From: Macrostomum lignano | Lineage: Eukaryota | NCBI GenBank assembly: GCA_002269645.1 | Contig: NIVC01001022.1 | Span: 186,001-250,000 of the forward strand | Length of the DNA: 64,000 nt | Direction of reading: 5' to 3' | Part shown: piece after piece, positions 1 to 64,000 of the stretch | How the letters are laid out: the number at the start of each line of letters is the position of its first letter | Position numbering within the stretch: position 1 is the stretch's first letter | The notes under the pieces: model-generated | Told to the model about the DNA's origin: nothing | The model's input: the letters and a program-made list of their open reading frames with translations, nothing else | The model's database searches: none | Made by a program: the position numbers and the translations under genes

Positions 1-1273
1 CCAATTGCAGGACGTCTCTTAAGTCCAGGCCCTCATATCAGTTCCTGAATTCAGCCCCCTCAAGTTAGCTTCCTTTCCCAAAAGTCTACCTAAGTGTCAA
101 TAACCTACTTAATCTGCTCCTCAAATGTGCTTGGAAGTTATTTTCTGGGAAATCTACAGACGGCCTGACTTCCTTATCATCTCAAACCATTAGTTTTGCC
201 CCTTAAGATGATGCGATAAATTTCCTGACAGCCAGGGTGAGTTTCTGGCTTAGCAAAAGGATAGTGGAGGCTAAGGATTGATAGCCAGACGGTCGCAGAA
301 GCATTACTCCACCACTCTTTTCTACTTAAGTGCTGAAAGCTTACTGCGTTTAATTTGTCAGTCTCAGGTGAATCAGGTGATAAAAGCGAAAGAAAAATTA
401 TTGTTTCGATTCTGAAAAAAACTCCTAAACCAAGAGTAGGGTGCGTTTTAAACTCAGAAATTAGCTTCTTCTACATGTTTTTGCTTCGTCTTTCAACGGG
501 CATTTTGACAAACGCAACCAATAATTTGATGTTTTCGAGCGGCAATGACTCAGCGAAATTCGTCTGCAAAATCTGACGGCAAAATTCTGAAAAGCGCGCA
601 TTGAACTAATTACAGGGCTCCTTGTTGCGAAATTATAGGACAAGTAAATATCTACATCTAATCATCGTGCAGTTTCACTATCCTTCCATATAATCTTCCA
701 TATCCTTCTATTGTGATAAACAGCTGAGTTAGAACAGAGAGGAATGGCTTTGACGCACATTCAAATTGGACGCCAGAAAAAAATTACGAAGTACTGAGAT
801 TGAAATGCTTTCAGCGAGACAGTTTGGAAAAAGCTGTACACACATTTTTATCAAAGCATTAAGCCAGCCATATACCAATCGTTGAGCGCATCTTTTAGAT
901 CACCACTCCCCTAGGCAACGAGATGACAAGACGGGCAGGCAAATTCGGTGTGACATCCTAACCCGCACGTTACAGTTCTTCAAGCGAAGCACTGGCTTGA
1001 TATAGCAGCATGCATGCAGAAGCATGTAGGAGTGCAACAAACTGAGTTGCTGAGGCACGACGGGCCCCTCATTGGCTCGCAGGCTGCCTTTTGAGGTCAC
1101 ACTGCGACGCGAGTGTAAGAGAAGAGAGTGCGAGGTTCCGAGAGAGAGAAAGGCAGAAAGAGAAGCAACCTCAGAAGCGTCACTTTAATAAACACTGGCA
1201 AATTGTCCTACCTGAAGCCGTCGAATTGTCTGACTTTTGTCGCTTCAATTCAAAGACTCGACGCACATACCTG

Positions 1274-2081
1274 ATGCCTTTGAAATCTGCGACGCCGCTG
1301 TTCCTATGGACGCCAATAGCTTTAGCGTTCGTTGCTATAGTGATGCCGTTTGAGGTCGCTTCCGCGTCCATTCCGATCAGGGAGCCTGCCAACGTTACCG
1401 CTCTAGTGCTGGCTTCAGACTACAATACTCAGCAAGAGGTGATGAGTCCGATTCAACTGCTCAGACCAGTGTTTCACGTGGCCAAGCAGCATCAACTGGT
1501 GCGCCAAGCATTGGCTGATCGAATCAATTTGCAAGAGGTCTACGTTGACTTCGGCTGCGAGCACAACGTGTCGCTGAAACAGATTATCAATTTAACTTGC
1601 GCCCAGAGAAGCAGCGGTAGGGAAACTTCCACTGAGCCGCGGTTCATTGTCGGAGTACCTTGTTCATATCCGATGAACAACGTCCAGCAGTACATGTTGC
1701 AGCCTACGGATGCCGTAGTATCTACGGGAGCAATTTCTAGCAATCTGGTCAACATGAAGCAGACTATTCGTATTGGAACTACCGCCGACGAGATCTATAA
1801 AGCCTTGCGCGCTTTCATTCGGAATCTCGGCCGATGGAGCGGGATGTTCTACGTCACGATGAACAACGTGATGACAAAGCGACTGCCGCATTACTATCTG
1901 GACTTTGTGCAGTGCAAACTCATCCAGCAGGCGCTCGATCATCATTTGAAACTCGAGCCAAGCTTCCGATACGAGTATGTCTACGTTGACTCGCTGATCG
2001 AGGAGGGCCGGCAGAACGATTCCAGCACATCGTCGCTCTATCGGCGAATTCTGCACGAACGCGTGTCCACCAAGTTCTCCG
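1274..2081 (+). CDS. Receptor guanylyl cyclase variable module A (single exon): signal peptide + N-terminal part of ANF receptor ligand-binding domain
   Basis: ATG at 1274 starts a hydrophobic signal (MPLKSATPLFLWTPIALAFVAIVMPFEVASA). ANF-type Cys pattern DFGC...FIVGVPCSY and TIRIG motif. Ends TTC TCC G|GTAAG, a phase-1 donor; 808 nt = 269 codons + 1. Confidence 0.8.
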
Positions 2082-3517
2082 GTAAGAATAGAAGAACCTT
2101 GGAACTGTTTTTGCGAGCTTTTTCTCTTTTGTCGCTCAGACAGAAAAGAGAAGAGATGGAGGGATAGGGAGCGACCAATATTGGGGACAGTGCTTGGGTT
2201 CGCTATCGTGCAACATTGATTTCTTAATTTCCTGTAGCTTTCCCCCTACGGCTCCCGCTAAGAGGGGTAGAGGAGCGGATAGCCGTCTGTTGAAGAGACT
2301 AGATGCTTAGGGTCGGCGTGGTGAAAGCGAGATAGAAATAGCAGCAGCAGGAAAGTACTTGGATGAGGCCAGACGTCAAGCATAATAGAGCTCAGCTATA
2401 AAATAAGTATTGACTTTATCAGCTCCAACAGAAGCATACATGTGCCCAAGCAATACAATAGCTATCTAGTTTATTACATTAGCAACTTGAGCACATTGCA
2501 AAGCCCGCGCGACAATGAGCTCATTGACCACCTGTTCCATTTTGCAATCCGGTGATGCTAGAGTGAAAGAATTGACTAGTTGGATGTGGAGATCGCAGCA
2601 CGCAAGTATTTCCCCCGCCAGCTGGAGACTTCTGGAGACTGCAAGCCGAGATTCATTCTGTCATTAGCAGGGTGATGCAGTTTTTCTTGCAGCTGTTTTT
2701 GAGATTGTGCGTGCCAGTCAGCTGCATCTGTAATTACGCGTATGATGACGCACGTCAGCAACACAACGAAATTTTCGAACAATTCCACGAGAAATTCTCA
2801 GATCAGGGGGCAGAGAAAAAGGCCGTATGTGTATGCAATGATTGTGGGAATTGCACTACGAGAGTAGCAAGAGATTTCCTTTCTCAGACATTGATCATTG
2901 TCAATGAATTTGATTACCGAACCAGTGGCTACCTAAGCCACTAACTAAATGTAGCAAATTGTATATAATTAATTAAATTTATATTGATTTGGATTTGGCT
3001 ACTTAGTTTATTGGCTATCTTATCAGTTTGGCCAATTCAGATTGCGTACGAGTATGAGCTGTCAGAATCTCGTCAATAATGTTGCACAGAGGCTGATCTA
3101 CTTTATTGTCATTCCCCCCGCGCGACAAACAGCAAGCTGCAGACCTGTTCGCCCGCTTCAGTTTATTTTTACACTACTAATTCTGTATTCTACGACGAGA
3201 GTCGCAACCCTAACCTTAAACCCAAGAATATAGTAGAGGCTTACTTAAACTAGTTTCTGTGCAAAACTAGAGATACTACTACTATACTCGTAAAGGTAAA
3301 TATGGAAATAGGCGGTCAATATCGATTTTTCTTGGCCAGCGTATTAGCCTTCATCCACTGTAAGTGGGCTGTATTGATGCAGTAAAATCTTCTAGACCAG
3401 TCACAAAAAAGTGCGTGACCAGGTGGACCCCCGTGCACCTGAACGCTCGATCATCCCACAAAAATTTTCTTTACCAGACAATAAAACTTTACACCCTTGA
3501 CACCACTCAAGCTCTGA

Positions 3518-3683
3518 CACCCAGTTAGACGCAACCTCTCACACCCAGTTAGACGCAACCTCTCGCATCCAGTTTGACGCAACCTCTCGCATCCAGTTTG
3601 ACGCAACCTCTCGCATCCAGTTTGACGCAACCTCTCGCATCCAGTTTGACGCAACCTCTCGCATCCAGTTTGACGCAACCTCT
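3518..3683. repeat. 24-bp minisatellite, ~7 copies (CCAGTTTGACGCAACCTCTCGCAT)
   Basis: Read directly; 8-aa periodicity in overlapping ORFs. Confidence 0.95.
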
Positions 3684-4902
3684 GTCGCCCGAGTATAATC
3701 TTTTTTGTTCAAATTTTCATGTCGGACGACAAATTTTTTCCAGTTAAAAAATTGAACGACCAATTCAGTGCCGTAAAAAAACTGTCAAACGCTTTTTTAT
3801 GAGGTTCATTTCTTTCTAACTATTTGATACTGTAAGCAAAGCTAGCACAGCCATAATAATTACCGGGTCCTATTTGTTGGATAATTGCTCCAAAAAATAT
3901 TGATTGCAAGTCCTCAGAAAGCGTTTACGTTTTGTTTCGGACTATAAATCTAGTTGTTTTATATGTACCCTAGAATCTTGCTAAACTGTAGAATATTTGA
4001 GCTGAGCTTGTTTCTGCTCTGTTTCTTGAAAGAGGAACCTAAAACAGAGAAATTAGCCAGAGTGTATCAGTTCAATAGCAAGCTGCGATATTCTTTGCAG
4101 TTTCTGTCTTCACAAGTACAACTTTTCTCAAACATTTTGCCTTCTTGATACTACGTTTTTAATAATATGTTAATAAAAATATTAAATGCTGGATTTTTAT
4201 AATTTTAGAAAATTGCTTCAACTTTTTTGTCCGTCAACTAACGTTATCTCATCACTGCGCAGCGCATCTGAAGGCTGCGTACGGCTGTTCAGTCCAAGGA
4301 CTGGGGGTCGCCACACACCCACAATTACCCCAGCTAATGCTGGCACCCATTTTATAGCTGGGTGAACTGAAAGCAATTATGCAGAGTTAAGTGTCTCGCT
4401 CAAAGACTCAAGTTGTTTCACTGGGATCGGAAATCGAACCCCTGACCTTTCAAGTCGTGAAAGTAGCATATAACAAATATTATTGCAGTGAGCCACTAGA
4501 ATAACTGTTAGGTGTCTCACTCTAGTCAGCAGCTTCTTTGCCCTCGCTCTGAACTGTTGTCTACCACTGAGGGCAGCTCTCCCTCTTTTCTCCCTGCCTG
4601 CCCCGCCCCTTACTTGTTCTTTTTTTGCAGCCACCTGGGCAGCTTGGCCTGTGGCCTGCTTCTGCGTTCAGCGGTCACTGGTGGCTTCACTAGTGGCTCG
4701 CCTTTTCACCTTTCCCTTGTCACATGAGCTAGTCACATGACACTAGTCACTAGTCACATAACAAGCCGAACTCACGTGCTCCGGCAGCCTTGCTTTTTAT
4801 TAGGCAAACATTGACGTCAGTTGCTAAAAATAGATCTCACGTGAATTCCTCACGTGACGTCTTGCGCGCTCTATATATACGGTCTAGCTTTCCAATTTCT
4901 AG

Positions 4903-6020
4903 AGTTGCTGAGATGCATGGGCAAAAGTGGGGACTTGCTGAGATGCCATGGCTCAATGGGTGAGTTGCTGAGATGCCATGGCTCAATGGGTGAGCTGCTG
5001 AGGTGTTATGGCTCAATGGGTGAGTTGCGGAGATGCCATGGCTCAATGGGTGAGCTGCTGAGGTGTCATGGCTCCAGTGGGGAGTTACTGAGATGCCATG
5101 GCTCCAGTGGGGAGTTACTGAGATGCCATGGCTCCAGTGGGGAGTTACTGAGATGCCATGGCTCAATGGGTGAGCTGCTGAGATCCGAGATCCCATGACT
5201 CCAGTGGGGAGTTACTGAGATGCTATGGCTCAATGGGGAGTTACTGAGATGCCATGGCTCAATGGGTGAGCTGCTGAGATCCCATGACTCCAGTGGGGAG
5301 TTACTGAGATGCCATGGCTCCAGTGGGGAGTTACTGAGATGCCATGGCTCAATGGGTGAGCTGCTGAGATCCCATGACTCCAGTGGGGAGTTACTGAGAT
5401 GCCATGGCTCCAGTGGGGAGTTACTGAGATGCCATGGCTCAATGGGTGAGCTGCTGAGATGCCATGGCTCAATGGGTGAGCTGCTGAGATCCCATGACTC
5501 CAGTGGGGAGTTACTGAGATGCCATGGCTCCAGTGGGGAGTTACTGAGATGCCATGGCTCAATGGGTGAGCTGCTGAGATCCCATGACTCCAGTGGGGAG
5601 TTACTGAGATGCTATGGCTCAATGGGGAGTTACTGAGATGCTATGGCTCAATGGGTGAGTTGCTGAGATCCCATGGCTCCAGTGGGGAGTTACTGAGATG
5701 CCATGGCTCAATGGGGAGTTGCTGAGATGCCATGGCTCAATGGGTGAGTTGCTGAGATGCCATGGCTCAAGTGGGGAGTTTCTGAGGTGCCATGGCTCAA
5801 GTGGGGAGTTGCTGAGCTGAGGTGCCATGGCTCAAGTGGGGAGTTTCTGAGGTGCCATGGCTCAAGTGGGGAGTTGCTGAGCTGAGGTGCCATGGCTCAA
5901 GTGGGGAGTTTCTGAGGTGCCATGGCTCAAGTGGGGAGTTGCTGAGCTGAGGTGCCATGGCTCAAGTGGGGAGTTGCTGAGATGCCAAGGCTCAATGGGG
6001 GGTTCTATGCCAAGGCTCAA
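4903..6020. repeat. 30-bp minisatellite, ~36 copies (GAGTTACTGAGATGCCATGGCTCCAGTGGG and variants)
   Basis: Read directly; 10-aa periodic ORFs; 31- and 36-bp variants at the 3' end. Confidence 0.95.
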
Positions 6021-6665
6021 TGAGGGAAAGATGACATCCTAAGCTGCAAGGCTTAATAGCAAGGATAGCTAAATTAATAGCTACACAAATCTAAATATAT
6101 GAGCTTATCATCAATAGTTATGTAAAAATGGCTAGTTAGGTTTCCAGTTTTCAATGCTACTCCTTTATTAGGTGACTAAGTAATGGACATTGAGATAACT
6201 AATCGTTCATTGGTATAAACGGAGTATATTTCTCTTCCAAGACGCATCTTGCTGCCAAAAATGACCTTCTTAGCTATAGTTCACACTAATGGTGGCTGCC
6301 AACAGTGCATATGGTATAGTATATACAATATAGCTATTTCTAGTGGTCCTTAGGAGAGAGTCGAGAGCGACAGATTGAACTATTAGACTCAAAAAAGTCT
6401 CAAGCGTTGGGGGGTAGATGAGATTTCTATTTGGCAGTCCGGTCCCCCCCCGAAGAGAGGCTGATGAATCGATTTCGTGACTGCCCACCCCTCTTCGTTA
6501 CTCGATTGGTCTGGGCTTGGCTCCGAGATGAAAATTGTTGGCGCTGAGAGAGTGCAAGTTCTTGTAACTATGCAGGATTAGAATATATTGTTCTGATTAG
6601 AGTTCTTAACGTATTTTTTAATGTTGATAGCTATGTCACGATAGCTATATTTTATTGGAGTGATA

Positions 6666-7144
6666 TTTAGTCGGAGTGACATTTGGTCGGAGTGACATTT
6701 GGTCGGAGTGACATTTGGTCGGAGTGACATTTGGTCGGAGTGACATTTGGTCGGAGTGACATTTGGTCGGAGTGACATTTGGTCGGAGTGACATTTGGTC
6801 GGAGTGACATTTGGTCGGAGTGACATTTGGTCGGAGTGACATTTGGTCGGAGTGACATTTGGTCGGAGTGACATTTGGTCGGAGTGACATTTGGTCGGAG
6901 TGACATTTGGTCGGAGTGACATTTGGTCGGAGTGACATTTGGTCGGAGTGACATTTGGTCGGAGTGACATTTGGTCGGAGTGACATTTGGTCGGAGTGAC
7001 ATTTGGTCGGAGTGACATTTGGTCGGAGTGACATTTAGTCGGAGTGACATTTGGTCGGAGTGACATTTGGTCGGAGTGACATTTGGTCGGAGTGACATTT
7101 GGTCGGAGTGACATTTAGTCGGAGTGACATTTGGTCGGAGTGAA
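6666..7144. repeat. 16-bp minisatellite, ~30 near-identical copies (TTTGGTCGGAGTGACA)
   Basis: Read directly; the 16-aa ORF period equals 3 units. Confidence 0.97.
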
Positions 7145-7586
7145 ATTTGAGCTACCGTATGTCTGGTTGTGGCAATTTTTAGAGCACTAAGGAATAAGCC
7201 ACATTCTTCTGGAAGCCTTATCAGTAGTGATATAAAACCTACATTATAATATTGATCTCATAATTCGCTAATTTCTATTTGCTAGATGTTACGTGACAGA
7301 AGTGAGCAGAGGCGCGATTGAAGCTGAAGCTCATAGAAAAACTACGTGTATGCGTAGCATTGCGTCTGTCAGTCAGCTTCCTGACCTGTCCCGTGTTAAG
7401 TCGATTCCCCTACCTCTGTCAGCCAAATCATCTGGCATATATAGATATTATTGTGATTATTTAGACAATTGGGGCTAAATTTGTGTATAAAAAAAGCCTG
7501 TGCTCTGATCCAATTTCCTAGCTATGCAGAGAAAATTGGTAATATTCCAAGATAATTTATAGGGCTCAGAGAATACTACGAAAATA

Positions 7587-7975
7587 CGGGAGGCATCATA
7601 AACCCGAAATATCATATCTCCGAAAACAAAAATAGCATTGCCCATCATAAACCCGAAATATCACAAACCCGAAATTTCATAACTCTGAAAGTTCTAGCAA
7701 TGTCCAACAATATTTTGGTTTTCGAAGTTATGATATTTCGGGTTTGTGATATTTCGGGTTTGTGATATTTCGGGTTTGTGATATTTCGAATTTATGATAT
7801 TTCGGGTTTGTGATATTTCGGGTTTGTGATATTTCGGGTTTGTGATATTTCGGGTTTGTGATATTTCGAATTTATGATATTTCGGGTTTGTGATATTTCG
7901 GGTTTATGATATTTCGGGTTTATGATGGGAAGTGCTTTCGGAGTTGTGATTTTTCGGGTTTATGATGGCGACCCG
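7587..7975. mobile_element. Foldback/MITE-like element with inverted arrays of a 16-bp unit
   Basis: Left end CGGGAGGCATCATAAACCCGAAA is the reverse complement of right end TTTCGGGTTTATGATGGCGACCCG; ~12 copies of GATATTTCGGGTTTGT on the right, a few inverted copies on the left. Confidence 0.7.
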
Positions 7976-9966
7976 ATAATACTACTATAAGGTGTACAAG
8001 CTAGAATGGCTGGTTGACACTCTCCACAAGGGTGTACAGTGATCCTGACTTTCCTAGCATCCTCAGGCAGTGTACATGTTTAATTAGCGAGCCTTCCAGT
8101 GTCAATTTTCGGTCACGCATGCTACTAAAAGTTATTAAATAAACAATACAAGCTTGTGCCTAGAGCGTGAGTTCACGGTTAGCAAGAAGGATTATAGCAA
8201 GATGAGGATTTCTTGTTGGTTCTTCTTTATTCTTGCCAGCTCTCCATTATACTGCCAGTTTTACATGTAGCTGGCAGTTTACAAAATCAAAAACATTGTA
8301 CTCTAATTTGCCCGCTTAGGTTTATATTTTTCGACCAACTTTGACGCAAAGTCAGACATTGAGAAAGTTATGGCAGTTGTACATCCCTACGTGACTGGTG
8401 TTTATTCCCCGGAAAGCTCCACGCTTGTAGCCTTTCACCTTGGTGTTATTTTGAGAACACTGTTTCATGCTAGAAGAAACCAGTTTCTTGTTAGCCCCAA
8501 TTGACTGACATTGACTTCTCCCATGTGCCTCGGTTTGTTTAGCAAGATTCTCCAGTTCATCCAAAGTTTCGCAATATCACCCAGCATGAGCTTTAGCCGT
8601 TATTTCTATTTGCTGCTACTGAAACCTCTTTGGATGGGATGTCTATCAGTGGAGGCATCATTGAAGAGTTAATTCTCAACCAGACAGTGATGTCCTTTCC
8701 AAACTGAGCATTATTTCAGATTTAAATTCTTTCTAAATTTCACCTTAAGACCGAACCGTAAATGATTGCTCATGCGAGTATCTATCGAAAAACTATTCGT
8801 AAGAGAGAGAGTGTCAAAAGATAAATCGTTTCGTGAACGTATCCAGTTTTAGTTTTCCTTTGTTAAGCAAACGGAAATGCTATATTTTATTTTAACTATA
8901 AATAGTTCACAGAAGCAACTAACTATAGTTTTTTTTGCAAAAAATCGCCTTCACATGCCTTCGTCTCTAAGCCTGTCTAAGAACAATGCTGTGATTTTTG
9001 TGGTCTTCCTTTTGTCGGTCGGCCAATATTGAATTTCCAACTAGTAGAACAATCAAGGGCAGATACGCTTCTAGAATTTTTAGGCCGGTCAGCAAGTGCA
9101 ACTTCTAAGCTTTCTCAGACGGGAATTCCGTAGGATAAAAAATGTCGTCTCTAACTTTCTGTGCCTTGAGAGAGTTGGCTCTTATGAATTTTAAATCGAT
9201 TGACAAACCTGAATTACTGGGATCGAGGGACTTCAAGCCGCGGATTGTTCTGAATTTTTCCTGAGCAAATGTTTTTAAAACACGCGGCTATAAATGTAGC
9301 TAGATATGGTAAAAATTAATTAATAGAAGAAATACAAAACACCAAGCAGTACCGAAGTTAAAGCAACCTATTAATATTGTACGCGAACTCCGCCTAGCAC
9401 CAGCTGAGACTTCGATATTTTTAATTCCAAGGTTCCATCATTTATAAATGAGTGTGAAATATCGAATTTTTCTTGTGCTCTACCGGTATTCAAAAAGCGA
9501 GAATTACTCGTAAAATTGATTTTTTTCAATTTCGACTATTCGTTTCAGTTTTAAGCAGGTTTTCAATACTAACAAATCATAATACGAGTACAAGAGAAGT
9601 TATATGAAATGGATGTGCAAGATTTGATAGTTTCATTAAGCTTACGGCTCAGTTCCTGTAGCTTAGTTTTTTAGCACTCATTGGGAATGAAAAATTAATT
9701 TTAACTTGACCTCAGTTTTCGCATTCATTCAGTGCTCAGCTTTAAAATGAAGATCTATGACAGTTCCGCTATTATGATGCATTTGTGAGATAAGATACGG
9801 CAAACTTTTACTGGGCTTCAGACTCGAAATTCGAAAAAGCTTAAGCAAGAAAGTAAAGGAGCCTAAAAGGTTTTCATCACAATACGCCTTAGACTGGCTT
9901 GAGTACGACTTTGAAGCATGATGTCTTTAGCACTACTCTGTGCTGCCTCTAGGCTCTTAATCTAGG

Positions 9967-10595
<629 letters not shown>

Positions 10596-11370
10596 GTTTA
10601 ATTTAATTTGAATCACTAAACATTCTGTACTACCTACTATCTGAGTAGCATTCCGTGAAAGATGATCAGTTTTCAGTCCTTTCAAATAAAAACAGACTGA
10701 AGAATCTGTCTCGAGCCGCAAGCAGGCAGAGCTGCAGGAGATTAACTCGCAAGTAGTTTTCCTTCTTTACTTTTCTATTCATGACGCAAGCAGGTGAGGG
10801 CCTCCAGCAAAGCTTTGAGGCTCCCGGCCTGCCTGGCCAAGTAGAAAATTGCGTCGCAAGAAAAGTAGACGAGAGGGGCAGCAGAATCCCGATGTAACGA
10901 TTTGTGCAAAATCTGCCTGTCTGTCCGCCTCACCCCCTCATTTCACACGGGTCTCATCAGCCGTCATCTGCTCACCTGCGCTTCGACAGACGGACTAAGC
11001 GGCACGTTGCCCCGTCAGTTTTTTTTCCTGGGAAGATTGACCTGTCAGAGACTGAGCAGCCCTCGGGGGTGGGGGGTCGCCTCGCTTGGGCAACTTGCGT
11101 CAGGCAAAAATATGAAACAAAAGCAAAAGAAATGATGATTGCAGGCCTGACAGGGGGGAAAAATGGCTAAAGATGTAGAAGAAGGGATGATTAGGAAAAA
11201 TGAGGACTTGAGGAGTTAATTATGTTGACATATTAACCTGTAGTTTCTACGAGTATTGATCAAATATATGGAATAACTTTCCATGGACTTGATTATTAAA
11301 AAAATCAAGTAATTTAGCTACACTAATGAATGTATTACTTTTACTAGCAGGGAAATAGAATAGATTAGAT

Positions 11371-13065
11371 ATAATAGAAATAGAATGGATAGATCATGGA
11401 AATAGAATGGATAGATCATGGAAATAGAATGGATAGATCATGGAAATAGAATGGATAGATCATGGAAATAGAATGGATAAATAATGGAAATAGAATGGAT
11501 AGATAATGGAAATAGAATGGATAGATCATGAAAATAGAATGGATAGATAATGGAAATAGAATGGATAGATCATGGAAATAGAATAGATAGATCATAAAAA
11601 TAGAATGGATATATCATGGAAATAGAATAGATAGATCATAAAAATAGAATGGATATATCATGGAAATAGAATGGATAGATCATGGAAATAGAATAGATAG
11701 ATCATAAAAATAGAATGGATAGATCATGGAAATAGAATGGATAGATCATGGAAATAGAACAGATATATCATGAAAATAGAATGGATAGATCATGAAAAAA
11801 GAATGGATAGATCATGGAAATAGAACAGATATATCATGAAAATAGAAAGGATAGATCATGAAAAAAAGAATGGATAGATCATGGAAATATAATGGATAGA
11901 TCATGGAAATAGAATGGATAGATAGTGGAAATAGAATGGATAGATAATGGAAATAGAATGGATAGATCATGGAAATAGAATGGATAGATCATGGAAATAG
12001 AACAGATAGATCATGGAAATAGAACAGATATATTATGAAAATAGAATGGATAGATCATGGAAATAGAATGAATAGATCATGGAAACAGAATGGATAGATC
12101 ATGGAAATAGAACAGATAGATCATGGAAATAGAACAGATATATTATGAAAATAGAATGGATAGATCATGGAAATATAATGAATAGATCATGGAAATAGAA
12201 TGAATAGATCATGGAAATAGAATGGATAGATCATGGAAATAGAACAGATAAATCATGGAAATAGAACAGATATATTATGAAAATAGAATGGATAGATCAT
12301 GGAAATAGAATGAATAGATCATGGAAACAGAATGGATAGATCATGGAAATAGAACAGATAGATCATGGAAATAGAACAGATATATTATGAAAATAGAATG
12401 GATAGATCATGGAAATAGAATGAATAGATCATGGAAATAGAATGAATAGATCATGGAAATAGAATGGATAGATCATAAAAATAGAATGGATATATCATGG
12501 AAATAGAATAGATAGATCATAAAAATAGAATGGATAGATCATGGAAATAGAATGGATAGATCATGGAAATAGAATGGATAGATCATGGAAATAGAACAGA
12601 TATATCATGAAAATAGAATGGATAGATCATGAAAAAAGAATGGATAGATCATGGAAATAGAACAGATATATCATGAAAATAGAAAGGATAGATCATGAAA
12701 AAAGAATGGATAGATCATGGAAATATAATGGATAGATCATGGAAATAGAATGGATAGATAGTGGAAATAGAATGGATAGATAATGGAAATAGAATGGATA
12801 GATCATGGAAATAGAATGGATAGATCATGGAAATAGAACAGATAGATCATGGAAATAGAACAGATATATTATGAAAATAGAATGGATAGATCATGGAAAT
12901 AGAATGAATAGATCATGGAAATAGAATGAATAGATCATGGAAATAGAATGGATAGATCATGGAAATAGAACAGATAGATCATGGAAATAGAACAGATATA
13001 TTATGAAAATAGAATGGATAGATCATGGAAATATAATGAATAGATCATGGAAACAGAATGGATAT
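11371..13065. repeat. 22-bp satellite, ~76 copies (GGAAATAGAATGGATAGATCAT)
   Basis: Read directly; variant blocks recur at an 836-bp offset. Confidence 0.97.
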
Positions 13066-13607
13066 CAACTTACATTAATAATAAAGTAGCCAAAGTTTCC
13101 AGCTAAAAGGAACCATTTCCTCGACATATGTTACTTTAAGTACCTATCCATAAACCAAAAATCTAGCTAAAAATTGCAAAAGCATTCTAACAATTTGAAG
13201 GCCTGGCAGTTGAAATCGCTGTCAGGAGATAAGCTGCTGATAGATCAGGAAATTGAGCCGCAAGAGGAAAGATATTAAATATTGATTTTTGTCAGTAGCA
13301 AAATCCTTGAATTAAAATCTCTTTTTGAACAAAAAAATCTTTCTTCACCAGCTATTCAAAGAGATTCAAGGAACCGATTCGGCGGAAAAGTGCAACCTAG
13401 CTGGAGTCAGTATTGATCCTCACTTGATGCTGGGGGTTCCCCCTGCCTCCCCTATTTGACTTCCGTTTCAGATAAAATCCCCTACCTTGCATAATTGCAA
13501 CCCTGACAGATCATTTTTGTTAGCCAGTTGATAATAAATTTTCTATCTCACCTCAACTGTACAGGGAATTAACAGCATGGCAGCACCCGTATTATTAGCA
13601 TAGCAAC

Positions 13608-13642
13608 CCAATCCCCATTGGTCAGACACTCTGTTAGCCAAT
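13608..13642 (+). promoter_or_regulatory. Cluster of three CCAAT boxes upstream of module B (candidate promoter)
   Basis: CCAAT 13608, ATTGG 13617 and CCAAT 13638, 170-200 bp before the ATG; motif evidence only. Confidence 0.4.
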
Positions 13643-13811
13643 CCAGCCTTACAACAAAACCGATCCAGCGCAATACTTTGCCAACAAACCTCTAGCGTAG
13701 CCCGTAGCCCGCCGCGTGCCTACAGGGACAAAATTTTGCATGCATATTCGACAATATTCAAACTTCAAAAAAACAAATACACTAAAAATAAATACTAAAA
13801 GCAACATTGAA

Positions 13812-14161
13812 ATGCATTCTGAGCTCACGGTGGCAGTTGCAATCTTTTTAACCATGGCTGTCAATCAATTTCAATTTGCCGTCGCTATTAAGCCGAAATT
13901 TCGACTGCTAGCTTTGCTGCCGTTCAACACGACGCATCAGTTCCGGGCCGAACTCATCCAGCCAAGTGTCCCCTTCGCTTTGGAGACTTTGAGAAGACTG
14001 AAACTCACTGAGCAGTTCGATTTGCAGATTAGCTTTGTGAACTCCACCTGCTCAAATCTTGCCGCACTGCCAGCCATGGAGCACCTGTACAGAGACGCTG
14101 TTGATGGATTTATTGGTCTGGGATGTCCGGAGAGTTCGAGTCAGATTGTGCAGTTCTCTGG
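13812..14161 (+). CDS. Receptor guanylyl cyclase variable module B, exon 1 (signal peptide + ANF domain start)
   Basis: MHSELTVAVAIFLTMAVNQFQFAVA signal, then LLALLPF...NSTCS...FIGLGC, typical of the ANF domain N-terminus. Donor TCT GG|GTAAGT (phase 2). Confidence 0.85.
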
Positions 14162-14271
14162 GTAAGTGCATCATGTTTTCTGTATTCATGTTCTTTTACA
14201 GTGTTTCTTATTTGCGCTTTTAAAAACTATTTTTAATGAATTTGTTTATTTACATAACTTAACGTTTCTGA

Positions 14272-14765
14272 ATAGTAGATCTAGCGCCCTCTCTCTACAT
14301 TATAACAGGTCTAGCGCCCACTCTCTACATTATAATAGATTTGGCGCCATCTACATTATAACAGGTCTAGCGCCCTCCCTACATTATAACAGATCTAGCG
14401 CCCTTTCCTACAGTATAATAGATCTAGCGCTTTCCCTACACTATAGTAGATCTAGTTCCCTCCCTACATTATAATAGATCTAGCGCCCTCCCTACATTAT
14501 AATAGATCTAGTTCCCTCCCTACATTATAATAGATCTAGCGCCTTCCTTACATTATAACAGATCTAGCGCCCCCCTACACTATATTAGATCTAGCGCCCT
14601 CCCTACATTATAATAGATCTAGCGCCCTCCCTACATTATAATAGATCTAGTTCCCTCCCTACACTATAATAGATCTAGCGCCCTCTCTACACTCTAATAG
14701 ATCTAGCACCCTTCCTACATTATAATAGATTTAGTTCCTTCCCTACATTATAGTGGATCTAGCGC
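14272..14765. repeat. 28-bp minisatellite, ~17 copies (TAGATCTAGCGCCCTCCCTACATTATAA)
   Basis: Read directly; in the intron of module B. Confidence 0.93.
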
Positions 14766-16450
14766 CATCCTCACACCTTTCAAACCAGATCAAGTGTCGC
14801 GCTCCGAGAACACCTAGAACGAACTTAAATTAAAATTGAGCCAATATATAAAAGAACATCAAGTTGAACTTTCTAAATGCACGTGATTCCAAATTAAGCC
14901 ACAGCTAAAGTCAGTTCACAGCACAAAAACCTTCATGCCAAAAAGCTAAGTGAACTTTTAGTTTAATATATCTGGACAGAACAGCGTCATCCATTGAGCA
15001 ACGCTAAATCTCTCTTTTTCAGTCCAAGCCTTTTAGCGTGCCACTCTAATTGAAGTGCTTCGCTTAAACAATACATTTTATTCTCATTTTTAACTGACGC
15101 GTCCCCAGTTCATTGTTTGTTCATCACTTCAACTCTGGATTCCACTCCGAAATTTCCACTGTTTCCTAATCTGATTTCTCTAAGAGTGCCTGCTGAAGGG
15201 AGGGACAAAAATAGACGGTTTGAGTAAGTAATGGAAATTCGATGTAACAAAATGGGAAGATATCGGATGGGGAACTTTACTAGTTGTGCTTGATGAAGCG
15301 GGGTGGATGATTTTGATACAGAGCTTCCCAGCGACTTTCTATTTTTCAAGTAAACGCGTGTCAGTCACTTTGAAGACTTCCCTTTCAATTTGCTTCACCC
15401 TGAGCTGCTTCAATTGTATGGCTTCTGAAAAAGATTGGGCTGCGAAAATTTCTAGCAAAACTGAACTAGCTATAAGCTACTTACAGTAGGCGGCTTGCAA
15501 AGTTTTTTTTATTAATTTGGAACTAATTAATATCGAGCGTACATTTATATATCAAGGAGTACTCAAGTAGGACGGGAAAGTACGTTTCTTATAAAATGTT
15601 TATGAGGCTGGTTTTGGCCGAAAACTGGTTATGGGTCTGCCTCCTATCGAAAGCAATAACAATTTTTGTGCTGAAAAAATGAAAACTTCCTATCTCGGTA
15701 GTGTATTTTTCGGCCAAAACCAGCCTCGTAAACATTTTATAAGAAACGTAGTATCCAGTCCTACAAGGGGGGCCGTAGCCCAGCGGTCTAGCGCAGGCTC
15801 TGGTGTGCCAGCGACCCAGGCTCGATTCCAAGTGCAGTCACATTAATTTGGGGCTGAATTGGAATCTCGGCTTGGCTCTGCTCGTGCAATTAACGGCCTT
15901 GAGAGGCAACCCCCCAAGGCGCAGTGAAGTGTACATGCCTAACGATAAAATAAAGTTAGGGCCGCTGTACACTCCTGTGTGAGTGTGTGCCTGCGTACGT
16001 ATCCGCGCGCTTGTATGCCTGCTCAGGGGAGTCGGCGGATTGGGCAGCAATGCCTCTCGCCGGTTGTGTGCCAATGTCACTTAAAGTGCGTCAGGGTGCA
16101 CACAACCCCCATGCCTCTAATAAAAAAATCCAGTCCTACATTTACTTAAGTAGTCCTTGGTATATAGACAAGTAGAAGGATGCTGTATGTCTTTTGTGCG
16201 AGTGTGTAGAGTCGCAACCTTACCCCTGTCATCTTTATAGTTCATCTGCCCTCGTCTCTGTTTAATCTGCTTTCTTTCCCTTTCTGTCCAGTTCAGTCTT
16301 GTTATTTTTCTCTCTCTTTCGCTGTCTTCTGATTGGCTATTCAATCTCGCCTCCTCGAGCTCTCTATGGCCAAAACTCTGTTAACCGTTTAGGGCTATTA
16401 ACTGGTCGGGAATTTCAGAAGCTTGTTTTTTGTTTATAAAAATGCAAATA

Positions 16451-16803
16451 ATAGTCTATGTTAGACGGTGTAGTCTATGGTAGACGGTATAGTCTATGGT
16501 AGACGGTATAGTCTATGGTAGACGGTATAGTCTATGGTAGACGGCATAGTCTATGGTAGACGGTATAGTCTATGGTAGACGGTATAGTCTATGGTAGACG
16601 GTATAGTCTATGGTAGACGGTATAGTCTATGGTAGACGGTATAGTCTATGGTAGACGGCATAGTCTATGGTAGACGACATAGTCTATGGTAGACAGCATA
16701 GTCTATGGTAGACGGTATAGTCTATGGTAGACGGCATAGTCTATGGTAGACGACATAGTCTATGGTAGACAGCATAGTCTATGGTAGACGGTATAGTCTA
16801 TGG
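16451..16803. repeat. 19-bp minisatellite, ~18 copies (GTCTATGGTAGACGGTATA)
   Basis: Read directly. Confidence 0.95.
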
Positions 16804-17015
16804 TCTATTGTCTATATGGATATATACACGTATAAATTGTATAAATAGATATACATAAAAATCCAGTTGCCAGAAGCTTGCTTGGATTTAAAGCAATCTT
16901 TAACTCTTGCTTTTTGGGCAATCACTGTTTGCTTCTTCGATTTACTGTAAAATACTATTAAAATGTTTCTTTCCTACTACAAGTAATAACAACTTTCTTT
17001 CGCAAAAAATTGCAG

Positions 17016-17359
17016 AGTGAAATGGAACAAAGCGGTGGTGAGCATCGGCTCAGTGGAATCAGTTTTTCGCGACACAACCAAAATACAATACATTAACAAT
17101 ATTTTTGTTCGAGTGAGCTTCGATGGCGCGGAATTGATGGAATCTATTCTAAGAATGATATTTCTTAGAAATGGTTGGCAAAGGTTTTTCGGCTTGTTCA
17201 GTTTGAATTACGGCTACGCTAACGAAGGCTGCAACTTGCACATAATGGATTTGAATCGGATGCGCAAGGAGCTGGGCATTGAGGCCGAGTTCTTGAGCGT
17301 CAGCAGGCTTGATGAGCTGCCGATGGCGTTTCGTAGAAAGATCGCTGCCCAGTACTCCG
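17016..17359 (+). CDS. Receptor guanylyl cyclase variable module B, exon 2
   Basis: Acceptor TTGCAG|A is phase-2 compatible with B exon 1 (QFSG-VKWNKAVVSIGS, matching the family xxWNxPVITxG segment). Contains LRNGW and EGC. Ends TAC TCC G|GTGAG (phase 1). Confidence 0.8.
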
Positions 17360-20300
17360 GTGAGGTGTCCAGGCTGTAATCTTGCAGCTGAATAAAATAT
17401 TCTTATGTGGAGAAAATTTTTATTTTTTTTTTATAATATTTATGTAATAAAAAATCTAACAACAAATTAAGTAATATATAAAATTCACTAGTATAGTAAT
17501 AAAAGTAGTTATTGACGTTATTTACTAATAAAGCTAGCTTATTTAATCAAAAAAGGAGTTTCCAGCATTTTTCCGGATTCATATCATCTCGACAAAAATA
17601 AAGATTTTTTGACTGAGAAATATGGGAAAATATCGATTTTTACCTTGATACGAGCTATATAGTAATTCTGGAAGAGAAATATTTTTTGAAGGAAATATTC
17701 GTTTCAATAGTCAGTCAAAGAACTAGATATTTTAAGGTACATGCCGATTTCTAAAATGCATAGTTTTTATTCTTTTTACATTCAGTTTTCGCTACTAGAA
17801 TCCCTTTTACTTCAGTAGTATAGTAGAAATCTATTCGCAAAATACGCTTTCCATTAAGAAGTTAACCCTCTAATTACAGGTAACTCAAACAGAAAACTAA
17901 TCGATTTAGGAAAATGGAGCGCTGTGTACTCAAGCCTTTGCTTAATTAAACGGTCACGTTTCTAAGTTTCTGTAAACTAGCAGGGGTGCGTAGGACTTGG
18001 TTGAATCGGATGCAAATTAGAGACGAAAATTTGATCAAGCGGAGATAAAAAACAGATAAACCTTAGCAGGTGTTTCTCCTTAGTTTGCCTAATGAGCTGT
18101 CTAAATGAGTGCGCAGCTGGACGCGAAAGACTTTGGAGTAGGCGGTGTGTTCATAGTTTGTTTGCCCGTTTGAGAAGTCCGACAATTTTAACCCGCTCTG
18201 AAGTTGCTTTGTATTTGCATTATACTGGTTGATAAACTAGTTATTGATTGCTTGATTATCGCCATCATTTCCAACATTATCTGACATTATAAACATTATA
18301 GACTTGTACGAGGCGTAGTAACTGTCAATAACAAATTACCTAAGACTCGTTCACAACGCTATCTCAAATAAGGCCAGATTTCGTGTGATCACACATCTTG
18401 TACATCAAAGATTCCTTTGTAAATCGGTTTGGTGTCTGGCTCATTTGATCGCAGTGTGAATCAGCCTTAACGAATTTCGTCCACTCGTCTGCACTTCGTC
18501 TACCCCCCCCCCTCTGCCTCTGTCTGTACATCATGTGGATGTGGCTAAACTTATTCTCTCTTGTCTAGGCCTTGCCTTACTCTGATTGGCTGTCATGAAA
18601 TCTTTCCATCTATTCTCTCTTCCAGTCTTCAACATTCTGACTCAGCCCAAAAGCAACCCTAGAAAAAAAAATTTAAATAATTTTTCGAGCCTTCCTATTT
18701 TGGCTGTTTAGACAGATTTCCAACGCCCCGATACACGCAAGCGAGGGAAAGTCTTGAGAGACTTGAGAGAAAAACACAGGCTGCTCGACTCTCGAGCCTG
18801 GAAAGTCTTCAAGCTGTCAATAAAACTGATCGAAGCCGTCGAGTTCAGTCTTCGCCCTCAGCATCCTCCGTCTTCGCTTCCGCTCTCTGAGCTCCTCTGC
18901 AGCTGACTCTCTTCATTCTTTTCTCCACATGGAGTCAGTTGAAGGCGTGGACTTCTAGATACACCATCTGGACTGATATCCCCTGAATAAGAGTCAATAC
19001 AATCGTAGATAATGACAGAGGTTTTAGATTCACCCCGATAAATGTATATTTTTAAAACCGCCTTTGTATACGAGTATAATTTAGGGAATGTACAGTTAAA
19101 AAACGTTCCCTTAAACTCTGATCGAGATAGCTTCCAGTCCAGAGAGCTAGATTGTAGATCTATAGAAGTCCTTGACTCCAGATAGAGAATGAAACTCACC
19201 CAGACTGCCTTGTGTGTGAGAGAGTGAGGCTCAACGCCAGCTGCCTACACAAGTGTGAGATGAGATGTGATGCAGAGGTCCCGTGAAACTATTTGAAGCC
19301 TGTGGCGTCAGGCTGTCTGCTTTTGTCCACATCTGCTTGCAAGTGCCAGTCAGTCAGTCCGTCAGGCTGTCAGTCTGTTATTGTCACATTCGATGCTATC
19401 TTCACAGTCACATAATGGTGGCGTGCAGCTGCATTCATTCGCCTGCGGATTATCTAAAAGAGCAACTTGAGATCTTGCAAGTTCGCATCAAGATCTGGCC
19501 CGTACGTGGCTTATGAACTGTTCTTTCTCTTTTTGACGCAAAAATCTTTCTTAGATTTGTTTATTCTTAATGGATTTTTAAATCGTACAGACTCCTCGAA
19601 ATATGGTTCGTTTGCGTCATACTTTGAGAATATATTAGAATATATATACTCCTTATATAGGCCTCTAGGGAACTGGAGATTGGAGGATTTGATATTCTCA
19701 TATTTCATGATAGGTCTGCCGCTTTTATTGACAATTCTCTTATCTTCAACCGGAATCATATAAAAAATATGCATATATATTTGTGCTTGCCATAGCTGCT
19801 TATTCTATACTATAAAGTACTGGCATATGTATATTCTGCAGAGGAAATCCATAGGCAGTTTTAGATCTACGCAAAATATCGGCTAAGGTAACCAATGTCC
19901 CAGATGTTTTACTTAACACTTCACAAATCAACCCAGAGGATTTCTAAAGCTCAGCTTTTGTACAGATCCACGTAACCAATAAAATGAAGCGATCGTGTCT
20001 GCGTGGTTTTCAATAGATTTCCTTTGTACAAGCGTATCATCACATTAGTATAAGCATGCACAACCCTTGTCGCAGAGAAAGCCGCGGAATTTCCACGGGC
20101 CCCAATCGAGATCGTCTGTAACAGTATACCGAGGGGAGGGGGCTTGCTGAAAACTCCACGAGTCTGTATAAAACTTTTGACACGTTTTCTGCTTCCAAAA
20201 GATGCAGCTATGGAATGAAAGTGTCCTGACGTCCCTGACTTGTGCCCATTAGTATTCGCTCTCAGTTCGTACATGAAATAGCCTAGGTACAATACAGCTT

Positions 20301-20634
20301 GCTGTGTGACATTACTACGACAGTATACGTACTATTTGTTGCACGTTGGATTATTTATCACTTACGGGTCTAAAAAGGTTTTTTCCAAGATTCCCCTCTG
20401 TCCCCATTTTCCCTTCCTTCTAACCGATACAGCAGCAGCTGCTGCAGCAGCGGCCAATCAGATTCTTCCATAGCTGTCTATAGCTGGGATCTTTCCGATC
20501 GTCACTCGCCATTCAATATATGAAGGCCCACTCGCCACCCTAGCCTACTTTCTTTGCGCTGCTCAGTAGACGGTATCCCCCTTAGTCAGGTTATCGAAGG
20601 CTACTGACAGACGATTTAGCAGGAAAAAGTCGCA

Positions 20635-20935
20635 ATGACGTCGAAAATTTCGTTGCTAATCGTATTTCTGGCTGCTGTTCAATCGAGCCAGGCCCAAGCG
20701 GATGGCAAAAAGACACTTAAAATAGCCATCTTTCTTCCCGCACAACTGCACGGAGTGTCCGGAATCAGTTTGGAAGCTGTTCAACCTGTTGTCGACGTGG
20801 CTTTGAAGTCGTCCGGCTTAGATAAAATGCTGCCTGGTGTGCAAATTCAAATTATTTCTAACGACAGTCAGTGCGACTATCGGTACGCGCCCGTGATTGG
20901 ACTGCTCCTACTCAAAGATATCGATCTGTTGCTAG
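20635..20935 (+). CDS. Receptor guanylyl cyclase variable module C, exon 1 (signal peptide + ANF domain start)
   Basis: MTSKISLLIVFLAAVQSSQA signal, KIAIFLP, NDSQCD, DLLLG. Donor CTA G|GTGAGT (phase 1). Confidence 0.85.
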
Positions 20936-21308
20936 GTGAGTACACGAGGCGTATTGATTTGATGTCTGGCTTTTATGCTGCTAGCTGTTGCTTTGGGTGG
21001 ACTTGTGTTCCACTGGCATATACTCGTACTCAATGGGTCTACTACGTTTGCCAGCCGACATTTGCCAGCGGGACGTTTGCCAGCTCAGTTTTGGTTACAT
21101 CGGTTGCTTTGGCACCTGTTACTAAAACCTACCTAAAATATCAAGAAGACGAAGTGCGCTCTAGTGAGCAGTAGTTTCTTAGTAACCAGTATATTTAGTA
21201 GCAGTAGTAGGGAGCGAGGTGGCATTAGATTGGTGCTATGTCCGCAGTTTTCAAATGCAAGTACATTTAGGCCTAGATAGGGCATAATTATTTAACCAAT
21301 TACCGCCT

Positions 21309-21380
21309 GCAAACGTCCCGCTGGGCAAGCGTCGGCTGGCAAACGTCCCGCTGGGCAAACGTCGGCTGGCAAACGTCGCT
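21309..21380. repeat. Short alternating 16/14-bp tandem repeat (GCAAACGTCCCGCTGG / GCAAACGTCGGCTG)
   Basis: About 5 units read directly; in the intron of module C. Confidence 0.8.
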
Positions 21381-21531
21381 ATCCCGTACTTAATTGACTC
21401 GTGTACCTCTCTGCCCAACATAAGGGTGTCAAGTTATTTCCTATCTACGAAACGCTTCTACCGTTCTGAGGTCATTTTTGTCATGGTGGTTGGCATTGTA
21501 AAGTACTTTCAACAATTATTTTAAATTCCAG

Positions 21532-21954
21532 GTCCATTCTGTACGTTCTGTCTCGCGGCGGTGGCTCGCTACAACCGGTACTACCTGTATCAAAAACCAA
21601 TTATCACCTCTGGCGCAGCGGCTAACCTAGAAGACAAAGAGGAATATTATAACTTGATTCGAGTAGGCCCTATGAACTTCGACATTGAGAACATGCTGCT
21701 AGCCATTTTTCAGCGATACAACTGGTTGCCAAGGCAGCAGCAGAATCTACTAATAATCTACGTGCCAGATGACGAGACTCAACTTCACAAGCAGAGAGAC
21801 GAGACGAGAGTGACGTTCAGCAGGCTGTTGCGCACTACGATCGAGAACCGGTTCAGCCACCAGCACAGATACATACTGAGAGTCAAGCCCTACAGTGCCA
21901 CCAATAAGCACTTTCAAAGCGAAGTATTTCGCTGCATGAGAGAGGAAGTTAGGC
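21532..21954 (+). CDS. Receptor guanylyl cyclase variable module C, exon 2
   Basis: Acceptor TTCCAG|GT gives GPFC...PIITSGA...LIRVGP...FQRYNW, all ANF-domain motifs. Donor AGG C|GTAGGT (phase 1) gives EEVR-L-VVLC on joining the shared exon. Confidence 0.85.
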
Positions 21955-22288
21955 GTAGGTCAATGTCCCTTTTTTATTTGGAGCTTTCATAACGTCTTTC
22001 CGATGTGGTGGCTTTTCAATGAGCTTAGGGCAAGGCGACGCACAATACTCTTCCTGGGGCCGACTTTTCACCCTTAAGTACACCCATCAGACTATAGTTA
22101 CTGAGACTATAGCACCAGCTTATAGCTCTACCCACTAGAGTCTCCGTTGAATGCAAGGCTTGCAAACTATGAGGAACTCACTTCTCTCTCTATCCTTCTC
22201 AATACTTCGATCTGATCTCACTTTCTTTTATAGCATGCGTCTATAGTCTCAAGTGATCTCTAAAATATGGCTAAGATCGTGAGTATAT

Positions 22289-22344
22289 TCTCTCCTCTCC
22301 TCTCCTCTCCTCCTCTCCTGTCCTCTCCTCTCCTCTCCTCTCCT
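22289..22344. repeat. (CTCTC)n pyrimidine tract
   Basis: Read directly. Confidence 0.9.
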
Positions 22345-23135
22345 CTCCTCTCCTCTCTTCTCCTGCTAGAATGATAATGCCATTACTCTGTCACCCCAAG
22401 TTGGAAATGACATTTTGGGCCTTTCGAATTCATTCAATGAGTGCTAAGGGGGCAGCTTTCTCTACCGTCAGTAACGAGCATTAAGGCAAAAGTTCCCATT
22501 ATATGAGATTTTCTGATCCCAAAAAATATCTCGCTAAAAATTGAAAAGCAGGAAATCTGACATCCCTTCGAGGCGTAGTGTCACTTCCGATCTTGCTCTA
22601 TTTTCAATTTGCCTCGTCGCCAAAAGAGGCGACCAACACTGATATGATTTGTTTATCGGCGCCTTATTTTAGCGCTGATTCAATTTCAACAACGAGCGGT
22701 TACTAGACAAGTTTTTACAAGCTTAAGGTATTCATCAAGTATGCCATAGTAAAATGAATCGCAAAAGTGATTTAAAGAGTTTATCTACATGTAGAAATCA
22801 TCTTTCTTATCCTAATCAGAGGTAGAATTTTTTGCCATTTTTTACATTTTGATAATTAATTGGCAATCAAATTGAAAAAATATCTGTCGCATGGAAATCC
22901 TCAGGAAAATCAAACCCCTTCGCTTTTCATTAATTTTAATTGCATTTTATTGTAAATCGCACAATGCCACCCCAACGACACGGTCAGTGCACTCACGAGG
23001 GTGGGGATTGAGGCTGAATCCTCATATAGTAGAACTAAGGATTAAGAGGCATTTCTTCAACCCTACTGGATTAGAATTGATTAGAACAAATTTTATTGCC
23101 TATACACACTGATTTTTCTATCCTTTTTATTTCAG

Positions 23136-23247
23136 TTGTCGTACTCTGCGCCGACCCGGACACTGTCCGAGAGATCATGATCAAGGCTCACGAGCTGGGC
23201 TTCATCAACGGGGAGTACGTCTTCTTCAATATTGACCTGTTCAGCAG
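23136..23247 (+). CDS. NPR1-like: Receptor guanylyl cyclase, first shared (constant) exon: VVLCADPDTVREIMIKAHELGFINGEYVFFNIDLFS
   Basis: Polypyrimidine acceptor TTTTTATTTCAG|TT (phase 1) and donor AG|GTGAG (phase 2). The peptide is a well-conserved invertebrate NPR-type segment. It is absent from the ORF track because it lacks a start codon. Confidence 0.92.
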
Positions 23248-26200
23248 GTGAGAAAAGTGACAAGACTATATGGAATTCTTTAATCATCAGCGTCTCAATC
23301 AACCATGCGAGTCTCCTTGAAATCACTGATCCCTTCATCTCAGCAGTTCATTTTTTTAGTGATCTCATTAACGGGTGCGCATTCGAGTATATAACTGTAC
23401 ATTCTTTATAATCAATCTTTACTGAAGTAAAAAGCTGGAGCATAAAAAGTACTGGATTCGTGATAGCAGACGTTTTAAAACCAACCATAGCAATAACAGC
23501 TTCCCCATTTGATACTATATAAATGAGCTACTCATCACGGAATTGGGCCTCATTTGTGCAGCGCGACCTCCCTGATGCATAAAAAAAGTAAATTCTACTC
23601 TCGCGCATCCCAGAGCTTTCACTGCAGTCTCTCTGATTTCTGAGGATTTTGCCACGCCCCTTCTACAGAGCTGAGCTTTCAGTAGGGTGGCCTGTAGCTC
23701 TACCAAGGACCTCAATTTTCCGACAAGTAGGTGGAAAATGTCGTCCCAATTTGCGACTTGACTCCTTGATGAGTGGGCGTACCCATCGAATACTGTCGAA
23801 TACTAGTTGCTACTGGCTGCTTGATTGAGCAATAAATTTCAGGACAAGTGAAATGCCCTCAATGAGAGCGATTTAGTTTAGCAAAAGTAAGCTGCAAAAT
23901 GAGGCCTCAAGAGATCTCTTAAAGTTGGACTGCAAAAGCTTTATTACAGTGAGTTGCCCAAATTTTTTTCACGCGATCTGCACACTTCAATCCTGTATCA
24001 TTTATCAAATTGGCCAACCAGAGGTTAGCATTAAATTTCATAATAGTAAAAGTACAAAATACGAGCAGCATATTAAGGTAGAATTTCTATACCTTTTCTA
24101 CGTTCAACTTAGTACTTAAAATGGAAAGACAGGTTGAATACTTCAAATTGACAGTTGATACTAAAGGCCTGTCGCATGTTCAAATGGAGTTCCATAATGG
24201 AGTTCTGCACGAGAAAGTGAGGAAAGTGGCTGGTCATACTCTTATATGGCAATGTCAATAGCCTATCGATCCCTTTTCCCACTAGGTCAAAGGCCACGAG
24301 GCTAAGGGCTCACTTTTACCTGATTTTTTGATTGAAACTTTCGGCGAAAAATGCCTGCGTTGCGGGAGAATAAGACTGGTGACTGGTGCGTACAAAATGA
24401 TTAAGTAATTTAGACTGGGCTAAATGGCCACTTTACAGTGCTGAAGGAAGTTTTAATGGAGAAAGCGAATTGAGTCTTTTCAAAAAAGTAAAAAACAAAT
24501 TTTTTCCAAAGACCCCTGACAGCCGTTTAATTGTCAAATTTCGAATCTTCGATGGTTGTTCCAAAACATCAAGTTGCTTGATGTCCAAAACATCAATTTG
24601 GAGCGGCTCTGATACAGATTTTAGCGCCTCTCTGGCACAGACTTAAACCTTTGCTACTGTTGACCTTCAAAACCACAAAGCATTAGCCAACAGCTAGTTG
24701 TACTCTCCTGAGCTAGTTCTGCAGAAGCCCAATGTCTTAAGCTCAGAGTCACCAGCCTTACAATACAGTCTTTGCATTTATTATTGAATTTACGTTTTCG
24801 CAGACGTCGGGCTCTCAATCGGCAAGAAAGTTGACTCCGCTGAAGGTTCCTCCCTAGGGTCGTTCTCAAATTCTGGGAGGAGCGAAAATTTTAACAATTT
24901 TCGGAACATTTACTATTGTTACTGCCGTATTGAAAATAATAGGACACTTTCATCTGTGAATAAAGATAATTTTTGGGTTGAAATTTATGTTGCAAAAGTG
25001 TTTTAAGTTGTCTTGCGGTATTAGGCGATATTAGGTGATGAAAAAATTCAAATTCAATCACTTCACCGATGTCCTAATTTTTGACACTATGATGTCTGTA
25101 GCTAAAAAAAGTTGTTGTTGTGTTGAAAACTTGCTATATTACATTTAAAATGAAAGCTTATATAAATTTAATTCAAGATTTTTTTTAAAGCTTAATAAAC
25201 TGCACTATAAATGATTTTATAGACGCTTAACTGTGCGCCTAGCATTTCCGGTGGGATAGCCTCTTTGCGTCTCACAAAATGTATTTTTCAGCTGACGTCT
25301 AGAATGTGCGCTTAAAATGATACATTTTGATGCAGATAATTAGAAAAACATGTCTTATTATCTTTTTGTAAAAAATTGTTATGAAATAGAGCACTATTGT
25401 TGATAAAAATAATTAAAAGCAACCATGCATCGCAATAAACTCCTACTTTGAAGCACAAAATACATATCCTGTAACCACACTAGCATTCTCCATGGAGCAC
25501 CTTTTGAGCTGAAATTTTACACAGATATCCAGTAAAGTAAACTGAGCAAATGATTTTTTTTGTTTTTGAAAATACTTAAATTTGGCTATGTATCAGTTAG
25601 TTCATTGGACATATTTATTATATTTTTATTAGAATCCTTGTAACCAAGCTACAGAGAAACATGTGCAAAACTGGACCTTGAAATTTGACCTGAATGATCA
25701 GCAAATGTGTATCTCGAAATGATTTTTTTTGTTTTCATCAAGTCATTCTATGCTAATTTTTTCTGAAGGGAAAGATACCATGTATTTAGAGTCAATAGGG
25801 GAAGCATTTAGACTTATTCAATAGTCATTAAAATTGCAACTATATTATTATAATATAGTAATAATATTATACATGTATTATATAGTAATATTAACTTCTA
25901 AGATGCCCTTATAAATTTAAGTAAAGACAACAGGCCTTAATTAATTAATCAGCATTTTGAAGAAACTGACCTTATACAGATGGGCCCCAAGCTAAGAAAT
26001 GAATGTAGAGCTTATTTCGTGTAAGGTATAAAAATCAATTTATTATAATATTAAATACTCCTAATAAATTGGTTAAATTAGTTATTTACCTTGAATTAAT
26101 TTAATTTAATAATTAAATATATAAATTTGTTTCACTTCTTACTGCATTTAAATAGAGTACCTCTCTACTATACTATAGAAGTATAGTAAAAGTATATGGT

Positions 26201-29200
26201 AAAAAAGTATAGTAAAAAATTTTCTTTGGTTTAATCCCAGCTTGCCTCAGTTTTTTAGTCTTAATACGAGCTAGATAGTAAGTGTTGATTAATTTGCTCC
26301 ATCACCTTTTGCCACGGAAACAGCACATGTCGGACATGCAACACTCTTCCTGATCCCTGGATTCAAGATGACTGCTTCTGCTTCTTCAATGCTTGAAAAC
26401 TGAGCTCATGGAGCTTTAGGTTATGCTGTCAGAGTGCTGCTGCCGGTGCTGTGTGTGTATGTGTGTGTCTTCTGCGGGTAGGTTCCCTGTCCCTCAGTTT
26501 AGCCACTGTTGTGGGCTAACTGGAGGAATTGCCGTTGTCGGTGCTGCAGGTGGCACTGCATGGTAGTATTGACGCTGTCAGTGACGCTGGCAAAGGCTTG
26601 GACGAAGCTAGGTGCCGTCATTGTCAGGAGGACATGCGTGTGCTGCTTAGACCAGTGCGCACATTCGACTGGACTCGTATCTGGTGCAGTCTGGTGTATT
26701 CACTGAGATTGTGTGGATCTGCCTCCTCGCATCACCTCAACCAGGCTCAATTTCTTTTGTAGAATTTTCGTGCGCTGCTTAACTGCATCTTGTGCCTGCT
26801 GAGTGATGCCAAGAATTGTGCCACACAATAATTTGGCCCAGAAACTACTCGTATATTATACATATGTATGCACAGCACACACACACGCTGCGCGCACTCG
26901 TGCATAGACCATTTAAGCACGCAAAATCGATGTATGAATCCTACATTAAACGTACTAGTTAATGGAATTCTCATCTCATGAGCTCTAGTCTATGGACAAA
27001 CCTGAAATTACTAGAATATCTAGACAGATCTAAACTTCTTTGAGCAGCGCGCTGCGCTGCGAGCAAATACATGTAGATTCCTTAGCGCAACTAATTAATA
27101 GTGTAGTACAGTCTACAGCCTGAAGTAGCCTGTGTAAGATGCGGAGGGATGATTTTTGCATAGGAAGCCACTACGGTAAGGTTGATGGAACTATGGGGAG
27201 GTGAGAGATTCAAAGCGAGGGACGGAAGCCATGCATAGTTCGATCATAAGTTTGATTATTGCATGAGTCTGGGGATGCATTAACGAGAGGCAGACGAGAG
27301 CATAGAAATAAAGCGGGCTAAATATATTAATACACAAAATTACATGTACTAGCTAGTAATTTCAGAATGGTCAGCGACTCCTCCGATTTGTATCCGCGAC
27401 CGCGTGCCCACAAATCCCCCGGCAGACCCTGTCGCAGTTGGTGGTTGTGCACAGAATACAATGTTAATTTTCGAGCTTCTCTGCAAAAAATGCGTGATGC
27501 ACTCAAGATGTGTGCTATAGTCTACTTCTTTGATTGATGGCTGGGTTTTGCCTTTTCGCTTGTGATCATCAAAAGCTTGGGCGTCATTGCTACTGGTGTT
27601 TCAGTGTGCGCATTATGTCTGGTTATCATATTATGTGCATGTGCAGTGTCTTTTACCTACATTTTTGTTTGTCTCTGTTTCCTGCATGCTCTTTCGCATT
27701 TTTACACCTCGCACATCCTCATTTTTCTCAATTAACAAGTGAAATCTTTTCTTAAAGACTAATTGCTATTTTAGTTAAGCTAGTAGGTTTTTGGTATTTA
27801 AATAATTCAATTTTGTCTATTTTCCAAAAAGTTTCAAAAAATGAATTAATTAAAATAAATTTGAATTATTTTAGGTTAATTGGAGTAAAATGTCTAATAA
27901 GTAACTATGATTTTTTATTTTAAGTACATGTAGCTTTGGTATAAGTATTAATGTAATGAGTACTTAAAGTAAAATCAAGCAAGTTATAGTTTTCAGAAAT
28001 TATGCTACAAATAATCAAATATATACTAGTATCTGAATTCCTTTATTAAGGAACATGCAGTCGATATTAAATCCACAATGTGCTTTTTGGTGTTCAAGGA
28101 TAGTTCCCTGACTTTTTCTATTATTAGTTAGATTTTATTATATTTAATGTAAAAATGAACAATTCTATTCAAGGTAAAAATGAACATTCTTTATTTGTCG
28201 AATCATCTTGCCTTTGAAAAGATACATAGTGAAAACTTGATTTTTAATTCAACCTTTCAAGACTTATTTAGACTTCTCAATTCAGTGATTAGTTAAACTG
28301 ATCGAAGTTCTTTCGAGTGCATGCTATAATAATTTCGCACTTTTTCGCACACGATAATTTTAAATGTCTGGGATTTGGAGCAGAGTAACAAAATGCTGTG
28401 CTCAAAAACATTTCCTTTGTCAATTTCTTGTTCTTTTATTTTTGCAAAAGAAATTTAACTGCATATTTAAAATAAAAATGGAAGAAAATTTTATTTTCTC
28501 TTTAATATTTTTGTCGTTTATTTTCCGCAACAAAGAATAACAAATAGCCTTGATTTCTTCTCAATTTCAAGTTTTCTTGTGGTTTTAGTAGCAGCTTCTT
28601 ACAGAAATTGTCAAAAGAATTTTTTTGTACGATTATTGGTCGATGTATAAACTTTTTTTGTAATAACAAAAAGTTGTGACCTAGCTTTGAGAACGACCCC
28701 CTAGCTCCGTCCCAAGCCATCCACTCTAAAAAAATGCAAGCCATCAACGCAGTCCGAAAAAGGACGAAAAATTGCGACTGATTAATCGTCTGCTGGAGGC
28801 TCCCTACGTCTATCCCTCTGCCCCTCCTCAGTTTTTACTCCTCGGACCAGCAAGCCCTGCCCCTCCAGTTCTGTGCCTTTAACTGAAACGGAAGCGGCCG
28901 CTTCATCACAGGCCGGTACACAGGAGAGGAATAACTGCATGAAGCAAAATGGAAATATAGCATACGTATACAAAATATATGTTAATCAATGTATAAGCCT
29001 ATAATATATTTATGGCACAATTGCGTACGTGCATTAGCTAGTGTACCTGTGCAGAGAAAAACAGTTTTTTTACCAAATTGGTCACTAAAGCTTTCTTTTT
29101 ATGATCACTGCCGTTGATCATGCGCTTGCACGCCGAGCTGTTCTGGTTGCCGAGCTGCAGGAGTATAGAGAGTATTAGCTAGGATAATTAAAATGGCTAT

Positions 29201-29976
29201 TTCTAGCAATCATCATCAATAGCAAAGCGTTCTGATAATCGTGGCAAATTTCACTTTGCTAAGCCTTTTATTAGACGGTCTCGCACTGGCATAGCCTAGC
29301 CTACGAGTATTCACCTGCTTTATTGAATCAAGCTTTGTCATCAAAGTGACATGGCTATATTATCGGGAAGAAGCTAAATCCAAACATTCTGCCCGTCATT
29401 AGAGTTGTTTTCTGCACGTCCATATACTAAATCTTAGCTAAATTTAGCAGGGCTTTTTTCACTTAAGTAACTATTGTAAGTCCATAGCAGTTTAGAAGAG
29501 GAAGTTGAATAAGGGTTAAATAGTACTGCAGGAAAACTATATTTATGTAATACAAGGAAACGGCAAAATAGCACTTTCAGGTGTACATGTATAAATCAAC
29601 TCTACTGGTAACATACTCGTAGCCCCAACCCTACTCTGAAACACTGGATTTTTTCAAACAATGTCTACGAGCCGACTGCATGCTCTTGTCCTCACGTTAG
29701 ATGATAGCCAACTTTATTAGTTTTGCGTGGGCAGGAATCGATAAGTCTGTTGACTAAGCAAAACTCGCCAATAGTATTGCTAGGAACTTGCGACACGTCA
29801 GGTGTCTATGCTACGGAGAGACACTATTCCCTACTTATTTATTAAGATATTCTTTCCTACACGCAGCTACTTAATAAAAAACCTGCCCGGTCACCTCGCA
29901 GGTCTGCTTTTATCTAAGATGTTTTTATATTTTTTATAGGAATATTATTCCACACCCCGTAACCCCTCGAACGCAG

Positions 29977-30539
29977 CGAACGCTTGACCTCTCGACCATG
30001 GTACCGGAAGACCGACTCAAACGAAAGAAACGCCGCCGCCTCCGTGGCCTACCGAGCCCTCATGACCATCACATTGCGCAAGCCAAATAGCACCGAATAT
30101 CGCGATTTTAGCGATAAAGTCAAAGCAGCAGCTAAGCAGAATTATAGTTTCGAATATCCGGAAGAGGAAGTGAATAGTTTTGTCGGTGCATTCCATGACG
30201 CTGTACTGTTGTACGCTCTGGCTATAAATGACACCCTGGCAACGCACGGTCTTGCTGGCATCTCAAACGGCTCATTGATCACCTCCCGAATGAAGAGCCG
30301 CACGTTCAAAGGCATTACTGGCACGGTAAGCATCAACGCTAATGGAGATCGGAATGCCGACTACTCGCTGCTAGACATGGACAAGAACACCAAGAACTTC
30401 ACCGTGGTGGCGCACTACTATGGTAACACTAAACGATACGAGCTAGTCAGTGGCAAAGTGATCGATTGGTTCAGCAAGGACAATTTACCGCCACCAGACG
30501 TGCCCAAGTGTGGCTTTGACAATTCACGCTGCAAGAAAG
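29977..30539 (+). CDS. NPR1-like: Receptor guanylyl cyclase constant exon 2 (C-terminal ectodomain)
   Basis: CGCAG|C acceptor (phase 2). RPWYR...FHDAVLLYALA...FKGITGTVSINANGDRNADYSLLD...PDVPKCGFDNSRC. Donor AAA G|GTGCGA. Confidence 0.93.
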
Positions 30540-30722
30540 GTGCGATTAAGGAATATTTTAGCTATAATACGTTTCTCTTAGTTGTAAAGTTGAGAAACAA
30601 ACCTGACAGTTATCAATCATTTAATGAAGTATGAATGCTTCATGGACTGAGTTAGTTTTATAAATACATTTGTTTTGAAAACAAACAGTTCAAAAAATCA
30701 CACTCCACTGAAAAATCTTCAG

Positions 30723-31435
30723 ACCTGTCCGAGATGGCCATCTATGCTGTAATCGTTCTATTAGTGCTAATATGCGTCCTATCCGTGCTGATCGGTGTCA
30801 TTTATCGGAAACTGCGCCTAGAAAGCGAGCTGCATGCCATGAACTGGCGCATCGCTTGGAGCGAGCTGGAGCCAACCGAACGACTCGCCGCGCGTCGACG
30901 CAGCATGGCTAGTCAGAGTTCGCGACTTCGCGAGCGTCCATCAGACAGCGGCGCTCAACGAACTCAAACTTTTGGAAATCACCAACAGGAGGGCGAAGAG
31001 GCCCAGCCGCTCAACCCGACGCCGAATGAGCAGCAGCAGCAGGATGAAGATCCGGCGATCGCACCCAAGGGTAGCGATGTAGTTAGCAGTAATGATTCTG
31101 TTGAGACGATCGCGGGGGTGCCATTGAGCCAGATTCCTGTGGCTCAGCTATTCGCTAAAACTGCCTATTACAAGGGCAATCTTGTAGCCTTAAAACAAAT
31201 CTACCTGAGAAACAAGCGCCTCGAGGTGAACAACAAAATTCTAATGGAGATTAAACGGGTGAAAGATCTGGCTTCGGACAACATCGTCCGATTCATTGGA
31301 GCCTGTTTAGACTCGCCGAACGAGTGCTTGGTGACTGAATATTGCCCAAAAGGTTCGCTTCAAGACATTCTTGAAAATGATAATCTCAATTTAGATTGGA
31401 TGTTCAAGTTCTCCCTGATGCTGGACATATGTCGG
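30723..31435 (+). CDS. NPR1-like: Receptor guanylyl cyclase constant exon 3 (TM helix, juxtamembrane region, start of kinase-homology domain)
   Basis: TM AIYAVIVLLVLICVLSVLIGVIY, then YRKLRLESEL..MNWRI, VALK, VTEYCPKGSLQDIL. Acceptor TTCAG|AC, donor CGG|GTGAGT. Confidence 0.95.
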
Positions 31436-31755
31436 GTGAGTCACTATGTTTAAGAACTGCAAAATTAATGGAAGTTAAAGAGAATTCGACAAATGCATTA
31501 AGCTAGAGTTAAAAGCTTTGACTGGATTCAGGAAGAACTGCTAATGGTTTTGAAAAACTCCTATTATGTCTATTTTTGTAGATTTAGTGAGCATGTGATT
31601 ATAGAACGTTTATAATCGTAATTTCAATAGCTATGGCACATTTTATTCACTAAACTTTGTTGAGCGTCGTAACGAATGTAACGTCGCTACATGTAACAGT
31701 ATCTTTGCTATCTAAACAGAATCAGCCTACTCTTCAACCAAATCTTATCCTTCAG

Positions 31756-31924
31756 GGAATGATCTATCTTCATCACAGCTTTGGATCTCATGGCAACCTA
31801 AAGTCGTCCAACTGTCTGGTTGACTCCAGATTCAGCCTAAAAATTGCCGACTTTGGCCTGCACTCGCTTCGAGGCAGCAAGGAGCTCAAAGAGCGGGACG
31901 ATTCCGATTATTCCTCGTACAGAA
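31756..31924 (+). CDS. NPR1-like: Receptor guanylyl cyclase constant exon 4 (kinase-homology domain)
   Basis: [30 protein letters not shown]; HGN replaces the catalytic HRD, as in rGC pseudokinases. Donor A|GTGAG. Confidence 0.95.
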
Positions 31925-34448
31925 GTGAGCAGCTGTGCTTTAATGATTGGTTTTTTTGAGTGGAGTCGAATTAGTTGCAAGGATAGCTCATAGTTAGGCT
32001 TTCTCTTAGACTCCACAGGCTCGTAAATGATAGTACGCACCGTTTGTTGTCAATAACCGAAATATTTCGACCACATTTAGTATAATGGCAACTATGCAGA
32101 GCTAGCCACTCATTAAACACTACAAAACAAGCATGTATTGAGATGCTAATCAGTTTTTACATACAACATCACATGCGTGAGTCGTGTTTTTGCGCCTCCC
32201 CGATCACGCCTACGATATTTAGCACAACTTCGATATACGAAGTAAAACTACGAGTATTTTCCATAGTTTCGTCCGCTTTGTACACACAGATAGCTCGCTG
32301 CAAACAGTATTAGGCAGTTTATAGTATTATAATATTTTAATATTCTAGACCTGTCTACTGGAACTTAAGAATTCCAGTCTAATTGATCATTCCCGTCAAG
32401 CGACTTTAAATCACTGATGCAAAAAAGTACATGTCAACAATCAAACTGCTAGTATAGACAGAGAGCAGATACTCTCAGAGAGGTCAATTGATTGCTTCTC
32501 GCAGACTGTCTATAAGACTAGCTTAGGCTGAGCCACGCCTGACACTCGTACGCTAATAAAGAATTCGGCGGACCGTGCAACCAGAAATGAACTGCTGCAC
32601 TTTGCGAGACCAGCAGCACTTGCTGAGGCTTATGGACTGAGGCTACAACGATCAACCTCGTTGATGAGGAATTAGCTTGGACGTTGCTAGAGAGAAACTA
32701 ATCAGAAAACTGCAGAAATTTCTCAGATTCGACATTTTATTATAAATTTTCTGACTCTAAGGGATTGATGATGGCTTTAGTCGAGAAAAGTACTTTTAAG
32801 ACGGCTGTAGTGAGGGCCGAAAATACAAGCAGGTTAAAGACTCAACGATGCAGCCATCGAAAAAGGCCAGTTTTTCTATGGCAACACAACTTTGTAAAAA
32901 TTTCTACATAAGTAAAAATTTGATTGTTAATTTGATTAAAATTAGGGAAAAATTTTTTAGAAACTTAAATAGAATATGCGGTAGACATTGGATACTAGTT
33001 TTTTTTAAAAATGACCCACAATTATAACAAAAATCGAGGCTTTTTGGCAGAGAAAATGCATCTAAGAAGAGACAGGAGGAACTGATTTTGGTTCCATTAC
33101 TCTGTCTCATGCCAGCTTTAATTTAGCTAATAAACTCATAAAGTCACTTCGAATTCTAAGCAGACACCGGAAACGAATATCGTGAACGCATTCTTGACAG
33201 CTTTAGCATAAATTAAATTCTCCACGTCCTTATATATGAGCAAAGTCCGCCATTTATACGTACTTTATTCACAAGTTTCGACAGAAAAAAACAAAAAGCA
33301 AACAACCCGGCACATATTGCATAGGTTCTGGCTGAAAATTTGTTTAACTAGCATAATGTTCTGCCTTTACCCTGAGTACACTTCGAGAGCAGCTTCAAAG
33401 TTAAGAAAGTAAGCGTCCACCAACTTTGGATATGCCAATTTTCCGATGCTTTATTAGGCCAATCCTCGTGGGAGTTTGGCTGAGTTTACTCAAACTGGCC
33501 TTAAGTTGTGACCCTGTTAAAAATTGATGAGGAGTAAGGAGTTAGGGCTATTGACTCGCTTTACTGTGACCGTACACTAGAAACGATATGTGTGGTGGCA
33601 GTATAATTAAGGTATTCATATTGCCTCTGATATCATAAGGAATTGAGAAAATTGTTTTTCAAAAACTAAAAGTATTAAATGACTGATTTCTCAGGCTCTA
33701 AACACTAAAGATTTGTTTTGCCACCTCTCGCAACGTCTATAAGATTCAAAAGAATTGATCCCACTTTTGGTCAGAAAACAAAAAAATCATTTTTCTAGCA
33801 TAAATTAACTTGCTCTGCTTTCTGCTTTGCAGGACAGTTCTACGGTAAGGCCTGCAGTAAAGATTAAAAGTTTCCAAAAATATCCATTTGACCTTCAATG
33901 GTACCCTATTCGCGTCCATATATTTCGTAAATCTTTGTTTAACACGCCCCCCTTAGGCCTTAGCTGTATATTTAAAGAGTAACAAATTTTCAACACTTTC
34001 TTCGTCCCCCTCTATGCGTTACGAGCGTTCGCAAAGCATATAGTCATGCCACAGCTAAATTAAATTTTGGCTTGTACTCGTATTTTATTTACTATATATA
34101 GTTTATCTGTTTTTGCTTTACTTTAATTAATTTTTGCACCTGATCCTCTATATACCATGCCTCGCATGTAAACCAAAATAACACCCAAAGTCAAAATAGC
34201 AATAAATTTTCTCTCCCGTGCGCCGCACTATTTTTTATTCAATTTTCTTCGTAGTCATTTAAGTATGAATAGTAAGTTTTTTTCTGGGAAAAAATTAACA
34301 TGAACATAAAATAATCTTGTGGAGAACATATTGTCGCAGATTAGTGATATGAGCTTCTAGGCAGTTATCAACAAAGCAGTTACCAAGCATTAATTTTGCA
34401 ACAATAGAATGCCAATAAGTTTTCTTTTTGCCGTCCGCACTGTCGCAG

Positions 34449-34610
34449 ACAAACTGTGGACAGCGCCCGAACTGCTGCGGAATCCGTCCACTGCGCCAGC
34501 GGAGGGCACCCGCGAGGGAGACGTGTACAGCTTTGGGATCATTGCCCAGGAGATTATCTATAGGAAGGGCGTCTTCTATATTAGCGACTACGATTTTCCG
34601 GAACCGCAGG
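34449..34610 (+). CDS. NPR1-like: Receptor guanylyl cyclase constant exon 5
   Basis: [10 protein letters not shown]...[20 protein letters not shown]|AC acceptor, G|GTAAGT donor. Confidence 0.95.
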
Positions 34611-34651
34611 GTAAGTGAGAAACTCGGTCGAATTTTTTGTCAGCGCTTATT

Positions 34652-34980
34652 TCAGCGCCGCAGGCACTCATTTTAGCGCTGCAGGCACTCATTTTGGCGC
34701 CGCAGGCACTCATTTTGGCGCCGCAGGCACTCATTTTAGCGCTGCAGGCACTCATTTTGGCGCCGCAGGCACTCATTTTAGCGCTGCAGGCACTCATTTT
34801 GGCGCCGCAGGCACTCATTTAAGCGCCGCAGGCACTCATTTTAGCGCTGCAGACGCTCATTTTAGCGCTGCAGGCACTCATTTTAGCGCTGCAGGCACTC
34901 ATTTTAGCGCCGCAGGCACTCATTTTAGCGCCGCAGACACTCATTTTAGCACCGCAGGCGCGCATTTTACCGCCGCAGGA
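34652..34980. repeat. 21-bp minisatellite, ~15 copies (GCGCCGCAGGCACTCATTTTA), followed by a hAT-like end GGCGACGCCCCTG at 35074-35086
   Basis: Read directly; 7-aa periodic ORFs; only one TIR-like end seen. Confidence 0.9.
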
Positions 34981-35415
34981 GCTATATTTTGTCACCCTGA
35001 AGCAAAATCCTTGATTTTCATAACGGATCATGAGGTTGGGTGGGGGGACAAAGTCCCCCCTGTCCCCCTTGGTGGCGACGCCCCTGACGAGGATGAAAAT
35101 ATGCGAAAAAAATTAATAATCTAAAGTAAAAGGATAGCTAATTGACCATTTCGGAAATTAAACGGGATATTTAAAATGTTTGTTTAAAAAAAGCAGTTTA
35201 GCTGCAGCAAGCTACAATAGCTACTTCATCATGTTACTTATGCTAGTAAGCATTAGCAGTCATCATTTCTCTTTTCGAAACGAATTGCTAAAACAGCATT
35301 TTTGTAAATACCCAAATTTTTTAATATTAAATTTGACCCCTTCTGCAGCGTCTGTTTGAAATAATTTTTGAAGCTTTAAAAGTCAAATTTTTACTTCAAA
35401 TTTTTTTCTGAACAG

Positions 35416-35882
35416 ACATCATCGAGAAGATCCGCCAGCCAGTTGGTTCGCAGCCGCCGTTTCGCCCGAGCCTCAGCCAGGAGCTGGTTGACCTGGACGG
35501 GGAGCGAGTCCAGGCCCTGCTAGGCATCGTGCGCAGCTGCTGGCACGAAGATCCGAATGCTCGGCCGAATTTTAACGCTGTCAAAAGTCGAATTAGCCGA
35601 TTTAATAAGGATGCCGAATCTGGTAACATTTTAGACAACCTGCTCAAACGAATGGAGCAGTACTCTAACAATCTGGAGAGCCTTGTTGCTCGGCGAACCG
35701 ACCAATACCTGGAGGAGAAGAAGAAGGCAGAGAACTTGCTCTACTGCATGCTGCCAAAGCAGGTGGCAACCACTCTGATGAAGGGTGAATCAGTCACGGC
35801 GGAGTGGTTCGACAGTGTTACGATCTATTTCTCGGATATCTGCGGATTTACGGCGCTGTCCAGTGAGAGCACACCCATGGAG
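35416..35882 (+). CDS. NPR1-like: Receptor guanylyl cyclase constant exon 6 (end of kinase-homology domain, hinge/coiled coil, cyclase start)
   Basis: PPFRP...CWHEDPNARPNF...NILDNLLKRMEQYSNNLE...VTIYFSDICGFTALSSESTPME; splice sites are phase-compatible. Confidence 0.96.
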
Positions 35883-36513
35883 GTAAGCGATTAGCACTTA
35901 GCAGCACTATCAACAGCACACTCTGATCTGCTTTTATCGAAAATGGATCTGGGATCTTTTTCGATGCTCTTCTTCTTCCCGGGTTTACTTATTGACTTCC
36001 GGGTCCCATGCATTACTCGTATCTTGGAGTTCATCCTGTTTACTGTCCGGTGAAATATCGAACCGGCTTAGCTATCAATAGTTTACGTCATAAACCCAGA
36101 AGATCTGTCTTTTAAGTAACCTATTGTGCAGCTAATAAAATTAAGCTTTAGCTCGTTGGCTAAACGTAAGTAGGTCGAACTTGTAGGATTAAGGCCGACG
36201 CATTACCACTAAACTTGGATTGTTCAGATTATTGCTTGGATTTTCGCTTTTGCGTTTATATTTACCTTTGCAGTTCTAAAACGATCTTCCATTATGTCTA
36301 ATAGACTTTTCGGCATAGCTCAAGCCTAGGAATCTCTATTCAACGGTACATGCTGGTGTAAGTCATCCCTAATAGAGACGTCAAAATAGTATTACTGAGA
36401 GGATTTTACACGACTTTCTTTGTAAAATTTCCTATTCTAGCTACCCTATGGTCGAGTGACGAACCTTTTCGACTACACCTAGCTATAGTAACTTTTTTCT
36501 ACCTCAATCCCAG

Positions 36514-36757
36514 GTGGTGAACCTACTCAACGACTTGTACACGCTGTTTGATCGCATCATCGAGCAGTACGACTGTTACAAAGTCGAAACGATCGGCGAC
36601 GCCTACATGGTCGTATCCGGCCTACCCGGCCGCAACGGCAATTTGCACGCGCGCGAGATTGCTCGGATGTCGTTGAGCTTCTTGAGGAACATATTCTCGT
36701 TTAAGATTCGGCACAAGCCCGATGCGCAACTGAAACTGCGAATTGGAGTTCACTCAG
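36514..36757 (+). CDS. NPR1-like: Receptor guanylyl cyclase constant exon 7 (catalytic domain)
   Basis: [30 protein letters not shown]...LRIGVHSG; carries the guanine-specifying Glu of KVET. Confidence 0.97.
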
Positions 36758-37619
36758 GTGAGAAAGCTTTTCAATAATACTATGGTTTGACTTACCAAGT
36801 AGATCGGAATGGTGTTTATGACTTATATCGTGCAACCGTGGAACCGAAAAAGGTCCCTTTGAAAACAGCACTGATCTCATGAGACAAGTTAGCTGAGCTT
36901 CATGCGGCTTAGCTTAGGGGTCCCTGGTGTGCAAATATTGCGCTGCAAGTTACGTCCACAGTCATTCATTGTACATCGTATCTACATGTAAATGTCTACA
37001 TGAGAGGTGCCAAGCGCCCTCTTTTCAGGGGGCGGGCCGTGCCGCCGCCCTTAAATATTGTTCTAATGGCCGGTTTGTTATACTAAGCGTCGAATTTCCT
37101 GATTGGATGAGCTCGGGATGACTAGCTTGACTCTGATTGGCTATGCTCCAGACTCCAAAACCCTCTCCACTGGGCAACCTCTCAGACCTCAGCAAACTTG
37201 ACAGGTGAGGTGATAAATAATAAAAGCCCATCTGGTGCTAAAAGTGACAGGTAGTAAGTTGAATCAAAATCGACTCACAGGTTACCCTCTAGACGTAAAG
37301 AACTTGAAAAAATTAACCTCAAGGCGAAGTACAGTCTGTCTTAGGAAGCAGTAAAGCAGATCCTAAATTAAATAATGCATAAATACCCAGAACTAGCCTA
37401 CCATGAGTAAGAGAAGACAATATGAAAAAATCTGATGCGATTCTAATGATTGAAATACTGTTTTCCTCATCAATATAACCAGCATTCAAAAATGTCTAAC
37501 AATTATGTACAAGCCTTGTGATCATAAAAATGCATTTGAGCTATAAATAAGCTATGATGAGCGGTGTAAACGAGCCCAGTCTATAGTATAGAACTTTGCG
37601 TACATCTTATACGTTAGGT

Positions 37620-37994
37620 CAGGGGGTCGGCAAACTTTTTAACCTCAAGGGTCAGATAGAGAATCTAATGCATGACTGCGGGCCATAGGAGGGAGAGAGA
37701 AGAGAGATAGAGAAAATAGAGAAGAGAGAAGATCAGAGAGATAGGGGAAAGGAGAAGCGAGGGAAGAGAAGAGATAGGAGAGATAGAGATAGAGAAGAGG
37801 AGAGGGGAAGAGAGAGTAGAGGGGAGAGGACAGGAGAAAAGAGAGAGGAGAGAAGGGAAAAGAGAAGTGGTTAAAAGAGAGAAAACAGCTGAGAAGTGAC
37901 AAACCTTAAGCAGGCCGGATTGCTATTGTGAAGTTCCAAAGGACCCGATCAGCCGTATCGAGAGGCTTCGTGGGCCTGAGTTTGCCGACCCCTG
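37620..37994. mobile_element. hAT-like MITE with AG-rich core
   Basis: Near-perfect ~15-bp TIRs CAGGGG(G)TCGGCAAAC / GTTTGCCGACCCCTG; flanks CGTTAGGT and AGTTACGT match at 6 of 8, consistent with a decayed TSD. Confidence 0.75.
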
Positions 37995-38070
37995 AGTTAC
38001 GTCATCGTATTGAAATGCCATAATTCTTATTATATGTACAAGCTGTAGCTCATGCCACTGATCCACTTAG

Positions 38071-38261
38071 GTCCCGTTTGCGCCGGAGTCGTCGGCTTAA
38101 AGATGCCTCGCTACTGCCTATTCGGCGACACGGTGAACACGGCCTCCCGGATGGAGAGCAACGGCCTGCCGCTAAAAATTCACATTAGCTCGTTGACGTA
38201 CGCCATTCTAGAGGAGATCGGCGGTTTTGTGACAACTGAACGCGGCGAAGTTGAGATGAAG
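38071..38261 (+). CDS. NPR1-like: Receptor guanylyl cyclase constant exon 8 (catalytic domain)
   Basis: [30 protein letters not shown], with the GC-specific Cys in RYCLF. Donor AAG|GTTAGT. Confidence 0.97.
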
Positions 38262-38905
38262 GTTAGTGCGAAAAAATTTGTAAAACATTTAGAGTAGTGG
38301 TCCTCGGCCCTCTGTGCATTTTATTGCAATAGTTATTCAGAGAAAGTGAATTACTACTTCGGCAAGAATATCTGAGCATATTAGATCTATTTTTTTTCCG
38401 ATTTGAATGAGATGTAAGTTTCAATACACTCTTACCATTGCATTTCCCTGGTAGCATAAAATTCGACAAAATCACATCAAATTATTCACGTTTTTACAGG
38501 TCTTTCGAAACAAACCAGCGCTTACCGAAGCAAACCTACATAGAAAAAAGAATATCAATTTTATTGATATTGATGGACATATTCAATTAGCAATATTTTA
38601 CGAGGGTATACACCAATATCTATTTGTACAAAATCATGCATGTATGCGGTGCATATAGAAAAGATGCCTTTTTGCGTTTTATTTGGTGCGACACACGCAG
38701 TGGAAACGAGCCAAGCCGAAAGACATGGTTTGCCCTAAACATGTGCAGAAAGCCAGCAACCCATTTGGTCTAAACTGCATTCTATTTGGGCTCACTGAAG
38801 ATGCACCAAGAGCAATACAATTTCATAATGCTTTCAAACAAAAACCATATAAACTAAACAGTCGAATCACAGCAAATCGGTGTCAGTATCAATGTTCATG
38901 ATTGG

Positions 38906-39972
38906 CTACAACTCTTGAAAGTGAATGTCGTCCAGATTTAGGCAGCGCTGAACGTACGTCTGTGTGTAGTTCACCCACTGCAGACGCTTTGCCGCCGTCA
39001 TGCTGCTCATCGCCAGCTGAAATTCACGCTTCGGAGTGCGCATCCTATGCTGATGCAGTGTGATGCCTTGCGCTGCAGCCTGTTGCCTGTCTGCCACCTG
39101 TACCTGAATGCCGTTTACATTCAGCCGTATCTTCAGGTCGGCCTTGAACGCACCACCTGCCATCTCTGCCAGGTTCAGATGAGGAAGGGCGAGTAGGTTG
39201 GGAGAAAATCTGTGGTGGTGGCCGGCGTGCATCCCTGGCGCATTTGAGTGTGCATGAGCACCATCAGAGAGAAGCGCGAATGGTGGATCCACCAGCTCGT
39301 CAACTTCAGAGACGATCATCCTAGAAAGTTTTCATTCTTGAATCCGCCTTCGATTACCGAAAAATGCAAAAGCCCTAGTTTCTGTGAAATGGCCAGGCAG
39401 ATGGTGAGGTTCTGGTCACATTGCCCCGCTCCGAGAGGCGTCCGAGAGCTGTCCAGAGGTTCACTTCAAAGTCGTCCATGAACAGAAGGTGCTCCTGGCT
39501 GCCCTCATCTACGTCCTAATGACCACTGCACATGCATTCGGCGAGCCTCCTTTGTCACCGGCGTGTTCCACTCAATAGGAACCTGACGCAAAAGCTTCAG
39601 GGGTTATCAACTGGCTATCCAGAGCGCGACTGAAGGCGCTGCAACGGATGTTCAGTTTCTCATTGTTGTCTTGCTGTAGGTGCGTCTTCATCTGCGCCAG
39701 TGTTGCAGCTGGGTAGCTGGACACGAACTCTCGATCAATCTGTCCATCACTGGCTGCATAAGCTTCCTTTTCTTCACTCCTCCCTTCGGCAGAGTTCCAG
39801 TTCGTCCCGTCTCCACATACGTGGTCGCAATGCTTCTCACCGACTGCTTAGCGAATCCCTGCATCCGACCAAGGGTTTTCCAGTCGTAACCGTTTTGGCA
39901 GGCGTTCACGATTCTCTCACGGTCCACCAAGCTGATTTTGGAATAAGTTTGGGCATGGCCTCTATGTGCCAT
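38906..39972 (-). pseudogene. Decayed IS630/Tc1-mariner-type DDE transposase in the last intron of the cyclase gene
   Basis: Hand translation across frameshifts: N-terminal HTH (SLVDRERIVNA...TGRTGTLPKGG), ATLAQMK..L, ITLKLLRQVPIEWNT, FMDDFEVNLWT (first Asp region), LSDGAHAH (DNAxxH-like), PHLNLAE (LNPIE-like). At least two frameshifts and an internal stop; TIRs not found. Confidence 0.75.
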
Positions 39973-40128
39973 GTCTCAATTTCTCTTGTAGAAGCTATTC
40001 TTGGGCAGACAAATTTAAACACAAATATTTCCAAATTGCTTTCTGTTTTCTGCTAAGTCTTGTAGTAGCTGGCAACATGAAAAATTTACTATCAATTGGC
40101 TAAACAATGTGTTTGACAACAATTTCAG

Positions 40129-40200
40129 GGCAAGGGTCTCCAGAAAACGTACTGGTTACACGGAGAAAATGACAATATTGTTGATCCGCCAACAAACTAG
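40129..40200 (+). CDS. NPR1-like: Receptor guanylyl cyclase terminal exon GKGLQKTYWLHGENDNIVDPPTN*
   Basis: TTTCAG|GGC acceptor (phase 0), canonical GKG..TYWL cyclase C-terminus, TAG at 40198-40200. AATAAA at 40423 is a candidate polyA signal. Confidence 0.92.
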   Translation, partial: GKGLQKTYWLHGENDNIVDPPTN

Positions 40201-41355
40201 CTATAGGTAATATTAGAAGCGAAGCGTGAGTACAACCTGGACCAGATCGAAACCGCATTGCTTTTGATATTTACGATACTTTTGATTGTGAGTTCGCTCG
40301 TGTGTGTAAAAAAATTAATTTGATTGTTTCCCTTAGTAGATGCATAAATATATTTTTAGTAGTAGAAATATACTTGTGTAATGTCTAAAAGTTGTGATTT
40401 TTGTCTTGCGTTTCGATCCATTAATAAAAAAAAGTTGTTAACTTGTTGTGATACTAACTACGAGTTTATTGCTAAAACAATTTTTTTTTTCATTTGGAGG
40501 CATTTCTTGCAGATCTGCAATGCTTAACAACTGTTTTCTTCTACGCTTGAATTCAACTACAGCTGCAAGAGTGACCTGAAAGTTCTGTAAATTTTTCTAA
40601 TGAGGTCTTGGCCTCACATCAAATAAAAAATTACATATTTAGACAGCTTTTCTCAATCAATGTTTTACTTATAGTTATAGATCGGCCAGGTTCTATTTTT
40701 TGTTCAAAACTCTTTGAAGTCTAATAGGATAAGTACAAATGACAAATAAATTTGCTAATCAGAAGATATGAGTGTCCGTTTTCTTCAAAAGCTTTTTCAA
40801 TTTCGTTTCTGTTTCTTTTACTTATAGGTATATAATGTATTCAGACTGTATTGACTAAAATATTTTTATGCAAGAGAACTGTTATTGTCCAAGAAAAACT
40901 GGGCATGATTTCGCGTCAAACTGCCTCTTTATGCGAATGCACACGTTTGACTCAGCTTGCCTCAAAGTACTAAATATATGTGAAACACTGTTTCCGGGTT
41001 TGGTAGTTATAATCAACAAATATACATGTACTAGAAACGACGGATCTAAGAATTGAATATGTTTTCGTGTACAACAATGCTTGTAATAAATAAAATTAAT
41101 CGTTTATCAAAGCAAACATAGCTGAAACTTTTTTTGTGAAATAAATTCAATTTGCCTTTTCATTTTTCAGTTTTAAATACGTGTATATAAGCCTGCTCTG
41201 CTTTAAAGCGTATCGTTTCAATGATTTTTTTGGGAATTCTTTAGCTCTGATAAAATTCATAAGTGAAACGCATTAGCAGTAGTCAAAATTGAGCTAGCGA
41301 GGCTGTGCATTTGCAGTCTTGCTCATCTCAACCACCGTAATCTCCGTAAACCGTA

Positions 41356-43476
41356 ATGGCTGCTGAAGCAAGCCAGGTGAATCCGTCGTATGTGGATCCA
41401 CGCGTAAACGTTGGTACGTTGTATATTTTGACATAAATATTAAAACTTTAACTTAGCAGTGTGGCAAAGTGCCACTGAGCTAGACGAGATTAATCTACAT
41501 GGGAAGCTTGCGCGAGAGCATGTTTTATTTAGGCAATTTGTTTTTTGCTTAAATTTTATTTACTGTACTTTTCGTTCGTCCTCGCGATTACGATGTTCAT
41601 CTGGCTTATATAATAATTATATACGCTTGTATACGCGTGCACTGACAAGCAGTCGCTTAAGTAATTCGAGATGTTCTAACTTAACTGAACTAGCAGAGTT
41701 CGTGTGAGTTCTCTCAAGCAACTTTAGCTACGTGTATGTATTACTAAAGATATACAATAGTGGACGGAATTTTGTACATCAGTTAAAGCTAGATGTTCAT
41801 AAATTTTCATTGCTCAGTTTTTGTAATTACATGTAATAAATGTTACATTTTACAACCATGTTCTGTTCGCGAATGCATCGATCTGCGCCTATTTTTTAGT
41901 TCCATACGTCCAGGGACAAACAAATGTTCAGTCGCCATGCATCGTGAGTTGGATAGTTTCCATGCGTCGCTAAACAGTCACAAGTCGCAGTTGAACGATG
42001 CCCTCCCAGCTGGCTGCAAAATCAGTCGGATCGAGCTGAGCCAGTTCGGAAAATTTGAATCGGATTTACATGGCACTGAGACAAGCAAGTTTCTTTGCAA
42101 GTTGCAAGGATTTTCTTGCGTTGCCATTCGAATTCAGGCTAACTCCGCTCGAGTTTTAGACGAACTGATAGATTCGGCTTCGAAAAAATCCGGGGAATTT
42201 TTACGCCGTTATCGCTAAATTCCGACCAAACAATCAGATACAGTTTGAAGTAGCTTTCGAAAGAAAACAATTTTTAGAAGCCCAACAACTGAATTTGCAA
42301 AATACTCCGTAAGTTGATGAATTGCGCAAACAATACTTGCCTGCATACTTTCTGTATCCACACAGTATAACTGGGTCCCGGTCGCACTGTTTAACAATTT
42401 CAGGCAAGTACAAGAAGAAGCCGTGCGACGTAACGAAGTAGAGGCTAAGAAGCCTAATGCAAAGTTGTCAAGTGCCATTTCCACCAAGAGTACGTCTGGC
42501 GAGATTGGGCCACGAGAAAAGGTTCTTATGAATTTCAGTCCGCTTGATTCTATTGTTAATGGCATTCTTAGTTGACTGGCCAACTCTAGCCATAGCGCGT
42601 ATTGTGCATGTGTAGTGTGTTAAACGGTATCTATACAGGGCTGAGCAAAGAGTTCTATAATTGGCATCTGGGGTGGAAAGAGAAATACATGAGGGTAAAA
42701 GTAAAATAAAAAACTCGTTTCCACTTCAGATGCTTATAAAACTCCTTGGGCTGAGCAAGCAGCCCAGTCAAAATGGAAGCTAAGCAAAACTCACTCGGCC
42801 CTCAAAACTCGGCATTTAAAGTTATTGTAGAATTTGCATGACTTTGCTAGTGGGGGGGCACACAAATGGAGAAACAGTTGTTCTCTAGTCCTGTTAAAAT
42901 ATCGATCAAGTTGAGTTGACAGTAACTAGCATTCGTATCTTAAGCTAAGTAGTTGATCTTAAAATAAATCAGTGACTGGAGCTAGCTGTTAATATCCTAC
43001 CCCATGAAAGCCACTCGAATTTTTGCTTAATTTTACGTGATATTAGTCAGCGTATTTGCAAATCATGTTTCCGTAAATTTAAAAAATGTATTGTATTGTT
43101 TTGTAAGCATAGCTAAAATACAGAATAATATCGTAAGTTTTTGCACTCATTATTAGAATTTATACTGAAACAGAAGTTTTGAATTCTCTTCATGAGGTAT
43201 TTTAAGCATAGGTTTTTAATTATTCAGTAATTAAGGTGCTTAACTAAATCAAGGTTTAGTCGAAAAAACTTACACTTTTGTGTCTTATGTAAAAGAGAAT
43301 TCATACCTGTATAAGAGAATTGTCAAAAAACTTTTACACAATCTACTTACATGTGCTCCCTCAGATGCCAAATAATCATATCATTTTAGGCTGCGGTATC
43401 TTCAACTGCGCAGAAGAAACCTTGTCTCTCCCAAGCTGAGTATCTGAAATTGTCGGATGAAGATAAAACTGAATTT
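41356..43476 (+). CDS. Putative small 5' exons of the RNF213-like gene (41356-41413, 41900-41943, 42238-42308, 42404-42521, 43390-43476)
   Basis: Chain of five open exons with GT-AG sites whose phases (1,0,2,0,0) connect in frame to the acceptor at 46057. No homology recognised; the first three exons are the least certain. Confidence 0.45.
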
Positions 43477-44164
43477 GTAAGCACCATAAATACTATATTC
43501 CTTTTTTTCTGATTTACTTTAAATATCTACTGTAACACAGAGCATATTCTTTGGGAGAAGTATAGAATCACACAAGGGGGAATAGTGGTAGCCAAATACG
43601 GCCACCATCTGGGGCTCTTGCAAGGTATTAGCGGTGAGGTCCAACCCCAAGGCACAGAGAGTGCACATGCCTGAGAATTAGAATTTCAGGGCCACTGTCA
43701 CCCTGTGTGAGCAGAATTCCACTTTCTAATTTTTGCGGTGCTTTCTTGATCTGGGACAATGGTATGGTAGATTGTATAATGGCCAAAACACGAGTGCTTC
43801 TGGCCATTCAACGATGCTGCATACTATGCAAGTGTATTGCATAGATATTTTTCCCAAACACAAGTCTACGAGTATTTAACACTTTTGCGGCCAATTGAGC
43901 ACACTTAAACTAGCAATCTAGTGCGGCCCCCCTTCGGGGCGCCCAATAAGCACGGAGTAAAAATAGTTCATGGAAAACAATTAAAAAAACACATTTTCTT
44001 AAACACCAATTCCTTCTTCACTTTTAAAAATCACCTTATTCATGTAAAATTGTCACTGACAATGATATTTGCTATGAATCTGTTTTTTCCAAAATTAGCA
44101 AACAGACAACAAAATATAGCTTTCACAAAGATAATAGACTTTACCCCTAAATAGAAAATATTCC

Positions 44165-44455
44165 CAAGACAGCAAGCATCCCCCAGATAGCAAGCACCCC
44201 CTCCAAAAAAAGCAACCGCAGATAGCAAGCATCCCCTAATACTCGTAGCACGCATCCACCTAGATAGCAGGCATGCTGCAGATAGCAAGCATCCCCCAGA
44301 TAGAAAGCATCCGGCAGATAGCAAGAATCCCTAAATAGCAAGCATCCCTGGTTAGAAAGAATCTCATACATGTAGCCAGTAGCCCCCTCTTCTAAATAGC
44401 AAAAACCCCCCTCGAGAGCAAGCATCCCCCAGATAGCAAGCATCCACCAGACAGC
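44165..44455. repeat. Degenerate ~18-bp tandem repeat (GATAGCAAGCATCCCCCA)
   Basis: Read directly; ~10 diverged copies. Confidence 0.8.
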
Positions 44456-44841
44456 ATGTAGCTATAGTGCTCCGCTAATGCAATAATCGCTTTCTCAGGT
44501 TGTGCAACAATGCACGTCTCAGCTAGCGCAATAATTTCTTTTTTAGACAGCGCAATAACCAGCTTCTCAGCTAGTGAAGTAATCATTTTCTCATCTAGTG
44601 CAATAATCCTTTACTCATCAAATCCAAAAATTGATGTCTCAGTTAGTGCCAATAGCCCTTTCTAATCTAGTGCAATAATCCTTGGCTATATCTAGTGCAA
44701 TAATCTAGATAAGATAATAAGGCGAGTCTATAACTTAGTCATAAAATTTTAATTATTTTAATAGAATCGTAGCAGTATGGCTGCTCTTATCAATTGGAAA
44801 AAATCTGCCGGTGGAGCCGCTGAATGTTGTAATATAGTAGA

Positions 44842-44978
44842 TTGTGTATATGGTTTTGGAGGTAGACAATGATTAATTTTTCACGAGTGGCGAAGTTAAC
44901 TGAAGTTGGTAATTTGGGAAGTGGGGAAGCCACTCGTGAAAAATTAACCATTGTCTACCTTCAAAACCAAATGCACAA
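44842..44978. repeat. Inverted repeat: 50-bp arms, 4 mismatches, 37-nt spacer
   Basis: 44842-44891 aligns to the reverse complement of 44929-44978 (hand alignment). Confidence 0.9.
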
Positions 44979-46056
44979 GCACATTGTCTCATGAATGTAT
45001 ACTCAGAAATATTGAAAAGTCGCCACTCTATGCCCCAGTGAGCAATTTCTCTTGGACTTTTCTGAAATAAAACACGAAAAAATTGATCGGGGTAGCTTTA
45101 ATCTGTCCAACCCTCGCACGCCGCTCCCCCCACTTCATTCCTCAACTCAAGTTTGCTGCGGCGTAGCTGAGTTGCGTCACTCGCAAAGATTGAGAAACTT
45201 TACGTGCACTCTCAAAAGTGGCGACTACAGACGGAATTTTCTGTGATGGCGACTTTTCGATGTTGCTGGGTATATTTTCAGTCCCCTTGAATAATGATTT
45301 TGAAACGTTGAATAATGAGCGCTATGCATGGGGCAATGGCCGTTTTGACTTGTCATTGTGTCTGGGCAAGAGTTCTTTACAATGTCTCCAAAGCTTTGCG
45401 CCTTCCTGCAATTTTCTTTATTATTTCTATAATAAAATCTCTCGTCTACTTTCTTGGATAGAAATACAAAATGTTTGTCATGGTAAATAAAACAGTGGCA
45501 CAGACGGGGGTGGGATGACAAGCTAGAATCACAACACTCAGTTTCATTTTCATCACAATATAAAATACAATCAGGTGCCGCGGAATATTTTTTGCAAGGG
45601 GGCAAGAGTACCACCGGGTCTTAGTCACTGAACACAACATTTAGCACAGAAGGCAAGAATTCAGATTTTTTAGGTCTGCAGTTAGTCGAAAGTTGGCCAA
45701 AATTTTGGCCTGGGGGGAGGTCATATGACCCCAAATACGCCTCCTTGGCTACACTACTGGACTAAATTAATTCTGCAGTAATAACTTCTGAACATTTTTC
45801 TGCAAATTTGAAATAATTAACAAAGCGTACTTATATACATGTAAAAAACCTCCTAGCCTACATCGCAAGAGCGATGCAACTTAACTGACGTATTTCTGGA
45901 GCAAGGTATCCCTGAATGTTTTGTAAAATGATTGTAAACTGCAACACTGTTCTGAAAGCCAGACAAAATCCTATACCTATTGTCCCTGCCGAAATTAAAT
46001 TTAGATAAAATTCTTATGAAAATTAGTTCAATCTGAATCGTTTTGTTCCTTTACAG

Positions 46057-48089
46057 ATGGTCTTCGAGTTTCGGCTCTTTATCGCAGACATCGTGACGTC
46101 TTTTGTGGAAAATTTGAAGTCCGCAGTCAAACCGGAACACACTGCTGACTTTACGAAGGCAGTTAAAGAATGTGTGTATTCTGTTCGGGAAATCAATGTG
46201 TCTTTAGTTTTATTCGACAAAGAAGCAAATAAAAATGCAATGACCGTAAAGAAAAAGGTATCCGGCGCAGAGCTGTATACCCTGCCTACTTGGAAAGTTT
46301 TCATCTTGAGCTCTATGGTGGGATCGGTTACATATTTCTACCGTGTGAACTGCTCTGAAAGATTGGACATTGCTCAATATCCAACGGTGATTGCGTTGAC
46401 AAAACAGTACGGTCATTCAGTGTCGGACAAGATCTCGCGTTGCTTTACATGCATCGACACCGTGATAGCGGCTATCAACAGATGCGCTCAAAAAAAGAAC
46501 ACAAACCGGGAAATTATCGAAGAAACACATCGACATCTAGAAATGGATTGTAAAGTATATTTTGACGCATTTTTTGAAACTGATATTTTCAAAACAGTGG
46601 AAAAGGCAACGCGCTTTTGGAAAATATTCGCTTTCCATACAGTTGCCTTAGCGAACAGCCGGAGCTCCTCTTCCTTAATCGTCGGAACTGTAGCGTCCGA
46701 CATTGTCGACCAGCTCTGCACAAACATGCTGCAAAAATGGCTGATTGAAGTCTCCAAAGAAGAGAAAGTAAAACGGAAGTTGGTTACTTTCGCTAAAGAG
46801 TTCGCAGAAACTGCTTATTGTTTGCTCGTGCCTCCTTACGATATGCAAAGTAGCCTAACGCACTACGGAGAACTTTTCCTTTGCAGAGTAGCATTGACAA
46901 TACAGGAAAAATTTGATCCTGGCAACAAAAACTTCTGGAAGCCGCTCGTAGCGGAGCTCTTTATGAAATTTTTAAATTCTCAGAGTAAACTTTCAAAAGA
47001 CAGAAAATGTTTTCAATTTCTCGACAGGATACCTGGTTCGTTTCTATGTCTTTGCTTCGGTGCAAAATGGCTCGGTAAAGGAAGTCGACATAAAAAGTTC
47101 GTTCAAATAATTACCAGTTGTGGTATTTTCGAAAAAGGCAGATTGACCAAGTCTGAGTTCGTAAAGGCAATAATTCAAATTGAGCTACACAAATCATTAG
47201 ACGCTGAAAGTCTCCTTGCGACTGCGAGTGTCGGATTTAACGATGATGGTGAAAACAGTGAATTAAAAGATTTACTAAAAGCAGTTCAAGAGCACAGAGG
47301 TACCGAAGAATGCACCAGCGCACTGCAATCCGAGCCACTTTGCGACACTAGCTTCGCAATCTGGGCCAAAAATTTCCTCTCAATCTCAATTCTCACCTCT
47401 CAGATGGAAAGTCTGCAGCGAGGTGAAAACAAGCCGTTAAATGAAGTGTACGAGTTGGCGAAGAAGTTAAAAGATCAATCAATCTTGGGAGAAGATGAGA
47501 TTTCTGCAATCAGGAGAGCCGTACTTCAATCCATCTCCGACAATGCAAGCAAAAATTTGCAATCACGTTCGAAAAAAGCGAGCCTGGCTGGTATTCTCAA
47601 TTTGGAAGGATATCTGGATCCAGAGTACGCTACGGAACTTTTGTTCACAGCGCTTGATTCTGATAAAAACTGGGCACAAGAGGTGCTTTGCGGAGAGCCT
47701 TTCTTTGCCACGATTCTCCCTCAAATGAGACTTGTTTCCACCGACAATGAGGCTAAAATCCGAGAGATTTTCGACAAAATAATCACACGCTATGCCAAGG
47801 TCAATGGCGAAACTTTGTGTAAATTTGCAGAAAAAACTTTGGAAGCCTGTCGTTCAACTGATTGGTTTCTTCAAGTGGCACTTGAGTCTACTCAAGCGAT
47901 GCTGACAAAATCGGTCATATCAGTTGAATTCATACGTTTTAACGTTGCCGACGTAACTACTTCTGAAGTAGCAGACATGTTTTTTGAGTCTCTAGAGCAG
48001 CGACTTTCGAATGACAGTGACAAAGCTAAGATTTTGCGCTTCTTCAAAAGCGACGAGGTTCGAGAATTAATTGAAAAATTTCAGTCAAG
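46057..48089 (+). CDS. RNF213: RNF213-like protein, large helical N-terminal exon
   Basis: 678-codon ORF preceded by acceptor TTCCTTTACAG| and ending AG|GTGAGT (phase 2), compatible with the acceptor at 48706. Assignment rests on linkage to the downstream exon. Confidence 0.75.
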
Positions 48090-48705
48090 GTGAGTTTTAT
48101 CTATTGTGCTATACGTTATGTGTGATATGTGTTATATCTAATGTGTAGGTATTTATCTATAGTAAACTGTAAATGCATTCATGTTAAATACAATGCGTAT
48201 TGTGTTCAATTAAGCAGTGGGCAGAATACATCGGTTCATAGTCGTGTCGCAGAATGCAGTAGTACATTTTATTGAAGACCCTCTGGGTGATGCACACAAT
48301 GCACCCTTATATGTCGCTTGCCTTTGAAGTTTTTAAGTAAAAGGATTGTTTCAATTTTCACTTTCGATCTTTCCACAACCGCTAAGCATTTTGACCAATT
48401 AGTATCTCATAGCTTTACTCAAAAGGTCACCTCAGGTTTTTGCTACGTACATGTACAAGGTTATTGTGAAATTTTTACCAGATGAGTGATATAATTTTAG
48501 CATCCCAGTGTAGTTATGATATGATAATTTATATAACCACACTAAATAAAAAGCTACGTGTAAGTGCGTTGTACATTGTACCATGTATCGATATGAATCA
48601 AATGTAGTTTCCGACCATTAAACATTAATTTTGTATACTTTTTGCGTTTGGTCTCTATGAATAATACGAACTACATGTACTCCTTCAACGCATTCATAAT
48701 TTTAG

Positions 48706-51700
48706 GCCATTCTTCAAAATACTGTTCAAAGCTCTCGAGAGTTTAATGCTGGACGTGAAAAAAGACCAACAGTCTCCGTGTAGCATGCTAAGCGAAATGC
48801 TACAAATGAAGCATGTCTGGGGCTGGCTTCTCAATAAAAATTGTCCTGAAGACTTCAAATCCAGCGCCCGAGACAATTCTAAAGCTACGATCGAAGGAAT
48901 TGTGGACTTGAATAACCGCATTCGTGACCAAAATTTCAGTTTGAAAGAATTTCATGAACTGGAATGCGTTTTTGATCGCTTGGAAGGCGATGCATATGGC
49001 TTGCTTGATGACCTAATATGTGCTTTTGGTCGGAATGTTGATGTCAAGACAGCCGACTCAATCAAGAGAGCTAGAGGGACTGTAGATTCTTGGAATGCAA
49101 ATCTAAACGAAGTGGAAATTTTGCTTCACTTCTTGTCCCAAATATCCGAGTCGAACAGTGGCCTGAACATCACGGTTATCGATGTCGAGCCCAGGAAAAG
49201 AAAGTTTGAAGAACTAAGAGACAATTGTGACGATAAACTATGTGCAATGGAAAAAGAAGCTCCTTTTACAAGGGTATTTTGTGTGAGATCAATAGAAAAT
49301 ATGGTGCGCGCAAAGACGCTTATACAGTCGTGTATTTTTAGAAGCACATTTCTAGAAGCCAATGCAGGCCTAAGCAGCGCAAAAGAAGCGCCACTCAAGC
49401 ACATGTCTCTTAGCTGCACTGAAATTTTGGAGAAGCACTTGCCGCAGGCTGTGAAATCTTACGCAAAATTTTGGACATTGCTTTATCACCGTAATTCAAA
49501 GGTCGAGCAAATTGAAAGACACATTCAAGAGGGTGAAATTGACTTTGAATTAGAAATTCAAACTGCCGAGAAATTTTTAAGTACCAACAGTGGCCCACCA
49601 TTGCGAAGCAAACTCGAGATACTTAGAAGTGTTAAAGAGAGATCTGGCTGGACAAGATGCCTTGAGACTCTGCACTTTTTTGCCCACAAATTTCTCGAGA
49701 AAGACACCAGTACAAAACTGAATAAACGAACCGACGGCTGCGAGTTCTGCCGGACTGTGAGCAGACCGCAGAGGGACAAGGAAAGCAACGCAATGGTAAT
49801 TTTTTTGCAACAGAAAGATCCCACACTTGGAGATTACATCGAACTGTTCTACAACGACCTTGCAACAATTAGAAATATCAATCCAAACATTTGGCGTATT
49901 CTGGAAAAATTGAAAGACTGCAAGGATGTTGTTCAATTTCTATATGAACAGAAAAATTCTGATCTACAGCAGCTGCTAGACAACACAGATGACAGTGCAA
50001 CTAATGACATGAGCCCGTCTGTAATAAATTCGCTTATTTCGCTACAGAACGCATTGAAACACTTTCTGCTGAATCTAACAAATCTCCCTTGTGCCGCACG
50101 CAGTTTACTGGAGTCTTTGGAGCAGTCAATCACCTATCATAGCTCATCATCAGAAGAGCCGCGACTTGACTCGTGCGCTAAGACTCTCATCGATCGCATT
50201 GATGAGTGTCAAAGCAACATAAATTCAATTAAAAAGCTGCACGCAAGTCTTGGATCTCGAGGAACTACGTCTAAAAAGCTTGCAAAAGAATTTGCGGAGC
50301 AGGTTGACACCGCCGAATTTGGAATTGAAATTGACGATTGTGGTAATGTGAAATGCTGGTTCGTACACTCTGACAACATGGACCTCACTCTAACTGAATT
50401 GATCGAGCATCGGTCAAGAATACTTTTGTCGAAAAATACTCATCAAAATTCAGGTAATTCCAACCTAGAAAATGATGCTCTGCAAAGCTTTGTAACTCTA
50501 ATTGACTTGCTGGAGTCTGCCTTAGAAACTCTGCAAAGACTCGTACAATCGGGTCATCCGCTATTCGAAGAAGTCACGATCCGTAAAAAAACTAGCCAGC
50601 TAGCTGAATACGGTACTTTGCTAAACTCAACGGAAAGCTCTTGGGAGACCTTGCTTTCATCGCTGAGGGATGAACATCCAATTGCAAACTATGTTCTTGG
50701 TCCTAGCCTTGTGCAGTTGCTTCTGTATTTCTTCAGTCATCACGATATCCAGAGAGTGAAAAGCATTCTTTACTACATGAGAATTGATAAAAATTCCATT
50801 CAATCAATCAGCTTAGGAAAGAATACGGAATACGACAGACTACGTGGCCTAGGTTCTCTAGACGACCAGAACGCATGTCTAACTGGAATGCTGAAACAAA
50901 TGTTTTTAAAACTTGAGAAGATGAAAAAGATAAAACCGCGAAATTTAGAGCATCTCAGTAATTTAGGAAATAAAGATATGTGCATTCCAGCTGGGAAACT
51001 TGTGATCTACAAAATGCAACCCTCAGATAAGGATTTGCTCAGCACATTTCTACATGTTTGCATTAGTAGCCAAAAAGAAGCGCCTTGGATCAGCGAAATT
51101 GTCTTCTGCTCTCAGCAAACAACTTCTGAGGAAGTTGTCCTTGCCGTCAAGAGGGCTCCCGAAATTCCAGAGAGGGCCATTTTCATTCTGGACGCGCAGA
51201 ACCTAAAACAGAATGTGCTGTACGCCCTTGTTTCTGAACTCAGTGAACAGACATTTTGCAAAAACAAAGGACGCATATCCATTTTTTGCCGCGCGGCAGA
51301 TTCGCATCTTCTGTTTACTGCTTTTGGCAACTGTGTCGTTAAGCCTATAGCGCCTGCTAATGAAAAACTTAACCGATTGGTTAAAGAATGCTTCAATGAC
51401 GTCTTCTTCTGCTCATCTGATCGACCATCTGTTGGAAAGTCGGAAAAAATCGTGGCGCATTTGTTTAGAAGCCAAGACCGACAAGTTCAAATCCATGTTA
51501 GCGGATCCATCGACAAGGATGCACTGATCAAGAAACTTATCTCGATCGGGGCTATGGACAGCAGTGTAATCCACTTTGATATTGGAGTTATACAGAATCC
51601 AGAGTACTTAGAAGCTATTCTTTTTGAAATGTCCCTTTGCAACGCTATTTCTACGCCGCAATGCGTTGTTGCTTTTAGGCCGCGCAAAATTTATCTGGAA

Positions 51701-54700
51701 ATAGCGAATACTTCAAGTGATGAGCTCTTTGACGGATTTTCCATTTTCTCTCGACTTTCAGACTCCAAGTGCGCTTGGGAAAATATGCAGAATATTGTCG
51801 TATCCATCGAGCCAATGTCGCATATCCAAGTTGTGTGCAAGTACCTGAAGCTTGCCAACGAAAACAAAATAGATGTACTTGAAATAAGTCCGGTTGAGGT
51901 TATCACTCGACAGAAATGCGTTAAACTTCTGATTGACTTTTTCAGCAGACCTCTCGACGACGGAACAAAACCGATCGATTTCGTTTCGTTTCTAGGGCTT
52001 GAGATTTGCATTAGAATCCTCGGTGAGCAACTGAAAAGATTCACGTCAAGCCCTTACTTTAGTTTGAGAGGCATTCGTCTTATTGGAAAAACAGGAATGC
52101 GAAGCAAAATGGTAAATCTGATAATGCAATCCACGCTTCAACTGTCGCTCAAGTCTGTGTCTTCAATTAGGGCCCAGCAAACCGAGAGCCGAGAGCGCGG
52201 CAATGAACGGGAGAAATCTAGCTTAGCAGGACTGATCTGCTGGGAGCAGTTTGCATACGTATTTCCTGTCTTCATGAACCAGGACACATCAACTGTGGAG
52301 CTAATTTTCCAAAATCATTCCGATGTAAAGCCGGAAATTATGGAACTGTTTGAGAGTGCCTCGTCAAAACAGCTTGTTGAATTTAAGCACATGGCAGAGA
52401 CTACTCTGCAAGAGAAGTTGGTAAGAATTGTGGCCGATTTACCGAGGGCTGGCACGCACGATACTCGTAGCATGCCTAAAAGCTATGTGTTGACTGCGGA
52501 CAACTTTTTGAAAATGATTCTAATTAATCTTCGCCTCGATGCCGATGTACCAGTGGTACTCATTGGAGAAACAGGATGCGGAAAAACCAGTCTCGTTCGC
52601 TATTTGGCTGCTGCTAAAAACTGCCAATTACGTGTGATGAACTTCCATGCTGGCATTACGGAAGCTGAAGTCAATGAGTTCATATCGAAGGCAGAAAAAG
52701 TGGCTTATAGTCTCACAAAACAGTTTGCTGAATCCTTAAACCGTGAAGGCACCGTTTTAGTGTTTTTAGATGAGGTAAACACTTGCGAGCATCTTGGATT
52801 ACTCAAAGAAGTTGTCTGCCACAAGAAGCTTCAAAGTCGTCAGCTTCCCAGCAATCTGAGGTTTATTGTGGCTTGCAATCCGTACATCCTTCGAAAATGT
52901 ACCGTCCAGTCGGCTGGATTTGAGATCAGAGAGCTCGACGATAAAATGGCAGGATTAGTGTATCGAGTAAACCCGCTGCCAGAATCTATGCTGGAATTAG
53001 TGTGGGACTTCGGCCGCCTGACTGAGAATGATGAGCTGGTTTATATTCGCAGAATGATAGGTGAACTATTCAGCAAAGCTTCAAAAGCTCAAATCGACAA
53101 CATAGTTGCTTCACTTTCAGAGGCACAGAAATTTATTCGAAGTCTAGATGACGTTGAGTTTACAGTCAGTTTGAGGGATATCCGGCGCTTTTGTGAATTT
53201 TTTATTTTTTTTACCGATTACTTTAGTCGAAAAGAGCTCATCGATAAAGCCAGCCAACAATCGTATGGCTCAACTCAACGCGCATGGCTTTTTGGCCTTT
53301 ACATCTGCTATTACGTTAGACTCATGGATTCCACGATGCGAAAACGCTTTCTCAGCATTCTTGAGCAATATACGGAATTGACGACCAAAGAAATGATTGA
53401 AATGTTTGAAAAGGAAGAGCTCGATTTACTCAACAGAATGACGATTCCAAGCAAGACAGCTAAGAATCTTGCTCTTCGAGAGAACGTATTTGTTATATTC
53501 AGCTGCATATATTGTCAGATTCCTGTTTTTCTTATCGGCAAGCCTGGTTGCTCAAAGTCACTGGCAATGAACATTGTGCGCAGCAATCTTAGAGGTGAAG
53601 ATTCCGTCAATAAACTGCTTCAACAGTTCCCTCCATTGAGATTCTTTAGCTACCAGGGCTCCGAAACCAGCACTTCCGATGGCATCATCAAAGTGTTTAA
53701 AAAAGCAGAGAAAAGCAAAATGGAAGGCAAATCTAAGTTTAACCCCGTCGTGTTAATCGACGAAATTGGTTTGGCAGAAAAATCGAGATTCAATCCGCTG
53801 AAGGTTCTGCATGGCTTACTGGAGCCGGAGTCTTCTTTGAACTGTAGAAGCAAAGTATCCGTCGTCGGCGTCTCAAACTGGGCTCTTGATCCAGCTAAAA
53901 TGAACCGAGCTATTTATATATCACGCCCAGAAATGAATGAGGAAGAGCTATTCAGTACTGGACAGGCAATATGCTCAGAAAGCAGCAAAAAAACTTTGAA
54001 ATCCATTGACGATAAGGTCCTTAGAAAAATTGCCACCGCGTCGTATCGACACTTTAAAGACCAATCGCCAGAAAATTTTCACGGCTTGCGTGACTATTAT
54101 TATCTTCTAAAATATATCTGCGATAAAATCCAAAATTCCAAGGCTGTTCCTGACGCCATACAAGAGGGCATATTGCGTAATTTCAATGGTCACTCGTTTT
54201 TGTTAAAATCTGTTCTGAAAGAATTCGCGGCCGTTTTCCCCGAGTGGAAATCGGCTAATAATCGATCTTCGAGTAAAACTGAGTCCAAAATGGAGCAGTT
54301 AATATCGCAAAATTTGTCGGATCCGAAAGCACGGCATTTGATGCTGGTGTGCGACGGTGAATTCTGCCTTGATCTGCTGTGCAAAATACTGCGTCATTCA
54401 AAGAGAAACTTTAGAATAATCCACGGCAGCTTGTACGAAAGGGACCAGTTTTCCGATGAATTTTCTTGCAGAAAGCTCAACGAAGTAATGTCCTGCATGG
54501 AAGAGGGCACCACGCTGATCTTGAAAGATTTCGATTTGATTTATGGCAGCTTGTATGACATGCTCAATCAAAACTATTCCGAGTATGCTGGACGCAAATA
54601 TTGTCGAGTTGCGATGGGAATTCAGGCCAATCAGAATTGCGCCGTTCACGAGAATTTTAGATGCATTGTTCTGGTTGAGAAAGCCCGCGTGAGTCAGTTG

Positions 54701-56330
54701 GATCCACCTTTTCTGAACAGGTTTGAGAAACAGTTGCTTTGCTTTCAAGAGAAACTCAAATCTATGGATCTCATTGATACTAAAGAAAAAATAGAAAATC
54801 TATTACAGAGCTTTTGTGTCGTAAGCACTCCATCTTTGTCATTGAAAGTCAAGCTGGTAGACACAATTCAAGGTTTTGATAAGCACCTGGTTCCTTCTTA
54901 TCTGTTTGAAAGCTTACGTAATTCAAGCAGTCATCGCAGCAAAGCAGAGCGTGACATAATATACCTAATGTCCAAGCATATGTTTCCAGATGCTGTTCTT
55001 CGAGTGTCCTATACAGAACAAGGAGAAACCGCTCAGAATCAGGAGTTTCAGCAGCATTACTTTAGCCACTGCCTATTTAAAGACCTTGACGAAGCACTCA
55101 GAATGGCCATGAAAGAAGTATCTGAACCAGTAAAACGATTGTATATTTATACGCGGTTTTCGCTTTATCGATCGATTCAAAAGCTGCATGACTTTGAAAA
55201 TTTTGAAGTCACTGAGCAACGACTAATTGATTTTCGCCAAGAAAGCGACCTTCTCGGCTCTCTAAAAACGTTTCTTAAAAGAGACAAAGATGGCATTCTT
55301 CTTATTAGAACAAAGCCTTCGCTCGATGCCCGTCATATTTTGGCACGATGTCTGATTGATGGTCTATGCGACGGTCACGATTTTCAAATTCGTTCTGAAA
55401 AGGTGATTGTATTTATTGTGCACTTGCAGCAAGAGGACTTAGAAAGTGGCGTGTGCTCCTCGTGGAAATGGAACCCATTGATGTCCTCGTGGTCGTTGTA
55501 CTGTGTGGAGGAACTAAATTGGAATGCTACATTAGACTTAAAGTCTTTAGTCGATTTAACTGATTCATCGAAGATTCTTGACCCGAATGAGACCTTCTTG
55601 CAATTAGTTCACAGAGAAGCAGTGCCGAAGTCTCTGTCTGAAGCTTTGCGCAGTTCTGATTTGTACCAGAGAGTTTCAGATGCTCTTCGAGATGATTCAA
55701 GTTTAAAATCCACATTGATAAGCTTTATTACTAACAAGTACATAAAACCAGCTCTTTCTGAGAAAAGTATATTCAGTCAGGAGAATTGGATTAGCAGACA
55801 GTCACTTGAAACAGTACAGCTGGCGAACTTTGCTTCCTTCTCAGACTTTGTCGTGCAAAAATTGAAGCTAAAGTACAGGTATAATCTTACTGAGATTCTA
55901 AAACTGATGGAGGAGTTCGGCCTCTTAGCTTTTATCGAGTCTCCAAGTGATATTACAATCAAAGCTTTACCGCTGGTACTCGAGAAAATCTTGTCAGATC
56001 CACACTTTGAAAGAATATCAAGAGTTCAGTGCATTCGGAAGCTGACTTATCCTATCAGTCCATTCCTGTTTGATTTCGCTTGCCAGATATTCCAAAATAA
56101 ATCTGATGACAGGGAAAGTTTTCTAAAAGAATTCTCAAGTATACTCGGCAGGGTATTTACAACTGAAGCAATGTCCCCCGACAGTGATGTTTATAAAGAC
56201 TTTATCTGCCTGCTCTCGTACCATTTTTGCTCTGTCGACCGAACCGACAGCCTTCTGAAGATAATGAGCAAGCAGATTGATCAGTGCAACAGTATAGACG
56301 AAGCAGTATTTACAATTTTTTCTGTTTCTC
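48706..56330 (+). CDS. RNF213: RNF213/mysterin-like dynein-type multi-AAA+ core (giant ~7.6 kb exon; 3' boundary uncertain, ORF stops at 56353)
   Basis: PSVGKS (~51425), Walker A GETGCGKT (52565-52588) with FLDEVN, second Walker A GKPGCSKS (53537-53560) with LIDEIG, plus SNWALDPAKMNRA, LYDMLNQNY..YCRVAMG and PPFLNRFEKQ, in RNF213 order. Confidence 0.93.
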
Positions 56331-56390
56331 GTAAATACCAAGAAATTTTTTGACCTGATTAACGTAAACATCACGTGCAGACCATTGCAG

Positions 56391-56598
56391 CTGAGCAAGC
56401 GAGTGAGATAGCTCTGCAAGTTTCTTCAAGTATTCATGCTGACTTGGAATCCTCAGACGCCAGCAACGATTGCATTTTGGAAGCTTTGAATTCCATGCTC
56501 TGTTTGTTGATACCAGAAAAAGCAACCTACTCTCTTTTGCAGATAACAAGCATTTCTGATTGGCTGCGTGTTCCCACTAGCTGCCTCGGCACGCTCAG
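56391..56598 (+). CDS. RNF213: RNF213-like, short in-frame segment between stop codons (putative exon)
   Basis: Same reading frame as both flanking large ORFs; bounded by candidate introns 56331-56390 and 56599-56652. Confidence 0.45.
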
Positions 56599-56652
56599 GT
56601 CAAGGACAAACAATGCTCTTAGTTGCGTCCCTAAACTATAAGCGCTGTTCAG

Positions 56653-59647
56653 GTTCTTCAGCATGTTTCTTAGTTCAGAAAATGATAAAGCGATTTGGCA
56701 GGAGATCGAAAGAAGCGAGATTGAACTTCCTGATACAATGAATAAAAGTACGCCGACGGAACTACTTCGTCTTTGGCGAGATATCTCAACTAGTGCACTG
56801 AGGAACTCTGGCATTGTAGCATCTGGGAGCGATGAGAATAAGACATATCTTTCAATGGAGGTGTCGTTTTACCACTCTTTTCTTTCAATGGAAAATATTG
56901 ATGAGGCCCTGTTAGAGGATATAGTTCGAAAGATTTCCGAAGGATACCTGCCCATGTGCTTCGTTGCAATACCATGGGAAAAGATCATCAAATCACGCAA
57001 AGATCTTCTGGAGCTTTTTGAAAATATTGTAGACTCTGCACCAAAGAAGACTATTAATGGAATTAAGTTCACCCTCCTCGAAAGCTTTCCAGACTCGCAA
57101 ACAGATGAAACCGCAAGAGATGTTATTGACTTTATGGATGACATCAGTCCCAAAATTGACTGCTTAGCGAAAATGGATTTCGAAGAACTTATTGGCATGA
57201 AAGACACGCTGAAATTGTTTCAATTGTCAGTTCAAAAATCGCGCCTACTTTTTAACGACTTCGATTGCTTTGGAGTAAACCAGGAAGAGATTTTGATACG
57301 ATTGAACAAATTGGTCAGGGCGAACTCGCGTCACCCTGTGTGGATCGTCTTTCTTCGCACCTTAAGAACGCGCTACACACTTGAGGAAGTTGAACGGATT
57401 TTGAAATTCGACAGTGTAGTGTCAAATTTGAACTGCCTTAGAAGAGATTTGATTCTCAGTTTTGGCCAAGAAGCAGTATTTATCGCTAATTACTCTCTTC
57501 GATATCCATTCGTTGTGTGGATCGATGCAGAGTTTTGCTGCAACGTGATAAATTGCTTAACCCATGCTGTGGAAAATTCAGATAATCGAGGTGTCAGACA
57601 TCTGGTTCAAAAAATTTCCGAAGAACGATCCGAAGCGCAGATGTGTCTCAGGACGGCTGAATTCATGGGAGCTTATGTCGAACTTGTTGGGCTTTTAAGG
57701 ACAAATAGAAATCTTCGAAGCTCTGAGAAAAATTTAACGAGTGAAATTGAGTACTGCTTCCAAGTAAATTTAAAACCGCTTCGTAGCCATATAATACGAC
57801 TATTGTGCGGAAATCGTGACAGCTTGGTCCAATGCTTGAATTCAACTCCCCAAAGCACTAGTGAAAATGTTTGCCTGATTACATTGTATCAGACATGCCT
57901 GCTTCAGCTGCTGGCTAGTAATGTCCCGTTCTGTGAAGGGAGTGTTATCGACAGAATTAACCGAATGCTACTGGAATGTGACGATGGATTCGAAAAGATA
58001 TTTGACCTTTGTGAGAATGAACGCAACGTGGCAATGGTACGACGTTGTTCATTGTGCAACTGCGTTTGTGTGTTTCAAAGCTGTCCCGACGATATTAGCT
58101 TGACGTATCCGTGCCAGTATTGCGACTCGGATTGGACCAGTGACCTGCGAGAGGAAATCATTGACCTGCCGAACAAATGTTTGACTGAAAATATGTATTC
58201 TATACTCAAATTTTTGAGTTGCCTTTTTGCAGCAGTCTTGATTGACTCTAAAAATTCAGATCAGTCTCTCAATGCCGAAATAGCATCGTCTTTTAACTTG
58301 GAGAAGCAATTTGACAATTTGCGCAAATGTCTTAGTCTCTCGTGGGAAGAGACTACTTGGCTAATGCATGCCATCTTGACCGGAGAAAGTGACTCCGAGC
58401 GACCGTTTTTTAACCAATCACCGGAACTTCTATTGAAACATGTTTCAACATACGTTATGCAAAGACGCGCTAGTGTTCAGAAGTTCAAACGGAAACGTCT
58501 GGATGAAAGAGCGAGCAAATTTGATGAGCAAAGCAAAAATTCATTTGCATATGCGCGTCTAATTGACTCTATTGATGAATCGGAATTCGGCGAGGAGACA
58601 TCCACTCTACTGCCACCGACAGGTGTAAGCGAAGTAATGTTGCTATTTGATTGCGAAATACTCTCTGCTCAGCCTGATCGGCAGCCCCACTGTTTAGGCT
58701 GGCGTCGGCTAGCCGGTTTATTGTTGGAAAATGCAACCGTCTTTGACCGAATGCTACATGCAAGTAATCTCATCCGTTATCATCAGCTGTTGATTGCTTC
58801 GCTTGACATAGTGCACAGCGTCACAGTAAAGGAAATAATAAAAAATGTTGAGGAAAAGAGAAAACTGCTGAATGCTGCCCAAGCTGCATGGAACGTTCTC
58901 AGTTTTGATGAAAGTAATGCATTGTGTCCTTATACGATTGATCAGCGAGCAAGTCTCGGCCTTCTAACAGAATCGTCTGAGGCACTGCGTCTTGTTCAAG
59001 CAGCTGTCAAAGACGTGAACCATGTTCTAACTGCAGCTGCACTCCTTCGCCTTCGGGATGGCATCCCGGTAGAACTTGCGGTTAGCGATGGTGGCTCGCA
59101 AGTTGCTTGCATGATGGGCGAGGCGAATGTCATTACCCGGCCAGACGACATCCCAGCGTGCTCCCAGGAGGAGCTGAACGATTTAACGCGTCTTGCTTGC
59201 CATCGCGTGCCCCCATCTTTCGATACCGAAACAGACTGGGACCTGCTGACTTCGTTGATATCGCGAAAACTTTTAGCAGCAGGACGAGCTCATTTCGGCC
59301 GAGCTGACCCGTGGGTACCAACAATGGAGCCGTCATGCGGGATAGAAGCAGCATCATCTGGGTCTCTAGATGAAGCAACGATCGATGACCTCGCGACCAA
59401 CTTTAAGGCTGTTGTAACACCAGCGCCATTGACTGAAGCCAATGTTGCCGAATTCGAAAGAAACTGTCGCGAAGATGCCGGACACGCGTCGCGGGTGGTG
59501 GAGCTCTGCTGTACCGCCCTGCGATTTGTGCGACGTCGGCTCGAGATTTCGGCAGGGGAATCAACTGAAAACCTCGGCCTTGCTGAATACCTCTCTTGTA
59601 TTGGAGTCGTGGGCACCGAAATTCTGGCAAATGTGAAGTTTAATCAG
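56653..59647 (+). CDS. RNF213: RNF213-like C-terminal (E3 module) exon with RZ-finger-like Cys cluster
   Basis: 1004-codon ORF in frame with the AAA exon; Cys cluster at 58046-58123; donor CAG|GTGATT (phase 0). The 5' boundary is uncertain. Confidence 0.75.
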
Positions 59648-59808
59648 GTGATTTTTTTATTTTACTGTAATTTATAAGCATTTCATTAGTAATGCACTAA
59701 TGAGTTATAATCAATAACCTCGTATCTGCCCCTATGTAATAATTCATTCATCCGATTTATAAAACACGACTCTAGTCTGAATTTATTGGGCAAAACCTTG
59801 CTTATCAT

Positions 59809-60103
59809 CAGTGGCGGATCTAGATTTTCATTTTGGGGGGGGGGCGGCGGTCCAAGTTTGGGGCGCCAACACGAGTGTAAGGGGCGCCAATCTTAAAGCT
59901 AGGGGGAGCAAAAAATGCGTTTAGGGGCGAAAAACAAGCTTAGGGGCGCAAAAATGCGCGTATGGGGCAAAAAATCAAGCTTGGGGGCGCAAAAAAGGCG
60001 TTTGGGGGCGAAAAATCAAATTTAGGTTAGGCTTTTGAGGGGTGCAATATGTTTGCTCAAGCTATTTTTGGGAGGGCGCCCCCCCCCCCTAAATCCGACC
60101 CTG
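59809..60103. mobile_element. hAT-type MITE with perfect 8-bp target-site duplication
   Basis: Imperfect TIRs CAGTGGCGGATCTAG / CTAAATCCGACCCTG; CTTATCAT on both flanks (59801-59808, 60104-60111); internal GGGGCGCAAAA repeats. Confidence 0.85.
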
Positions 60104-60801
60104 CTTATCATCTAGGCTTAGAATGCGCCTAACAGAATAATCAGATCTTTGAGCTCTGCTCTAGAAACAATTTTTACGCTATTCTGTTCTTATCTGCTTC
60201 TGTTGGGGTCTTATTTCTCTCCGTTAGTTTAATTATAGAGCTAGCTTGTCCATTCACTAGTAGTTATGGGAGCTTCATATAATAGATTAAGTACCAGTAG
60301 TGCCAGAAGAACCTGGTAGAACTTTCCTCTCTAATATATCGAGCACATATGTTCGACAAAATCCTGCACAATAGACAGTTGGTCCAACTGCATTTAGTGT
60401 CCTTGCACATTGTCTTTAGTTCTTGTTTGTGTCCACCTTACTATAGTTCGAGCCAGCATTTCTCAGCATGCAGGACTTGGGGAGTTGTTAGACCGTCTTT
60501 GAACCAGTAAATAAAATTCTTGTACTTTATTGTACGCTCGTATTATACTGTATTGTATCGTACAAGTATAGGTCTATTGTAATATGTGTTCTGTTGAGTT
60601 TCGTTAACGTGCCCCCTATAGTTATTTCAATTTAAAGTTGTTCAGTTCTTGTACATAACTCATTCGACTGTAAAACGAGTATAACTTTATATATTTACAC
60701 GACGAATATAAAACATTGTTTGGAACAGCCCTAACAAGCAATTAGTTTATGAATAAATAAATCGAAGCCTTGAAAAAATAGTTTTTTTGTACAATTTTCA
60801 G

Positions 60802-61182
60802 ACACTGTCGCTTCTAGAGGAAGCTGAGCAGACTGTTTTTGCCCAATCGCGAGTGAAAATTCGAGAGGCCATAGTTAGCAACTCACCCAGCAGCTATAGT
60901 CCATTTGCTTCGAGCGACTCAAACGACAGTACAGCCGCGGTTAACAAAGCGCAACGTTTGCTAAACGGTCTGCCAGAAGATCAACTTCCGACTGTGCTGC
61001 GCAATCTTCGAAGTGCTTGCGTTCGTCGCCTTCTGCGAGGCGGATCGAGGCAACAAAAGCAAGGCAAGCCTCTGCATCTGCCGGCCCGTCTAAAACGGCT
61101 TGAGGCGGGTCCAACAAGTGAAGCCGGTGTGGAACTGTCAGACTTGGAGCTGTTTGAGCTGAGCGATTTGATGCATCAGCAG
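60802..61182 (+). CDS. RNF213: RNF213-like penultimate exon
   Basis: TTTTCAG|ACA acceptor and CAG|GTGAGT donor, both phase 0; open throughout. Confidence 0.7.
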
Positions 61183-61281
61183 GTGAGTCTTGGTTTGTTT
61201 ACTGTTTATGATATCGCTTCCAGTTAAGTCGAGTTTACCCACTAATTTTCAAAAAACGAATTAACCTTTTTTTAATTTTAG

Positions 61282-61338
61282 GAAGCCGCCAAAACATCAC
61301 GAAAGAAGAAGTACAGCAAACTATTGAGTCGCTATTGA
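61282..61338 (+). CDS. RNF213: RNF213-like terminal exon EAAKTSRKKKYSKLLSRY*
   Basis: TTTTAG|GAA phase-0 acceptor after a 99-nt intron; TGA at 61336-61338. Confidence 0.55.
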   Translation, partial: EAAKTSRKKKYSKLLSRY

Positions 61339-64000
61339 TGCGCCAATTTAAGAAAATTGCTTTGAACTGGTGGATTGAAAGCCTGTTGGTTTTTTTTCGA
61401 AAGTCCATTGCTACATGCAGGGTACATACATCGCCTTTACTATATGCATTGCTTCCGTTGCATGTAAAGTCCCACCAATAAGTCACCAAGTTGTTCTAGG
61501 GCTAAGTTCTGTCCCCTGAATTATCCCACTAAATGCCACCAAGTTGTCACAGGTGTGATTTTACTTAATTGGTCTATCTCTAAAATTCTACTAAACTATT
61601 ACAGGCCTCCTCGTTCAGCCTAATTAATTCGTACTATTAGTCACTAAGCTAGAACTCTTGGAAATTTTGTAATTCACTCGATTTCTTAAAAATCTAGTGG
61701 TAGCGATTAGTGCCCGAGCGGTATGGACACTGTACTAAAGTCCTAAACTAAGTCCGAAAGTATTGCGCATTATTCGGGGATCAAGGGTTTTCCAGCATCA
61801 GCTTCTAAACTTCCTAATGCCTACTATTAATAGCCTACACGGCTTTAATACTCCTATTCTAGGTCTCCACGACCTCAGTTTGCCCTGTTCCAGATTCCTA
61901 TTGTGGGTCTCCACGACCTCAATTTGCCCTATTCTTACAAAGAACTAAGTCTTTAACATCAGTCTGCTTTAAATTTTCTTTGAACTTAGTCAATTTAGGC
62001 GGATTTTAAGCTCAAGCAAAAGTTGGTATACTCGTATTTTCGTTTTAAGTTGGCCGTATTTATAGTAATTTTGGAGAATGGGGAAATAATCCAGATGTAA
62101 TTGACCGGAGCCTATTTTAACAAAAACGAATGGGATTTCAAACAAAAAAAGATAAAACTAAAACAAACTGATGAGGAATTATTTGATTGGCCGGGATATA
62201 AAACGCAAAGTTAACTACTAATCAGCCCCACATCAATTAGATCAAAGCAGCTTTATACTTTTGGCAAATTGAAATCCATCTTCAGACGCACAGCTAGTTT
62301 CCTAAAGCTAGTTTCCTAAAAATGATTCGCAAATGCATCGTTATGATCGAGGGTGAGGTGTACAAATGCATGTAGTATTTGTTTCGTAGAGTGTCTTTAT
62401 CGTTATTTTCGTCAATACCCACAGTTCCTATAATACTCTCGTAGTTACCCACACTTAAACAGTCATAGCTTGAGCTATTTTTTTAATTGTCATACCTCCT
62501 GGATTCGCGATTATTTTTTATGGTACTCGTACTATATACTGTTGCGATACCGTCCAGAGGTGTGTTTTTATTAAAATTGTTTTATATTCAAGTTAAAATG
62601 TTTTATTCCGTTTACCCACGGCTGTGTTTTTCTGAGCGTATTTTTTAAATTTAAAACATTAACTAGTTCAAGATTTTTCAACAATTTTCTAATTTATCTC
62701 ACTCTCACCTACTCGTAGCTAATAACACAGACCCAAAAAATTTGGTTATTCCAGTTTAATGGAAGATACGAGTAATTGGGAGTAATTGCTTAAATGATGA
62801 TAGGAATAGGGGTTCGCTGCTAATTTGTAACTCCAATGTACGATTTTAATACATGTACGTGTGTTTATTTGATGGCCGTGTCAACGATCGGCATATCCAG
62901 CATCCAGGGTCGTCGGCTTAGATTATTGCTGAGGTGGCTTTTCACATCCAAATCAATATTTTATACTGCACAGCAAACACGATTGCATAATTTTGCTTTT
63001 TTTACACTTGATCGGTTATTCTTATCCAATCTACAAGCCTAGAAATATTATAAACGTCTGCAAGATTTTCGGTCATCAGCCTCTCGATCTCCACGCACTA
63101 ATTTTATTTCTAAAACAGCCTACAAAATGCACCCAAAAACTGCGGCTCGTGAACTCGGCTTTAAGAAATTATTTTCATATTAATACTAATTCATAAATGA
63201 TGATATTCACTAAAAACGCACGTACCGCGTGCACCGACTATAATGACTTGATGATGGGTTTCGACCTTTCAGGCCCCTTGTGAGGAAGCCTTCGGGCCTC
63301 AGGCCTCAGAAATAAATCAATTAGAGTCCTGGCCCCCCACTCCTGTCAGATGGTCAGCCCCATGGTAGCTTGATCGTGTGGCGAGCAGTCTAGGTCCTAT
63401 AGCTAAGAGAGGGACAGCGAGAGACAAGCAGGGAGAATTTTGAAGGTAGAAATTAGCTAATCCGCAGACTAAGCTAACTCGCTGCCACCAGCCCGTGCGT
63501 CCTGGCTCACCACACCGGGACTCTCGAAATCGGGCTTCCGACTAGAAGGGGCTTTGCACTTACCTGCCAACTAGTGTCTTTTTGCTGTCAATCTCGAAGT
63601 CATAGCCGATGATAAGGGACACTGCTGGGACTAGATCGCATTGGCCATGCAGGTACAGAGGGGACTTGTGCAGGGGATTCTTGCAGTGGCGAGTCTATGG
63701 GGTAGCTACATGTACTATTACATTGCTAAATACGAAGATATGTTCTTTTGGCCTTCAACGCGCCAACTAGCCTCTCATAGCGCTGATGATAGACTAACTC
63801 GAACTTCAGAGACCTCGCATGATTCATTACCCGAGCCGCTTGGCTAACCTAGAGTGCACAAAGTACATCTCTGGCGCCGATTCTGCACTTCTGGCAGTTT
63901 TGCTCACTGATTTGATTGATTGATCGACTGAGAACTGCCTTGCCATTGGTCCACTGGGACCGGCGCCTACTAGCTTAGCTACTCATCTGAGCCATCGGCG

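Follow-up and report, generated by a model that had tools for sequence, protein, structure and literature searches.

In the Macrostomum lignano gene BOX15_Mlig025214g3, alternative modules for the first half of an ANF ligand-binding domain lie at the 5' end, before one splice acceptor and one constant transmembrane (TM)/kinase/cyclase region. We consider it probable, at about 0.8, that this is one gcy-28-type gene in which tandem alternative N-terminal modules are spliced to one constant body. The window analyzed here is a 64-kb stretch of contig NIVC01001022.1 in which the gene spans positions 1274 to 40200; it is 100% identical to the deposited contig over the 50.2-kb overlapping stretch compared.

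Re-reading of the splice sites showed that modules A, B, and C end in phase-1 donors (tccg/GTAAGA at 2081, tccg/GTGAGG at 17359, and aggc/GTAGGT at 21954, respectively), which match the phase of the common acceptor tttatttcag/TTGTCG at 23136. From this acceptor, nine constant exons were rebuilt up to position 40200, where the stop codon TAG ends, and every boundary is AG/GT. Joined to the constant exons, module A gives 3501 nt (1166 aa), module B 3387 nt (1128 aa), and module C 3417 nt (1138 aa), each with a single terminal stop. These coordinates and exon sums had all been given correctly in an earlier sequence-only reading of this DNA, which had also claimed that no second TM, kinase-homology, or cyclase exon lies between the modules. 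This agrees with our tblastn search with a mollusc ortholog as the query, in which the TM, kinase, and cyclase exons were each single-copy in the 64 kb, and tblastn with 11 module probes gave no matches in the window other than A, B, and C. The same reading had suspected more modules upstream, and a fourth module-like exon is indeed found about 6.6 to 7.0 kb upstream of the first base of the window.

Table 1. Features of the receptor guanylyl cyclase locus (window positions; exon boundaries marked by a slash)
Feature	Position	Strand	Remark
Strict NF-Y-type CCAAT box (RRCCAATSR)	1069..1077	-	205 nt upstream of module A ATG; candidate core-promoter element
Module A, single exon: ATG, signal peptide, first 269 aa of ANF domain, phase-1 donor CCG/GTAAGA	1274..2081	+	
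Strict CCAAT box	13615..13623	-	197 nt upstream of module B ATG
Module B exon 1: ATG, hydrophobic leader, ANF domain start, phase-2 donor TGG/GTAAGT	13812..14161	+	
Module B exon 2, terminal phase-1 donor CCG/GTGAGG	17016..17359	+	
Strict CCAAT box	20452..20460	+	183 nt upstream of module C ATG
Module C exon 1: ATG, signal peptide, start of canonical NPR-type ANF domain, phase-1 donor TAG/GTGAGT	20635..20935	+	
Module C exon 2, terminal phase-1 donor GGC/GTAGGT	21532..21954	+	
Constant exon 1 (VVLCADPDTVREIMIKAHELGFINGEYVFFNIDLFS); common phase-1 acceptor; strongest polypyrimidine tract of the gene (17/19)	23136..23247	+	
Constant exon 2: ANF ligand-binding domain, second half	29977..30539	+	
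Constant exon 3: transmembrane helix, juxtamembrane region, kinase-homology domain start	30723..31435	+	
Constant exon 4: kinase-homology domain	31756..31924	+	
Constant exon 5: kinase-homology domain	34449..34610	+	
Constant exon 6: kinase-homology domain end, dimerisation helix, cyclase domain start	35416..35882	+	
Constant exon 7: guanylate cyclase catalytic domain	36514..36757	+	
Constant exon 8: guanylate cyclase catalytic domain	38071..38261	+	
Constant exon 9: C-terminus, stop codon TAG	40129..40200	+	

Each of the three spliced ectodomains gives one unbroken match to Pfam ANF_receptor (PF01094) that runs from the module into the constant part (E = 4e-37 to 7e-48), and exon 1 of module B alone is recognized with E = 1e-5. 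The ectodomain aligns to NPR-A ectodomain structures (E = 4e-55); by this alignment, the module/constant junction falls inside the ANF domain, near residue 207 in the ~435-residue ectodomain of NPR-A. In the translated exon 30723-31435, the hydrophobic stretch AIYAVIVLLVLICVLSVLIGVIY followed by RKLRLE was read by eye as a single transmembrane helix. The constant exons further match Pfam PK_Tyr_Ser-Thr/Pkinase (E = 4e-12) and Guanylate_cyc (E = 1e-25), and the precomputed Pfam domains of the deposited protein P0196 are consistent with this kinase-homology and cyclase assignment. Judged by its predicted domains, the gene product is a natriuretic-peptide-receptor-type membrane guanylyl cyclase, with the order of ANF ectodomain, TM, kinase-homology, and cyclase seen in vertebrate NPR-A, NPR-B, and NPR-C. 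Vertebrate natriuretic peptide receptors achieve ligand diversity through separate genes with one ectodomain each, whereas the flatworm gene holds several alternative ectodomain halves.

By comparing the locus with other genomes, we found the closest likeness in Caenorhabditis elegans gcy-28 (T01A4.1; UniProt Q86GV3). A search from a nematode gcy-28-type protein returned the window's own protein, P0196, among its matches, and the two genes agree in how the common part starts (VxxLCAxPDTVREIM) and in the position and phase of the intron; the flatworm gene thus appears, on sequence grounds, to be orthologous to gcy-28. Isoforms c and d of gcy-28 (P0094 and P0111) part exactly before VIILCASPDTVREIM, and the C. 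elegans genome holds three tandem modules there (d, c, and a third), each with an ATG and a signal peptide, whose phase-1 donors precede one common exon. Its phase-1 acceptor lies at the same codon as in the flatworm (G/gt ... ag/TG in the worm, G/gt ... ag/TT in the flatworm), and the join at the codon before (I/V)(I/V)LCA with a phase-1 intron is likewise present in the flatworm gene. Different promoters and different expression patterns have been reported for gcy-28.c and gcy-28.d (PMC9249223, PMC3842693, PMC8816384), with.c expressed broadly and.d in AIA interneurons via isoform-specific promoters. The earlier supposition that such a locus was unreported for a receptor guanylyl cyclase is therefore wrong. 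However, the modules of the two genes are not one-to-one orthologs: flatworm C and nematode d share 30% identity, and sequence comparison detected no nematode counterpart of flatworm A and B. The module order also differs, because the multi-exon module d is 5'-most in the worm, so that its internal acceptors never fall within the intron of another isoform, whereas the two-exon modules B and C of the flatworm lie downstream of the single-exon A.

A second module array, found when related loci were compared as the sequence-only reading had advised, is the ANP-receptor-1-like locus of the gastropod Gigantopelta aegis (CM027794.1:32.23-32.26 Mb). Three tandem N-terminal modules precede the same constant exon with its phase-1 acceptor, and donors of the phase-1 form (..G/GTAAGT) were read at two of the three. 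These modules are 52 to 67% identical to one another, which points to recent lineage-specific duplicates, while flatworm A, B, and C share at most 23%. The array is known here from the genome sequence; the GenBank annotation wrongly splits or chains the modules (P0085).

Use of module A is documented by a deposited, transcriptome-based gene model. The GenBank protein PAA73242.1 (P0196, 1166 aa) corresponds without any difference to module A followed by the constant exons, which means that this join had already been annotated; the Mlig_3_7 annotation was built from RNA-seq with StringTie, TACO, and TransDecoder (PMC5730564). In the independent Logan contig L001, an A-type module is joined directly to constant exons 1 and 2, and because no introns remain at these junctions, L001 appears to be transcript-derived. 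Module A is also 34% identical to the N-terminus of the transcript-derived P0001. These joins bear on whether A, B, and C could instead be the first exons of three genes whose catalytic halves are misassembled or lie elsewhere, or could encode short secreted half-domains. Short predicted proteins that correspond to a module reading into its intron do exist in the database (P0205, P0087, and P0088-P0091), but they run through the GT donor, a typical prediction artefact, and a stable product is hardly to be expected from half of a fold of the periplasmic-binding-protein type. Moreover, the 64-kb window contains no N and hence none of the hidden gaps that had been feared, it is identical to the deposited contig over the 50.2 kb compared, and the layout of one body with several heads recurs in the finished C. 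elegans genome and in the gastropod. Taken with the two A joins, this makes separate genes or half-domain products highly improbable.

For module C, exon 2 is joined to the constant exons in the UniProt models P0199 and P0204, and a C-type module together with the constant part occurs in the predicted model P0199 as well as in the paralogs P0002 and P0163. Exon 1 of module C shows 51% identity to the N-terminus of the M. lignano paralog P0002. The C-to-constant join is thus plausible from these older predicted models and from C being the canonical module type. Module B has 231 open codons over two exons (an in-frame upstream ATG lies in its ORF at about 13740), and it is 53% identical over 206 aa to the M. 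lignano paralog P0205, which contains equivalents of both B exons and has the same end, ...YS/G. A chance arrangement is excluded by the identity of isoform A with a deposited protein and by the conserved counterparts that exist elsewhere for all three modules.

It might be argued that only module A, perhaps with C, is used and that an exon duplication left B as a relic, unused or decaying and open by chance. No transcript of isoform B or C was found, the exact isoform B and C proteins were absent from a collection of 15 billion proteins, and A is the sole isoform on record for the gene in the transcriptome-based annotation. In public data, B exon 2 and the full C module appear only in older predicted models. 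B itself is found there solely within the chimeric prediction P0204, whose serial chain of B exon 2, C, and the constant region is probably not real. However, the annotation pipeline drops minor isoforms at an isoform fraction of 0.75 (PMC5730564), that is, those below 75% of the major one, and the gene look-up used gives the longest product only, so the absence of isoform B is uninformative. A relic is also at odds with two open exons whose GT/AG sites are canonical and which end in the phase 1 needed for the join, with a CCAAT box at a distance like those of A and C, and with the paralogous B-type module, which shares the end point and whose 53% identity indicates long divergence under constraint. 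We therefore regard the relic explanation as improbable, and infer a B-to-constant join from the intact ORF, the compatible phase, the paralog conservation, and the promoter-like motif. As had been proposed, it is plausible that at least three receptors come from this locus; that proposal stands for A, as a deposited transcriptome-based model, while C would follow from predicted models and B from its sequence features.

The exon structure sets a requirement on splicing. Modules B and C contain internal acceptors (17016 and 21532, respectively), so transcripts from an A promoter must skip two available exons, and joins of A to C exon 2 or of B exon 2 to C exon 2 would stay in frame. The sole candidate explanation here for the skipping is that the polypyrimidine tracts of the internal acceptors are weaker, 11/19 compared with 17/19 at 23136.

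The 5' ends of the modules would probably come from separate promoters. Strict CCAAT boxes stand at -205, -197, and -183 from the A, B, and C ATGs, a spacing noticed post hoc among 18 such sites in the 64 kb, and additional CCAAT pentamers occur at -204 and -174 of the module B ATG. Alignment of the upstream regions revealed no longer conserved element, the strict CCAAT box being their sole common feature, and its presence before each module fits three promoters. A single promoter before A or farther upstream could alternatively serve all isoforms, with the 5' ends of B and C made by spliced-leader (SL) trans-splicing or alternative cis-splicing. SL trans-splicing affects about 30% of M. lignano genes, and several trans-splice sites are often found within one transcriptional unit (PMC5730564, PMC8629364), so 5' ends are possible without separate promoters. 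Candidate acceptors are present as well: the B ATG is preceded at about 90 nt by CTACAG, of the [T/C]TNCAG type, and the C ATG at 65 to 70 nt by AG acceptors with pyrimidine tracts. P0204 uses an acceptor just upstream of the C ATG. Against this, the CCAAT boxes keep a fixed distance before all three ATGs, isoform-specific expression of C. elegans gcy-28 is obtained with separate promoter fragments, and the A-type contig L001 has a 153-nt, non-SL 5' UTR. A common promoter therefore seems rather unlikely, and separate promoters for the flatworm modules remain the preferred reading.

The locus had also been likened to the clustered protocadherins. The likeness is partial. It holds, for UGT1A too, in that tandem alternative 5' coding units, apparently each with its own promoter element, are cis-spliced to a first constant exon, and in that a diverse extracellular or ligand-binding part is combined with a common cytoplasmic or catalytic part. 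Unlike those clusters, the flatworm gene has only three modules (four with the upstream fragment). A variable unit of the protocadherin/UGT1A type is one exon without a 3' acceptor, so that units farther downstream leave with the intron, whereas flatworm B and C have second exons with AG acceptors; such a unit also encodes a self-contained extracellular or substrate-binding region, whereas the flatworm variable part is the first half of one globular ANF domain.

According to the above analysis, the 5' part of the gene holds three or more alternative modules in tandem. Each has a start codon and a signal peptide of its own, probably also a promoter, and encodes the first ~230 to 270 residues, roughly the first half, of an ANF-type ligand-binding domain. 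Transcription from a given module would yield a pre-mRNA whose last module phase-1 donor is spliced to the strong common acceptor at 23136, adding the constant second half of the ligand-binding domain, the TM helix, the kinase-homology domain, and the cyclase domain. The resulting receptors would have a common cGMP output and vary solely in the N-terminal half of their ectodomain; B and C are probably used in vivo, and the isoforms may differ in ligand specificity. The alternative-module layout is thus not new, and represents a conserved design common to the flatworm gene and nematode gcy-28.

The gene model was rebuilt from the raw sequence of the window, which is rich in introns, and it fully confirmed the module and exon coordinates, the phase-1 splice sites and the coding sums proposed in the sequence-only reading, demonstrating the gene anatomy. 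Each of the three alternative N-termini (modules A, B and C, each a signal peptide with the first half of the ANF domain) begins with an ATG and a strongly hydrophobic leader (12-residue hydropathy maximum, 2.5 to 2.7) and ends at a GT donor placed after codon base 1, and the shared acceptor at 23136, preceded by tttatttcag, requires exactly one upstream base. The nine constant exons show AG/GT borders throughout and close with a TAG stop ending at 40200; joined to them, modules A, B and C give coding sequences of 3501, 3387 and 3417 nt, respectively, all fully open. Each module, when joined to the constant exons, yields a single unbroken alignment to Pfam ANF_receptor, while the TM helix, the kinase-homology domain and the Guanylate_cyc domain all lie in the constant exons. 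In the features tested, the gene is a receptor guanylyl cyclase of the NPR/gcy-28 type.

The absence of a second TM, kinase or cyclase copy, claimed earlier, was upheld by tblastn with a full-length mollusc ortholog, which matched each constant exon once in the 64 kb. Because the constant exons are single copy and the window contains no Ns (0), we rejected a hidden second catalytic half. Likewise, tblastn probes from eleven sources detected only modules A, B and C in the window. Dense minisatellite and microsatellite arrays (periods of 4 to 30 nt, up to 157 copies) occupy the inter-module introns and one constant-region intron, giving rise to numerous spurious long ORFs on either strand. Downstream of the cyclase gene, three very long ORFs of 678, 2535 and 1004 aa follow in series on the forward strand (46057-59677); the middle one (2535 aa) carries a dynein-type AAA domain (Pfam AAA_5, AAA and AAA_7 at about residues 1242 to 1350), and the three probably belong to a single giant, intron-poor AAA-ATPase gene.

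Coordinates and composition of the features described (positions in the window unless a locus is named; a slash marks the splice border)
Feature	Location	Structure	Terminal donor
Module A	1274-2081	single exon	CCG/GTAAGA
Module B	13812-14161 + 17016-17359	two exons	CCG/GTGAGG
Module C	20635-20935 + 21532-21954	two exons	GGC/GTAGGT
Minisatellite/microsatellite arrays	3521-3683, 4902-6027, 6657-7149, 7731-7926, 9967-10595, 11351-13064, 14272-14770, 16451-16804, 34649-34979		
C. elegans d module	L004 6001-9214	five exons	
C. elegans c module	L004, start 16495	one exon	
C. elegans third module	L004 ~20233-20897	single exon, signal peptide	
C. elegans common exon	L004, start ~22771		
Public model P0204 (M. 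lignano)		B exon 2 + C + constant	
Public model P0003 (M. lignano)		another module + part of C + constant	
Public model P0085 (Gigantopelta)	L002 10001-19940	two modules + constant exon 1	

A search with a nematode ortholog retrieved PAA73242.1 ('hypothetical protein BOX15_Mlig025214g3', 1166 aa), which is identical residue for residue to isoform A and whose gene on NIVC01001022.1 (assembly GCA_002269645.1) extends exactly over positions 1274-40200, so that the A isoform exists as a deposited gene model. The window matches this contig base for base across the 50.2 kb compared. The M. lignano gene set is a genome-guided RNA-seq assembly built with StringTie and TACO (isoform-frac 0.75), a mapped de novo transcriptome and TransDecoder ORFs (PMC5730564). 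Judging by the locus-tag naming, we infer that the GenBank CDS derives from this set, so that the 2081>23136 junction would be transcript-supported; the isoform-frac setting of 0.75 would remove minor isoforms by design.

An A-type module was also found in a 1677-nt Logan contig (L001, run SRR28338163), which contains a 5' UTR, an ATG and a module 34% identical to module A (E = 1e-51). This module is directly joined to VVVLCADPDTVREIM..., covering constant exons 1 and 2, and the contig then continues past the conserved donor after constant exon 2 into the next intron. Since two introns are missing from it, we take the contig as transcript-derived; its constant part is 77% identical to that of the window, and it derives from a different species or from a paralog not yet sampled. 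The intron after constant exon 2 is kept in this contig (1615-1623), with a stop after two codons (...CKQGE, then stop), and read-through at the corresponding donor in the window (30539-30634) would add about 31 codons before a stop. Such retention could mark a soluble ectodomain isoform resembling NPR-C, or pre-mRNA that had yet to be spliced.

Exact look-up of isoforms B and C in the protein collection searched gave no match. Module C belongs to the canonical type (GPxC...VARY) and is 51% identical to the N terminus of the M. lignano paralog P0002, and two UniProt models from an older assembly (P0199 and P0204), which are predictions and not transcripts, join C to the constant exons. For module B, no transcript was found, and the exact isoform was absent from that same collection. 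Module B with constant exon 1 as a protein query matched only distant canonical modules, and an exhaustive search with B exon 2 recovered P0205 and P0208, M. lignano proteins of a paralogous locus. The match of P0205 to B covers 206 residues at 53% identity, with parts from both B exons, and P0205 ends at the same ...YS/G as B before running into an intron. A B-type module that has diverged to 53% identity, yet kept the same frame, length and boundary, has been under constraint. There is a candidate second start for B, an in-frame ATG at about 13740, 24 codons upstream of the chosen one (MHIRQYSNFKKTNTLKINTKSNIE-MHSELT...) with no stop between, and a CTACAG at about 13718-13723 fits the M. lignano trans-splice acceptor consensus, so that the start codon and 5' end assigned to B are tentative.

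The strict NF-Y-type CCAAT box (RRCCAATSR) occurs at 18 sites in the 64 kb, and one of them precedes each module ATG, by 205 nt in A, 197 nt in B and 183 nt in C. This spacing, which was noticed post hoc, has an estimated chance of about 0.011 per module (40-nt target window) and about 1e-6 for all three; it supports separate promoters without proving them. Alignment of the three upstream regions revealed no shared element besides the CCAAT boxes. At the acceptors, the polypyrimidine tract of 23136 is the strongest in the gene (17/19), compared with 11/19 for the second exons of both B (B2, 17016) and C (C2, 21532). Both of these exons, with acceptors that could be used, are present in an A-initiated pre-mRNA, yet the annotated A isoform contains neither; joins of A to C2 and of B2 to C2 would be in frame and that of A to B2 out of frame.

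The best-supported reading of the locus is the alternative use of 5' modules. The 5' end would be set at one module by transcription, or possibly by SL trans-splicing, the last donor of the chosen module would then be paired with the shared acceptor at 23136, and this join would complete the bilobed ligand-binding domain. Alignment to NPR-A structures places the join at about residue 207 of about 435, so that about half of the domain, its N-terminal part, is variable and the remainder constant. Such use would extend to B and C, would draw on three promoters, and would give receptors differing in ligand specificity.

By BLAST, module A showed no similarity to B or C, and B and C were only 23% identical, which led us to reject the idea that the modules arose by recent tandem duplication; judged by this divergence, they are old. 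A fourth module-like exon was observed about 6.6 to 7.0 kb upstream of window base 1 (1738-2166 of the upstream contig stretch L003, NIVC01001022.1:179011-179439), with an ORF that reads ...CVHAFFGPLTDYAMTQFIPF...DCVFEVVGSMTADP and then a stop. In P0003, an M. lignano paralog model that chains another module type ahead of a C-type module, residues 109-231 of this extra N-terminal module match the exon at 45% identity (E = 9e-34). A first exon was not seen in the 1.7 kb that precede it, nor a phase-1 donor ahead of the stop, and this exon may either be a relic or belong to another alternative module.

The arrangement had been thought unreported for a receptor guanylyl cyclase, which proved wrong, because C. 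elegans gcy-28 has the same architecture, including the intron position and phase. We reconstructed the worm architecture from the isoform proteins P0094 and P0111 (GCY-28 c and d) and the genomic locus L004. The N termini of isoforms c and d (about 290 and 264 residues) are unrelated, and from VIILCASPDTVREIM on the two proteins are identical except for two small internal splice differences. The d module, the c module, a third module and the common exon are arranged in tandem, with donors AAT G/GTGAGT and AAC T/GTAAGT and the acceptor ttttcag/TG ATT ATC CTA TGT. As in the flatworm (G/gt ... ag/TT GTC GTA CTC TGC), a phase-1 intron falls in the codon preceding (I/V)(I/V)LCA. On best hits, the shared motif and the intron position, rather than a tree, the flatworm gene appears orthologous to gcy-28. 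Its locus is not a new kind of system. In the literature on the worm, gcy-28.c and gcy-28.d are treated as splice isoforms with separate promoters, c being broadly expressed and d expressed in AIA interneurons (PMC9249223, PMC3842693, PMC8816384). The suggested likeness to the protocadherin and UGT1A clusters holds for the overall logic but fails in two defining features, since the flatworm variable units are not all single acceptor-less exons and what they encode is not a domain complete in itself.

In the gastropod Gigantopelta aegis (L002), three tandem modules with 52-67% mutual identity lie upstream of the same constant exon, whose acceptor (ttttag/TT ATG GTT CTG TGT) is phase 1, and the donors, read at two modules, are ..G/GTAAGT. 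Just past the real constant exon 1, its 3' end (...GEYVFLNIDLFS) is repeated about six times at a spacing of 115-169 nt (L002 18213-18991). Three public models (P0204, P0003 and P0085) string alternative modules in series, apparently as annotation errors to which the module array gave rise. Many RefSeq/GenBank models of about 830 aa, named 'isoform X' (P0012, P0015, P0024, P0071, P0076 and others), begin at a Met inside constant exon 1; such starts (MIKAHEL.../MLAAHEL...) were read in molluscs and nematodes, leaving aside chelicerate entries with comparable length and coverage. These starts point to transcripts that carry, in many species, alternative 5' exons not yet recognised. Many mis-built public models of the orthogroup, both the serial-module and the internal-Met forms, would be accounted for by the module array.

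We consider it somewhat probable (about 0.6) that several heads on one body is an ancestral protostome trait of the gcy-28/NPR-like cyclase, in which the first-half exon before the conserved phase-1 intron has gone through repeated rounds of duplication, divergence and loss, as in birth-and-death evolution. In the full-text literature searched, we found no paper reporting that nematodes, flatworms and gastropods share the array. If the trait is ancestral, the flatworm modules (at most 23% identity) would be old and the gastropod ones (52-67%) recent, and a single catalytic chassis would be adjusted separately in nematodes, flatworms and molluscs, both in ligand recognition and in cell-type expression. 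To our knowledge, the ligands of gcy-28 are unknown, and the question for that gene becomes whether its alternative ectodomain halves serve different ligands or mainly different promoters. In practical terms, cell-type studies in a transgenic flatworm model can draw on the locus for probes and promoters specific to each module. More generally, a receptor guanylyl cyclase can vary its ligand-binding half through alternative 5' modules instead of gene duplication, a solution found at the same intron in nematodes, flatworms and gastropods.
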